Shown: one piece after another, positions 1 through 64,000 of the stretch | Numbering within the stretch: position 1 is the first letter of the stretch | How the letters are laid out: every line of letters begins with the position of its first letter | Source of the DNA: Antedon mediterranea | Lineage: Eukaryota; Animalia; Echinodermata | NCBI RefSeq assembly: GCF_964355755.1 | Contig: NC_092671.1 | Location: 10,974,001 to 11,038,000 of the forward strand | DNA: 64,000 nt | Direction: 5' to 3' | Translations under genes and position numbers: made by a program | The notes under the pieces: generated by a model | The model's database searches: none | Told to the model about the DNA's origin: nothing | What the model saw: the letters and a program-made list of their open reading frames with translations, nothing else

Positions 1-78
1 ACAAGTGACAGTTGGAATAATCTATCGCTTTTGATTGGTTAATTCGCTTACGTTACGACTTGCGTTGCGTCATAGTAA

Positions 79-255
79 GCGTGGTTCCCACTAGTGACGC
101 AACGCAAGGACGTAACGCAACGCAAGTGAATTGACCAATCACAAGCGATGGCTTATTCGCTTGTGATTGCTAACTGTCTATAACCTCGCTTGTCATTGGT
201 TAAAACGCTTGCGTTGCGTTTACATCCTTGCGTTACGTTCTAGTGGGAACCAAGC
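79..255. mobile_element. MITE-like palindromic element
   Basis: Ends GCGTGGTTCCCACTAG... / ...CTAGTGGGAACCAAGC, with inverted ACGCAACGCAAG / CTTGCGTTGCGT subrepeats. No clear TSD. Bases 1-75 look like a related element. Confidence 0.55.
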
Positions 256-1024
256 ATAGCCAACGTGTATACGTGCTGTAACGTAAATGTCTATTTATCT
301 AATAGGCAGAAACCTCATGAACGTAATTGATCATAAAAAATAAACATTTTTATATTTACAAACATTTTATATGACTACAATCAGTGTTCTGGGTAAAAAC
401 ATAGTAAATATAATGTTTTAATAATTTTAAACAGCAGTACAAAAATGGATAATATAATATTTAATAACAATGCGTAAAGAAGAAAGCAATTATAGCGATG
501 TCATGTTTGTGAACAATAAGTATTTGTGCGTTTTGTTTAGAATAGGCCTTTTTTTCTAGTAAGTATTGGTCATATTATTACTGGAATCAAAACACAGTGT
601 CTATTATGATACAATATTATAGCGTATAATATGATATTTTAATTATACATTATAATAGTGTATTGTGCTTATTATTACTATCATGTACTCTTACCTTATC
701 GACTAAAATATCTGGTATTTAATAATCAATTGACATTATTATGGGTTATAAAAACGTTGTATGCTTTCAGTTTCTGGAACTCGAACAAAATGAATAATAA
801 CAGACTCATTTATTTCTATTTATGGTATTGTAAATTGAATTGTAGTTATTAAAGGCGTATGAACAAATTGTGCTAATATATAATATTTATCTGTTTAAAA
901 AATACCATGGATTTGAAATACCACAGCAGAAATATTCGCTTGAAACATGATGATCCATTGTGGAATGACAGAAACAGATCCAACGTTACTTCATAGCCAA
1001 GTAAACATTTCATCCCAATTTGAC

Positions 1025-4000
1025 TTATCCTTCTGCCATGCACTGCAAAAAATAAAAACATTTTAAAATTATAGTCGATGATTATAACATCATACGTTGT
1101 CCAATCATCATTACCACCAACGCCACCGTATCATTACACATGCATTATATTTGTCACAAATGCAATCATCTTTGTCACCAACACCATTTTATCACCAACA
1201 CCATATCGTCACAAATAAAATAATTTGTCACCAAAACCATTTTGTCACCAACACTATTTTGTCACCAACACCATTTTGTCACCAACACCATTTTGTCACC
1301 AACACCATTTTGTCACCAACACCATTTTGTCACCAACACCATTTTGTCGCCAACACCATATCGTTACCAACACCATGTTGTCACCAACACCATGTTGTCA
1401 CCAACACCATGTTGTCACCAACACCATTTTATCACCAACACCATATCGTCACAAATACAATAATTTGTCACCAACACCATTTTGTCACCAACACCATATC
1501 GTTACAAATACAATCATTTGTTACCAACACCATGTTGTTACCAACACCATTTTGTCACCAACACCATATCGTTACAAATACAATCATATTTCTGTCACGA
1601 ACACATTCATTACTATCGCCAATAACATCATGATCGTCGTCACCAACCACTTCCAAGAACTTCACACCAACAAATAATATATTATCGATTAGCTTGAACA
1701 TCATCACTACAGTTCCTTTATCTTACCAATACGATCCACACAATCACCCAAGGCCAGAAAAACAAGGTTATGATGAGATGCAGGAGATGGTTGACTTGTG
1801 GTCTCCTACAAAAAAAAAAAAAAATAAACGAGATATTACTATATCTATATTACCTGATAGCACTATTCAAGAGACAACTCAGTTATGAGGTTCTACTGTA
1901 ATATTATCTAAATAAAACAATGATTTAGGTATAGTAATATATTTGAAATTAAAAGTAGCTGGTTCAAATCCTGCTAAACATCTTGGAAAACTATTAGGCT
2001 CTCGTTGACCTTAAGCTCGACGATCGAACAAATTAATAATTTACATAATCTAATTATAACGCTTAACAGGTACCGGTATATTATATGCACTTTGAATATA
2101 AATGCAAACTATTATATTATACCATGGAGGTATTTTATACCTCCATGATACCTCCATGATTATACAATACAAAACACAGAAGAAAACCAATTATTGGAGA
2201 CACCTTGGGGACATAACCAAGTGTACCCTTAATACGCGCGTCCCGTGAATAGAGACCGGTCGTTCAAAACGTCGTTAAAAAACATGTATTCCATTATTTC
2301 CGATTTATGGAGAGGTTCTATTATTTTAGTTAAACAAAACGAAAGTTGCATTGTTAAAGCGATTTTATTGAATATTATATTGTCTTAATTCAAACCTCAC
2401 CAACCATGTTATCTAGATTGTATTTGTTCCGGACACGTATGCAAACTTAAACAATATTCAATATGTAAAAGGGATTTTTGGAAAGAATTTTAAGTAGTTG
2501 AACATTGAGGGAATGTTTAAATACTATATTAGTCACATACGTCTATACAGTATTAACAAATATTATCGTACGAACAGCTCATAATATAAATATCATATCA
2601 ATCGATATGTATTTTTACGATAAAAGTAACAATACGTATCGGTGATAACAAAATACTGTTCTTTCAATGCGGTAACTAAGACAGATACTTATACTGTATA
2701 TAGACGGATACAACACGACCGTTCTCAGAATGGATATAGTGTATTACGTATTTAGGATATGACAAAGCCAAAATGATACTTTGCAAAATTGCTAGTGACA
2801 GCTCAATAATCGTAAGATAATGGCTGGAATCTAGTCTATACTATTGATTTTTACGCTTGTAATAATCAAAACAAACTAAATCAATAGGCCTACGTATATT
2901 TACAAATCATATAAATTCAGAAAGGCAGGCCTATACACAGAATACGAATATACAGCAATTTATTTATATTATACCCGTATAATAAATGAAAGGCAGCCTA
3001 CGGTTTACTGATACTGAAGACAATATGATGTTGATAAAGTACCGTATATCAGCATATTATTATATAGGCCTAAACACTGTTCTTATTCTATTGTACAATT
3101 TTATTGTAGATTAGGCCTACGTTGTAATTTTAATAATCTCATTTTTTGATAATTGAATAAAATAAAGTCAACATACCTTTCATTAACAATTGTAGTGTGT
3201 ACAACTGCTGGCTGTGGCTGGGTGGTTTGTACCACTGTTACCGCTGCCCCTTGAGGGGGATAACCCTGCTGAGGAGGGTAACCTTGTTGTGGTGGGTAAC
3301 CAGGTTGGGGGGCATATCCTGGTTGAGGCGCATATCCTGGTTGAGGGGCATAACCCTGTTGAGGTGGATATCCTGGTTGTGCTGGAGGGTACCCTTGTTG
3401 GGGTGCATATCCTTGCTGTGAAATAAAGATAATATATCATATAATTAATATAGTTAAAATTCTATTTTATGGTCTACATCATGGTTTATTATTCCCATAA
3501 ACGAATATTATTTGCATACAAATGCTCATTAAAATTGTACAGTAATCCGGTGACAAACGTACCATGTCTATAATTAATAGGCTAAATTCTGTATTGACAT
3601 TTATAAAAGTTCAGTATTTGTCCAATTATTGGATGTCCAAAAATAAAATAACTCCTTGGTAAGATGAAGCTCAAGTGAAAGTTCACCGACCGAGATCATT
3701 TTCCAACATCATGATCAACGTTAATAGTATTACACTGTCTGTCAACGATCGTGAATATTATTTGCATAAACATTAAAATGCTTATTGCTATGCATACCCT
3801 GCAATATCTAAGGTAAACCATTTACTCCATGGGTAAACGCAGGGTAGGACCATAAATAACGGATAATTCGGATTCCGATTCTTATACTCTCAAAATAGAG
3901 AAATACATCTTACGCCCCGACCAGGAAACGCTTTCGAAATGAGATTCATAAACAAGCAACCATTCGTTTTGGTCAATTACCTGCTTCTAACGCTAATAAA

Positions 4001-4090
4001 AGTCAAGGTCAATTTTGAATCGAATAAAATAATAGCTTATCTATAAATTGTATTACTTACCTGATTATACGGAGGTGGAGGAGCAGACAT
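1025..4090 (-). CDS. 121-aa GYPPQ-repeat (Pro/Gln/Gly/Tyr-rich) protein with a C-terminal hydrophobic membrane segment; 4 coding exons
   Basis: Exons on the - strand: 4090-4061 (MSAPPPPYNQ|gtaagt), 3415-3177 (QGYAPQQGYPPAQPGYPPQ...VVHTTIVNER|gtatgt), 1805-1727 (RPQVNHLLHLIITLFFWPWVIVWIVL|gtaag), 1042-1025 (CMAEG*). All introns are GT-AG, phases 0/2/0 are consistent, total 366 nt. Confidence 0.85.
1100..1660. repeat. 18-bp minisatellite (TTGTCACCAACACCATTT variants) in the last intron of the GYPPQ gene
   Basis: Direct tandem units; they explain the overlapping HQHHFVTNT/SPTPF ORFs in three frames. Confidence 0.9.
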
Positions 4091-4288
4091 ATTCGTTCTG
4101 TTTACTGCACTTATTATACTATCCAAGTATTTTCTGACAAACTGAGTTTCAAGTGCCTAAATATGTCCGTCTCAATTACAGTTACAGCTAAAACAGAACA
4201 AGTTTGTGAACACACACACCTTCTACATTGAGTGCGCCCTCTATAATGTAACTTGCTGGCTCTTTCTCGATCCGGTAATACTTCTATA

Positions 4289-5105
4289 GGGATATGACCG
4301 GTTGGGCCGCCGACAAGTTGAGCCGCCGGTAATTTCTATGAAACGCCCAGTGCGTCTTTTACGACATTTCGCGTAGTGATAGAGGGGTGTCCTAGTACAT
4401 AAGTTCATGGTCTTTAGGTTTATTGTGTCATGAAAATAAATAATAATTACATACTACAATTTTGTCGGTTTGAACCGCCATAACAACACAGCAAAGGAAA
4501 GTAGTCATATTTAATAATTTAATTGTTTTTAATCTTTCAAGGTAAAAATGCAGTGCACTCCATAATATTTTTCTCGCGTAAAATCACGTTGTCTCTCAGG
4601 ACTAATAGAGTATTGATACTCTTCGAATGAGGTTAAATAATTATTGTTTTTTATCTACTATCTTTTAATAATAATATCATATTTTATTGAATTTTACAAT
4701 GTTAATACACAAAATATTTTACTAAAAAACGGTGATTTTATGCAATTATTTTACCGAAATGGAGTAGGCCTAGTTCATACAACTGCCGCCTAAGGGGGCA
4801 ACATGTTTACGTCATTTTTGGCTAAAAACGATCATTTTCGGTCATGTTTTAGGCCTTATATTTTGGAATCTACAAGTCAGATATTCATAATTATTTCTCT
4901 TTAATTATAATATTTAATAATATATACTAAAAACCGTGATATATAAACTTTGGAATATACATCGTTATATCTAATAATTAATATAAATAGAACTTCTATT
5001 AAATAGAAACGAGCACCGGCGAAAGTAAGCATTTGGTGTTTCATAGAAAATAACGTTTTTCTGGCGGCGGCTCAACTTGTCGGCGGCTCAACTTGGCCTA
5101 ATCCC
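4289..5105. mobile_element. Non-autonomous TIR DNA transposon (~817 bp)
   Basis: GGGATATGACCGGTTGGGCCGCCGACAAGTTGAGCCGCC ... GGCGGCTCAACTTGTCGGCGGCTCAACTTGGCCTAATCCC. TTCTATA flanks both sides (4282-4288, 5106-5112). Lies ~200 bp upstream of the GYPPQ start codon. Confidence 0.8.
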
Positions 5106-6410
5106 TTCTATATATACACGATAAATAAAAGTACATTCGCTAGTCTTTTACTCTTTGTAGGCAATAACTATTATATCAAGTTTCTTTTAAATGAAACGTT
5201 ATACACCTCATCTGCACACGGACGGTCACGGTAGGCCTCCCTACGACATTTACGCGATACAGTGCCATCAAATGTCCATGTCATATTGATTTGAGCATCG
5301 CATATTAGCGGTGGCACACTTTCTTTATTCGAACAAACCACCCAATACAAAAATAATATAATATATTTTACTAACAGCTGAGCCATTTCATAAAAAAAAG
5401 GTTTTACACTTAATACGAAACAGCGTACAACCTTTTATGGCAACCTCTCAAATTGATCGAAGGGTACTGCTCGTCCGGTAATTTATCCAAACCACTAAAT
5501 AATTAGGCATTCTTGCAAAATTGTACGGTAAAATAGAAATATCATTTTATATCACACAAGTAACACATATATAACTGTAATAAAGAAATAACAATTTTAA
5601 AATAAAGCGTTTCAAAATAAATGAAGTCAATGAAGTGTTTATTGTTATTATATATTCTGAAAGTTTTTAAAAGATTTTGCTGCAAATAATAATTTTCAGC
5701 AGAGAATTTCCCTTTTTCTGCTTCGCGTGCTTAATGTAATTTCACTCTTTCCTGGTTTCATACAAGGAAGGACTATGTAGTGTTATTACTCACTTATAAT
5801 AACACCATGCCACTTTGGTTGCAAACAAATCTGTTTTCATTTCTGAGAATGTATTTATTATAATGTGTTAAGAACTAAAGAGGAGAGCTATAAAATAAAA
5901 GTAGGCAAGCCCTGTGTTATTGTAAAAATGGGTAATTTTAAGCTGAGGTGTTGAACAATAAATCGATTTTGATTGAATGTTTTAACAAATATTGATAAAG
6001 CGCTAATAAAAGCAAACATGGTTGATTGCATGTTTATTGTAAGAGTTTTTGGAATCTAGGGACCAAATTAGTTACAAGCAAGGCAAGGAACGCTTAACAA
6101 ACACCAGTACTGAGTCAAAAAGAAAAAACAAAATAGTAAGTACAATTAGTGTTGTGTCTAAAACTAGCATGGGCAATAAAAAAAATACATAGGCTTAAAG
6201 AGGTGCGAAGGTCCCTCAAGCAGTCACAGTGTGGTATATCAAACGGTTAAACTACCGGTAAGCAAAAACTAAAGAGTTATATGTGTAGACATAGGCCTAA
6301 TGCAAAACATGTCAACAACGTTGATATGCAGGAGGACCGACTGTACAAAAGGAGAGAAACCCTGTGATCCGCCTCCGCCAGATATGGTTCAATAATAAAT
6401 ATTTTATAAC

Positions 6411-6719
6411 ACCTATATAAATTCCTGTCATTTGATTGGACAAATGTGGGTCACATGGCGTGCAATAGTACGCACTATTCAACGATCGTTAAATAGTACT
6501 TTTTGAAACATTTTTGTGTACGAAAAAAAAACGTCTAGATGTTATATAAAACAAATAATGAATGTTTTGTATTCGTGTAATGGTACAAATAATGGCACTT
6601 GGTGAATGATGAAAGGTTATATCAACTCGGCTTTGCCTCGTTGATATAACCTTTCATCATTCACCTCGTGCCATTATTTGTACCATTGCACTCATAAACA
6701 TTCATTATTTGTATAATAA
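6411..6719. mobile_element. Non-autonomous Crypton-like element with a ~170-bp palindrome
   Basis: Near-perfect hairpin ~6549-6714 centred on ACTCGGCTTTGCCTCGT. The left part (CCTGTCATTTGATTGG...CACATGGCGTGCAATAG) recurs inverted at ~49890-49970. Family call from recalled motif only. Confidence 0.55.
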
Positions 6720-6739
6720 TACTAAATCAATGGTGAGAC

Positions 6740-7220
6740 CATTTCGGAAGTTAAAACTTACAAATATTTAGGGGTTGAAATTGATAATGAACTTAAATTT
6801 GATGCAAATAGTAGGTGCATATACAATAAATTACAAAACTTCTCTTCTTTCTACGCAAATTAAACTCTTTTAAAATTTGCCGTACTATTTTACAACTTTT
6901 TTATACTTCTATCTTAAACAGTGTAGGCCTACTTAGTTTTTGCTTAATATGTTGTTATGGTAATTCACGTTTTAAAGATAGATAGATAAAATAGTTAAAC
7001 AAGTCAGTAGAATAGTAGGCTCTGAACAAATTCAATCTGAAGTTATATATAAGGAATTAGTAATTAAAAAATTGAAAATTATTTTAAAAGACCACGTTCA
7101 CCCTCTGCACTATAAATTTAACAAAAGTCAACGTAGTGACAGACTCCTTCAAAGAAAAATTAAAACAAATAGATATGGCAATTCATTCGTCCCTGCTGCA
7201 ATACGGTTTTATAATGAATG
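6740..7220 (+). mobile_element. Degenerate 3' end of a non-LTR retrotransposon (Rex1/Babar-like)
   Basis: Broken translation YKYLGVEIDNELKFDAN...LFFLRKLNSFKICRTILQLFYTSIL...HPLH...KTNRYGNSFVPAAIRFYN. Confidence 0.7.
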
Positions 7221-9152
7221 ACATTACAGAGTTTCCCCATGGGGATAATACAGTTTTAATTGAATTATATTGAATTATGTTGTGTTTTTTTATATCAGGC
7301 TCAGGGTAGTCTAGATAATAGTGTAGACCAGTAAAAAGATCACAATACTATGTGTAATGTGATCTACACTACCACTTGTTAGCATACAGAACAATACAAT
7401 CCAATCTTACACATTTTTCTAAATTTAGTTTATAAAAAATTCCAACATAGCTAAAGTATTATTTTTGAAAGCAGCCATTCAGGCACAATAAATAGGAAGA
7501 CGAATGCTGTAAATGAATTAAGCATACAGTATAATAATAGGTAAGCATATTACAATTGTTGTAAAATTTTAATAATGTATCTGTTTAGGAAAGTGTTAGT
7601 ATCGCATGCTAATGATGTGAGTAAATAAATAAATGAAGCAAAAGAAAAACAAAATAGTAAGTACAGTTAGTTTTGTGTAAAAAAATATAACATCGGCAAT
7701 AAAAAATACATAGACCCAAGAGGTACGAAGATCTCTCACACAGACCATCACTGCTGGTGCACTTTATCAAACTGTTAAACTAAGCAAAAACTAAAGACTG
7801 CATGTTACAAAACATGTCAGCAACAGTTATAACACATTCATGCAGAGAAGGATCCAAGTTAGTCGGTGGGGGAGGGGACACGGTTGACGTGCAAAAAGGG
7901 AAAAAGAAACCGAATGTTCCCCTTGTTACCCGCTTCCGCCGGATATGGTGTTCAGTTTTTTAAACTGAATAACATTAATCATGTATGTACACTGTTAATT
8001 TCATTCACAACAATAAATTTGATTCTGTTAATTGTATGCGAACAAGTTGCAGTGTACCAGTGTAAACAATACTGTGTTCTACACTTGTTAGTATATACAG
8101 TACAATACCAACCGATTCTGCTACTGTCCCTAGGTGATATCTGTATAATACTCTATAATATATGTATGTTAAAAGTACAGCATTTATGCAGACAGCATAC
8201 ACTTGCTGATAGTTATACAGATACATACCTATTGATAGTAGCAGAATCGGGTGACAATACAATCCAATCTTACAAATTCTAAATATAGTTTTTCAAAATT
8301 TCCAACATATCAACAGATAGGCCTATCAGTATTATTCTTTGAAATCAGCCATTCAGGCATATTGAACTGGAAAAGAATGCTGTACTGAATTAGGCATACA
8401 GAATAGGTAAGCATATTACAATTGTTCGTTAGTAAAATTCAGTTTAGGAAAGTGTTAGTACCGCGATGTTAATGTGCTAATCGTGAACGATCCTATACAC
8501 ATTGACAACAATTAGGCCATCGATATGTGCATAATAATGATAGGCCTAGCGATACAACAGCATATGCCTTTGTTACTTTTAAACATCTTAAATGAAATGT
8601 AAATCGTTCACGTCTCCAGTACACTTTCAATGCTACCGTGTGTGTGTTATAGCTATTTTATTTTCTATTTTAAACGTTTCTGATCAACGAAATACTGTAT
8701 ATGGAAAAATAGTAGGCCTGGTGGTAAGATATAGTAGGCCTATAATTTGTTTCACAATGCATTATACTGGGCACTAATTAATAGGCACCACTAATAGGGT
8801 ATGTAAACATTTTATCAACCAATCAGACAAATGATACAGTAAGTAAACATTTATTTTAATGTGAACATTAACCTATACATTTTCTATACGTACGGTACGC
8901 GATATATGCAATTATGTTAACTTGCTAAGAGTTGCTAAACCTTCCACTTTTCAAAGGGAAACATAATCAGCATCAGCTATGAAGAGATATAAACGGTCTC
9001 TAAAAATAGCTAGCAACATTCATGTTCGTTATAAATGGCAAAATTAGGTCATTATTTGACATTAAATGGTCGAGGCGAAAACTCATGACACATGATACTG
9101 CTTACTTTTCAATAAGCTTACGTTTTGCTTATTCTTAGGAGATTACGCAAAG

Positions 9153-9429
9153 ATGTCTAGTCGTAAGAAGAAGAAAAAAGAACTTGAACGCTTCAAATCC
9201 GAACTAAAGTTACGCGACTTACGCGATGACGTCATTGAAATCTTAATTAACGAAGGATTCAGTCGTTTGTCCGATTTACGAGGTTTGGAAGTGGAAGACT
9301 TGGATAAAATACAAAATCTTCAACTGGCACAGTATGTGATTTTGAAAACAAAAATTAAAGAGAAATGGAGTAAGGTGTATGACATGGAGAGCAGCAGTGA
9401 TGGTGAGAGCACAGTAGAAAATGTTGAAG
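9153..9429 (+). other. SAM-like domain exon (paralog A; B copy at 20424-20703)
   Basis: FKSELKLRDLRDDVIEILINEGFSRLSDLRGLEVEDLDKIQNLQLAQYVILKTKI fits the SAM pattern L..egi.....L..L...DL..l.l..g....l...i. Confidence 0.6.
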
Positions 9430-12400
9430 GTAAAGAGTAAAACCTGGAAAGATGTAATTTATTAAAACGATGTTATTTCATTTACATATTTTTTAAATGA
9501 TTTTATAAGGATTAGGCCTACAAGAAAAAAGGATGCAAAATTTGCTAAGAGTTAACAAAGAAAAATTAGCATACTGTACTATACTGTACAAACCCACTAA
9601 TAACAGCCTATCCTATAAATGTATTCAGTATACCGTATCGGCTTACATTAAAAAAATATTCTAAATCACAAATATTTTTCTGAAAGAATGCATTGTCCTG
9701 GTGTGTGGATATTTGCATATATATTATTTTTAACGTAATTAGGTCTACTGTTACAAATGTTTTAAATATCCGAACGTTCCTAGATTAGAGGTAGATATTA
9801 CGTATTATTCAATTCAATAATTACAACTTATTATCTGCCTTGAACAGAAAAATATGAGCCGGAATTGGAATCCAGAAAAAGGCAGAAGAAGCACAAAAGA
9901 AACTCTTCGAAAGAAGGTCTTGATAGTGGTACTTCAAGCTCTAAAACGGAAGATCACAAAGCTTCGGGTCAACGAACAGGGGTCAAGAGTAAAGCTTCAA
10001 CTCAAACCAAACCCGACAAAACTTCGGATATAGAGAGTGGCCAAAATACACAAGATAACACTCGCGCCCAAAATCCACAAAGTACTGGGGCTGGTGAAAA
10101 AACAGAAATGAAGAGTGATTTTAACAAAAGTAAACCCAAGGAAGACAAACATGACAAAACGTCGGATATAGAGAGTAACCAAAATACACAAGATAACACT
10201 TACGCGCCAAAACCCCAGAGTACTCGGGCTGGTGAAAAACCAGAACGAATGAAGAGTGATTTTAACACAAGTAAACCTAAGGACGACAAACATGAAAAAC
10301 CGTCGACAGAACACGTTTCAGATATTGAAGGTATGATTTTCACAATACTAAGTTTGTGCCCATTTTAACCATGATAAGTCGCCGAATAATCTTATTAATT
10401 TTATATTAAATTAGTAACTGTTAGTCAAATTTTCTTTTTAAATACTCTTCGCAAACAAAATCCAATTATTAAATACCGTAAATATAGAAATAATCATTAA
10501 TATGGTGTTGTGCTTAACTATGTTTGTACCCATAGACGTTGAACAGTCGAACGACTTGATAGAACACTTCAATTGCAATTTAGCTAAAAAGTTTTTCAAA
10601 CAGAAGCGATATGATAAAATGGAAGAAGTGTTGGTTAAAGTGGACAGGCAGACGAAATCAGCATACGGTAGAGGAAGATTCGCCACGAAGATATCACAGG
10701 GGTGTAATGATTTTGCTGAATTACATGACTGCATTAACCATCAGATGACAGATGTCAAAGTTTTGCATGAACTGGCATGTGCGCAGTTCCTTTCCCTTGC
10801 AGAGTCTCACAGAGAGATATTGAAAGAGATGGACATGGACACAGAATGTACTATCTTTACTGAATGGGCTAGTCGCTTAGAAGTGATATTCATGGAGAAT
10901 TCGCCTCTTGAATACGGTTCACTTGAATGGAAAACTGTGATTTCCAAAACAGAGGAAGTGGAAAGGTTTTTTTCATCTCTTCCAATTCCAGCAAGAAATG
11001 TCTCAAAATCATACATTCTGTTAATGTTGCAATTTATTTGCCGTATGTGGCTGTATCGAAATCATCTTATTCCAGAAGATCAATATGGTCTGCTTTTAGT
11101 CGCTACATTCGCTCTTCCGCTGTGTGAATCTGAGCTTGTGACGTCAAAATATTTTTGCGCTGTAAAGCATGACATGTACGTGCACGCTGCAATAACCATC
11201 GGGTGTAATATCTCGAATATGCGGTTAGCTGTTAAAGATTGGTATGATGAATTTTATAGGTTCACAAAAAGATGTGAGCAACTCTACGACGAAGGGCTCA
11301 AAATGAACAAAGATATTAGATCTGAGGATGATACTAGAAACTTGGACAAGTTTACTTCCTGTATGTATAGCTTTATTTGAAAATTATATCTTAATAACAG
11401 GCCTATAGTGTGTTTTATCGTTTGTACAGCTCAGACACCACATTACATGTTTACAGCATTATTCTCTTTATTATACTTTTTTTTTATCGAAATTAATTTG
11501 TTTTTTTAAACATTTATTTTTAAAGTGGTGCAATCACGACTGAAGACAGCTGATCTGCATTTTGGCATATGCCAAGATGACTACATACCAGACAGGACCA
11601 CAGACGAGCACCATAGACTGACTGAGCAAAATATAACCACTATTTTGAGTCATTGGAATGACAAAAGCTATAAAGCCTTCTGCCAGTCTATCACTGACGC
11701 CGAAAATCAACTTAAAGATACTGGTTTTAGGCTACAAGTTGGTAGTTGGTTATCTCCTAGATACAAGGACGCATGTAATGTTTTAAATGGTTCTTATAAA
11801 CAACTTGATAGTTCACAGTCTCTCCTTGACAATCTGCGTGACTATCTCATGGAACTCGTAGTTGACTGCAGGCGACTTCTGAAAGATTTGAAGATCTACA
11901 GCAATGATTCAATGACAGACTGGGTTGAAGTTTTCTCTCGATTTTGTTCCGCTGATGATTGTGTATTTGGATCTTCTGAATGGCATGCAGTATTGGATAG
12001 AGCTAAAACAACAGTAGAAAATATGCCACGAGGAGCAAATATTATCGGACGAACAATTACACAAATGTATGTTCAACTTTTCGTAGAGTTAATGAAGAAG
12101 GCATTTCTAACATATCAGCAAATAACGCCTAAAGACCGACTTGGCCATGTTCGTTTGGCTTTAATTAACATGACAATGGTAAAAAGTCCTCTTCTGTCAA
12201 GTAAATGGTACTCAAGCATGCGATTTAATATATACTTGTGTGGGCTAAGAAGCATAGCATCATGTTTACTAGAAGCTGAGAAGCCTAATAAGGATACGTT
12301 CTATCAAGAATACAAAAACGTAAAAGAAAACATTGACAGTTTAATTGTAGAAAGTCGAAAATTCAAATTGCCGTTTGCCTCAAAGGAAGACTTGGAAAAG

Positions 12401-15400
12401 TTTATAGCTCTCCATAAAGGTAAATACAACAATATATAAATTATAAACCAAACTATTCGAAATATTAAAATATATATTTTATTAGGCCTATTTGTCGTTT
12501 TACTCTAGTAGTAAGCTATACCATTTATTAGTGGTCTCTACTTATATACATTACATACAATGCAACACACATAATATGTCATTAACATATAAAGTATAAT
12601 AATGTTTTTATACCTATCGCCTTTTCCCTGAAAAAAAAATTGATTTGAATTGATTAAAATTTCATTTAAAAACAATTGACTTAAAACAGGCTCTAACACT
12701 TTTATGTCTTTCAAAGACGTCAAGCAAAACATGACTGGTAGGTCACATTCTCGAAGCAAAGTGATTGCATCTGATCCTGATGTATCACGACTTGTTGAAA
12801 CGGCAGTCGCTAAATATCAACAAAAGGACTACGATCAGATGACCAAACATCTAGATGATGGTGAAAAGAAAGATGGATCATGTGATGTGCGATTGGCATT
12901 TGCTGGAAATATTTCTACTGAATTCCATCTTGTTGTCACTTTCAGCAATAATATACCCGAGGATAGTGGACTTTCGACTGTCGAGGAAACTACTCAGAAA
13001 TATTTGCTTTATTTGGCAAATGATCACCAAAATGTAATGAAATGTATGAACGAACGCCTAAGTAAGGATATGAAGACATTAACGGCTGACTTGTTCACGC
13101 TACCAAATGTTATGCCAGGTACTCATTCGTGGATACAACTGGAACGAGATGCCAAAAAGATGGTTCAGTATTTTGAAAGTTTAACCAAGAATGGGCAATC
13201 GGTCACTAAATGCTACATACTGCTTTTCCTGACGGTCATACATAATTTTATCGCAACACGTAACAGACTTCGTAGACCAGAGCATTTTAGACTGCTACCT
13301 TTCATATTGCCTTGCAGACTTATTTGCGAAAGTAAATTACTAGAGTCAAATGCATGGATAAAAACCAAATTTGAAGTTTATGAGGTAGTAGTACTGACAA
13401 CAGGTGCAGCACTTGGAACTGGGCAAATTCCATGTGATCTGCGTTATCCAGATTACTGGAAAATGTATGATGAACTCGTAGAAAGAGGGAAACAGTGTGG
13501 AATTGAACTAACTAATGCTAACAAGCAGGACCACATGGACAGAATGCGCCGGGGTAAGAAAGTAAAATATTTCTTCCGGTACCGTATAAATGTATTCTAA
13601 AAATGTATTAACATACATGTGTAGGCCTATTCATTTGTATTAGGACGTAAAAAACACGGTACTTGTCTAAAAAAAGTTTCACCCTCCTGAAAGAATTACT
13701 GTAACTTTCATTTAAAAATTTGACATACAAAAGCTTAGTTTTCACTCATTTACTAATTTCGTTTTAGATGGATTAAATCTTTGCAATGGCACAGAAGACA
13801 GAATGTGTATCACAGCAGCATTATTGTACCATAGAGCTGGTTGTTATAAAGGACTGATGCTGATATTAAATGCTGCTAATCAAACTAGCTCAGTCCAAAA
13901 TATTAGGATGAACTTTACCATGCGCGTGTCACATACATTTGAGAAATGTGTTGACTATCACAACAAAATCTCCAATGCAAACACTTATGAAGATCTTGTT
14001 GAGAAATCGTATCACTACTTATCCACCACCGCCAAAGATTTTTTGAAGTTCGTTAAGAATATGGGTGAAACAACTTCCAACGACCTAGTATGTTGGGTAG
14101 ACGAAGTCTTTCAAGCAAGAAACGGAAAACCCGAATTATATCCCGTATTGGAAATAGACTCCGTAACCGAGAAATGCAATATGGCATCCGTGTCTATACA
14201 ACGTATGAGTGAAGAAGCTAGATGTATCGCACAGACATATTTAGAATTCTTCATGAGTTTTATCATGAACTTCGTCACAAGACGATATCAATTGCATGTT
14301 AAGAATGTTTACAAGGGTGGATTGAAAATGACACTAGCTGTTATTATGCTGTGTAAAGATGTACTTGTCACATCTAACTTTTCGGTCAAACAAAAACTAG
14401 ACTCATACGGTGTAGCAGCAACATATATGACAGAAATTAGTGGCGGCGATGTTTGGACAGACAAAATGGAATTTGTTCTAAATGAACTTCCTAACCTAGA
14501 ACAACAGCGCAAACAGTTTGACGAAATATGCAGAAAGAGGGAAAGACAAAAAAAAGGGTAAGTATCAGTTCAGTTTTGGGGTGAAGGCCTAGGAAGGGGT
14601 TAATTTGATCATATTATTGATTTAATAAATTCCATGCAAACTATATAATTACTATTACTGTGACAAAATAATCTACAACATTCTTTTATTTGATACATAT
14701 TAAAGAATCACATTGTCAAAAGTCTTCCAAATCAAAAGTCTATGCAACCATTTGTAAGTTTGATATCCGTTTTTTTTTTTATTCTGTAAGTGTGGCCTAA
14801 CAATGAAAGACAAACTGAACAAAGCAAGACAAATGAGCAGAAACGGATTGCTGGCCTAAATACAATTACACGCAATAGTAAGTCAAATGCACCTGTATTA
14901 AAAACTATTGATTGTACTACCAGCTATTAAAGATTTCAGATTCATGTGTAAAATGTACATTTTAAATTTTAAACACCGTTTAGAATTAGAAAAAAGTACA
15001 GTTCATTTTATTTTATCTTTGGCTTTATTATTTGGGTGGCAGAGGGCTGTCTTCTTTTACCGCCCATTGGCACGTTTGCTTTGCCGGAATTAATTTTAGG
15101 AAATAGTAATAAAACAACATGGGTATACATTACCGAGTTAAACATAGTTATGGTATTTGAAACATTTAAGTTACTAACATCAGAATGTAATTATAGTAAT
15201 ACGTTTGGCATCACATCATCATCATCACAAACATTGTTCAAGTCAAAATACACAGAGAGTATTGTTTCCCAATGTGTAATGCAATGTCACTAACATTTTT
15301 GTTTTCCTCATTTCAGATGATTACCAGGCTGATGTAAGATACTTATTTGTTTACCAATAGTAGGCATTAATATAAAATAGTATTTTATACATTATCTATA

Positions 15401-15804
15401 GATATTTACCATGTTATTGCATACATGAACATGATTATGACTTGTTATTACAGAATATTATGAAACAAAAAAAATTGTTGGGAAATAATGAATACGAGTA
15501 CGAACACATCCTCAGTTGGAACACCTTTTCTACAGTATGCATACACTTGGACGTTACTAATGAAGCAAGACGCGACTGGAGAGCACTTGCTGGAGAGATG
15601 GGAGTACACGCTCAGACAATTGAAGCTTGTCTTCAAAGTAAAGATAACCCTACAAAAACACTTCTCGAGATTTTATTTAATCGAAATAAAGGTAAACCAC
15701 GGGAAGATGTATTGCTGGAACTCGCCGATATGTTAAAGAAATGCAAACTTGGCTATGCTGCTGACTTGGTTCAAAATGATATTCAAATGCCTTTTACAGA
15801 CTAG
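9153..15804 (+). CDS. Paralog A: SAM-like / charged linker / four ~270-aa helical repeats / death domain; +1 frameshift at the end of exon 6 as assembled
   Basis: Exons 9153-9429, 9848-10330, 10536-11360, 11526-12419, 12717-13553, 13768-14557, 14791-14877, 15317-15333, 15454-15804. All GT-AG and positionally identical to paralog B. Exon 6 is 790 nt versus 789 in B and C. Confidence 0.85.
10015..10295 (+). repeat. Coding tandem repeat, 138-bp (46-aa) period, 2 units in exon 2 of A
   Basis: GACAAAAC[T/G]TCGGATATAGAGAGT starts at 10015 and 10153. Exon 2 of B has only one unit. Confidence 0.85.
15454..15804 (+). other. Death-domain exon (MyD88/IRAK-type pattern); paralogs at 26465-26818 and 59691-60029
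   Basis: CIHLDVTNEARRDWRALAGEMGV..QTIEACLQSKDNPTKTLLEIL...LLELADMLKKCKLGYAADLV shows the DWR.LA..MG / PT..LL / L...L...AD.V death-domain pattern. Confidence 0.8.
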
Positions 15805-16854
15805 AGATAAACTGGTCATAACCAAGCGAGATTTATCTTTACATTAACTACAATTTCACTTTCTTATAAAAATGTATTTAAATAACTACTACATAAATTT
15901 TCGAGTATTAAATTCTACATACATTTTTTAAAATTAATAGTAAAGTGTTGCAGTACATTATTTCCTTCTGTCAATTCGAATGCACAACGCAAACTAATGC
16001 AATACATTACATAACAAGCATAATGATTAATTCAAACGAAAAATTTAATTTCACACATAAAAGGCAAGATACAATATTATTAATTTGTTAATTAATAATT
16101 CTATAACGGTTGGTTTATATAGTAACTACAGTATTAATAAGTATGATCGTCGAATACATTTAGAAAAATGATTTGCCTTTATTTGTTTAACATTAAAAGA
16201 TCAGTATATAATTCTGTTTTTAAACTAGTTTTTTAATATACCAGAAGAATCTATAATCTTTGTATGTATGGTGTGTGGCAGTAATAGTGAATTTACCTGT
16301 AGTATCTATATATGGTATATTTACTGTAAAGCGAATACAGGTAACACCATCAGTCACTAGGTATTTGTATAGGACACATTTATAATACTGCAAATGTTTG
16401 ATGTACTCATTAAGTTTACAATAACTGTACAGATAAATATATCCTCATTTCCTACTATCGATGCTGACCTAATTTGCCACAAAAGAAATTGGCCACACGT
16501 GGTTATAAATGACAGTACAATAGTATTATTACCGTATTATTAAAGTTATCATTGATAATTGTTTATAATATAATAGATATAAAATCCATTTTCATGTAAA
16601 GAAGAACTTTCATCTATGGTATTAGTGTAGATATATATAACTTATACATATTTTACTGAGTAAATTCATTAAATGTCTCTACTTGGCAGGTACCATGTTA
16701 CCATTAGGTTCCAACGTTATATATATGGAATAACCTACGAACTGAAATTAAATAGTCAATGATCGGTCTAATTGTTTTTCCAAAACTACATTTTTTCCTG
16801 TTTTTTTTTGTATTCAAGACAGGACCATAATGCAAAACAGGTTTTCTTTTACCT

Positions 16855-16995
16855 GATTGTGTAATTCTGTTTAAAGATCATCCTCACTTTTTATTTAGAA
16901 GGCAGCTTCAGCAGCTTGGTCCAAAACACTAAAAACGATGACGACGATGCTGATATTGAATGATGTCATGTTAGCCGTATTAAAGGAGACATTTT
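16855..16995 (-). pseudogene. Degenerate duplicate of the VPS16 terminal exon and adjacent intron
   Basis: AGATCATCCTCACTTTTTAT..GAAGGCAGCTTCAGCAGC..TCCAAAACACT..GATGACGACGATGCTGATATTGAAT matches 61121-61240. Confidence 0.8.
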
Positions 16996-17315
16996 AAATT
17001 GTATTTACTAATTTTTTTCTCTCTTTCCTGAATTTATTAGGCACTATTAACGGTTTTATGAATTTCGAGACTATATGCCCTATAATGACTAACGGGTTTA
17101 GAACTAAGAGGAGGGCTATAAAAAAAAGGCGAGCCCGGTATTATCAAAATGGCGCAAAGTTGTAAACATGGGTTTGAATTTGAGTTTTGAACAAATCGAT
17201 TTTGATAAAGTGCCAATAAAATCAATGATGGTTGATTGCATGTTTATTGTAAGAGTTTTTGGAATCTAGGGACCAAATGAGTAGAGCATCAAGGAAAGGG
17301 ACGCTTAATAATACA

Positions 17316-17497
17316 AGGCCAATTTACACCGACAAGAAGCGGGAACGGTAAGCGGAAAACCGCGTAGCTTATCCCACGTATCTATCCTAAGCGGCGCAAA
17401 CCACACGATCGATCCGCGTTGTGTATGGTCATAAGGAATAACATAGATTCTATATAAATATATTTGTAATCGCTTTTCTGTGTAACTAAATTGGCCT
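17316..17497. mobile_element. Small MITE (~180 bp)
   Basis: TIR AGGCCAATTTA / TAAATTGGCCT. Absent from the homologous segment at ~6090-6110. Confidence 0.55.
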
Positions 17498-18655
17498 TAA
17501 AAACACAAAAAAAACATGAAAAAAGGAAAGGTAAAACAAAATAGTAAGTACAATTAGTTATGTGAAAAAACTAGCGTGGCCAATAACGAAGGTCCTCTCA
17601 AGCAGACTATCACAGTGTACTATATCAAACTGTTAAACTAGGCTGTATGTTGCAAAACATATCAACAACAGAGATAACACATTCATGCAGGGAAGGATCC
17701 AGGTTAGTTGGTGGGGGAGGGGAACCGGCTGTGCAAAAAGAGATCGGGAAACCGACTGTTCCTCCTGTGATCCGCCTCCGCCATTATGTTCAATCACAAT
17801 GTAAACAGATCTCACTACTACAGTATGTATAATGTGTTCTACACTACCATTGTTATCAGGCAGTACAGTGTAATACAAATTCTATATTTAGTTTATCAAA
17901 AATTCCAAAATATCAACCGCTATTATTCTTTGGTAGGCGGGCTAGCAGTTATTCAGGCAAATTGAACTGGAAGACGAATGATGTAACTGAATTAGGCCTA
18001 CGGTATATTAATAATAGGTAAGCATATTACAATTGTTCGTTAGTAACATTCTAATATTTATCGGATTAGGAAAGTGTTGGTACCGCGATGTTAATGTTGT
18101 GCTAGTCGTAAACGATTCTACACATTGAAAACAATTAGGTCATCGATATGTGCATAATAATTATAGGCCTAGCGATACACAACAGCATAGCCTATATATG
18201 CCTTTCTCTAAACCCCGCTCTAAACATCTTAATGAAATGTAATGTCGCAGTTCCAATTCACGTCTCCAATACACTTCCAATGCTACATAGTATTTAAATT
18301 ATAGTTGGTATGTATTCTTAGAAGTATAGCTATCTTATTTTATATTTTTAAAGTTTCTGAAATAATATGAAAACATAATATTAGGCCTGGAGGCCAATAA
18401 TTTGTTTCACAATTCATTATACCGGCGCTAAATTTAGCTATGTAAAAATTCTATCAACCAATCAGACAAAGGATACCGTAAACCTATATGTATATGGTAA
18501 ATACCATTAACCTATACGTTTTCTATACGTACGGTACGCAATGTATAGTACAATTAGGTTGACTTCCTAACAGTTGCTAAACCCTCCGCTTTCCAAAGGA
18601 AAACATAATAAGCATTGGCTATGAATGGATTTAATTTCTAAATATAGGTAGCAGC

Positions 18656-20279
18656 CAGGGGTGGCGCCAGGATCTTCCCGACGCGGGGGCTACATTCCCC
18701 GATGAGGGGGCTATGCGAGCGAAGCGAGCATCACTAGGCTGGGGGGACAGGGGGCCGCGAAGGGCCCCCGGTGGGGGTCCAGGGGGCGAAGCCCCCGGAA
18801 GCAACGCGTTCTAGCGTCATTTGAGGTCATTTTAATCAGATTTAGGGTAGCCATTTTTTCCGTTTTTTATAATGCATAAATAAAATACTGCGTGCAAAAA
18901 AACGATGCGCGATGACTGTTTCAATCCATATTTTTCAATTTAAAAAATAAAAGTTCAAAGAAAAGAGTTGGAGGTCCCGGAAATTGGACTTATTATACTT
19001 CAAAACATGAAACAAAATATATAAGTCCCTATCATGGTTGTGACTGAGCTAAGAAATGTTTAAAAAATAGAGATGTTAGGTCCCGGAAAATGCACTTCTT
19101 GTACTTCGAAATATGACCAGCTTTATTATTGGGCAGGGCTGAGCTAAGAAACTGTTTAAAACTAGAGCTGCAGGTCTTCAAAAAATTGCATTTTATACTT
19201 TGGAAACATCAGGCCTAGAGGCTTAAAAAACGCAAGCGTAGACCTTGTTTAGTCGGGGAAATAAAGTTTATTCCTCCCAAGTGTATGCGTGCGTACCACC
19301 ACCTGGACTTCCGAGTGGTGAGAAATTCATGACATACAGGACATTGAAAATGTAATAACTTAGCTATAATAAGATGTTGGCTAAGCGAAAATGGCATGTT
19401 TTTTTGTTTAGTAATGGATGAAAAATTTATTTTAGGTGCCCCACGGTAGAGAAGGTTACTTGTAAATTAAAAAATTGGTGAACATACGAACAATTAACAT
19501 AATTTGTTTTTGCTGTAGTGTAGCGTACGTCGACGCAGTACACGACGTAACCGTCAGTAAACTTCGCCTGGAAAATAACTACAGTACACATTTTTGGTCC
19601 CTGGATGGAACATGATATCACGCGTCTCGACCCAACGTTGAACGATTCGTACAAAGGGATACCGCCAGACAAGTGCGAACCTAGCTATTGTTTAGTAGTA
19701 AGTTAGATCGCTGGCAATAATGGATGCATATAAAGTGCATAATATCACTCTGACGTACTCTCACAGTCAATGAAACCTCGCGGTTTTCTAGGCGCTGAAG
19801 CTAGCTACGAAGTGAACGCGAACGCTTTTTACTGTATATTATATTCCCCGACAAAAAGTACCCGTGTTCCCTTCGGTAACCGTCGGTAAACTTCGCCTGG
19901 AAAATAACTACATTACACATTTTGGTCCCTGGATGGAACTTGATATCACGCGTCTCGACCCAACGTTGAACGATTCGTACAAAGGGATACCGCCAGACAA
20001 GTGCGAACCTAACTATTGTTTAGTAGTAAGTTAGATCGCTGGCAATAAAATGCATATAAAGTGCATAATATCACTCTGACGTACTCTCACGGTCAATGAA
20101 ACGTCGCGGTTTTCTAGTAGTAGTATACGCGCTGAAGCTAGCTACGAAGTGAACGCGAACGCTTTTTACTGTATATTATATTCCCCGACAAAAAGTACCC
20201 GTGTTCCCCGATGAGGGAGGCTAGGCTCCCCGACGAGGGGGCTAGAGCCCCCGTAGCCCCCCCGCTGGCGCCACCACTG
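18656..20279. mobile_element. Non-autonomous hAT-type transposon (~1.6 kb) just upstream of the first coding exon of paralog B
   Basis: TIR CAGGGGTGGCGCCAG / CTGGCGCCACCACTG. 8-bp TSD GTAGCAGC (18648-18655, 20280-20287). Internal ~330-bp tandem duplication (~19547-20210). Empty site in paralog A at ~9010. Confidence 0.9.
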
Positions 20280-20423
20280 GTAGCAGCATTTAGGTTCGTT
20301 ATAAATAGGTATTACCTATGTGAGTGCAAATTTAAGTAAAGATTTGCATTAAATGATCCAGGCAAAAACTCATGACACATAGTACTATTCTTATGTTTGC
20401 ATATTATTAGGAGATACGCAAAA

Positions 20424-23400
20424 ATGTCTAATCGTAAGAAGAAGAAACAAGAACTTGAACGCTTCAAATCCGAACTAAAGTTACGCGACTTACGCGATGA
20501 CGTCATTGAAATCTTAATTAACGAAGGATTCAGTCGTTTGTCCGATTTACGAGGTTTAGAAGTGGAAGACTTGGATAAAATACAGAATCTTCAACTGGCA
20601 CAGTATGTGATTCTGAAAACAAAAATTAAAGAGAAATGGAGTAAGGTGTATGACATGGAGAGCAGCAGTGATGGTGAGAGCACAGTAGAAGAAAATGTTG
20701 AAGGTAAAGAGTAAAACCTGGAAAGATGTAATTTATTAAAACGATGTTATTTCATTCAGATATTAAAGTTTTTTAAATGATTTTATAATGATTACAGGAA
20801 AACAGGATGCAAACTTTGCTAAGAATTAACAAAGAAAAACACTGCAAATAAATTCGCATACTGTAGTAATATTGTATAAACCCGGCACTAATGACAGCCT
20901 ATCCTATAAATGTATTCAGTATACCGTATAGGTTTACATTAAAAACAATATTCTAGTAAATCACAGATATTCTTCTGAATGAATTCATTGTCCTGCTACG
21001 TGGATGTATTCATTATTTGCATACTGTATATTATTTTTAACGAATTAGGCCTACTGGAACAAATGTTTTAAATATCCGAACGATTAGATTAGAGGTAGAG
21101 ATGTATGTATAATTAAATTCAATAATTATAACTTCTTATCTGGCTTGAACAGAAAAAGATGAGCCGGAATCGGAATCCAGAAAATGGCAGAAGAAGCACA
21201 AAAGAAACTCTTCGAAAGTAGGTCTCGATAGTGGTACTTCAAGCTCTAAAACGGAGGATCACAAAGCTTCGGATCAACGAACAGGGGTCAAGAGTAAAGC
21301 TTCAACTCAAACCAAACCCAACAAACCCGACAAAACTTCGGATATAGAGAGTGGACAAAACACTCAAGATAACAATCGCGCCCAAAAACAACACAGTACT
21401 GGGGATGGTGAAAAAACAGAAATGAAGAGTGATTTTAACAAAAGTAAACCCAAGGACGACAAACATGAAAAAACGTCGACAGGACACGTTTCAGATAATG
21501 AAGGTATGATTTTCACAATAGTAAATGCCAATTTTAACCATGATTAGTCGTCGAATACCTTTATATTACTTTAGTAACTGTTAGACAAATTTTCTTTTGT
21601 AAATATTCTTTGCAAACAAAATCCAATATTAAATACCATAAATATAGAATTAATCATTAATATGGTGATGTGCTAAACTATGTTTGCATCCACAGACGTT
21701 GAACAGTCGAACGACTTGATAGAACACTTCAATTGCGATTTAGCTAAACGGTATTTCAAACAGAAGCGATATGATAAAATGGAAGAAGTGTTGATTAAAG
21801 TGGACAGGCAGACGAAATCAGCATACGGTAGAGGAAGATTCGCCACGAAGATATCACAGGGGTGTAATGATTTTGCCGAGTTACATGACTGCATTAACCA
21901 TCAGATGACAGATGTCAAAGTTTTGCATGAACTGGCATGTGCGCAGTTCCTTTCCCTTGCAGAGTCTCACAGAGAGATATTGAAAGAGATGGACATGGAC
22001 ACAGAATGTACTATCTTTACTGAATGGGCTAGTCGCTTAGAAGTGATATTCATGGAGAATTCGCCTCTTGAATACGGTTCACTTGAATGGAAAACTGTGA
22101 TTTCCAAAACAGAGGAAGTGGAAAGGTTTTTTTCATCTCTTCCAATTCCAGCAAGAAATGTCTCAAAATCATACATTCTGTTAATGTTGCAATTTATTTG
22201 CCGTATGTGGCTGTATCGAAATCATCTTATTCCAGAAGATCAATATGGTCTGCTTTTAGTCGCTACATTTGCTCTTCCGCTGTGTGAATCTGAGCTTGTG
22301 ACATCAAAATATTTTTGCGCTGTAAAGCATGACATGTACGTGCACGCGGCAATAACCATAGGATGTAATATCTCTAATTTGCGGCTAGCTGTTAAAAATT
22401 GGTATGATGAATTTTATAGGTTCACACAAAGATGTGAGAAACTCTACGACGAAGGGCTCAAAATGAACAAGGATATTAGATCTGAGGATGATACTAGAAA
22501 CTTGGACAAGTTTACTTCCCGTATGTATAGCTTTATTTGAAAATTATATTAATAGTATGCGGCCTGGTGAAATCACCACTGAAGAACGTTTTAGATAGAT
22601 CAATTACCATAATTAGGTTTGTTTTCATTGTTTTAAGTGTTTCGCCTTTTCTCTTATTTATGTTGGTTTGTTAATAAAATATAATATTTATTTGTTTATT
22701 CTTAAAGTGGTGGAATCACGACTGAAGACAGCTGATCTGCATTTTGACATAGGCCAAGATGATTACATACCAGACAGGACCACAGACGAGCATCATAGAC
22801 TGACTGAGCAAAATGTAACCACTATTTTGAATCACTGGAAAGACAAAAGTTATGAAACCTTTTGCCAGTCAATCACCGAGGCCGAAAATCAACTTAAAGA
22901 TACTGGTTTTAGGCTACAGGTTGGTAGTTGTTTATCACCTAGATACCAGGACGCATGTAATGTTCTAAATGGTTCTTATAAACAACTTGATAATTCGCAG
23001 TCTCTTCTTGACAATCTACGTGACTATCTCATGGAACTTGTAATTGACTGCAGGCGACTTCTGAAAGAGTTGAAGATCTACAGCAATGATTCAATGACAG
23101 AATGGGTTGAAGTTTTCTCTCGTTTTTGTTCCTCTGATGATTGTGTATTTGGATCTCCTGAATGGAATGCAATATTGGATAGAGCTAAAATAACAGTGGA
23201 AAATATGCCACGGGGAGCAAATGTTATCGGTCGAACCATTACCCAACTGTATGTTCAACTGTTCGTAGAGTTAATGAAGAAGGCATTTCTAGCATATCAG
23301 CAAATAACGCCTAAAGATCGACTTGGCCATGTTCGTTTGGCTTTAATCAACATGACAATGGTAAAAAGTCCTCTTCTGTCCAATAAATGGTACTCAAGCG

Positions 23401-26400
23401 TGCGATTTAATGTATATTTGTGTGGGCTAAGAAGCATAGCATCATGTTTACTAGAAGCTGAGAAGGCTAATAAGGATAAGTTCTATAAAGAATACAAAAC
23501 CGTCAAAGAAAACATTGACAGTTTAATTGTAGAAAGTCGAAAATTAAAAATGCCATTTGCCTCAAAGGAAGACTTAGAAAAGTTTAGAGCCCTCGATAAA
23601 GGTAAATCCAACAATACATAAGTTATAAACAAAAATATTCGAAATATTTAAAAAATATATACATATAATAGGGATACCTATTGTTTGTAGTTTTACTCTC
23701 TCTAGTAAGCATTATTGATCTCTACTTATACATAAAATGCAACACACATCATTAACGTATAAAGTATGATGATGTGTTTATGCCTATTTTCCATGAAAAA
23801 AGGTTTAATAACGATAATTCTATTCAATTTAGAACTGATTGTAACTTCATTTAAAAACAATTAACTAACTGTATATTTTATGTCTTATAAAGCCGTCAAG
23901 CAAAATATGACTGGTAGTTCGAAATCTCGAAGTAATGTGATTGCATCTGATCCTGGTGTATCACGACTTGTTGACGCGGCAGTGGATAAATACCTCAAAA
24001 GGGATTACGATCAGATGACTAAACATCTAGATGATGCTGAAGAGAAAGATGGATCATGTGATGTGCGATTGGCATTTGCTGGAAATATTTCTACAGAATT
24101 CCATCTTGTTGTCACTTTCAGCAATAATATACCCGAGGATAGTGGACTTGCGACTGTCGAGGAAACTACTCAGAAATATTTGCTTTACTTGGCAAATGAT
24201 CACCAAAATGTAATGAAATTAATGAACGAAAACTCAAGTGACGCTATGAAGACATTAACGGTTGGCCTGTTCACGCTGCCAAATGTTATGCCAGGTACAG
24301 ATCCGTGGATAAAACTGGAACGAAATGCCAAACAGATGGTTCAGTATTTCGAAAGTTTAACCAAGAGTGGTCAATCGGTCACTAAATCGTACATACTGCT
24401 TTTCCTGACGGTCATACATAATTTTATCGCCACACGTAACAGACTTCGTAGAGGAGAACATGTTAGACTGCTACCTTTCATATTGCCTTGCAGAGTTATT
24501 TGCGAAAGCAAATTACTAGAGTCAAAAGCGTGGATAAAAACCAAGTTTGAAGTTTATGAGATAGTCGTACTGACAACAGGTGCATCACTTGGAACTGGAC
24601 AAATTCCATGTGATCCACGTTATCCAGATTATTTGAAAATGTATGATGAACTTGTAAAAAGAGGGAAACAGTATGAAATTGAACTAACTAATGCTAATAA
24701 GCAGGAACACATGGACACTGTGCGGCAGGGTAAGAAAGTCATCATTATTTCTTTCCTTATCGGAATTTATCTGCATATTAATTTATATCAAGTTTAGAAA
24801 AATACGGTAGTTATTTTAATAGAGTTTGTGTATGATTCTCTAAAAACGCACGTTTCGCACTTTTGAAAGTACTGTAACATTTTGTTTTTCAAATAATAAT
24901 TATGAATAAACTTTCTTTTAAAATCTTAGTAGCGTATTTAATTTATCTTTTTAGAGGGATTAAATCTTTGCCACGGAACAGAAGACAGAATGTGTATCAC
25001 AGCAGCATTATTGTACCATAGAGCTGGTTGTTATAAAGGACTCATGTTGATACTAAATGCTGCTAACCAAACTCGTGCAGTCAAAAATATAAGAATGAAC
25101 TTTACCATGCGTGCGTCACAAACATTTGAAAAATGTGTTGACTATCACAACGAAATCTCCGATGCAAACACTTATGAAGATCTTGTTGAGAAATCGTATC
25201 ACTACTTATCCACCGCCGCAAAAGATTTGTTAAATTTCGTTGAGAAAATGGGTGAAAAAACTTCAAACGACCTAATACTTTGGGTAGACGAAATCTTTCA
25301 AGCAACAAACGGAAAACCCGAATTATATCCAGTTCTGGAAATAGAATCAGTAACCGAGAAATGCAATATGGCATCCGTGTCTATACAACGTATGAGTGAA
25401 GAAGCTAAATGTATCGCACAGACATATTTAAACTTTTTTATGAGTTTTATTATGAACTTCGTCACAAGACGTTTTCAATTGCATGTTAACGATGTTTGGA
25501 TTGGTGGATTGAAAATAACACTGGCGGTTATTATGCTGTGTAAAGATGTTCTTGTCACGTCTAATTTTTCCGTCAAACAAAAACAGAACTCATACAATGT
25601 AGCAGCAGCATATATGACACAAATGAGTGACGACGATGTTTGGACAGAAGAAATTGAATTTGTTGTAAATGAACTTCCTAACCTAAAACTACAGCGTAAA
25701 AAGTTTGACGAAATATGCAGAAAGAGGGAAAGACAAAAGAACGGTAAATATCAGTTGACGTTTTTAGGGTGTAGGAGGGATAATTTGATCATAGTATTGA
25801 TTTCATAAATTCCATGCCAACTATATGACTATATTAATGAGATAAATAATCTACAACATGCGTTCATGCGATACATATTATAGAATCACATGGACAAGAT
25901 TCATGCAATTTTTTGTAAGTTAATTGATATCCATACTGATAAGCTTTTTTTTTTCTGTAAGTGTGGCCTAACAATGAAATACAAACTGAACAAAGCAAGA
26001 CACAGGATCAGACACCATGTGAACGGAACACAAAGATTGTTGCCCTATATGAGTTTAGTAAGTCAAATGCACTCCTTAGTAAGTCAAATGCACGCGTATT
26101 AAAAACTATTGAGTTTAGTCTTCTTTTCCACCCATTGGCACATTAAAGCTTGTTGTTAACGTTGCTTTGACGAATTTTTTTTTTAACAACATGGGTATAT
26201 TATAGAGTTAAACGTATACTTCTTATCGTATTTGAAGAGAATGTAATTACTAAATACACAGCGAGTATTGTTTTTCAATGTTTAATGCAATGTCACTAAC
26301 ATTTTGTTTTCCTCATTTCAGGAGGTGACCAAGTTGATGTAAGAAATTTACTTGTTTACCCATAATAGTAGGCCTTAATATATTATAGTATTTTATACAT

Positions 26401-26818
26401 AGATCTATAGATATTTACCATGATATTGCATACATGACCATATTATTATGACTTGTTATTACAGGATTTTATGAAAAAAGAAATATTGTTGGGAAAAAAT
26501 GGAAAATACGAGTACGAACACATTCTCAGTTGGGACACCTTTTCTACAGTATGCATACACTTAAACACCACTCGTGCCTTTTCACAAGATTGGAGAGCAT
26601 TTGCTGATGAGATGGGAGTAAAAACTGAGACAATTGAAGCTTGGCTTCAAAGTAGAGGTAACCCTACAAACACACTGCTCGAGATTTTCTTTAATCGAAA
26701 TAAAGGTAAACCACGGGAAGATATATTGCTGGAACTCGTCGATACGTTAAAGACATGCAAACTTGACAATGCTGCTGACTTAGTTGAGAAGGATATTCAA
26801 CGGAATTTTAAAAACTAG
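20424..26818 (+). CDS. Paralog B: intact ~1480-aa SAM-like / linker / four helical repeats / death-domain protein
   Basis: Exons 20424-20703, 21153-21503, 21696-22520, 22708-23601, 23893-24729, 24955-25743, 25962-26057, 26322-26338 (17 nt), 26465-26818. Total 4443 nt, open throughout. Introns are phase 1 except the last (phase 0). Confidence 0.88.
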
Positions 26819-27862
26819 AGTGATCTATATTACAGACACATCGCATGGACTAGAAATGTATGCAGAACTTTTCGAGTGATAAATTAAACATACCTATAAT
26901 AGTGTAAAGTGTTGCATTGTGTCAATTCGAATGCACAACGCAAATTAAAACCATCATGAGTGATTAAATCAAACGACAAAAACAATAACTCAAATTAAAA
27001 AATTGTTGAATACTGTTAATAATTCTGTAATGTTTGGTTTATATAGTAACTATAGATACTATATGATCGTCGATAAATTCACAAAACGGATTTTCCTCTT
27101 TTTTTCTAAAATAATAAAAGATTAGTATATAGCTTAATTTTGCTAAAACTAGCTTTCTATAAATCAGCACTTAATATGAGCTTTGTATATATAATGGTGT
27201 ATGGAAAAATACCTGTTTACCTGTACGGTCTATAAGGTATAACTATGTACTATAAAGCGAATATAGGTACTGTATCAGTCAAGGTTAGGGTATAAGTAAG
27301 TTTAATGTATTGCAAATGTCTGATGTTAAAGTCAAAATTCACAATAACTGTAAATGTGTCCTTATTTCCTACCATTGTTGGTAATATAGGCCTAATTTGC
27401 CACAAAAGAAATTGGCCTGATGGTTATAAATGGCAGTACAGTATTATTACCGTATTATCTAATAATTGATAATTTTTTAAAGAGATATTTAATCCATTTT
27501 CATGTACTGTCTATGTGTAGGTCATATAACTTACATCTTTTAATAATTCATTAAATGATCAAACCATGTACTTGGCAGGTACCATGTTACCAATAGGTTC
27601 CTAAGATATAAAATAGACAAGCTACATGCCAACATTTAAAAGTTAGCTATTATTGTACATATAGATGTTAAATTAAAATAGTAATTACTTCATCATCAAA
27701 TATTTGTGTTCTTTTTTTTCCCAATTGTGATTTTAACTTTGCCCTTTCAACTTACTTTGGTTGGTGTTCATATTCTTTGAAATCAGCAATTCAGGCACAT
27801 TAAACTGGAATAGGAATGCTGTATCTGAATTAGGTATACAGAAAAATTAAGCATACAATTGT

Positions 27863-28010
27863 AATCCTACAAAAATAATGCTCGTGAATTTGTTTGAAAG
27901 AAATGAAGATAAACAACGGGAAGATATATTGCATGAACTCGTCAATGCAAACTTGGCCATGCTGCTAACTTAGTTGAGAATGGTATTCATAGGAATTTTA
28001 AAAACTAGAG
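27863..28010 (+). pseudogene. Orphan 3' fragment of the death-domain exon
   Basis: AATCCTACAAAAATAATGCTCGTG...CGGGAAGATATATTGCATGAACTCGTC..GCTGCTAACTTAGTTGAGAA..AATTTTAAAAACTAG matches 26660-26820, with an internal deletion and no splice acceptor. Confidence 0.8.
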
Positions 28011-29859
28011 ATGTTGCAGATATATCGCAATAACATGTATAAATATCATGCTCTAGAAATGTATCAATTAGGAGTTAGTTTCCAGTAAGTAAAGAGTAAA
28101 TCTACTGCAAACAAACATAATTATATAAAACAATTGCATACTGTAAACATTATAGCTCTATATACTTTCCTGTAGTAATCAACCCATTGTTTGCATGCTA
28201 CGAAATACAATGAATATTATTAGGCTTAGCGTTCTTAAATTGCAGTTCAATTCTGCAACATTATGTCAGTAATTATTGTGATCAAGTAAAATGTTGCCTT
28301 TTGTAAAATTAAAGATAAAAAAGTGTATTTTATTAAACTTTAGCATAAATGACATAACCTTTTAAGGCTTGAACAAATTAAACATTTTCATACAGCATGC
28401 ATGAATGATACATGGCCTAAACATTTTGAAAATAAAAGGGTTTACTAACTAATATCACATAATGATTTTTAAAGGAAAGAGAAAATTCGAAAACGGTCAG
28501 GTAGGCCTTATAAAGTATCTTGTTTGTCTTATAAGATATATATTACAATGTTATTACTAAATACTGACATTTCATTACTAGTAAGTATTAGTTAGCTTAT
28601 ACAAGGACATATTATAATACTAAGTATAATTGTCGAATAAAAATACAGAACATATTAAAACTTTTTCCTGTGCATTTTGATTTATTCTGTATATAAAAAT
28701 GCCTGATTTGATTTCTATAAAGTGTTTACACTTATTTATATTCCTATTAGTGTAATCTATGGGCCCATTCGCATTATGTATATTATAGAGATCCCTATAA
28801 TGTCATAATTAATCTCATGAATTAGGTCTATTCATGGTTTCTGCCTTAGAGAAAAATAACCCAGCTTGTTCAGGCTTTAGTTAGTTTGCTTCACGAACCA
28901 AATCACTAACTTTGGTGGGTAGATTACCAATTGCCCGGGTCAATAACCAAGCATGTTTTTTTTTTAATTATTGTAATATATAAATTATATATAAAGTAAA
29001 TAAATACCTTTGAAGATTAGGGGCGAAACTAATAATGATTTAACTACTTCGGACTTACGATTTAGTCGTATAGACTATCTACCTTAGTGCAATAATAGAC
29101 CAAAGTAAATATAGATTTAGATTCAGATTCGATTTATTAAGTCATTCATACATAGTATAATTATAATTGTTGTCTTGGTAGAAAAACACAAGCAAAACAA
29201 TACACACATACATATTTACATACAACTTGGAACTAACAACTATGACGAATTATAGGTTATATGCATTGATTTAAATAAATATAAATGATTTTTAAAGGAA
29301 ATATTGATTGATTGATTCTCTCAGAATCTTTAATTATTTATATTATATCATAGGATCTTGCTAACGCAAATACAATAGCCGGTATCACGATCAAAGATCT
29401 GCATATAATGTCATAAACCACATTTGTTCACATAATAATAAAGACATGTGTTCCCGAGCATTCTGACGATCTCTATTAATTTTAAAATTTAGCATATTTT
29501 CACCATTTTGTTAACTTATACGTGCGTAGCCCACTTTTGACGTGCTCGTATAACGCAATTTCGAGTTGAAAAGTGATGATAATGCATATAACCTAATAAT
29601 AATATGAACAATGAAACTTTGAGTGTGAAAGCACACATGGTTGATTGCATTTTTAACCGTTTTTTGGAATCCAGGGTCCGAATGACGTAAGTCCTTACTA
29701 TAAAACATCATCTGACCTAAAAAATCAATTCATACGGGAAAATGAACCAAAACGTCTAGTGGGTAAGTAAGTTTTTTATAACAAGTGTGAGTTTTATTTG
29801 TATTATATTTGTTTAAAAAGAGGTTGATTCGGTTCAGGCATTATTATTAGTGTTTGTTT

Positions 29860-30168
29860 TGTCTGTTTTATCTTCATACTGGGTGACCTCTTCAGTCAAA
29901 GACTGATCTCCCAGAGGGCCCAGTTGGTGATCAGTGGCTGTGATGTACTAATACACCGGGGTAACCCCTACTCGTCTCGAAAGATGTACTAGGTTCTATA
30001 AAGTGCACACGAGCAAGTTGTGTACACTGGACCTACGGTTTATAGTCCTTATCCGAGAAGACTCGTTCTACCACCAGAACCATGGAGTGAGTGAGCCTCG
30101 AACCCCTGCCGATGTTATGGCTTCGTGGTTACGGTTCCACTGTCTTAACCGCTCGGCCACTCACTCAC
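29860..30168 (-). mobile_element. tRNA-derived SINE with a Deu/Nin-like core
   Basis: - strand: A box TGGCCGAGCGG, B box GGTTCGAGGC, then CTTCTCGGATAAGGACTATAAACCGTAGGTCC and GAGTAGGGGTTACCCCGGTGT, which resemble the Deu domain. Confidence 0.75.
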
Positions 30169-31522
30169 TCTGTGGAGTTTCATTTTAAAAAATCCGATTC
30201 TACGCTGTACATTCGTAGAGTATTGTAGTAGTGAACATACACACTAATATCCTTTAACACAAATCCCAATTGTTTAAAATTTAAACTCCCCAAAAATTCC
30301 AATATACTAATAGGATAATTAATTGGCTTAACCGCCGTCGTAACATTATTAACGAATGCTGTATTTGCTTATACAGTACTATTCTGTGTATCTTTTAATT
30401 GTTTTGGACTCAAACATCAACGAATATTTTAGAGGAAAATTGTGTTGGTCGTCCCCATGATGGGATAGTCTTTTTATACAGACCAATAAAAGGTTTCAGT
30501 TTTATAAAATAATCAAACGGACAACCGTCGAATAAGAATAACTGTAATTAATACCGACAAGAAACCCACGTTAACTATATATTCAGGTGTATCTTCCACA
30601 CATGGTCTGTGATTCGATCCGAACAAGAAAACTTACACATTTGTGGAAAGAATACATTAATCCCAACATCATGTTGGTTCCTCGATGATTGTAACCTTAA
30701 TTTCACCGACTCTGCAATATATTTTGGTATCGTTTTATCCAATGACGTCATGAAATCATCTAAACAGTCTTATTAATATTAACCAGGTGGTAATCCGAAA
30801 TAACTTTAAATGGCAGTAAAATAATTAAGAACACTCTGATAGATAAGATTAAGTACAAGTACAAGTGCAAGTTTATAATTTCTGCCTGTCAATCACTGAT
30901 AAGCAATATCATCATAAAGACGTAAAATGTAATGATTTCAATCACCTGTGAAACCGTTAGGAGTAAATGTTAGGACTGTACTCGAAAGAGATCCTGCACT
31001 TAACAACATCTTTATACAGGATTACACAATGAGGTAAAAGAAAAACCTGTGTTGCATTTTGGTCCTGTCTTGAATACAAACAAAATCAGGGGGGAAAAAG
31101 TTTCTTTTTGTGAAAAGAAATGAGATCTGTATATAGCTTTGAATAACAATAATTATCTGAAACTCTTATTAATTGAGGGTGCTGTAAAGCATTGAATTGT
31201 ATTTTGCATTATTGTTTTGCTTTTGTTTTTTAATTTAATCTATCTGTCCATTTTTGTAGGCTTTTTAAAATAAATTGAAATGAATAACAGAAGTCCGCAC
31301 AAGATTCATTATACACACTAGTACGTCTAATATCGAGGTGGGTATGCAAAAAAATATATTTTGTTACAAAGCATTATTTATTTACCATGCTCTGAGTGTA
31401 TGGCACTTATTCATTACTGTTATTGAAGTGTAATATTGGATTTAATCTAACAATACACAGTTCAATAACAGCAAAGAAAGCAACATGTACCATATCGATT
31501 CAAAATGACGTACTATAAAAAC

Positions 31523-31886
31523 ATCACAGGCCACGATCTATTCAATGAACTCCAAACCAAGGGTTATATTTCGTACGAGCCTAATGATGCATCCTGTATG
31601 TGGAAATGTTAGTAGATATTGCAAAAGTAACAGAAGAGAACCATGCTTTACAGATTATACAAACATTTAAACAAAACCATAATAACAACAACAAAAACTA
31701 CAATTTTACAAAAGGGAAACCAATATCAGAATATCGCTAAATCTCTTCAAAGCTTTACAATCAAATACGACTGATTTATTAGCAAAGATGCCCGGTCACT
31801 ATCGTTTAAATCCTGCTGATTTTAACAGTAAGTGGGATTTGGTATTTACACTGGAAGGAAATAAATATTTAGAGGAAGACAACATA
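31523..31886 (+). pseudogene. Frameshifted partial copy of the tandem-DED exon
   Basis: Near-identical to ~32912-33280, with a 4-bp deletion (TCCTGTATGTGG vs TCCTGTACAGATGTGG) and CGCTAA for CGCAAAA. Bracketed by ACGTACTATAAA[A/G]ACAT at 31508-31524 and 31891-31907. Confidence 0.85.
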
Positions 31887-32782
31887 CATTACGTACTATA
31901 AAGACATATTATGTTGTTTATCAAACTGGTCGGGTATCAATAAATGACAAGGGTTCATTTCTCATTACAAGTAAGGCATAGCTCGTTTGAAACTAGTCTG
32001 AAAATAATATTTAGATGAATTTTTGTCAATTTCGTTACAATTACGTAAATACATTTATGCACGTTCGTGCATGATATCACAGGTTCATTTCGTTAGTTGG
32101 TGTTTGTTTAATTGTTTTGTTTTTTTGCGTGACAAATAATAATAGACAAACACACATAGGAATTAAAACTGAAGTTCAACAAAGTCAAAGATTTCCAACT
32201 TACAAGAATGTTTCCACAAAATACAGAATATTGTCCAAAAGTCCAAAATATCTCAAAATGTTTTACTGTTTTTACATTATAGGTTTTACACAACATATTT
32301 TGAACAATTCGTTGGATTGAGATTGTGACAAGATTCAACAGGCAGGATTCAACTTACCGTGCGCATTGTCTATGAACTTTTAAATTATTAATTCTATACT
32401 AGGTATGTTTTCTGAGTTTTGTGTAAAACTCAATCTGAAATGTAGTCTAAATCTACAAGATGTGATTATGTGTTGCCAACATGAGAATACCACGGGACGC
32501 TTAAAGCTAGACCTAACAATACGTTTAAACATGTGAATGTATCATCATAATTATACGATTAAAAAAAACAACACAATTTGCAATGATATAATAATAATCA
32601 ATGGATGGGATTAAGCTTTTATGGTAACTAAAACAATTGATCAAAATGGTAGGTTAAATGGGGTGTGGTTTGGGCATGTGAATATGGGAGGGGTGTGGGA
32701 GTTGGGGTAATCATTGTTTATATTTTTTATAGGTAACTTATTAAATGCAATGCTGTACAATATTTCCTCACTATTCCAGAAA

Positions 32783-33350
32783 ATGTCATTCGATCTAGAA
32801 TTTCCGGGATTACTTGCAGCGATAAGTGAAATATATACAGGTGAAAAATTGTTTTGGCTACGACTTCTTCTATTCGACCACTGTTCTGGAGCACTGTTAA
32901 GCAGACCAAAGATCACAGGCCACGATCTATTCAATGAACTCCAAACCAAGGGTTATATTTCGTACGAGCCTAATGATGCATCCTGTACAGATGTGGAAAT
33001 GTTAATAGATATTGCAAAAGTAACAGAAGAGAACCATGCTTTACAGATTATACAAACATTTAAACAAAATCATAAGAACCACAACAGAAACTACAATTTT
33101 ACAAAAGGGAAACCAATATCAGAATATCGCAAAAATCTCTTCAAAGCTTTACAATCAAATACGACTGAATTATTAGCAAAGATGCCCGGTCACTATCGTC
33201 TAAATCCTGCTGATTTTAACAGTAAGTGGGATTTGCTATTTAAGCTGGAAGGAAATAAAGATTTAGAGGAAGACAACATAGAGAAGATGGAATATTTTGC
33301 GATGATTCTTGACGAAGATGCAAAACAGATTTTTTTGCAAACCCAAAACG
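32783..33350 (+). other. Tandem death-effector-domain (DED-like) exon
   Basis: FPGLLAAISEIYTGEKLFWLRLLLFD...ITGHDLFNELQTKGYIS and ISEYRKNLFKAL...KWDLLFKLE...LEEDN resemble the paired DEDs of caspase-8/cFLIP prodomains. Confidence 0.65.
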
Positions 33351-36300
33351 GTATGTGAATTGTTATGACATATTGTAAATAAAACAGGAGAAGGACAGTA
33401 AAAAAGACATGATTAAAAGTCAAGATGGTATAATCTTATACCCTTAATATTTCTGATTTTGTGTATCTTAGGCTCCAATATTTCATGAAAACACACTGAT
33501 TTTGTTTTCACATCTAAAGTTCATTACAATTAAACTTGAACTATTGTATATGAAAATAGTGTACACATACTATAGATAATAATTATAACCCTTATGATTT
33601 TGTTGTAAGTAACTTTCTTAACGTTGTATTCATGCATAGCTTTTCATTGAGAAATTAAAACTGTACACATTGTTAGACCTACCGTATTTATTCGAATAAA
33701 CGTCCCTTGAAGTTCGGGGGGGGGGGGGGGGTTTAGGGAAGACGTTTTTTTTATCTATTTTTTTTTATTTCATTTTGTTTTGTGGGTGTAATATCGTAAC
33801 ATGTTGGCCTATAATCAAAAGAATTCTCCCTAAATATGAAAAAAAAATACAACCCAATTAATATCAAGATGTGGTCAAATACAGTAAACGTTGTATCAAC
33901 ATACTTGGTCAAGTGTAGGTCATGGAAGTCAATGAATTACACTACAAATATAAATATGCTATATACAATATTGGGTGTATATGCATATGGCGGTGTGTTT
34001 AATTGATGGAAAAATAAAGGCCTCGGGCGTTTATTTGAAGTGGAATTTATTCCAAACGATTAGGGAGTGCGTTTATTCAAAGCGGGACGTTTATTCAAAT
34101 AAATATGGTAAAATAAATATCGTACTACTTATAGCAACCTATATATTATATAAATTATTATAAACAATTACCCGAAAGATGGAACACTGCTGTAAAGGAA
34201 GAAAATTAAGAATTAATGAGCTCAATACAAAAAGGCATAAATTTAAATATACATATTATACTGCATATAAAACACTATGATAAGAAGAAAAAAGGCAAAA
34301 GGTCCCAGAAGAAACCAATAAAGAAGAGAACCCATGTTGAAACGTTTAATTATTACAAGATATTGTTATATTTCCAATTAAAATGTCGTTCAAATTTCCA
34401 AAAATACTTAATATCATAATTAATTTAATATTTTGTTTATTTTATCATCATAAATTTAGACAACATATACAAATTCCTGTTTTGTTCAATAGTTTCCTTT
34501 TCTAATTTCAGGGCACTCTGATGATAGCAGGCAAGTCTCTGCTGCAAAACAGAAGAGGAAAGGAGGTAAACATTGATGTTAATAAACGTGATATCATGTC
34601 ATACCATTAGGATGTGCTTAAGAATGATAGTTTTTACCATGGAGTAACAAATAATTACGATATTACATATTACAAAAATCATATTGTGTCTATTTACGCA
34701 AAATTGCGCAATGTATACTCAATGAAAAAAACAGAAATAGAAAGAAATTATTTTTTTTAGGATTATTCAAATATAGGTCTATCCCCTCTTTTCCAAGTTA
34801 AAGTATAGTACAAAAATCGTACACATGGAAAACAATTTTTTTTTAAATATGAAGTTTGAAGGATGATATTTTGAAATTTGAAATGTAAGAAAAATATTAA
34901 TTTTCTGAGTGGAGCTCCACTTTAAAATCTGAATATCCTCCATACGAGATATTGAATAGCACGCCCTGTATTCTTTTAACATTAATATCAAGTAGTGAGC
35001 CCTCTCTCTCCGAATATAGTTTTCCCGGAGAGCTTTCATTATTTTGTTACTATACTCCATGCTTATACCATAGAGATATTATAGTGATGATATCTCTATG
35101 CTTATACACTCCTGGTGAGATTTAATATACATTTTGTAAACGTTAATCTTATTTATTGACATTGGATTATGGAAACACACATGTTACCGTTTTGCCTAGT
35201 TATTATTCTAATATTTATTATCAGTTTACTTTCATAATTATATTTACTATAAACACAGTAATTTCAGCGTAAAAAAACTGGCGATTTCAAATGTACGTAC
35301 CGCAGGACGTACATTGTCATTTTACAGAAACGAATAAATAGACACGATGATTTATGTAGTCAACTAAAATTAGCACCCTGGGAATTAGGCCTACTTCCGA
35401 AGGAGAAACTTTAAATATATTCTTTATCCCCTCAGTAACGAAATATTGTTTTAAATGTTTTATAGGCCTATCCATAATATACCACTAAATACAGTAAAAC
35501 ATTTACGATTTAATACTTTTTTAAAACTGTCCCTGTTATAGTCGATTGAAATAGTAAAGTACATGTAACGATACACCACTACGGACGCTTATATTTTTTT
35601 GTAATTATTAATTTATACAAACGTTGAGAAGCAACTGTCAGTAATACAGTTTTTATTTGTATATTATGTGTTTATATATCCAGCCGTAGAGCCTATACCC
35701 ACTGTCACAGTAATACATGTTCTTTGTATAGGCCTATGTGTTTATATATCTAACATAACCACATTCACAGTAAGGAAATTTCGATTCAAATGGCGACCAA
35801 AAATGTCAATATCTCAGTTTTAAGTTTATTCTCCAAGGGCCCATAAATTTACCTACTTGTGTTAAACCAAGGGCTCATAAATTTACCTACAAACTGGAAG
35901 TCTGAGAGATTGGAATGTTCCATTCATCGCAAATCAATACATCAAAATAGTATTTTTTTAAAGAAAATCGGCCTGTCTTCAACATTATGTTACTGTACTC
36001 GAGCTGTTCAACCGGTTTTCAGCTATTATGCGAAGCATCCTCGTATTATTGTGTGCAGGTATTTTTCAAGAGGACATCCATTAGACAGTGTATACCACGA
36101 TCGGAAACACCCCTATTTGGGGCAAATCGTTGAACCTAAATTCGTTTTCAACAACTAATTATCTAACTAAATTTAATTAGTAAACAGGGTTACATCAGGT
36201 GGTCAAAATCAGTACCGAGATTCTTTACCATCGAGTAAACATTCTAGAAATAACGCGCGATTTACCGATTTTTGCCCTTACGTAAATTTATATATAGATA

Positions 36301-39300
36301 ACAACAAAATTGCCAAATATTAAAGTGTTGACATCGAGAGAAACTGAAGATTTTTATCGAAACTCTTCATTCTGTTACGGATTGTTTCATGAATTTTGTT
36401 TTGTTCATACATTTTTGTGGCAGGTTTGAAAAGGGCATGGTACGGATTATTTGAAATATATCATGTTAGAAAAAGAATTATATACGGACTTGATTGAAGT
36501 CATCATGATTATTCAAAAACTGTATTAGGCTAAACTTTAAACAGTGTGTTTTGTATTTTGTATACACACGTAGGTAAATTCAGCTTGTAGGCTAAATTGT
36601 CTTTACTAAATTTAATTTATTATGGCAGCTGCTCCAAAAGGAACTGGAAAAAGGAAGACGGTAAAAGAGTCCGATGAAGAAGTGAACTCAGGTTAAACAT
36701 TTTGAATTAAGTAGTATAAAGTTTCAATTGTTTTTTATGGGAAACTAACGTGTACGTGCACTTTAAAACAGACCAAGCCGAATGTGTGGCAAATGGGTGA
36801 TGTAGAATTGTAGATGACAATAAACTATATGTTTTTTGTCGAGGGCGGCGGTTGATAATTGATGACCACAATGCTGCTGGTCCAGTGCAGACTTTATACA
36901 GTTATTACACATGTGTAAAGCAAAACCCTTCTCACATAATCGCTCTCTTGCGATTCCAGTTCAACGGCATAACCCCTAATCTTCTCGAATGAAATAAATA
37001 ATGTACATAATTATACATTCTGATTTAGATTTACAATAGGTACATGTTTTCCGTATAAGGCGTATAAGACTGCACATTCTTCCCCACCGAAACATTTTGT
37101 TATCATTTACAATAACCACAATTAATTGTAGTTAAACTAATGAAATAACTCGATAATCCAACTTAATCCTTAATCCTACAATATGTGGATATACAAAGTA
37201 TAATATGCCTGCACATTTGCAAATGCTAACATTTTGCAACTATTATAATTTAATAGATACTACTGATAAAGACTATGATGACGGTGCTTGTACTTCAACA
37301 GCTTGCAATCACAATGAATCAGAAAAAGGTGATTTGTGTAACACAATATAATTTGAAGTAATAATGATGATGACAACGGATTATATTCCATGGTCGCCTT
37401 TTAAGTGTGTGCCTTCTGATGAGGCTATTTTATCTTTACATAGCAGTTATATAAGGATATAATTATTGTTGTTCATAATTCAGTATTAATGATAAACATA
37501 GTAATAATTATACTTATATTTCACATGTATTACATAAAAGATATATAAATAAAGTTTAAATCATTTTAATGTGTATTTTGCATATTTCAAATAAAAGTTT
37601 ACCCTAATTAGGATAGTAATATAGTTGTTTTAAATACTTCTGATTAATATCATCTGCTCGTGCCATTATCATAATTATTTATCACTTTTTACCCTTTTTG
37701 TTCACGGATTTATGAGAAGTGTATCTTAAGAAAAGTTGAAAATATTATATGAAAGATCCTACGCACCCGCTACATTACTGTTACCATTTTAATAGATCTG
37801 GCATTAGACTAAGACCCACTAAAATCAATCTATGTAGAACAAGAAGCCCTTTGTTGCAAATAGTATTAATTATGTACAATTCTAAAGTTCTTCGATAAAT
37901 AATTGTTGCAATTTTTTATTTTAGATTTTAATCGTTTTAACAGTATTCTACAGAGCCTATGGCGCTTTTAATAGCTTTTTAATAGCATTTTAACATTTTG
38001 ATAGTATTTTAACATTACCATTTCCAATTTGATGTATTGTTGCTTTGTTTTGTTGTCATGACAGAGCGCGAATTTTTCAATTTGTTATTTATAGCTGCAT
38101 GCGTCTGTATTTAAAATGTTAATATTAATAATCTATTTTATAATATCGGATACAAGCAAAACAAATTTCCATTTTAAAGTGGACATATACAATTTCTTGA
38201 ATCTTCAATATTGAATCTTACCAATATTTATTTTCACAAAAAATGACAAAATATTATTGTTTGCAGCATGTGATGTCTTTATAGTGACTGCGTATCTTAA
38301 ATGGGAGAAAAAAATATACAACAAACTGAATAAAAGAGGTCAGAAAGGCTACATTATAGGAAAAACACACTGTAGGTATGTCATTGCCAGAGAGCATAAT
38401 GAAGAAAAACATATTTCAGTGGACGTATGCACCAGCAAGGGTGCCGGTTTGATACCAGTTCCTATTAATGATGGCGACTCGTTGCCAAAAAAACGGAAAA
38501 GACGAATACTTTATGATAGTGATGACGAGGACCTGTTATGTGAGGATATTTTAACTGAAATACATAAATTGAAAGTAAATCCACAAGGTAATTTAATTTC
38601 ACCTATTATATTTATCCAATTGTAAAGATAAAGCACAGAATAAAAAAAACCTAATACAAGATGAAAAGGACCATCAACAATAAAATATGGGAGCTTAATT
38701 GTACGTGGTTGATGACTTAATTACAACGTAATGAGAATGCAATTGGACTATAGTAAAGACACTTTTAATAACATTATCATGAAATATACATTCAGTCAGT
38801 TAATTAAGACAGAAATAAAATAATTATAGCATCTATGCGAGATGTAAGCCAGCTTGGTTGAAGCATAAAAAAAAAATGATGTCATTATTGTTATATATTG
38901 TGCTCTGGGAATGAATGATAACACTAAGTATTTCACTAAGAAATCAGACCATGCGCTAATGTTCAGCCAGGCTTGTAGAACTCCTTTATTGGTCTCTAAT
39001 TTAGTCCTTAAATTGCTAATATGAATATATTACAATTATCTCATTTGTGATGATGTCATTTGACTATAGAACTGTATTTGAATTATGTTGTTAGCTGTTT
39101 CCAACGTATTATTAGTCTAAAAGACGGAAGGTATAACCACAGGTTGATTTTTTTAAATTTTTTTTTTCATTTTATGAAGCTTTCGGATTGGAAGTTATTG
39201 GTATAGATGTATATAACAGATGCATGCAAAAGCTGTCTGCCATTAAAGAATACTTTACTCATACGTTTGGCATGAATGTACGGTATTGGCGAGGCAGTTC

Positions 39301-42300
39301 AATAATATTCTACCTTACTGTAAACGATGCAAACAACCTAAAGCGTTTCTGGAGTATGTATGTTAACAAAGAAATAGTAAGATATTTAGCAGAATTATTG
39401 AAGTATGATGGGAATGATTTGAAAACTTTTATAGACGAGGATGAATACCTACGTGTTCTTCAAGAAATAGATGCAAAAGAAGGTAAGTTTTCGTCCTTAT
39501 AAAACTTTTTGAATTAAAACTTTACCAGCGTTCAACGTACATGTACAGGCTTCCATATAGGTATAAGTACTATATAAAGACAGTTTTTGTTTGACTTATT
39601 TCTTATTAAATAACATACCAAAGCTATAAAACATGCTTAATGAAAATGTGGTGTAGGATACAGTAAAATATGATTGATAAGTTTGATTTTAAAATTGACT
39701 GCCAGCCAATGGGTTTTTTGTTGAATTTAACCGGTTTTTTTTTTGTTTTTTTTATAAGTGAAAACATTATATTTTGTTCGTGTTTTTCTGCGGAACTTTA
39801 TTATAACTACAAAATGGCCTATTCATAATCCGATTTTATTAATCTTCTTTTTTTCTCGTTTTTGGAGGATAATAAAGTATAATAAATACATGATGATGAT
39901 TTGATAATATAATAATTTTTTCCTAATAATAACCATATATTATAATATAATTACCTTATTCTTTGAAGTTTAAATGTTAAATATGAAAATGACCATAATA
40001 ATGGTTAATTAGGACCAACAATTCTTCAATCTCAACTGGTGCATATGTGGCTGAAGGCCACCTGATGGGGGGTTGTCAATTGGATTACCCTCATAAAATA
40101 ACTGGCTATCCGTGGATTTACTTCTGGACATAATTGAGCGTTCACATCCAAATTATAGCGATATCATATGGATGATCCAGTTAAATTAACTAGTCATATG
40201 TGAACGCCACTGTTGAGATAATAAACTGTAATTTCAATCATAACAAGGCCATATACATGGCTGCAGTCGCGTGCGCGAATTTGAGTTAGTGTTTACCGAC
40301 CGACCGACATACTGAGCATAATGGAGTAGCGTGAACAAAAAATCTGACTTAAAAAATACTAATATTTATTTGGTAAAACAAAGCTTGCATATATATTCTT
40401 TGTAGAATGTGATGTATTTATAGTCACCAAAGATATTCGCTGGGAGAAACGAGTATACAGAAAACTTGAAGAAAGAGGTCACCAAGGCTACAAGATAGAA
40501 AAAACTCACTGCAAGTTTGTAATTGTTCAAGACCATAATGATGAAGAGCATACCAGATATGTAGTGAGAATATGCACAAGCAGTGGAAATGATTTGATAC
40601 CAGTGCCTATTCAAGATGGTGACCCGTTGCCGACGCTGCAGAAACAATGTGTACTTGGATGGTTGGGCGATGACGAGGATTCTCTTTGTGACAACATGCA
40701 AATTATAGTCAAAAATTTGAAAGAAATAGGTAATACAATTGCAACTTAAATTGACTTTGTGAAAGTCAGTACAACTGGTAATGAGAATACATACAATTAA
40801 AGAAACTTATTGAACTTTAAAGTAGAAAAACAATGTAATAATACACAGTTGTATTTTATTTCTGTAGTATAAGCGAAATTTATATCTGTGTGGTTTATAT
40901 ATTATAGAATTGTTGCTTTTTCAGAACCGACACCAATACCAGCACTAGTACCGACTCCAGCAAGAATGCCAATACTGGCACAGGAAGCGCCACCAGGTAT
41001 GTACTATAGATCAATGGATTATAATATGTTTTTAAAATAGCCAAAGAATGTTTAATTCGACCATTTTCTGCGTTTGTTCGCTTTGTTATCCGAGAGCTGT
41101 ATGTAATTAAAAAGTCAGATTTTGTTTACTTGATTCTCCTGTGTCATACATGAAATGCTTTTGTGCTCCTTCAAATATAAGTAATTATTATATATTTATA
41201 TAAAAAAAAAGAAAACATTGGTAAAAGCAAATGTAACCATTGTTATAAAAATCAAACAATTAAAAAATAAAAACAAAGTAATAAAGCAAAGTAACAAAAT
41301 ATTCATTAGGTAAGGTAAAAACCTATAGTTTGGAATGATTTTAAATATAAATCGACTGACGTTAAATAGGCCTGTGTAATAAATTACCCTTCCTTAATCT
41401 ATACAGTAACACAGTATATAATTATATAACATTCTAGAATAAGGATATTTTAAGAAACAATGTAACAAATAATATAAGAACAATCAGGAACATTCCAGAA
41501 GTTTACTATTTATAGAAACATAAACATTCCTATTTACTCTAATGAAGTATTTTTTTTTTAAATGACCTGAAGTATCAGTTTTAACCCATATTTTAAGGCA
41601 TTGTCATATCTCAGTAAAAAGTTGTCAAAGACAGTTGATTTTGTATCAAATTGTTCAGAATATATTTGTTACTATTTTATTTAATGAAATATTTCATCTA
41701 AAAATGACCGGAAGTACTCAGTTTTGCCTTTGACCTTTATGGTGCAATTGCCAACCTTGTTGAGGTTAATATTATAATATCCATAAAACTACTTGTCATA
41801 GAGAGTTAATTTAGGTGTCAAAATGTTCAGAACATAAACATTTCTATTTACTATAATAAAGGTTTCAAATAATGACTTACCATATTTGACCTTTGACCTG
41901 TTTTTTAAGGCAAATTGTCATATCTCATTATTGGGTTGGCGTGGAAAGTTCATTTTGGTGTCAGATTGTTCAGAATAATATATATGTTACTATTCTGTTT
42001 AATAGAAGATTTTTCAAAAAAATATCAGGAAGTACAGTTATTGACATGTTACATACAGAAAATTCTATTTTGAATTTGTTCAAGTTAACTGTATATTTAT
42101 ATTATTTTGTAATCCATTTGTCGAAGATGGCTACTTGCATGTGCAATTGCATGAAGTATACTGAATGAAGTTGAATATATTGTCCTATTTGTTGTGAATC
42201 TAGAGTAACGCAAATGAGAGAAAATTGTATTGACAACAAATACTAATCTCCTTCTCATCTAATCGAGTACTTAAAAGAAGTCTTCTACACATTCAGCAAT

Positions 42301-45300
42301 AATGTGTACTGATGAAATCCATTCAAGTTTTGTTTTGGAAAGTTAGTGTTTCCATCACTTGTGTTAGTTTGGTTGTTACATTCAGGGTAATTTTCTTACA
42401 TTGCATTGATTCGCTGAGTACCTGTCTTTAAAGGGCTTTCAAACTGGAGTATATCAACCTACTAATTAAAAGTATGGTCATTTTCGGGACGCACATATAA
42501 ATACTAGACTACTGTTGCCATATCACGAACCACAACTGAAGAATATATCTTTTTCTCCAGACCTAAGTAATCCTTGATCCACCAAACTTGGCAATTTTCA
42601 AAGATTTTTAAATTTCAACAAAATCGGCCATCATCTGGATGCGATTAGACAGTTTTGTTACTTATGACATTACGCCTTAGTATCATCTTTTTCATTGTTG
42701 CTTGATCAGTGAATGTTAAATTGTTGTTACATTTTCAAAGTATTGAATGATGAGCCCTTTCTCGTATCGAGTATTTGAAAAATAATGGCTTATTCAAAAT
42801 TTTTAGCAATCCTTGAACAATCTGAAGAAGTTTGAAAAAAGGCAATATATGAAAAAGAGGATACTAGAGCATAACATGTCATTAGTAACAAAACTGTTCC
42901 TATTCATCCAATCTCTTCTAGATGATTAATGTATATGGTCGATTTCTTCTTTTTTTTTAATTTGAAAATCAACAAACTGGACGGACCAATGATGACTTAG
43001 GTCTGGAGGACAGAAATCTTCAGTGCCTTTTCCACTTCAGTCGTTCGTACTATGACAACATTAGTATGTAATATTCCTCAGTTTGAAGGCCCTTTTCAAG
43101 AGGAGAGAAATGTAACTGAGCTAAAAATCAACTCTCTATGACCAGTAGTTTCAGAAATATGTAGTGTTTAAGCGAAAATGTCCACCAATTTAAATTATGC
43201 AAATTATGTGACCCAAGGGGTCTTTTTTCTTGGCGCCCATCAAAAATTGAATTTGTAGATGGTGGGCAACCTGTATACCAAATTTGGTGCTTTTGGAAGA
43301 AACTGAACCAAACACCCTTATTTCAGCCCTAACAGACTCCACTAGTAAATGAAACGCAAAATAAAATTACGTAAATGATTATTCATTCATTAAGGTTATT
43401 AAGAAATAATCAATAAAAACAGGTTATTACAAAGTGCGACAGCTCGATAATTACAAAGTGCGACAGGTTAGTACAAAGTGCGACAGCAGTTACAGGTTAT
43501 TACAAAGTGCAATAAGTTATTACAAAGTGCGACAGCTCGATAATTACAAAGTGCGACAGGTTAGAACAAAGTGCGACAGCAGTTACAGGTTATTACAAAG
43601 TGCAATAAGTTATTACAAAGTGCGACAGCTCGATAATTACAAAGTGCGACAGGTTAGTACAAAGTGCGACAGCAGTTACAGGTTATTACAAATAGACAGG
43701 TTCCATTTCTCAAAAAACGGCCTAGAAAACGAATCAAGAAGCATTTTTGGGTAGAAGCTGGGATCCACTTGATTTAGGATATTTCGACCTCGCTGATTAC
43801 GAATATGGCGGATCCCAAGCGAAATTCGGCCATCTAAGCCCTTAATTTGCATAATTAAAAATGGCGGCCATTTTTTATAATTAACCTATATCTCGAGAAC
43901 CACTAGTCACAGATAATTAATTTTGGTGTCAAAATGTTTTAAATATATGTTTTTATATTCACTTTAATGACACATTTTCTCAAAAAATGGATGCAAGTCT
44001 TATTTCTGACATTTTGACCTTTGACCTTGATTTTTCGTATCTCAGTAACCAATAATCGGAGAGACACGAAATAGGGCTCAAACTGTTCAGAAACTATACA
44101 TTCTTATTTATTATAATGAAATGTTTTTACAAAAAATGGCCGATGCTACAACTATTGACCTTTGAACTATTAGTCAAATATAATAATATAAAAATAATAT
44201 AACTTTGAAAATTGTGGTCTTATGAATTTTTTTTTTCTTTTTAAATTGTTTAAAACATGTGTGTTTCTATCCAGTCTAATGGCATATTTTGTACAAGAAT
44301 GGCCGATAGTATGGTTATTGACCTTTTAACTACAGCATAGGCCATTGTATACTAAATATAATATAATTTCATAACTATGAAATTATTTATACACAATAAT
44401 AATTAGTAAAATTATAAAATTCACTGCCATCAAATATGATGTGTTATGATTTATATAGATTAAAAAAACAAATTTGAATACACAAGTTACATTTGTTGAA
44501 ATTTGAAATTACCTGCCATCAATATGATGGAGTATGATTATAGATTTTCTAAAATGTGAACGTACATGTCAGCTACATTTGGAAATTACCTGCCATCAAT
44601 ATGATGGATTATGATTATAGATTTAAAAAAGAATTTGAACACGTAAGCTACATTTGAAAATTACCTGCCATCAATATGATGGATTATGATTATAGATTTA
44701 AAAAAGAATTTGAACACGTCAGCTACATTTGGAAATTACCTGCCATCAATATGATGGATTATGATTATAGATTTAAAAAATAATTTGAACACGTAAGCTA
44801 CATTTGAAAATTACCTGCCATCAATATGATGGATTATGATTGTATAGATTTAAAAGAAAATGTGAACACGTAAGCTACATTTGGAATGAACATGTTAAGG
44901 GCATCAGTTAAGATCATTCATGCAAAGGTTTCCGTCATCTTTAGCGTTGTTACAGCGGCATAAAGCTGTACATGGTAGTTTTGACTTCTTGCACCTACAT
45001 CTATTGGTTATGCATCGTGTCTTGCATCCACAATAAATCATCTCTAACGAAGCAGTAGGAATAGCTTCATTTTTCAGAAGCACTGGTTGAAGTTTACCAT
45101 TAGATAGCTCCCAACCAAAATATGTTGGTGATGGCAAGTGCTGGATTGGCGATACAGCTTTTTTCCATACGAGTGCTTGGAAGTGTGCTTTTTTTATATG
45201 TTGGTGCACGGCATCGCTTGTTGGAGGTAATGCCTCTGGTTTTTTTTGGTTAAAAGCCTAACTTCATTGGTACTTTTAACTTGACCAACACCGTAAACGT

Positions 45301-48300
45301 AGCAAATGAATCTTTCCGATTTCATAATAACTTGGTCACTGATAGGTTTTCTCCCAGGTCTTTAATTTGTTCATACTTTTTTTTTAATACTTCCCATGCC
45401 GATGCCTTTGAGTGATGACCACTTAGATATGAGCAGTGAAGATTTAAATTACTGTATGTATGTATTAATGTAATTTAACTCTTCCCTGGATATGAGTAGT
45501 ATCGCATCCACTAATAGTGTGGAATGGAATCAGTGCTTTTGTAGAACCCTCGGGCAAGGCTTGAAAAATGTCTTTTATAGATACTTTCTTTTTTTGGATG
45601 TCCCTGTCATCATCCATTTGGATACCATGCTTTGGTAGTGAGACACTAGAATCACTAGTACGTCTGTATCCCTAGAAGCAACTACAACTGTGTCGTATCG
45701 GACATTGGCAGCATGACAAGTCTCGTGTCCGATTCTTCATGGTCTGCGACCAGAGACAACGTATTCGTGTAGACTTTTGATGATTTAACAACTAATTCTT
45801 TCATAAATCCACCAGCTGTGACAATTTCTTTGTCTATAGGAGCTTGACGAATCAACTCCTCTGATAGAAATCGTGTCAGATCTGCATTATTATCTTGTAA
45901 TGCCAAAAAGTTTGACCAGCAATTTGGCAGCGGTATTTCACCACTTTCTATAATTCGACGAATTGGTCTCTGTGTTTTGGTTCATCTTTGTCTGGTGGTG
46001 TCCTTTATCGACAGTTTTAAGTTAGGCATGCCATGTTTAAAAAAAAACCAGAGCCATTACCTCCAACAAGCGATGCAGTGCACCAGCATATAAAAAGAGA
46101 ACACTTCCAAGCACTCGTATTGAAAAAAGCTGTATCGCCAATCCAGCATTTGCCATCACCAACAGATTTTGGGTGGGAGCTATCTAATGGTAAACTTCAA
46201 CCAGTGCTTCTGAAAAATGAAGCTATTCCTACTGCTTCGTTTTAGATGATTTATTGTGGATGCAAGACACGATGCATAACCATATAGATGTAGGTGCAAA
46301 AAGTCAAAACTACCATGTACAGCTTTATGCTACTGTAACAACGCTAAAGATGACGACGGAAACCTTAGCATGGAATGATCAAAACTGATGCCCTTAACAT
46401 GTTCATTCCAAATGTAGCTTAGGTGTTCACTTTTCTTTCAAACCTAGAGGCCTACAATCATAATCCATCATATTGATGGCAGGTAATTTCCAAATTTCCA
46501 AATGTAGCTGACGTGTTCAAATTGTTTTTTAATTCTATAATCATAATCAATCATATTGATGGCAGGTACTATACAATCATAACCCATCATATTGATGGCA
46601 TTTAATTTCCAAATTTCCAAATGTAGCTGACGTGTTCAAATTCTTTTTAAAATCTATAATCATAATCCATCATATTGATGGCAGGTAATTTTCAAATGTA
46701 GCTTATGTGTTCAATTTCTTTTTTAAATCTATAATCATAATCCATCATATTGATGGCAGGTAATTTCCAAATGTAGCTGACATGTTCACATTTAAAAAAA
46801 TCTATAATCATACTCCATTATATTGATGGCAGGTATTTTCAAATTTCAACAAATGTAACTTGCGTGTTCAATTTTTTTTTTTTTTATCTATATAAATCAT
46901 AACACATCATATTTGATGGCAGTGAATTTTATAATTTTACTAATTATTATTGTGTATAAATAATTTCATAGTTATGCAATTATATTATTTTCAGTATACA
47001 GTAGGCCTATGCTGTAGTTTAAAGGTCAATAACCATACTATCGGCCATTCTTGTACAAAATGTGCCATTAGACTGGATAGAAACACACATGTTTTAAACA
47101 ATTTAAAAAGAAAAAAAAATTCATAAGACCACAATTTTCAAAGTTATATTATTATTATATTATTATATTTGACTAATAGTTCAAAGGTCAATAGTTGTAG
47201 AATCGGCCATTTTTTGTAAAAACATTTCATTATAATAAATAAGAATGTATAGTTTCTGAACAATTTGAGCCCTATTTCGTGTCTCTCCGATTATTGGTTA
47301 CTGAGATACGATAAATCAAGGTCAAGGGTCAAAATGTCAGAAATAAGACTTGCATCCATTTTTTGAGAAAATGTGTCATTAAAGTGAATATAAAAATATA
47401 TATTTAAAACATTTTGACACCAAAATTAATTATCTGTGACTGGTGGTTCTCGAGATATAGGGTAATTATAAAAAATGGCCGCCATTTTTAATTATGCAAA
47501 TTAAGGGCTTAGATGGCCGAATTTCGCTTGGGATCCGCCATATTCGTAATCAGCGAGGTCGAAATATCCTAAATCAAGTGGATCCCAGCTTCTACCCAAA
47601 AATGCTTCTTACATCATATTTCAGAGGAAATAGAACTTGTCTAAAAGTGCAATAAGTTATTACAAAGTGCGACAGGTTATTACAAAGTGCGACAGGTCTG
47701 TACAAAGTGCGACAGGTCTGTACAAAGTGCGACAGCAGTTATTACAAAGTGTAACAGCTTTCGTTATTACAAAGTACGACAAGCAGTTATTACAAAGCGC
47801 GACAGCTCGATAATTACAAAGTGCGACAGCAGTTATTACAAAGTGCGACAGGTTATTACAAAGTGCAGCAGCACAAACGTTACCCTCTAGTAAAATATAA
47901 TTAGTCATAAACAAATATATGAACAACATAGTGTCTAAACAGATAACTATATGTGGTACTGTAATATGTAAATTATTTTGGTATCATGAATCATTAAAAA
48001 CTATTTTGAAGGGTCAAGAGGCAAATGCGGATAAGCTGCTAAATTCAGAAATTATATTGTAGCACAGTTTTCCTCGAGGAAAATATAATAAAAAATTTCG
48101 AATATAATAATTATGCCTTTTTGGCAGGCAATCACAGTACATCATTTCTAATTATTTCCTTTTCTTGAGAAACAGCATGAAGTATAAGAAATTAAATGAA
48201 GTTTTTCTGGACACCTGACAACTAGCTGGTATTATTTTTTTTTAAACAAATAAGACAACTATTTTGTTTTTTATTACAGCTTAATTCATGTTGTCAGATA

Positions 48301-51300
48301 CAGATAACTACAGAATATCTATTCGTTTTCTTAAAGTGTTTGAATCACGACGGAAGACAGCTGATGTGAATATTTACAGTATTCAGGCTGGTGAAAAAAC
48401 AGAACTGATGAAGAGTAAGTTTAACACAGATACACCCAAGGACAACAAACAAGAAACAACAACGAAAAAACACGTTTCAGATATTGAAGGTATGATTAGA
48501 GAGTTAATTTTAACAACTCTCATAATAGTAAGTTTGTACCCATGTTATTCAAAAGAATCAAAGCAAGAATAGTCTTTTATATTACTTTAGTACTGTGGTC
48601 TTAACTATGTTTGTACCCATAGACGTTGAACTGTCGTACGACTTGCTAGGACACTTCAATTGCAATTTAGCTGAACAGTTTTTCAAACAGAAGCGATATG
48701 ATAAAATGGAAGAAGTATTGGTTAAAGTGGACAGGCAGACGAAATCAGCATTTGGTAGAGGAAGATTCGCCACGATGATATCACAGGGGTGTAATGATTT
48801 TGCTGAGTTACATGACTGCATTAACCATATGATGACAGACGTCAAAGTTTTGCATGAACTGGCATGTGCGCAGTTCCTTTCACTTGCAGAGTCTCACAGA
48901 GAGATATTGAAAGAGATGGACATGGAAACAGGATGCACTATATTTAATGACTGTGCTAACCACTTACATGCAATATTCATGGAGAATTCGCCTCTTGAGT
49001 ACGGTTCACTTGAATGGAAAAATGTGATTTCCAAAACAGAAGAACTGGAAAGGTTTTTTTCATCTCTTCCAATTCCAGCAAGAAATGTCTCAAAATCATA
49101 CATTCTGTTAATGTTGCAATTTATTTGCCGTATGTGGCTGCTTCGAAATCGAATTATTCCAGAGGATCAATATGGTCTGCTTTTAGTCGCTGCATTCGCT
49201 CTTCCACTGTGTGAATCTGAGCTTGTGGCGTCAAAATATTTTTGCGCTGTAAAGCATCACATGTACATGCACGCTGCAATAACCATCGGGTGTAATATCT
49301 CTAATCTGCGGCTACCAGTGAAAGATTGGTATGATGAATTCACTAGGTTCACACAAAGATCTGAGCTACTCTACGACGACGGTCTCAAACTGCAGAAGAA
49401 TATTCGATCTGAGGATGATACTAGACAATTGACCATTAAAACTCGTACGTATGCCTCCTATAAATTATATTACGTTATATATTCCTTAATCCATGGTGTA
49501 TATTGGAAATAATAAATAATTCCGATAATACGTATTCACTGTAGTGAATGTTTTAAGTGTGAAATTATAACCACAACACATTTGTTTACTATAGTCAAGA
49601 GGGATTCATCTCATTTTATTAATATCAAAATAGCAGCCAAAGTTTGAAATAGTGAATGAATTGATACATGATTACATGATACGTACAGATATAAAACAAT
49701 CACTAGTATTGTAGTTTAATAGTGGGTGTATAGAAAACTCAGATCTAGAAAACTCAGATCTCCGATATATCTGAGTTTTCTAGATCTAGAAAACTCAGAT
49801 ATCTGACTTTTCTAGATCTAGCAAACTCAGATAGCAAGATCTGAGTTTTCTAGTTCCAAAATGGAACTAGAAAACTAGAAAATATTATTTAACGATCGTT
49901 AAATTAAATTAAGTGCTATTGCACGCCATGTGTGACCAACAATCGTTCAATCAAATGACAGGAATTTATAATATAATGTGTATACGGTAGAGGATATTTT
50001 TTGGGTTAGGTTTATCAGGGTAGCTGGCCAGTCGGTATTCACCGCACATATGTAATTTTTGCATAATCTAGTACTTACGTTTGTTCTTAATTCTATTTCA
50101 TTGCCTGCATGGTCATTTATTTTCTATGTTTTAATTACCTGTTTTTTCTCTAAAGTGGTTGACTTAAGACTGAAAACAATCCAAGATAAATACACACCAG
50201 AGAAGACAACAGACGAGCAACTGATAGAGGCAAATCTGAACGCTATTTTGAATCATTGGAATGACAGCTTTGACAAATTCAGTCAAGGAAACACAGAGGA
50301 TCTTTCGGAAGTTGTAGCTGCCACCAAGCGACTACTGATAAACTGGAATAAGATTAGAAGTAATCTGGAAGTCTGGAATAATCTGCGTGTAAAGAAAGTT
50401 AAGGATGACGCATACACAGGTCAATAGCAAAGTGCAATTTACCATTAACAAGGCCAACAGCCATTAAGTCGCGTGCTACAATGCATAGTGATACCGGACC
50501 GACAGACAGACCGACAGACAGACAGACCGACCGACCGACATAGTGAACTATACTGACCGAAATAAACATGTTTAAAAATGTTGAGATGTTTAAAAACATT
50601 TATATTTTTTAAATTTACACGTGCGTAGCCTGTCACTTTTGACGTGCTCGTATAACGTAATTTCGAGTTGAAAAGTAAGTCAAGAAAACAGAAATCGGGC
50701 AAAACGAGTGCGCAAAAACATTTAACGCGCAGTGCGCGCGCAAAAATATGCGCGCAATCATGGCAATTTTGTAAACGCTTAAAATTGCCTGAAATGTACA
50801 CTTATTTCATCGAAAATAAATTTTGAAAATTTTAAGCGCGCGTACGCATGCGTTACATGCGCTACGCACGTAATTGTATTGCCATATGATGATTACATGC
50901 GCTACGCACGTAATTGTATTGCCATATGATGATTTATGCCCTGAAATTTATGAGTACCAAATTTTATTTAATTGTGATTCATGGTTGTGAAGATATGATT
51001 ACAAACGTGATTTCGTTAAATCGTGCGTAGACCACGTAATTTTTTATTGCGCACCGTGAAAACATAACCACATTGATTCCTGGCCATAAGGAATATACTG
51101 TGAAAAATTGACCTAGCTAGATTAAACTGATATCAAGATAAGGTCAGAAAGCGATAAAACGCATAGTGATACCGGACCGACAGACCGACAGACCGACAGA
51201 CAGACCGACCAACCGACCGACATAGTGAACTATAGAGTCGCTTCCACGCGACTAAAAATGTCATGACAATAATACAAAATAGACAAATAAGGCCTGGGGA

Positions 51301-54300
51301 ATTCATAATACAGTACCTCTCATTCAATTCAGTTTGATTTTATTCCTTTTGTTTTTCGGCGCCCAACTTTGTAATCTATATGACAAAATATAATAGCATA
51401 GTAGAACAATAATCATCTTTAGTAACTTTAACCTAAAATAGTAATAATGTGTCTTTCTTTTCTTTCTTTTGTTTACCCATTTTACAAAATAAATACCATG
51501 TTCGAACATACTATATCTATTTTTTTAATAGATAATAATAATGACAATTGACGTATTTTATGAGATTCATAATTTACAAAAATATCACTATCAAAATAAT
51601 TTATGTTAGGGATATATTCCTTTCTCAGTTTCTTATAAAAAGAACGAAAATGTCGTCCTCTTCCCGCACAGTAGGCCCTAATAACAAAACAAACACAATC
51701 TATTTTCACTAGTAATATTCAAATGACGGCCTCTTTCAATTAATAGATGGGCTTGGCATAAGGAATCTTGAGATTGTTGTTTAAAAGTTTAAAATTTAAA
51801 TGATATGTTAATGGAATGTTTAACATGCAAATACTTGTAATGAAATATCCCGAACCACATCTGTTTTACAGAAAGGGTATACCTTATTCCTAGAAAGAAA
51901 TTCACGGGCGAGTTCCACATACACCCAAATCCAAGCCAATCTAAAATGGATTTAATTTCAGATGTCCATCTTAATTCTTCCATTTTCAGTCCACATTCTT
52001 TGTTTTTTTGGTAGCATATTTAATTTAATACAGTCATTTAGGCCTATCATTTTAAGAAAATAATGACATTAATAGGAACCTTGTTGAACCGTGAAATGTG
52101 CAAACACTTTGCCCTCCGAATATGCAAACAACAGTTTTGACCAAGACATTTTGCACCATTTGGTTGATGAATTCCTTCCATTCCATGCGCTTCGCGTTCT
52201 GAAATCTCCAACGATCTAGCCAATTTATCAATATTATCCAAAGACATGTCCTCCTGTAGAGCTCGTCTGTGAACCTTTTTTTTTCGGCCGTCTTGAATTA
52301 TCTGATGCTTCATCTCTGCATCCATTGGATCCTGGTTATCTATACCATAGTTACTAATTAATCTGCGTAAACGAGAACGAATTGGTCCAGGTTTTCCCTT
52401 TCGTGTTGCACAGTATTTCGAAAATGCAAATTTCATACTCCGTATTCTTTTTGGGCAAGAAATAATCTTCAAACACCTTGACTTGTTTCATATACACGTC
52501 ATCATCTCCATCAGCAGTACTAATGTTTCATTCATGTCGAACACATTTCCACCTCCTCTATCTAAAAGTAAAGCTCTTTTTGCTCCGAGTTCATAATTTT
52601 CCAAGCCACCAGGCTATTTTTAAAACGGGCCAGTCATCTTTTCTATCGTGTGGCAAGTGTACTTGACTCGCCATATGTACGTCAAAGGGAGTTACATAAG
52701 CCAATAAACCAGGCTGCACCACCATAATTACGTATCCTCGTCGTCAATGTAATATATCGACATAAAACATTGTTACCGCCTGATGGAAATGATGACATGT
52801 ATAAGAAACAAGTCAAGGAACGACACATACAACGACGTGAAGGTACAAATAGACAATCAAGCTATAGTTATGTAACGTTTTGATTATGGTATAATATAAG
52901 GCAATGTATGTTTTATGTCTTATAAAGCCGTCAAACAAAATATGACTGGTAGGTCATATTCTCGAAGCAAACTTATTGCACCTGATCCTATTGTATCACG
53001 ACTTGTTGACGCGGCAGTGGATAAATATCTCAAAAGGGATTACGATCAGATGACTAAATATCTAGATAATGCTGAAGAGAAAGATGGATCATGTGATGTG
53101 CGATTGGCATTTGCTGGAAATATTTCTACAGAATTCCATCTTATTGTCACTTTCAGCAATAATATACCAGAGAAAAGTGGACTTGCGACTGTCGAGGAAA
53201 CTACTCAGAAATATTTGCTTTACTTGGCAAATGATCACCAGAATGTAATGAAAGATATGGAAGAAAACTCAAGTGACACTATGAAGACACTAACGGTTGG
53301 CCTGTTCACGCTGCCAAATGTCATGCCCGGTACACATTCGTGGATACAACTGGAACGAGATGCCAAACAGATGGTTCAGTATTTCGAAGGTTTAACCAAG
53401 AGTGGCCAATCGGTCACTAAATGCTACATACTGCTTTTCCTGACGGTCATACACAACTTTATCGCCACACGTAACAGACTTCGTAGAGGAGAACATTTTA
53501 GACTGCTACCTTTCATATTGCCTTGCAGAGTTATTTGCGAAAGCAAATTACTAGAGTCAATAGCGTGGATAAAAACCAAATTTGAAGTTCATGAGGTAGT
53601 AGTACTGACAACAGGTGCATCACTTGGAACTGGACAAATTCCATGTGAACCACGTTATCCATATTACTGGAAAATGTATGATGAACTAATAGAAAGAGGG
53701 AAACAGTGTGGGATTGAACTAACTGATGCTAACAAGCAGGAACACATGGACATTGTGCGGCAGGGTAAGAAAGTCATCATTATTTTTTTCGGTACCGGCA
53801 TACCGGGTTTCAAGGTTGTCATAGCCGGGAGTGGTATTGGGGTTAAGCTCCCTTTACCTAAAAAAATGCTCCCATACGGTGTGCGTCTCAAATAGCCTCT
53901 GACAACTAAAAGTCCAACTCCTGGCCTGCACGAATGGCTTAGTTCTTTCTTTAAGCCTGGCGAAACCTGCTTCCTACTGACAGGAGAAGGGACGAAGGCG
54001 AGCCACTGGCGCCTCAAAACCAGAAGCTTACTTGGACAGGTGGAGTTCATCAGCCGTGACAGGCAGTTCACCTAGGAGAAGGAAAACTCTGATTTTAAAC
54101 CTCCGCTGCCTTGCGGCTATATCCATCCTGGAAAAGGCTTCAGGAGTAAACCTCAAGGACAAATCCGGAGTGAAGCCCCTAAGGCGGTTTGGAACATTGA
54201 CTCAATCTCCTTCCGGCAGCTTCTGCAGCCAAACTGGTACCATACGTATTGCTCTGCTCTCCTATGGACTTTATCGGTAAAGGCCGAGAGGGGGATTCTG

Positions 54301-57300
54301 CTGACTGGGCATCGCAGGGTCCCCATATTTTTCTTCGCCCAGGCGTGCGCCCTGGAGAGGTCACTTCAGTGCTGTTGTAAGAAACGGCTAAAATCAACAC
54401 GGGAGACAGCAGTTTACGAGTGATAAGCCAAGACCAATTGGCGTAGGTCAAGGCGCTACGGGTTGTCTCCGTCGGTGGGAGGGACCATCGCAGTCCCACT
54501 GGTCAGCTATCGCCCGCCTCAAGCCGAGCAGCCCTCGGCCAGTAAGATGCTGACCCGCCACAGTCTGCCTGCTTCAATGGGTGCTTGGAGCTTAGGATTC
54601 TTCCGACAAGCGGACTGTAACTACTGCACCAGGCAAAAGATTAAAGAAAAGACTAAAGAATACTACCTTGCGATTTGCAAGCTGGAATGTCAGGACCATG
54701 TGTCCTGGCTTTTCAAACGACCCACGAACGACCAATGACTTAAGAAAGACAGCTATCATCAACCGTGAGCTCAAGAGGCTCAACATCGATATCGCTGCAT
54801 TACAGGAGACAAGACTCCCCTCGGATGGCAGTATAAGAGAAAGGGACTACACGTTCTTTTGGCAGGGGTTGGAACCTGACCAACCACGACTCCATGGAGT
54901 GGGGTTCGCTGTTAGAAACTCTCTTGTAGCATCAGTCGAACCACCATCCAAGGGCACCGCCCGAATCCTCTCACTCCGCCTATCAACATCTTCGGGCACA
55001 GTAAACATCTTGAGCATCTATGCACCAACTCTTTGCTCAACACCCGAGTCTAAAGATGAGTTTTATGAAGAGCTGGACTCTGCCATCAGAGGAATCTCAG
55101 ACACAGAACATCTGTATTTGCTTGGCGACTTCAACGCCCGTGTGGGATCTGACCATTATTCCTGGCCCAGGAGCATCGGACATTTTGGTGTAGGAAGACT
55201 AAATGAGAATGGCCAGAGGCTTCTGGAGCTCTGCAGTTATCATGACCTCTGCATTACCAACACATTCTTCTCCACCAAGCCTCAGCACAAAGTGTCCTGG
55301 CGACATCCAAGATCTCACCACTGGCATCAACTAGATCTCGTCATCACTCGAAGATCTTACTTAAACTACGTAAACATCACTCGCAGTTACCATAGTGCAG
55401 ACTGCGATACTGATCACTCTATGGTGCGCAGCACAGTGTGTCTCAAACCAAAGCAAATTCATCGCTTCAGGCACATAGGATGCCCACGCATCAACACAGC
55501 TAAGACCAATCTGCCAGACCTGTGCGCTCGTTTTGCCCAAACCATCGATAAAATGCTGAAAGACTGTCCAAAAGCCAACTCTGAAATGAGATGGGCTCAT
55601 ATTCGTGATGCCATCTATACCTCCGCCAAAGACATCTTCGGCGTGAAAGAGAGGAAAACCCCTGATTGGTTTGAATCAGGAATTTCTGCGATGGAGCCAG
55701 CTTTAGAGGCAAAGCGTGCAGCGCTAATTGACTACAAAAGAGACCCTTCAGAAAGAACACTAGAGGCTCTTCGTAAAGCTAGAAATAACTCTCAAAAGAT
55801 AGCTCGACAGTGTGCCAACCAATACTGGTTGAACCTCTGTCAAGATATTCAACTCTCTGCTGATCACGGCAACACTGGCGCCATGTACGCTGGTATAAAA
55901 AAGGCCTTTGGACCTAGTGCAACGAAGATCGCACCATTAAAGACCGCCTCTGGTACCATCATAACTGATCGTGGAAAGCAGATGGAGAGATGGGTAGAGC
56001 ATTACCAACAACTCTACTTGAGAGAAAACATTGTCACTGACTCAGCCATTGAGTGCATAGATTCTCTCCCCATAATGGAAGAGCTCGACAATCCACCTAC
56101 ACTGGCGGAACTAAGCAAGGCCATTGATATCTTGGCTTGCGGTAAAGCCCCAGGAAAGGACGGTATCCCACCAGAGGTCCTCAATGCTGGTAAACGCTCC
56201 ACATTATTACTACAAAACCTACACGAGCTTCTGCTACAATGCTGGGAAGAAGGCTCAGTACCCCAGGATATGCGTGACGCAAACATTGTTACACTGTATA
56301 AGAACAAAGGCGATCGCAGCGACTGCAACAACTATCGTGGAATATCCCTTCTTAGCATAGTGGGTAAAGTCTTCGCACGTGTTGTACTAACTAGATTACA
56401 ATCACTTGCAGAACGTGTCTATCCTGAAGCCCAGTGCGGCTTCAGAGCTGGAAGATCAACCATCGACATGATATTCTCAGTGAGACAACTGCAAGAAAAA
56501 TGCCGTGAGCAGAGGCAGCCCCTGTACATTGCCTTCATAGATCTAACGAAAGCCTTCGACCTTGTCAGTAGGAAAGGTCTCTTCTCCCTACTACAAAGGA
56601 TCGGATGTCCTCCAAAGCTTCTGGGGATAATCACCTCCTTTCACGAAGACATGCACAGCGTTGTGCAGTATGATGGCTCATCTTCAGATCCTTTTCCCAT
56701 CAAGAGTGGAGTAAAGCAGGGGTGCGTTCTCGCGCCTACACTCTTCGGCATATTCTTTTCCCTGTTACTATCATATGCCTTTCGTCAGTCAAATGAAGGA
56801 GTCTACCTACATACTCGAAGTGACGGAAATCTCTTCAACCTTGCCCGCTTTCGCGCAAAGACCAAGGTGCGACGTCTACTTATTAGAGAGTTGCTCTTCG
56901 CTGATGACGCTGCCATCACAGCCCACAGTGTAGAAGCACTCCAGCGCCTCATTGACTGCTTCTCACATGCATGCGAGGAGTTTGTCCTTACCATCAGCCT
57001 TAAGAAAACGAACGTTCTAAGTCAAGACGCAGCCAATGCTCCTCCTAAGATCAAAATCGGCGATTATACTCTTGAGGTGGTGGACAAGTTCATTTACCTT
57101 GGTTCCACTGTTTCCAGTAACCTCTCATTTGACGCCGAACTCAACATCAGGATTGGAAAAGCGACATCAGCCATGGCTCGCCTAACAGATAAGGTTTGGA
57201 AAAACCGCATGCTGACTATAAACACCAAGATGAAGATCTACCAGGCTTGTGTCCTAAGCACCCTATTGTACAGCAGTGAATCATGGTCTCTTTACACCCG

Positions 57301-60029
57301 CCAAGAGCGCAGATTGAGTTCATTTCATCTGCGCTGCCTGAGAAAGATACTCGGCATCAAATGGCAGGATCATGTCTCAAATAAAACCGTTCTAACTCGG
57401 GCAAGTTTGCCCAGCATGTACTCACTACTTACCCAGAGACGCCTTCGATGGCTGGGCCATGTAAGGCGCATGGATGACGGAAGAATACCAAAAGACTTAC
57501 TCTATGGTGAGCTTGTCACTGGAACTAGACCTAAAGGAAGGCCCATGTTACGCTTTAAAGACGTATGCAAGCGTGATCTTAAGTCGGGCAACACAAACGT
57601 CACAAACTGGGAGGCTGTTGCCTCCGATCGCAGTATGTGGAGATCCACTATCAAGATGTGTGTCCAAACAAGCGAGAGTGGACGCGACAAGAAACGGACG
57701 CTACTCAAGAAACGTAGAAAGGAGAGAGCATCCTCTGCTCCAACCGATCAGGAGCCAACGTACATCTGCCCAAAATGTGACAAATCATGCCGCTCAAAAA
57801 TTGGACTTTTTAGTCACAGCAGGCGCTGTGACCCTGCACCGAATGACGGATAGAGGGCGCATACCTATTGTCCCTCGAGACAGACGGCTGCCAATAAAAA
57901 AAACCGGCATTTATCTGCATATTAATTTGTATTAAGTTTTAAAAAATACGGTAGTTATTTTAATAGAGTTTGTGTATGATTCTCTATAAACGCACGTTTC
58001 GCACTTTTGAAAGTACTGTAACATTTTGTTTTTCAAATAATAATTATGAATAAACTTTTTTTTTAAATCTTAGTAGCATATTTAAATGGTCTTTTATTTA
58101 TTTACTTACATAAATAAATACATTTCTATCTTTTTAGAGGGATTAAATCTTTGCAACGGAACAGAAGACAGAATGTGTATCACAGCAGCATTATTGTACC
58201 ATAGAGCTGGCTGTTATAAAGGACTGATGCTGATACTAAATGCTGCTAATCAAACTAGCTCAGTCCAAAATATTAGGATGAACTTTACCATGCGCGTGTC
58301 AGATACATTTGAGAAATGTGTTGACTATCACAACAAAATATCAGATGAAAACACATATGAAGATCTTGTTGAGAAAACGTACCACTACTTATCCACCGCC
58401 GTCAAAGATTTTTTGAAGTTCGTTGAGAACATGGGTGAAAAAACCTCTAACGACCTAATACTTTGGGTAGACGAAATCTTTCAAGCAACAAACGGAAAAC
58501 CAGAATTATATCCCGTTCTGGAAATAGAATCAGTAACCGAGAAATGCAATATGGCATCCGTGTCTATACAACGTATGAGTGAAGAAGCTAAATGTATCGC
58601 ACAGACATATTTAGAATTCTTTATGAGTTTTATTATGAACTTCCTTTCAAGACGATATCAATTGCATGTTAAGAATGTTTACACGGGTGGATTGAAAATT
58701 ACACTAGCGGTTATTATGCTGTGTAAAGATGTACTAGTGACGTCTAACTTTTCCGTCAAACAAAAACAGCACACATACATTGTAGCGGCAACATATATGA
58801 CAGAAATTAGTGACGGCGATTTTTGGACAGACCAAATGGAATGTGTTCTAAATGAACTTCCTAACCTAAAACTACAGCGTAAAAGGTTTGATGAAATATG
58901 CAGAAAGAGGGAAAGACAAAAGAACGGTAAATATCAGTTGACGTTTTTGGGGTGTAGGAGGGATAATTTGATCATAGTATTGATTTTATAAAATTCCATG
59001 CAAACTATATAATAAGTATTAATGAGGTAAATAATCTACAACATGCTTTCATGCGATACATATTAGAGAATCACATGGTCAAAATTAATGCAAAACAAAA
59101 GTCTATGCAACAATTTGTAAGTTTGATATCCATATTGATATGCTATATTTTTTTATAAGTGTGGCCTAACCATGAAAGACAAACTGAACAAAGCAAGACA
59201 CAGGATCAGAAACCATGTGAACGGAACACAAAGATTGTCTTTAGTAAGTCAAATGCACGTGTATTGAAAACTATTGAGTTTAGTCTTCTTTTGCCATCCA
59301 TTGGCACACTAAAGCTTGTTGTTAACCTTTGCCGAAATTATTTAATAAAACAACATAAGTAGGTCATATATATTACAGAGTTAAACATACACTAGTTATA
59401 GTGTTTAAAACATTTAAGTTTAGTAAGAGTATGTAATTACGAATAAATTTTGGCTTTAATAACACACATTGTTTAAGTTAAAATACACAGTGAGTATTGT
59501 TTCTCAATGTTTAATGCAATGTAACTAACATTTTGTTTTCCCCCATTTCAGGTGGTGACCAGGTTGATGTAAGATACTTACTTGTTTACCAATAGTAGGC
59601 CCTAATATAAACGATATTACTTTATACATATATCTATGGATGTTTACCATGTTATTGCATACATGACCATGTTATGACTTGTTATTACAGAATATTATGA
59701 AAAAAGAAATATTGTTGGGAAGGAATGAAGGATACGAGTATGGACACATCCTTAGTTGGAACACCTTTTCTAGAGTATGCATGCACTTGGACGTTACTAA
59801 TGACGCAAGACGTGACTGGCGAGCACTTGCTGAAGAGATGGGAGTAAAAGCTGAGACAATTGAAGCTTGTCTTCAAAGTAAATACAACCATACAAAAACA
59901 CTGCTCGAGATTTTCTTTAATCAAAATCAAGGTAAACCACGGGAAGAAATATTGCATGAACTCGTCGATATGTTAAAGACATGCAAGCTTGGCCGTGCTG
60001 CTGAATTAGTTGAGAAAGATATTCTATAA
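32783..60029 (+). CDS. Paralog C (predicted chimera, ~1693 aa): DED-DED / linkers / TIR-like / TRADD-N-like / TIR-like / Pro linker / helical repeats / death domain
   Basis: Exons 32783-33350, 34512-34565, 36629-36691, 37257-37328, 38267-38587, 39180-39482, 40406-40729, 40925-40996, 48337-48489, 48623-49444, 50156-50419, 52928-53764, 58138-58926, 59160-59243, 59552-59568, 59691-60029. Each is open and GT-AG bounded; all introns are phase 1 except the last. The join across 40997-48336 is inferred. Confidence 0.7.
33682..34108. mobile_element. Tc1/mariner-pogo type MITE
   Basis: 25-bp TIR CCGTATTTATTCGAATAAACGTCCC / GGGACGTTTATTCAAATAAATATGG, with TA on both flanks. Confidence 0.8.
37720..37890 (+). 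mobile_element. Short LINE 3' remnant (Rex1-like)
   Basis: KDPTHPLHYCYHFNRSGIRLR motif, similar to the HPLH segment at 7090-7210. Confidence 0.45.
38267..38587 (+). other. Short TIR-like domain exon 1
   Basis: CDVFIVTAYLKWEKKIYNKLNKRG...YVIA...LIPVPINDGDSLP...ILYDSDDEDLLCEDILTEI resembles TIR box 1 (DVFI..W...L..G) and the betaD (lIPv...P) region. Confidence 0.5.
39180..39482 (+). other. TRADD-N-like domain exon
   Basis: GSSIIFYLTVNDANNLKRFWSMYVNKEIVRYLAELL...LKTFIDEDEYLR fits the gS+il.+.....L..lW..Y..g.l...L...IdEeeY pattern of invertebrate TRADD-N-like domains. Confidence 0.55.
40406..40729 (+). other. Short TIR-like domain exon 2 (paralog of 38267-38587)
   Basis: CDVFIVTKDIRWEKRVYRKLEERGHQGYKIEKTHCKFVIVQDHNDEEH...LIPVPIQDGDPLPTLQKQCVLGWLGDDEDSLCDNM. 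Open, phase 1-1; only its second half appears in the ORF track. Confidence 0.55.
41550..43344 (-). mobile_element. Decayed DNA-transposon remnant with one Academ-like terminus
   Basis: Right end reads TAGTGGAGTCTGTTAGGGCTGAAATAAGG...ATTTGCATAAT on the - strand. TGACCTTTGACC motifs are shared with the neighbouring element. No matching second end found. Confidence 0.4.
43420..43692. repeat. TTACAAAGTGCGACA satellite array, left part (93-bp higher-order unit x ~3)
   Basis: Direct tandem repeats; the array continues at 47644-47872 on the other side of the insertion. Confidence 0.9.
43693..47643. mobile_element. Academ-like (XPG + Cys-rich) defective DNA transposon with ~1.5-kb inverted arms
   Basis: Termini TAGACAGGTTCCATTTC / GAAATAGAACTTGTCTA; 3-bp TSD AAA inside TTACAAAGTGC. 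Arms ~43736-45248 and ~46041-47610. Broken - strand ORF with HEESDTRL, RDTDV, SGCDTT, LPPTSDA..H..AH.Q..W and CGCK..C...RC.CKK..LPCT.LC.C. Each arm has a ~59-bp minisatellite. Confidence 0.8.
45434..45488. mobile_element. 55-bp micro-MITE (hAT-type) inside the Academ-like transposase remnant
   Basis: TIR CAGTGAAGATTTAAATTAC / GTAATTTAACTCTTCCCTG (19 bp, 2 mismatches). 8-bp TSD GATATGAG at 45426-45433 and 45489-45496. Confidence 0.8.
47644..47872. repeat. TTACAAAGTGCGACA satellite array, right part
   Basis: Same unit as 43420-43692. Confidence 0.9.
49730..49882. repeat. Direct and inverted TAGAAAACTCAGATC repeats
   Basis: The unit occurs in both orientations (TAGAAAACTCAGAT / ATCTGAGTTTTCTAG). 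Confidence 0.75.
50430..51258 (+). mobile_element. Interspersed repeat with GACA/GACC microsatellites and a terminal hairpin (Helentron/HINE-like, unclassified)
   Basis: Two GCATAGTGATACCGGACCGACAGAC...CATAGTGAACTATA blocks; ends TAGAGTCGCTTCCACGCGACTAAAAA. Segment 50619-50675 recurs at 29521-29574. Confidence 0.55.
52100..52877 (-). mobile_element. Gypsy-type LTR retrotransposon 5' remnant (short LTR, PBS, decayed gag)
   Basis: - strand: candidate LTR 52877-52748 ending ATATTACA, followed by the PBS-like TGACGACGAGGAT. Gag-like RLRRLISNY...MKHQIIQ...RRALQEDMSLDNIDKLARSLE. Confidence 0.65.
53802..57902 (+). mobile_element. Apparently full-length RTE-clade LINE in an intron of paralog C
   Basis: TSD ACCGGCAT (53794-53801, 57903-57910). 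~860-bp GC-richer leader, single long ORF, short 3' UTR ending CCAATAAAAAAA. The orthologous introns of A and B are empty. Confidence 0.93.
54668..57853 (+). CDS. RTE ORF: apurinic-like endonuclease + reverse transcriptase + C-terminal C2H-type zinc finger
   Basis: SWNVRT, LQET, GDFNA, TDH (EN); KAPGKDG, NYRGISLLS, FIDLTKAFD, GVKQGCVLAP, LFADD, YLGS (RT); CPKCDKSCRSKIGLFSHSRRC. No stops over 1061 codons. Confidence 0.95.
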   Translation: MRFASWNVRTMCPGFSNDPRTTNDLRKTAIINRELKRLNIDIAALQETRLPSDGSIRERDYTFFWQGLEPDQPRLHGVGFAVRNSLVASVEPPSKGTARILSLRLSTSSGTVNILSIYAPTLCSTPESKDEFYEELDSAIRGISDTEHLYLLGDFNARVGSDHYSWPRSIGHFGVGRLNENGQRLLELCSYHDLCITNTFFSTKPQHKVSWRHPRSHHWHQLDLVITRRSYLNYVNITRSYHSADCDTDHSMVRSTVCLKPKQIHRFRHIGCPRINTAKTNLPDLCARFAQTIDKMLKDCPKANSEMRWAHIRDAIYTSAKDIFGVKERKTPDWFESGISAMEPALEAKRAALIDYKRDPSERTLEALRKARNNSQKIARQCANQYWLNLCQDIQLSADHGNTGAMYAGIKKAFGPSATKIAPLKTASGTIITDRGKQMERWVEHYQQLYLRENIVTDSAIECIDSLPIMEELDNPPTLAELSKAIDILACGKAPGKDGIPPEVLNAGKRSTLLLQNLHELLLQCWEEGSVPQDMRDANIVTLYKNKGDRSDCNNYRGISLLSIVGKVFARVVLTRLQSLAERVYPEAQCGFRAGRSTIDMIFSVRQLQEKCREQRQPLYIAFIDLTKAFDLVSRKGLFSLLQRIGCPPKLLGIITSFHEDMHSVVQYDGSSSDPFPIKSGVKQGCVLAPTLFGIFFSLLLSYAFRQSNEGVYLHTRSDGNLFNLARFRAKTKVRRLLIRELLFADDAAITAHSVEALQRLIDCFSHACEEFVLTISLKKTNVLSQDAANAPPKIKIGDYTLEVVDKFIYLGSTVSSNLSFDAELNIRIGKATSAMARLTDKVWKNRMLTINTKMKIYQACVLSTLLYSSESWSLYTRQERRLSSFHLRCLRKILGIKWQDHVSNKTVLTRASLPSMYSLLTQRRLRWLGHVRRMDDGRIPKDLLYGELVTGTRPKGRPMLRFKDVCKRDLKSGNTNVTNWEAVASDRSMWRSTIKMCVQTSESGRDKKRTLLKKRRKERASSAPTDQEPTYICPKCDKSCRSKIGLFSHSRRCDPAPNDG

Positions 60030-61032
60030 CTATATATAGGCCTTTTACAAACTAAAGAGATCTATTACACATCGCAATGACATAAAACTGGTCATAAACG
60101 AAAGAGAGTTATTTTTAAATTACTGTAATTACAATTTCATTTCCTTATACAAATGTATATGAATAACTACTACATAACTTTTAGAGTAATATTTTTTTAA
60201 ATTAGTAGTAAAGTGTTACATTAGTTCCTTGTGTCATATCGAATGCACAACACAAACTAATTCAATAAATTACATAACCATCATAAATGATTAAACAACA
60301 AATGTAATATCTCACATAGAAGGCAAGATACAATATTTGTTCTACTTTTATTAATTCAAAGGTTTTGGTTCATATAGTGACTACAGTAAATATCAGTATC
60401 GAATAAATTTACAAAAAGGATTTGCCCTTTTTTGTATAAAATTAAAAGATCAGAATATAATTTTGTTTTAATTAGCTTTTTAATATACCAGAAGAAACTA
60501 TGATCCTTGTATGTATGGTGTGTGGAAGGAATAGTGTATTTACCTGTAGGATCTATATATGGTATATTTACTGTAAAGCGAATACAGCATCAGTCACTAG
60601 GTATTTGTATAGGACAAATTTACAATACTGCAAATGTTTGATGTTACTTATTAGGTCAAAGTTTACAATAACTGTACAGATAAATATGGCCTCGTGGTTA
60701 TAAATGACAGTACAGTATTACTATTACCATTTTGTTAAAGGTATCATTGATAATTGTTTTAGTAGAGATATAGAATCCATTTTCATGTACTTAAGTACCA
60801 CACTAAAGGAAGAACTTGTGTCTATTGTATTAGTGTAGGCCATATAACTTACATCTTTAATAAATTCATTAAATGAATCAGATCATGTACTTGGCAGGTA
60901 CCATGTTACCCTTAGGTGCCAAAGATATAAAATAGACAAGCTAAATGCCAACATTTAAAGGATTAAGCTATAATTGTACATTTAGATGTTAAATTAAAAT
61001 AGTAACTACTTCATCATCCACTATTTGTGTTC

Positions 61033-63847
61033 TTATTTTTTTCCCAATTGTGATTTCATTGTGCCTATTTTAGCAGCAAGTTGTTTGTTTTGTACACCAC
61101 ATTTCATAAGCACCATATTTAGATCATCCTCACTTTTTATCTGGAAGGCAGCTTCAGCAGCCTGCTCCAAAACACTGAAAAATATGACGACGATGATGCT
61201 GATATTGAATAATGTCATGATAGGCGAAAAAGGAGACATTTTAACTTGGAATTGCTAATTTGGTATCAGTAAAAATGATATTACAAATACATAATACTGA
61301 CAGTGTGGTCTTATTATGAGCATTATCAGCATATTATTGTAGCTGTGGCAAGGGCATTATAGTAAAAATAACAACCTAAAGATCATATGTTATGCTTTTT
61401 TTTAATCATGGCTGAATTTGTAAACTATATGCATATGATACAGGATTAGGGTTTCCTGTCCGGTCTAGATCAAACTTGATCTAGCTTAAGCCTAAAACCT
61501 ACTTACTCTATAACACATCTAAATCTAAATTAAGTTTAATTATCTTAAAATTAATATTCTTAACAAAGTTATTTACTAGGACTAATTTTAAATCCGTTTG
61601 TAAAAAGTCTATTGTACTTGTTTTCACTAGGTCATCCAGCTATCGAATTAATAAAATATTAACTGCTAGTTGACAGGCTAACTAAACAAACTAAATGAAG
61701 AAACAAGATACAAATCCTACACGTACACTGGGTTTACAGTCTGTAGTGATTATTTCCTACAGATAAACACCAAGTCTACTTTGTTTATGAAATCTGATTT
61801 TTGACTAAACTTTGAGTAAACAACTATTGATGAACCTTCAAATAACAACGGCCCGAACATTGCAAATATTGATGATAAGCCTTCGTCGTCACAACATTTA
61901 AATATGTTGTGGGGATTAAAAATGATTAATTGACTGGCAATCCTATGTCCTGGTTGTTGTATACATATCTAGCTCAGTGCTGAACGTAGAGACCTGAGGC
62001 CCCTGCTTTAGGAACTCTAAGTGGTCCTGGGGCGTTTTTTGACATATTTTAATACATGTTAATGCCTCAGGGGCCCCCCATAAACTCCGGGGCCCCTGGA
62101 TTTAGCCAGCGAGCGCTCATTACGCCACTGATCTAAGCTATCCATGCTGAAATGTTACTGTATATCTAAAGTCCAATCCAAGTCAAAACAGCCATGTTCT
62201 AAGATCCTAGTTGTGAAATCTAAACTTATCCAGTATTGTTCAATGTTCTTGTACTTTAAACTCAGAATAAGCCATGCCCTAGAATATGATCTCTTCATTT
62301 GTAAGAGTACTACTCTAGGATTTTGATCTGATCACCTTATTTGCACAGGTCCTGCCTGAAATCTAAATCTTTCTAATAATAATATGAAAACTCTAGTTGC
62401 TGGAATAAAGGACATCAGGCTATAAGTGAATTATAACTAATTTCTTACCCAATTCGTAGATACATTCTGACACGGTTTTCTGCTGGTACCTTTGGCACAT
62501 ACTTATTGGCCTCTGTTAGGTTACCATATTTGTAACACACCTCAACAAATGACTAAAATACACACAACAAAAATAAAAAACATGTAAGATTATCAAAGCA
62601 AAAACTAAAAAAACCACAATATATCTTCTTGTATTTTTATACATTATTTGAAATACCTTTCATAAAATCTTTCTTACCTCAAATCCTATAGGAGATTTTT
62701 TACTTTTAGAAAACTTTTCTAATTCAATCCAATCTCTGTTCTCAGATAGTGCCTCTATCTTTATTCTCCAAAACCTGCAATAAATGTAAATGTTTGTTAT
62801 TATTCTATTTATAGTATTAAGAACAGATAATGTCATCTTTGAGTTTTACTTTTTACTGGAAAAATGTATATGATTTTAACATGTATTTATATATTTAATA
62901 TATATAATGTTGAATAACCATACGCAGAATAACAAAAATAAAGCTTTTTATTTCTCACCTTTTATCAGGTACTTTAAATTCTTTCCTTAGCTGTTCAGCT
63001 AATTTGGTACGATTTGTAAGAAGTAGTTCTAAAATTGTGTCATGAATTGATAAGTTCAAATATGGCTGTTTTAAGTCAGCCTCCATGTTTCTCTGATATG
63101 TTAACAGTTTTATCTGTTCTTCAGTCATCTGAAAAATAGTTCACAAAACCTTTATCGATAAGCAGTAAAATTATTAATGTCAATAACAACATTTATCTGA
63201 AATACTAAATTATTAATTAATAATGGTTAGTTAATTAGAATAAATTCAAATTCATTCAAAACAATTTACACCCAAATGGTACTGCATTGGGTCAAACGAC
63301 AAAGTATAACAGAAGTGATTTTAACATTAGGTTACAAACAGCTGGAGTAAATTTATTTGTAAACCAGCCCTATACAAATACCTTAGTTGCAAATTCATTG
63401 TTGCCTTTCTTGTAGTTTTCTTGCGCAACATGTAACATATCAATCTGAGTTTTCACATTTTTCTATAAAAAAAATTTTTAGTTTGTTTCTTGTACATTAG
63501 ATGATAAAGATTTCCTAGACACCAGGAAGGCTACTGTAGATGGAATCCGGTCACCACCAGTTAGTTAACTCGGCCTCAAGTTATCTGGTCCTGTGTCAAC
63601 AATAAATAAAGTATTGACTGAGGCCAAGATGGTTTAGGGTCAACTTGGATGAAAAATCTTAGATGTAGACGTGTTTAAATCCATTGCCTTTTGGGCACAA
63701 ATGTTTGTGAATGGTGCATTACAGTATAAATATTACCTCTGAACCGTATACGCAACTATTTGAGACTTTTATATTTGCCATCTCTAGGTAGTCATCTACT
63801 TGCTCATACAAATTCTCCAACATGTCTGGATTTTGTTGTCGACAATA
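61033..63847 (-). CDS. VPS16: Vacuolar protein sorting 16 homolog, 3' six exons (gene continues beyond the window)
   Basis: Exons on the - strand: 63847-63737 [16 protein letters not shown]..., 63462-63382 ...NEFATK, 63128-62959 MTEEQIKLL...[14 protein letters not shown], 62774-62678 FWRIKIEAL...[19 protein letters not shown], 62552-62449 [17 protein letters not shown]..., 61174-61033 [10 protein letters not shown]...KCG...LGKK*. Phases are consistent and the peptide matches the recalled VPS16 C-terminus. Confidence 0.92.
61975..62130. mobile_element. Small hAT-like MITE in a VPS16 intron
   Basis: CAGTG...TACGCCACTG ends, GGGCCCC subterminal motifs, imperfect flanking repeat ATCTAGCT/ATCTAAGC. 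Confidence 0.5.
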
Positions 63848-64000
63848 CTAAAAAACAATAATAACAGATTTATCCTCTACTTGACCATACAAATTTTAAG
63901 TTATCTACCTTTTGTTGTCGTCAATATTAAAATTAAACACATAAACAAGCGTAATTATATTGTATCCTACATATTGTTCTCAAAATTATCTAAAAAAAAC

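Follow-up and report, generated by a model that had tools for sequence, protein, structure and literature searches.

The window analysed here, 64,000 nt of Antedon mediterranea DNA, carries three plus-strand paralogs, A, B and C, that combine a terminal death-domain (DD) exon with a body of helical repeats matching no characterised protein family, with strong relatives known so far from crinoids alone. Their repeat domain is new and lineage-restricted, in a type of shuffled death-fold protein that is already known; the family varies through birth, frameshift and rearrangement, B being the sole copy of the three with an intact head-core-DD frame.

The DNA of the locus is AT-rich and eukaryotic, its exons match the public A. 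mediterranea protein P0001 at 100%, and self-comparison revealed the three related blocks that correspond to the paralogs (Table 1). Exon boundaries were placed by hand and then script-checked for GT-AG, phase and frame; all the modelled introns are GT-AG (8/8 in A, 8/8 in B and 15/15 in C). The core consists of four all-helical units of approximately 270 aa per gene, each encoded by one exon, and a 17-nt micro-exon occurs in 3/3 paralogs, as does a terminal exon that passes the gathering cut-off of Pfam Death (PF00531; 29.9–34.4 bits vs. 22.6). Splicing and Pfam Death thus confirm the repeat exons, micro-exon and terminal DD exon that an earlier note on this DNA had described as shared by the three paralogs. 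The same note placed every junction up to the micro-exon in phase 1, which is the case in B (7/7) and C (14/14) but in A for 5/7; likewise, of its domain labels, DD lies above the Pfam cut-off, whereas SAM, DED, TIR and TRADD-N all fall below the cut-offs of their families.

Table 1. Coordinates of the features of paralogs A, B and C, counted from the first letter of the window.
Feature	Coordinates	Strand	Basis
Gene A	9153–15804	+	self-comparison, spliced exons
A exon 1, putative SAM-like/HhH-like five-helix head, after N-terminal basic cluster	9153–9429	+	P0001 residues 1–92
A exon 2, low-complexity charged linker and basic cluster	9848–10330	+	splicing
A core repeat 1, 274 aa	10536–11360	+	AF2, 12 helices, pLDDT 79.7
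A core repeat 2	11526–12419	+	splicing, public-protein match
A core repeat 3	12717–13553	+	splicing, public-protein match
A core repeat 4, 790 nt, phase-2 donor, frame shifted	13768–14557	+	splicing
A linker exon, where the shifted frame ends (codon 1372)	14791–14877	+	splicing, P0001
A 17-nt micro-exon, out of frame in the assembly	15317–15333	+	splicing
A death-domain exon, open yet not reached in frame	15454–15804	+	Pfam Death, 32.7 bits
Gene B, 9 exons	20424–26818	+	self-comparison, spliced exons
B exon 1, putative SAM-like head, 98% identical to A	20424–20703	+	splicing
B exon 2, low-complexity linker	21153–21503	+	splicing
B core repeats 1–4	21696–22520, 22708–23601, 23893–24729, 24955–25743	+	splicing
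B linker exon	25962–26057	+	splicing
B 17-nt micro-exon, phase 1 in, phase 0 out	26322–26338	+	splicing
B death-domain exon	26465–26818	+	Pfam Death, 29.9 bits
C-type exons, 16 exons	32750–60029	+	self-comparison, spliced exons
C head exon 1, putative tandem DED-like unit; public start 32783	32750–33350	+	Pfam DED E = 0.079, P0008, P0009
C head small phase 1-1 exon, present in P0009	34512–34565	+	splicing
C head small phase 1-1 exons, predicted, skipped by P0009	36629–36691, 37257–37328	+	splicing
C head alpha/beta unit a (putative 'TIR-like')	38267–38587	+	splicing, P0009
C head TRADD-N-like exon with GS turn motif	39180–39482	+	P0008 match
C head alpha/beta unit b (putative 'TIR-like'), 52% identical to unit a	40406–40729	+	comparison
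C head proline-rich exon, strong donor, last before the 7340-nt gap	40925–40996	+	splicing
Inverted-repeat element with broken transposase-like pieces, between C head and core	43419–47873	.	self-comparison
Chimeric exon: acceptor and first ca. 40 nt from a repeat-2 exon, remainder from the end of exon 2	48337–48489	+	comparison
C core repeat 1, 85% identical to A and B, weak donor	48623–49444	+	splicing
C repeat-2 stub, ca. 50 homologous codons, then unrelated sequence	50156–50427	+	comparison
C core repeat 3	52928–53764	+	splicing
Intact LINE ORF, endonuclease and reverse transcriptase, 1085 aa, intron between C repeats 3 and 4	54596–57853	+	Pfam
C core repeat 4	58138–58926	+	splicing
C linker exon	59160–59243	+	splicing
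C 17-nt micro-exon	59552–59568	+	splicing
C death-domain exon	59691–60029	+	Pfam Death, 34.4 bits

The core exons are repeats of each other (best BLASTP E ca. 1e-13, in a small database); the units span 262–297 aa and are approximately 17–29% identical between positions and 84–97% between paralogs. The AF2 model of a core repeat is all-helical, with 12 helices (pLDDT 79.7, pTM 0.80). Most of the 22 most conserved columns are aromatic or aliphatic; a few hold Arg, Ser or Lys, but His, Asp and Glu are absent, and the core therefore appears to lack an obvious catalytic set; additionally, the Walker A motif is absent from the six proteins scanned and there was no NTPase Pfam match.

The core, which had been reported as unrecognised, stayed so in our searches. 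Nothing above cut-off was found in Pfam, NCBIfam (0/12) or PADLOC (0/12), the best PDB sequence match had E = 0.024, and Foldseek with the core model yielded no match at E ≤ 0.001 in PDB (at least 500 at E ≤ 10) or BFVD (132); the Atlas recognition value of 1672 is under 2300, and its 0.93 matches are therefore weak. Among 48,161 chains compared with VIA-align, 17 reached Z ≥ 8, and the best (Z 9.8, rmsd 3.2, 136/274 aligned) falls below the Z of ca. 13 from which, according to the tool, matches between helical bundles become meaningful. The top rows were mostly TPR/PCI-type or designed solenoids, which suggests a weak resemblance of the modelled core to TPR/PCI solenoids: antiparallel helix pairs superpose over approximately 135–150 residues with the alpha-solenoids 8amz_Q, PlcR (2qfc_A) and 2hr2_A (model positions 51–274, Z 9.4–9.8, rmsd 3.1–4.0), although only about half of the repeat is aligned, with 4–9% identity, the crinoid helices are longer and there is no TPR Pfam match.

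A profile of the 11 repeats of the locus, compared with 1,835,955,588 representatives, retrieved six matches at E ≤ 0.001, and the four at E ≤ 1e-30 (P0003, P0002, P0004 and P0005) are all from crinoids; a bacterial partial protein (P0006) and a nematode repeat protein (P0007), with E ca. 1e-4, were dropped as likely chance matches. Tblastn with the core found no relative in contigs of metagenomic (34 pattern matches) or viral (3) origin. In a tree with 21 repeats from two genera, the repeats grouped by position with support of 99–100, two rows from P0005 forming long branches. Because the repeats group by position, the four-repeat body is older than the split between Antedon and Anneissia. 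The P0002 model ends inside repeat 4. We found no mention of six crinoid accession or locus identifiers in a literature search that covered a minority of subscription journals, nor a paper combining Antedon mediterranea, death domain and immune, and two Anneissia accessions were absent from 12 of the 13 supplement files of PMC8195603.

Selection acts differently on the core and on the DD. Core pairs show dN/dS values of 0.21–0.63, below 1 at p < 0.05 in 8/10 pairs (0.29–0.63 for C repeats 1, 3 and 4 vs. A and B), whereas DD pairs range from 0.80 to 1.27 and none of the three differs from 1; the contrast between core and DD has p = 0.0017 for A–B and is borderline in the two comparisons with C (p = 0.067 and 0.061). 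Among the paralogs, purifying selection is seen on the core but not on the DD, which is the opposite of the pattern for a diversifying LRR-like sensor on a fixed signalling domain. Because the core is conserved and the dN/dS of the DD is approximately 1, the core would be unlike a diversifying LRR-type sensor. The DD exons of A and B (15454–15804 vs. 26465–26818; 84.6% identical) are more diverged than the two preceding introns (88.8% and 91.7%), and together with the A–B value of 1.27 for the DD, not significant, this is a hint of diversifying selection.

The DD is also absent from P0001, P0004 and P0005, of which the Anneissia protein P0004 is a complete homolog, and because of these absences the tail would be at least as variable, and as labile, as the head. 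Given the lack of purifying selection, its loss by frameshift in A and its absence in P0004 and P0005, the DD may be dispensable. The tails of P0004 and P0005 are short, rich in Asn, Gln and beta-branched residues and, by eye, amyloid-motif-like. We considered a RHIM and rejected it: (I/V)Q(I/V/L/C)G, which we take to be the RHIM core pattern, occurs in 0/6 proteins, and neither of the two tails had Pfam matches.

At the other end, the exon heading A and B, described as SAM-like, has weak leads to the HhH/SAM-like fold and no SAM profile match: the Pfam SAM family gave nothing at E ≤ 10 for exon 1 of A and B or for P0004, the nearest profile being the NusA C-terminal repeat at a sub-threshold E = 0.018. 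Nearest matches to the head comprise this repeat, the RNA polymerase alpha CTD and DUF4332, and the nearest Atlas families, at 0.78–0.81 and thus under 0.9, point to the wider HhH/SAM-like fold. Nothing significant was retrieved in PDB sequence searches with the head exons, in which the SAM profile was spread over 727 positions, and a complex prediction with two copies of the SAM-like unit scored 0.00, which gives no answer. Nevertheless, the N-terminus of P0004 contains, before the core, two SAM-like units related to the A/B head (38–42% identity), and the helical pattern is conserved, by eye, in three SAM-like units. From these alignments, a SAM-like head common to A, B and P0004 looks ancestral, and it is likely that the ancestral crinoid body consisted of a SAM-like head and four repeats, with the DD tail as a gained or lost module.

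The sequencing runs compared were contigs; X1 and X3 are from one sample, X6 is from organism B, and X5, which also includes intronic contigs, was treated as RNA by guess. The sixth exon of A has 790 nt, one base more than its counterparts in B and C, so that its donor (14557/14558) is in phase 2 and the linker exon brings a stop at codon 1372. The resulting 1371-aa protein, which has no DD, is identical to the public model P0001. Contigs from X1 and X3 span positions 14522–14677 with 0 differences from the assembly, which rules out an assembly slip and indicates that the extra base is real, while X6 is one base short at 14556 in an A-like copy. Splice-site scoring found no alternative site that would rescue the frame. 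The extra base is probably a recent insertion, and A would now yield a DD-less form, acting as a decoy or else decaying.

Gene B, spliced, is a clean ORF of 1480 aa, its 7/7 phase-1 junctions to the micro-exon being followed by a phase 0 junction into the last exon. Public protein P0003 (Pfam Death, 27.3 bits) matches B from within repeat 1 through the end, and head, core and DD occur together in no public protein, since P0001 is without DD and P0003 begins only within repeat 1. In one X5 contig (presumed RNA; one of four runs), repeat 4 continues directly into the linker exon, with the in-frame B/C form of the junction; this joint is the only direct sign of splicing observed at the locus. We found neither a signal peptide nor a transmembrane helix nor a Walker A motif in B, and no 19-residue window in B or C exceeds a hydrophobicity of 1.9. 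The DNA of A and B is 98% identical in exons 1 and 3 (9153–11360 vs. 20424–22520) but 85–93% in exons 4–7 and 9, a pattern suggestive of recent 5′ gene conversion. Approximately 145 nt upstream of the B ATG there is a 1.6-kb element (18656–20279), presumably hAT-type, with terminal inverted repeats of ca. 16 nt and an 8-bp target-site duplication; it may influence the 5′ end of B, whose public model begins inside repeat 1.

The head of C comprises other modules. Between 33351 and 43400, the AG..GT open stretches of at least 95 codons are just three named head exons, each possible as phase 1-1. The first head exon (32750–33350) had been called DED-DED: its first unit gives a sub-threshold match to Pfam DED (PF01335; E = 0.079, 13.7 bits, cut-off 35.9), but the second gives none, and its two halves are not detectably alike (844/1000 shuffles score as high). 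The exon is 47% identical to residues 503–686 of P0008, an Antedon RING/NHL protein from a different chromosome of the same species, whose homologous unit has a Pfam DED E of 0.17. For the exon labelled TRADD-N-like (39180–39482), the label draws on a match to a P0008 segment (0/500 shuffles as high), which itself hits TRADD-like_N at E = 0.06, below cut-off, and on a turn motif, although the exon had no match in Pfam or PDB sequences. In the TRADD-N superfamily, a tiny residue plus Ser occupies the beta2-beta3 turn (PMC8195603), and in an alignment by eye both the exon and P0008 show GS before a hydrophobic strand. The DED and TRADD-N labels are thus weakly supported by sequence comparison, and because DED-like and TRADD-N-like modules also occur in the unrelated P0008, they appear to be mobile. 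P0008 itself displays two DED-like pairs and TRADD-N-like units ahead of its RING, coiled-coil and NHL domains.

Units a and b are a real duplicated unit (52% identity, dN/dS 0.52), but their TIR-like label is unconfirmed: searches of Pfam, NCBIfam, PADLOC and PDB sequences gave no TIR match, the best being a tRNA intron endonuclease (E = 0.0085), and AF2 modelled the pair at a pLDDT of 39. The public model of the C head is a separate protein of 259 aa, P0009, which omits two of the small exons, splices out 44 nt (38376–38419) within unit a and then stops.

Downstream, C keeps three of the four repeats, repeat 2 being a stub of ca. 50 codons with 47–49% identity to its counterparts; tblastn found no trace of the rest in 49445–52927. 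The stub has a weak donor after 50419 and a stop at 50425–50427. Record 16 of X5 (presumed RNA) begins exactly at the stub acceptor, covers 50156–50473 without differences, passing through the predicted donor and beyond the stop, and has 169 further letters beyond the aligned part. Such read-through would end C at 1018 aa, without DD, although the record may instead reflect a retained intron, as intronic contigs occur in X5 too. The head lies 7340 nt from the core, a distance that includes the 4.5-kb inverted-repeat element, and the chimeric exon at the near side of the core marks a rearrangement. Splice-site scores, trained on A and B and therefore circular for those C exons homologous to A/B, rate both the donor of the last head exon and the acceptor of the chimeric exon as strong. 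No core or SAM remnant was found between head and core. Likewise, no head-plus-core protein appeared in homolog searches, which were word-based and length-limited, nor a head-core splice among the contig joints listed, in a region crowded by repeats. Organism B (X6 records 22–23) also holds the repeat-1/stub region of C. The 16 C exons can be chained into an ORF of 1704 aa, with 14/14 phase-1 junctions. Transcription of the head-core fusion is conceivable, at somewhat less than an even chance, and the full 1704-aa product is unlikely. C is a rearranged copy adjoining, and possibly spliced to, a mobile DED/TRADD-N-type head.

Mobile elements and gene fragments accompany C. The element at 43419–47873, which we take to be Academ-type, is near-palindromic, with 1.5-kb arms that are 92% alike; inside it are tandem repeats and broken transposase-like pieces that contain CXC, and it had no Pfam match. 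The LINE (about 53790–57910) is apparently intact, in sense orientation within the C intron and with a short flanking duplication. Between B and C there are frameshifted partial copies of the DED-like exon (31519–31886, 95% identical) and of the DD exon (27861–28029). Gene C is flanked by the 3′ exons of a VPS16 gene on the minus strand (61033–63140; Pfam Vps16_C in two exons), and a stretch overlapping the presumed last VPS16 exon recurs behind gene A (16875–17014), so the duplicated unit extended into this neighbour. The other flank contains a small minus-strand gene (1650–3436) with Gln/Gly/Tyr/Pro-rich repeats at 3101–3436 and probably a short hydrophobic exon near 1700–1830.

Large repeat or helical bodies with polymerising or homotypic modules at their ends are found in SARM1 (ARM-SAM-SAM-TIR) and in the C-terminal-DD scaffolds PIDD1, ankyrins and THOC1. 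The crinoid family differs from these in domain order and in having no ARM, LRR, ANK, ZU5/UPA or THOC1 Pfam match, and an enzymatic TIR, as in SARM1, is without support in it. Unlike NLR, STAND and SAMD9 proteins, with their P-loop NTPase, it shows Walker A in 0/6 proteins. In the SAMD9/SAMD9L family, death-superfamily domains take the place of the N-terminal SAM in some members, on a large body that includes TPR repeats (PMC5445408); the crinoid family, with its putative SAM-like head on a large helical-repeat body, resembles this arrangement. However, SAMD9 contains AlbA, Sir2-like, STAND NTPase and OB domains, for which the crinoid proteins have no Pfam matches, while the crinoid body consists of four repeats of ca. 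270 aa, without Walker A and with a C-terminal DD. Lineage-specific expansions of DED plus TRADD-N, in the DEDD2 and NCOA6 clades, are described for marine invertebrates (PMC8195603); the C head resembles these in its DED-like unit, its TRADD-N-like exon with turn motif and its nearby transposons, and P0008 joins DED/TRADD-N-like modules to RING/NHL like the TRIM fusions listed in that paper. In contrast to what is described there, the variable partner in C would be the new helical repeat, in a predicted fusion, and two alpha/beta units intervene. Similarly, shuffled death-fold/TIR genes are described for amphioxus and sea urchin (PMC2575513); both these and the crinoid genes are novel homotypic-domain combinations in a marine deuterostome, but the former combine known domains (NACHT, TIR, caspase, SAM) and the crinoid core belongs to no known family.

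How these proteins might work is best considered from B. There is about an even chance that the B-type protein is an intracellular, NTPase-free adaptor for cell-death or immune signalling, in which the putative SAM-like head would cluster by self-association, the four helical repeats, as modelled, would serve as a scaffold for binding or autoinhibition, and the C-terminal DD would recruit a DD partner leading to cell-death or immune signalling. The SAM identity, self-association, partner binding by the core and the pathway we infer from established death-fold biology. Against this reading, the leads to the HhH/SAM-like fold would also fit nucleic-acid binding, and C-terminal DDs are also found in non-immune proteins. 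A nuclear or chromatin/RNA scaffold, with a head binding nucleic acid, basic clusters for import and the DD as a decaying accessory, is accordingly worth weighing but improbable: A and B do have clusters with at least four K/R in five residues, N-terminally, within exon 2 and where repeat 4 ends, as does the C head, and the nearest head matches, the DD dN/dS close to 1 and the three DD-less proteins all agree with it, yet P0002 and P0004 have no such clusters, the DD exon is open in 3/3 paralogs, and recent tandem duplication with DED/TRADD-N proximity would fit defence genes better.

That there is one functional, B-like gene, with A and C as young pseudogenes or truncated copies and C in chance juxtaposition to a DED gene, is a minority possibility. 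The frameshift in A, the chimeric exon, lost repeat 2 and LINE and DNA-element insertions of C, and the broken DED and DD exon copies at 31519–31886 and 27861–28029 speak for it, but organism B is without the extra base in its A-like copy and also holds the C repeat-1/stub region, and the core exons of A and C are open with dN/dS below 1. It covers A and C and is compatible with B as an adaptor. We consider less likely the sensor family advanced by the earlier note, with heads exchanged by phase-1 exon shuffling and C as a working DED-DED/TIR-like/TRADD-N/TIR-like-core-DD fusion of ca. 1700 aa. In its favour, the 16 C exons form one ORF with 15/15 GT-AG and 14/14 phase-1 junctions, strong donor and acceptor face each other across a gap devoid of core or SAM remnants, C repeats 1, 3 and 4 have dN/dS of 0.29–0.63 vs. 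A and B, and DED+TRADD-N units with variable C-termini occur in marine invertebrates, echinoderms included (PMC8195603). The swappable heads, however, come down to a single event, in C, with no family-wide pattern, and the head-core joint found no support in P0009, which ends at 259 aa, or in homolog searches, which gave no head+core protein; furthermore, the junction is 7340 nt long and includes the 4.5-kb element, the repeat-2 stub has a weak donor, with X5 record 16 passing the stop to leave 1018 aa without DD, and the TIR label is unsupported. A broader version, namely a new class of NTPase-free proteins for innate-immune or cell-death signalling, built on the previously undescribed ca. 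270-aa helical domain with both ends phase-1 shuffled, C having swapped SAM for a DED-DED/TRADD-N head via the chimeric exon and A being a DD-less regulator of B, is slightly more doubtful still.

Domain shuffling of this kind has already been described (PMC8195603, PMC2575513, PMC5445408). The core itself, an exon-sized domain for which the structure prediction is good, matches no family and no fold clearly, and is conserved in two crinoid genera. If B-type proteins do signal through their DD, it would be a new body type beside LRR, NACHT and ARM in death-fold adaptors; and, if the C fusion is transcribed, it would provide a datable case, with a visible breakpoint, for the origin of new death-fold architectures in marine invertebrates.

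What the first reader, a model, noticed from the sequence alone, without database searches (positions are those of the whole stretch)
10536..14557. Four ancient one-exon-per-unit ~270-aa repeats of an unrecognised helical domain
Seen: exons 3-6 (825, 894, 837, 789/790 nt, all phase 1-1) align by eye despite low identity. Examples: KRYDKM / KSYKAF / KDYDQM / GCYKGL; RGRFATKIS / RLQVGSWLS / RLAFAGNIS / RMNFTMRVS; YGSLEW / FGSSEW / PGTHSW; VSKSYILLML / ITQMYVQLFV / VTKCYILLFL / IAQTYLEFFM; CESELVTS / VKSPLLSS / CESKLLES / CKDVLVTS. Inference: a novel all-alpha domain amplified by exon duplication long before the gene triplication. It could be a ligand sensor, a scaffold or a membrane-acting bundle.
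Basis: partly seen in the sequence, partly recalled or inferred. Interest (0 to 1): 0.8.

Follow-up and report, generated by a model that had tools for sequence, protein, structure and literature searches.

The report
Crinoid death-domain protein, four helical repeats
A feather-star gene, present in three tandem copies, encodes a protein whose body is four anciently duplicated all-helical units of about 270 residues, one exon each; they match no known sequence family, are predicted to fold like TPR-type helical arrays and are followed by a death domain, so the protein likely acts as a crinoid-specific scaffold in cell-death or immune signalling.

Summary
Exons at 10536-11360, 11526-12419, 12717-13553 and 13768-14557 each encode one homologous unit. 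All 6 unit pairs align in register (BLASTP E 4e-13 to 2e-3; profile-profile probability 95-99%).

The window is Antedon mediterranea (crinoid). NCBI's models use the same exon junctions.

No Pfam or PDB sequence match explains the units. A profile search of 1.84 billion representative proteins gave 6 hits at E<=1e-3. Four are real and all crinoid (Antedon, Anneissia); two are weak and probably spurious.

It is the best clue to function: likely a lineage-specific death-fold adaptor or scaffold.

Copy A has a 1-nt insertion that cuts off its death domain. Copy C is decayed.

Interest is moderate.

The parts
9153..9429 (+). Copy A, exon 1 (coding part): short N-terminal helical module after a Lys-rich start (MSSRKKKKK...)
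   Evidence: P0001 residues 1-93. GT..AG joint 9429|9848 in X1 contigs. No Pfam family. Weak likeness to the NusA C-terminal repeat, E 0.04: a lead only.
9848..10330 (+). Copy A, exon 2: K/S/T/E/D-rich low-complexity linker with an internal 138-141-nt tandem duplication
   Evidence: Composition. Direct repeats 10008-10107/10146-10245 and 10107-10164/10248-10305 at 86-91% identity. The matching N-terminal part of the P0002 model has pLDDT < 50.
10536..11360 (+). Copy A, unit 1 (exon 3, 825 nt, phase 1-1)
   Evidence: Model pLDDT 81.3, 13 helices.
11526..12419 (+). Copy A, unit 2 (exon 4, 894 nt, phase 1-1)
12717..13553 (+). Copy A, unit 3 (exon 5, 837 nt, phase 1-1)
   Evidence: Joint 13553|13768.
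13768..14557 (+). Copy A, unit 4 (exon 6, 790 nt). One extra A in the run at 14548-14555 relative to B and C shifts the frame, so P0001 ends ...RQKKGVA* in the next exon.
   Evidence: Runs X2 and X4, which cover the introns, list no indel there.
15454..15804 (+). Copy A, last exon: an intact death-domain reading frame, out of frame with exon 6 in this copy
   Evidence: Pfam PF00531, E 8.7e-8, 32.6 bits against a cut-off of 22.6.
20424..26818 (+). Copy B, complete. Units at 21696-22520, 22708-23601, 23893-24729 and 24955-25743; death-domain exon ends at 26818. NCBI splits it into two models, P0008 and P0003.
   Evidence: Spliced joints. Death domain in P0003, E 3.9e-6.
48342..60029 (+). Copy C, decayed. 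No exon 1 found in the window. Unit 1 at 48623-49444. Unit 2 is reduced to a 52-aa remnant (50152-50298, 46% identity). Unit 3 at 52928-53764. A LINE lies in the following intron. Unit 4 at 58138-58926. Death-domain exon at 59685-60023.
   Evidence: tblastn, splice scan.
54596..57853 (+). LINE-type retrotransposon reading frame (endonuclease plus reverse transcriptase) inserted in the unit 3 / unit 4 intron of copy C
   Evidence: Pfam RVT_1 E 9.7e-32 and Exo_endo_phos E 4.4e-11. GC 0.47-0.50 against about 0.33 around it.

Best explanation
The four exons encode four diverged copies of one all-helical unit of about 270-300 residues that is predicted to be a TPR-like helical-hairpin array, and the protein built from them (short N-terminal helical module, disordered linker, four units, death domain) likely works as a cytoplasmic scaffold or adaptor in cell-death or innate-immune signalling that is specific to crinoids.

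Shown here:
- the repeats, their exon structure and their age;
- the absence of any sequence family;
- the restriction of detectable relatives to two crinoid species;
- the death domain;
- the tandem gene copies, with dN/dS of 0.2-0.5.

Predicted: the all-alpha fold and its likeness to TPR domains.

Inferred from what these domain classes do elsewhere:
- the roughly 1,100-residue helical body would offer extended surfaces that bind protein partners or ligands;
- the death domain would recruit other death-fold proteins by homotypic assembly;
- the N-terminal module might add self-association.

Copy A has lost the link to its death domain through a 1-nt insertion. It would make a body-only protein that could act as a decoy, or it may be on its way to decay.
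For: - Repeat homology: 6 of 6 pairs by BLASTP and by hhalign, with shared invariant columns.
- One exon per unit: sequence, NCBI models and spliced contigs.
- Age: units cluster by position at 98-100% support, with the same inner topology in all four clades.
- Orphan family: no Pfam hit above cut-off. The best PDB sequence hit is E 0.024. The profile search gave 6 hits at E<=1e-3 among 1.84 billion representatives, and the 4 strong ones are all crinoid.
- Fold of one unit: pLDDT 81.3, pTM 0.81, 13 helices.
- Fold of the four-unit protein: pLDDT 73.3, with the same helix pattern in each unit. Helix/non-helix state agrees in 84-92% of aligned columns for 6 of 6 unit pairs.
- Foldseek on the whole body: Ski3 E 1.3e-4, probability 0.97, then UBR4, Ctr9 and IFT-A.
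- Death domain: PF00531 above its cut-off in copy A's last exon and in P0003. The nearest solved relatives are MyD88 and FADD, weakly.
- No signal peptide is evident at the Lys-rich N-terminus (read from the sequence), and there is no clear transmembrane segment.
- dN/dS between copies is 0.20-0.52.
- Background: death-fold adaptors joined to TPR, WD40 or LRR repeats occur in lineage-specific expansions in echinoderms and other invertebrates (passages of PMC8195603).
Against: - Foldseek on the single unit found nothing at E<=1e-3; the best was 14-3-3 at E 0.15, TM 0.26-0.30.
- The TM-scores of the whole-body hits are only about 0.1.
- No TPR Pfam model matched at E<=1.
- The unit profile shows no internal sub-repeat: off-diagonal E 0.4.
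- The alignments used for folding are shallow (11 and 5 sequences).
- The arrangement of units relative to each other is not predicted with confidence (pTM 0.39).
- The death domain is joined in frame to the repeats in only 1 of the 5 family protein models (P0003). P0001 loses it by frameshift, the P0002 model ends inside unit 4, P0004 has a different 106-aa tail with no Pfam match, and P0005 has none.
- There is no functional, expression-condition or partner evidence of any kind.
- An immune or apoptotic role rests on domain class and gene-family behaviour only.
Confidence: 0.55

Rival explanations
1. The unit is a new all-alpha fold, not derived from TPR. The four units are ligand-sensing modules of a receptor that lacks an NTPase and signals directly through its death domain.
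For: - No sequence family at all.
- Foldseek on the single unit has no hit at E<=1e-3.
- Helices of 19-28 residues are longer than in canonical TPRs (the TPR helix length is recalled).
- No 34-residue periodicity.
- Polar positions (R45, S53, Y159, S203) are kept across all units.
Against: - The top structural rows are dominated by TPR-type domains. They align about 130-150 residues at roughly 3 Å over the same part of units 1 and 2 in two independently built models.
- The whole-body Foldseek hits are TPR scaffolds.
- No ligand evidence exists.
Confidence: 0.2
2. The protein is a general helical scaffold unrelated to immunity or apoptosis, for example in trafficking, the cytoskeleton or RNA metabolism. 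The death domain is just one more protein-binding module, as it is in ankyrins (recalled).
For: - The whole-body fold neighbours are housekeeping scaffolds: Ski3, Ctr9, IFT-A, exportins.
- The death domain is missing from several family models.
- Death domains occur in non-immune proteins (established knowledge, recalled).
Against: - Detectable relatives are restricted to crinoids.
- The gene is tandemly duplicated, with one copy decayed and one frameshifted.
- dN/dS up to 0.52.

This pattern is more typical of fast-evolving defence or conflict genes than of housekeeping scaffolds, but that is an inference.
Confidence: 0.2
3. The units form a membrane-acting helical bundle. This was one of the reader's options.
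For: Each unit holds one or two fairly hydrophobic helices. The Kyte-Doolittle 19-residue maxima are 1.5-1.84.
Against: - Those segments contain charged residues and sit inside confidently modelled soluble-type helical arrays.
- There is no signal peptide (read from the sequence).
- Death domains are cytoplasmic modules (established knowledge).
Confidence: 0.03

Closest known systems
TPR / TPR-like helical-hairpin domains (e.g. PlcR 2qfc, AIPL1 6px0, FKBP-type TPRs, LGN; large scaffolds Ski3, Ctr9)
   Different: No TPR sequence signature (no Pfam TPR hit at E<=1). No detectable 34-residue sub-repeat. The helices are longer.
Death-fold adaptors fused to repeat scaffolds in lineage-specific expansions of invertebrates (Kaur et al. 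2021, PMC8195603; passages read)
   Same: A death-superfamily domain combined with a long helical repeat region, restriction to one lineage, and tandem gene copies.
   Different: That paper's families centre on TRADD-N, DED and NTPase modules, and none of these was found here. In the passages I read, this crinoid family is not mentioned.
NLR / STAND receptors with TPR sensor arms
   Same: A death-fold signalling module plus a TPR-like arm, which suggests a possible sensor logic.
   Different: No NACHT, NB-ARC or other NTPase domain was detected in P0001-P0005 by Pfam. The death domain is C-terminal here.
14-3-3 proteins
   Same: Top Foldseek rows for the single unit; both are all-alpha arrays of about nine helices.
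   Different: E 0.15-0.6, TM 0.2-0.3, rmsd about 15 Å: not a meaningful match.

Membership tests
TPR repeat family (Pfam TPR clan) | Sequence match to a TPR profile (34-residue degenerate motif) | tested here: not met
   hmmscan against Pfam-A at E<=1 gave no TPR model for any of the four units, nor for P0004, P0005 or P0008. At E<=0.1 it gave none for P0001-P0003.
TPR repeat family (Pfam TPR clan) | Tandem sub-repeats of about 34 residues inside the domain | tested here: not met
   hhalign of the 16-unit profile against itself: best off-diagonal alignment E 0.4, probability 0.1%. Very diverged TPRs can fail this test.
TPR-like fold (structural class) | Stacked antiparallel helix hairpins that superpose on solved TPR domains | tested here: inconclusive
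ARM / HEAT repeats | Sequence or structural match to ARM or HEAT solenoids | tested here: inconclusive
   No Pfam match above cut-off; the only trace is HEAT_SCC3-SA in P0005 at E 0.04, 14.3 bits against a cut-off of 25. Exportin, importin-beta and CAND1 appear only at Foldseek E 3e-3 to 1e-2 with TM about 0.1.
Death domain (PF00531), for the C-terminal exon | Profile match above Pfam's gathering score | tested here: met
   Copy A last exon: 32.6 bits, E 8.7e-8. P0003 (copy B): 27.3 bits, E 3.9e-6. The cut-off is 22.6.
NLR / STAND NTPases | NACHT or NB-ARC nucleotide-binding domain | tested here: not met
   No such Pfam family in P0001-P0005 or P0008.
SAM domain, for the N-terminal module | Profile match to SAM families | tested here: not met
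   No SAM Pfam hit at E<=1. There is only a weak PDB sequence likeness to the NusA C-terminal repeat, E 0.04. The fold of this module was not modelled on its own.

The most novel reading that the evidence does not exclude
The ~270-residue unit is a crinoid-born domain family with its own fold. Four copies of it form the sensing arm of a new class of death-domain receptor that has no NTPase switch. Copy A, which has lost its death domain, acts as a decoy regulator.
Probability: 0.15. Interest if true: 0.6.

Novelty: new variant of a known kind. Interest (0 to 1): 0.38.

Why it matters
The finding defines a protein family that databases list only as 'uncharacterized protein'. Its building block has no sequence relatives outside feather stars.

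It is also a clean example of how a large helical scaffold can grow. A whole module of 12-13 helices, sitting on a symmetric phase 1-1 exon, was duplicated several times, and the gene was then amplified in tandem.

The link to a death domain makes the family a candidate component of crinoid cell-death or immune signalling. That field has almost no molecular data, and crinoids are notable for regeneration.

If the TPR likeness holds, the result is one more diverged helical repeat family, not a new principle.

Tried and rejected
- ESM Atlas by features: unit 3 had low recognition (1672) and only unnamed clusters. P0002 residues 76-660 gave NAA35/TPR_NAA35 at 0.87, below 0.9, so a lead only.
- PDB sequence search with the unit profile: best E 0.024 to a 58-residue YscU fragment, taken as noise.
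- The two weak profile hits, P0006 (Lactiplantibacillus, E 1.2e-4) and P0007 (Ostertagia, E 2.4e-4), are internally repetitive proteins that match only 60-70 profile positions. I treated them as spurious and did not test them further.
- Word-based homologue searches added only P0008, the N-terminal half of copy B. The search with P0005 added nothing.
- No whole genome is held for this window, so I could not survey further paralogues in Antedon.
- Earlier findings of this scan: none by place or by sequence.
- Sequencing runs: no RNA holder listed. X1's library kind is only a guess, so I use its exon-to-exon joints as support for the boundaries and not as proof of expression. No joint was listed for the u1/u2 junction in A or B, or for the u2/u3 junction in A.
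- Tandem Repeats Finder on 9000-16000 gave 0 rows, as expected for repeats that are only about 20% identical.
- The C-terminal tails of P0004 and P0005 show no significant similarity to each other: best E 0.24.
- The ORF at 32711-33358 has no PDB sequence relative and only a sub-threshold DED hit.
- Literature: the terms crinoid plus 'death domain' returned 3 papers, all general reviews by their titles or abstracts in the listing. Two further searches on death domain plus TPR plus echinoderm terms returned nothing on this family in their listings. I read only search listings, and passages of PMC8195603.
- Model coordinates are not exposed to scripts, so I could not superpose the units directly. 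Agreement of secondary-structure register was used instead.
Full report
**What is there.** The window has about 33% GC and is intron-bearing animal DNA. A homologue search with exon 3 returned a 100% identical 'uncharacterized protein' of the feather star Antedon mediterranea (P0001, 1371 aa). It also returned a 67% identical protein of the crinoid Anneissia japonica (P0002).

- 10536-11360 (825 nt)
- 11526-12419 (894 nt)
- 12717-13553 (837 nt)
- 13768-14557 (790 nt)

They start and end in phase 1, except the end of exon 6 in copy A. The residues of NCBI's model at each junction fit these boundaries.

Contigs of run X1 join exon to exon at GT..AG, while X2 and X4 run through the introns. X1's library kind is not on record and is only guessed to be RNA. 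In copy A the joints lie at 9429|9848, 10330|10536 and 13553|13768. In copy B they lie at 21503|21696, 23601|23893, 24729|24955 and 25743|25962. The u1/u2 junction was not bridged in either copy.

**Are the four exons repeats?** Yes.
- BLASTP aligned all 6 pairs of copy A units in register, at 20-29% identity and E from 4e-13 to 2e-3.
- Profiles of each unit type, built from 3-5 sequences of P0001-P0005, matched each other in 6 of 6 pairs. hhalign probability was 95.1-99.3% and E was 3e-8 to 1.4e-20 over 172-255 columns.
- A MAFFT alignment of the 11 unit copies in the window has six invariant columns (Y25, R45, S53, Y159, L200, L249).

**Age.** In a maximum-likelihood tree of 16 units from five proteins, units group by position, with 98-100% support for each of the four clades. 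All four clades share the same inner order: P0004, then P0002, then the Antedon copies. The four-fold duplication therefore predates both the Antedon/Anneissia split and an older gene duplication. A (u1,u2)(u3,u4) grouping has only 83/86 support under midpoint rooting, and I make no claim from it.

The gene copies in the window are young by comparison: 84-97% amino-acid identity, dS 0.07-0.23, dN/dS 0.20-0.52.

**Gene copies.**
- Copy B (20424-26818) is complete. NCBI splits it into P0008 and P0003.
- Copy C (48342-60029) has no exon 1 in the window. Only a 52-aa remnant of unit 2 survives. A LINE, with endonuclease and reverse transcriptase domains, sits in the intron before unit 4.
- Copy A carries one extra A in an A-run at the end of exon 6, relative to B and C. 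X2 and X4 cover the site and list no indel. With the annotated splice, the frame stops seven codons later, and P0001 ends ...RQKKGVA. Copy A's intact death-domain exon is therefore no longer in frame.

**Architecture.** The last exon of each copy encodes a death domain. Pfam PF00531 scores 32.6 bits in A and 27.3 bits in P0003, against a cut-off of 22.6. Copy C's exon is 70% identical to B's. The nearest solved relatives are MyD88 and FADD, only weakly (E 0.03-0.15).

The N-terminus is a short helical module after a Lys-rich start. It has no Pfam family and a weak likeness to the NusA C-terminal repeat (E 0.04). P0004 carries what looks, by eye, like two such modules. A K/S/T/E/D-rich linker follows.

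I found no NTPase, TIR, caspase or other catalytic domain. No transmembrane segment stands out.

**Is the unit a known family?** By sequence, no.
- Pfam gave nothing above cut-off for any unit or any family protein.
- The PDB sequence search with the unit profile gave only noise.
- An exhaustive HMMER search of 1.84 billion representative proteins gave 6 hits at E<=1e-3. Four are strong and all crinoid: P0003 and P0005 from Antedon, P0002 and P0004 from Anneissia. Two at E of about 1e-4 come from a bacterium and a nematode. They match short stretches of repetitive proteins, and I regard them as spurious.

**Predicted structure.** Unit 1, folded with the 11-unit alignment, gave pLDDT 81.3 and pTM 0.81, with 13 helices and no strands.

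P0002 (1162 aa, all four units), folded with a separate 5-protein alignment, gave pLDDT 73.3. Its pTM of 0.39 means the units are modelled but their mutual arrangement is not. The helix pattern recurs in every unit. In the unit alignment, helix/non-helix state agrees at 84-92% of columns for all 6 pairs. The last helix of each unit runs across the exon boundary into the next unit and is followed by a low-confidence linker.

**Fold comparison.**
- Foldseek on the single unit found nothing at E<=1e-3. The best rows were 14-3-3 proteins at E 0.15 and TM 0.26-0.30.
- Eight of those 50 titles name TPR. From my own knowledge, most of the others (FKBP52, Cpr7, LGN, Sti1, STUB1, Sgt1, Ski complex, KLC) are TPR domains too.
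- Foldseek on the whole body gave 6 hits at E<=1e-3, led by Ski3 (E 1.3e-4, probability 0.97), UBR4, Ctr9 and IFT-A, all with TM of about 0.1.

**Mechanism.** Shown: repeats, exon structure, age, orphan status, death domain, tandem copies under moderate constraint. Predicted: the all-alpha, TPR-like fold. Inferred: an extended helical platform that binds partners, coupled to a death domain that nucleates homotypic death-fold assemblies.

That is the logic of the death-fold-plus-repeat proteins found in lineage-specific expansions in echinoderms, cephalochordates and cnidarians (passages of PMC8195603).

Several points weigh against a firm statement. Only P0003 among five protein models joins the repeats to a death domain. 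The Anneissia models end differently. No functional data exist.

**Verdict.** This is a real, lineage-restricted repeat family with a tidy exon-duplication history. Its fold is most likely of a known class and its function is untested. Interest is moderate.

Noticed in passing
window 14548-14557 (compare 25735-25743 and 58918-58926): Copy A has one extra A in an A-run at the end of exon 6. This shifts the frame and cuts off its intact death-domain exon. B and C lack the insertion.
   Followed up: yes
window 48342-60029, LINE at 54596-57853: The third gene copy is decayed. It has no exon 1 and only a 52-aa remnant of unit 2. A GC-rich LINE (endonuclease plus reverse transcriptase, 1085-aa open frame) sits in its unit 3 / unit 4 intron.
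   Followed up: partly
window 10008-10305: Exon 2 of copy A holds a 138-141-nt tandem duplication (86-91% identity) in the low-complexity linker. Copy B's exon 2 frame is 42 codons shorter.
   Followed up: partly
window 27863-28005: A short death-domain-like remnant (55-64% identity to the end of P0003) lies about 1 kb downstream of copy B.
   Followed up: no
window 32711-33358 (+): A 215-aa open frame with a sub-threshold match to the death effector domain (PF01335, E 0.08, 13.6 bits against a cut-off of 35.9) and no PDB sequence relative. It may be another death-fold gene between copies B and C.
   Followed up: partly
window 38215-38625 and 40363-40749 (+): Two open frames that look alike by eye (…CDVFIVT…WEK…Y.KL..RG..GY.I.KTHC…) and have no Pfam family. 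They may be a second small tandem family.
   Followed up: no
window 1088-1677 (+), 43410-43754 (+), 3101-3436 (-): Repetitive open frames: His/Thr/Asn-rich units at 1088-1677, a repeated 'YKVRQLDNYKVRQV' unit at 43410-43754, and a Pro/Gln/Gly/Tyr-rich frame on the minus strand. The first two are probably minisatellites. What the third is remains unknown.
   Followed up: no
P0004 (Anneissia japonica) residues ~1400-1506; P0005 (Antedon) residues ~398-490: These family members end in tails with no death domain and no Pfam match. The two tails are not significantly similar to each other (E 0.24). P0004 also starts with what looks like two copies of the N-terminal module.
   Followed up: partly
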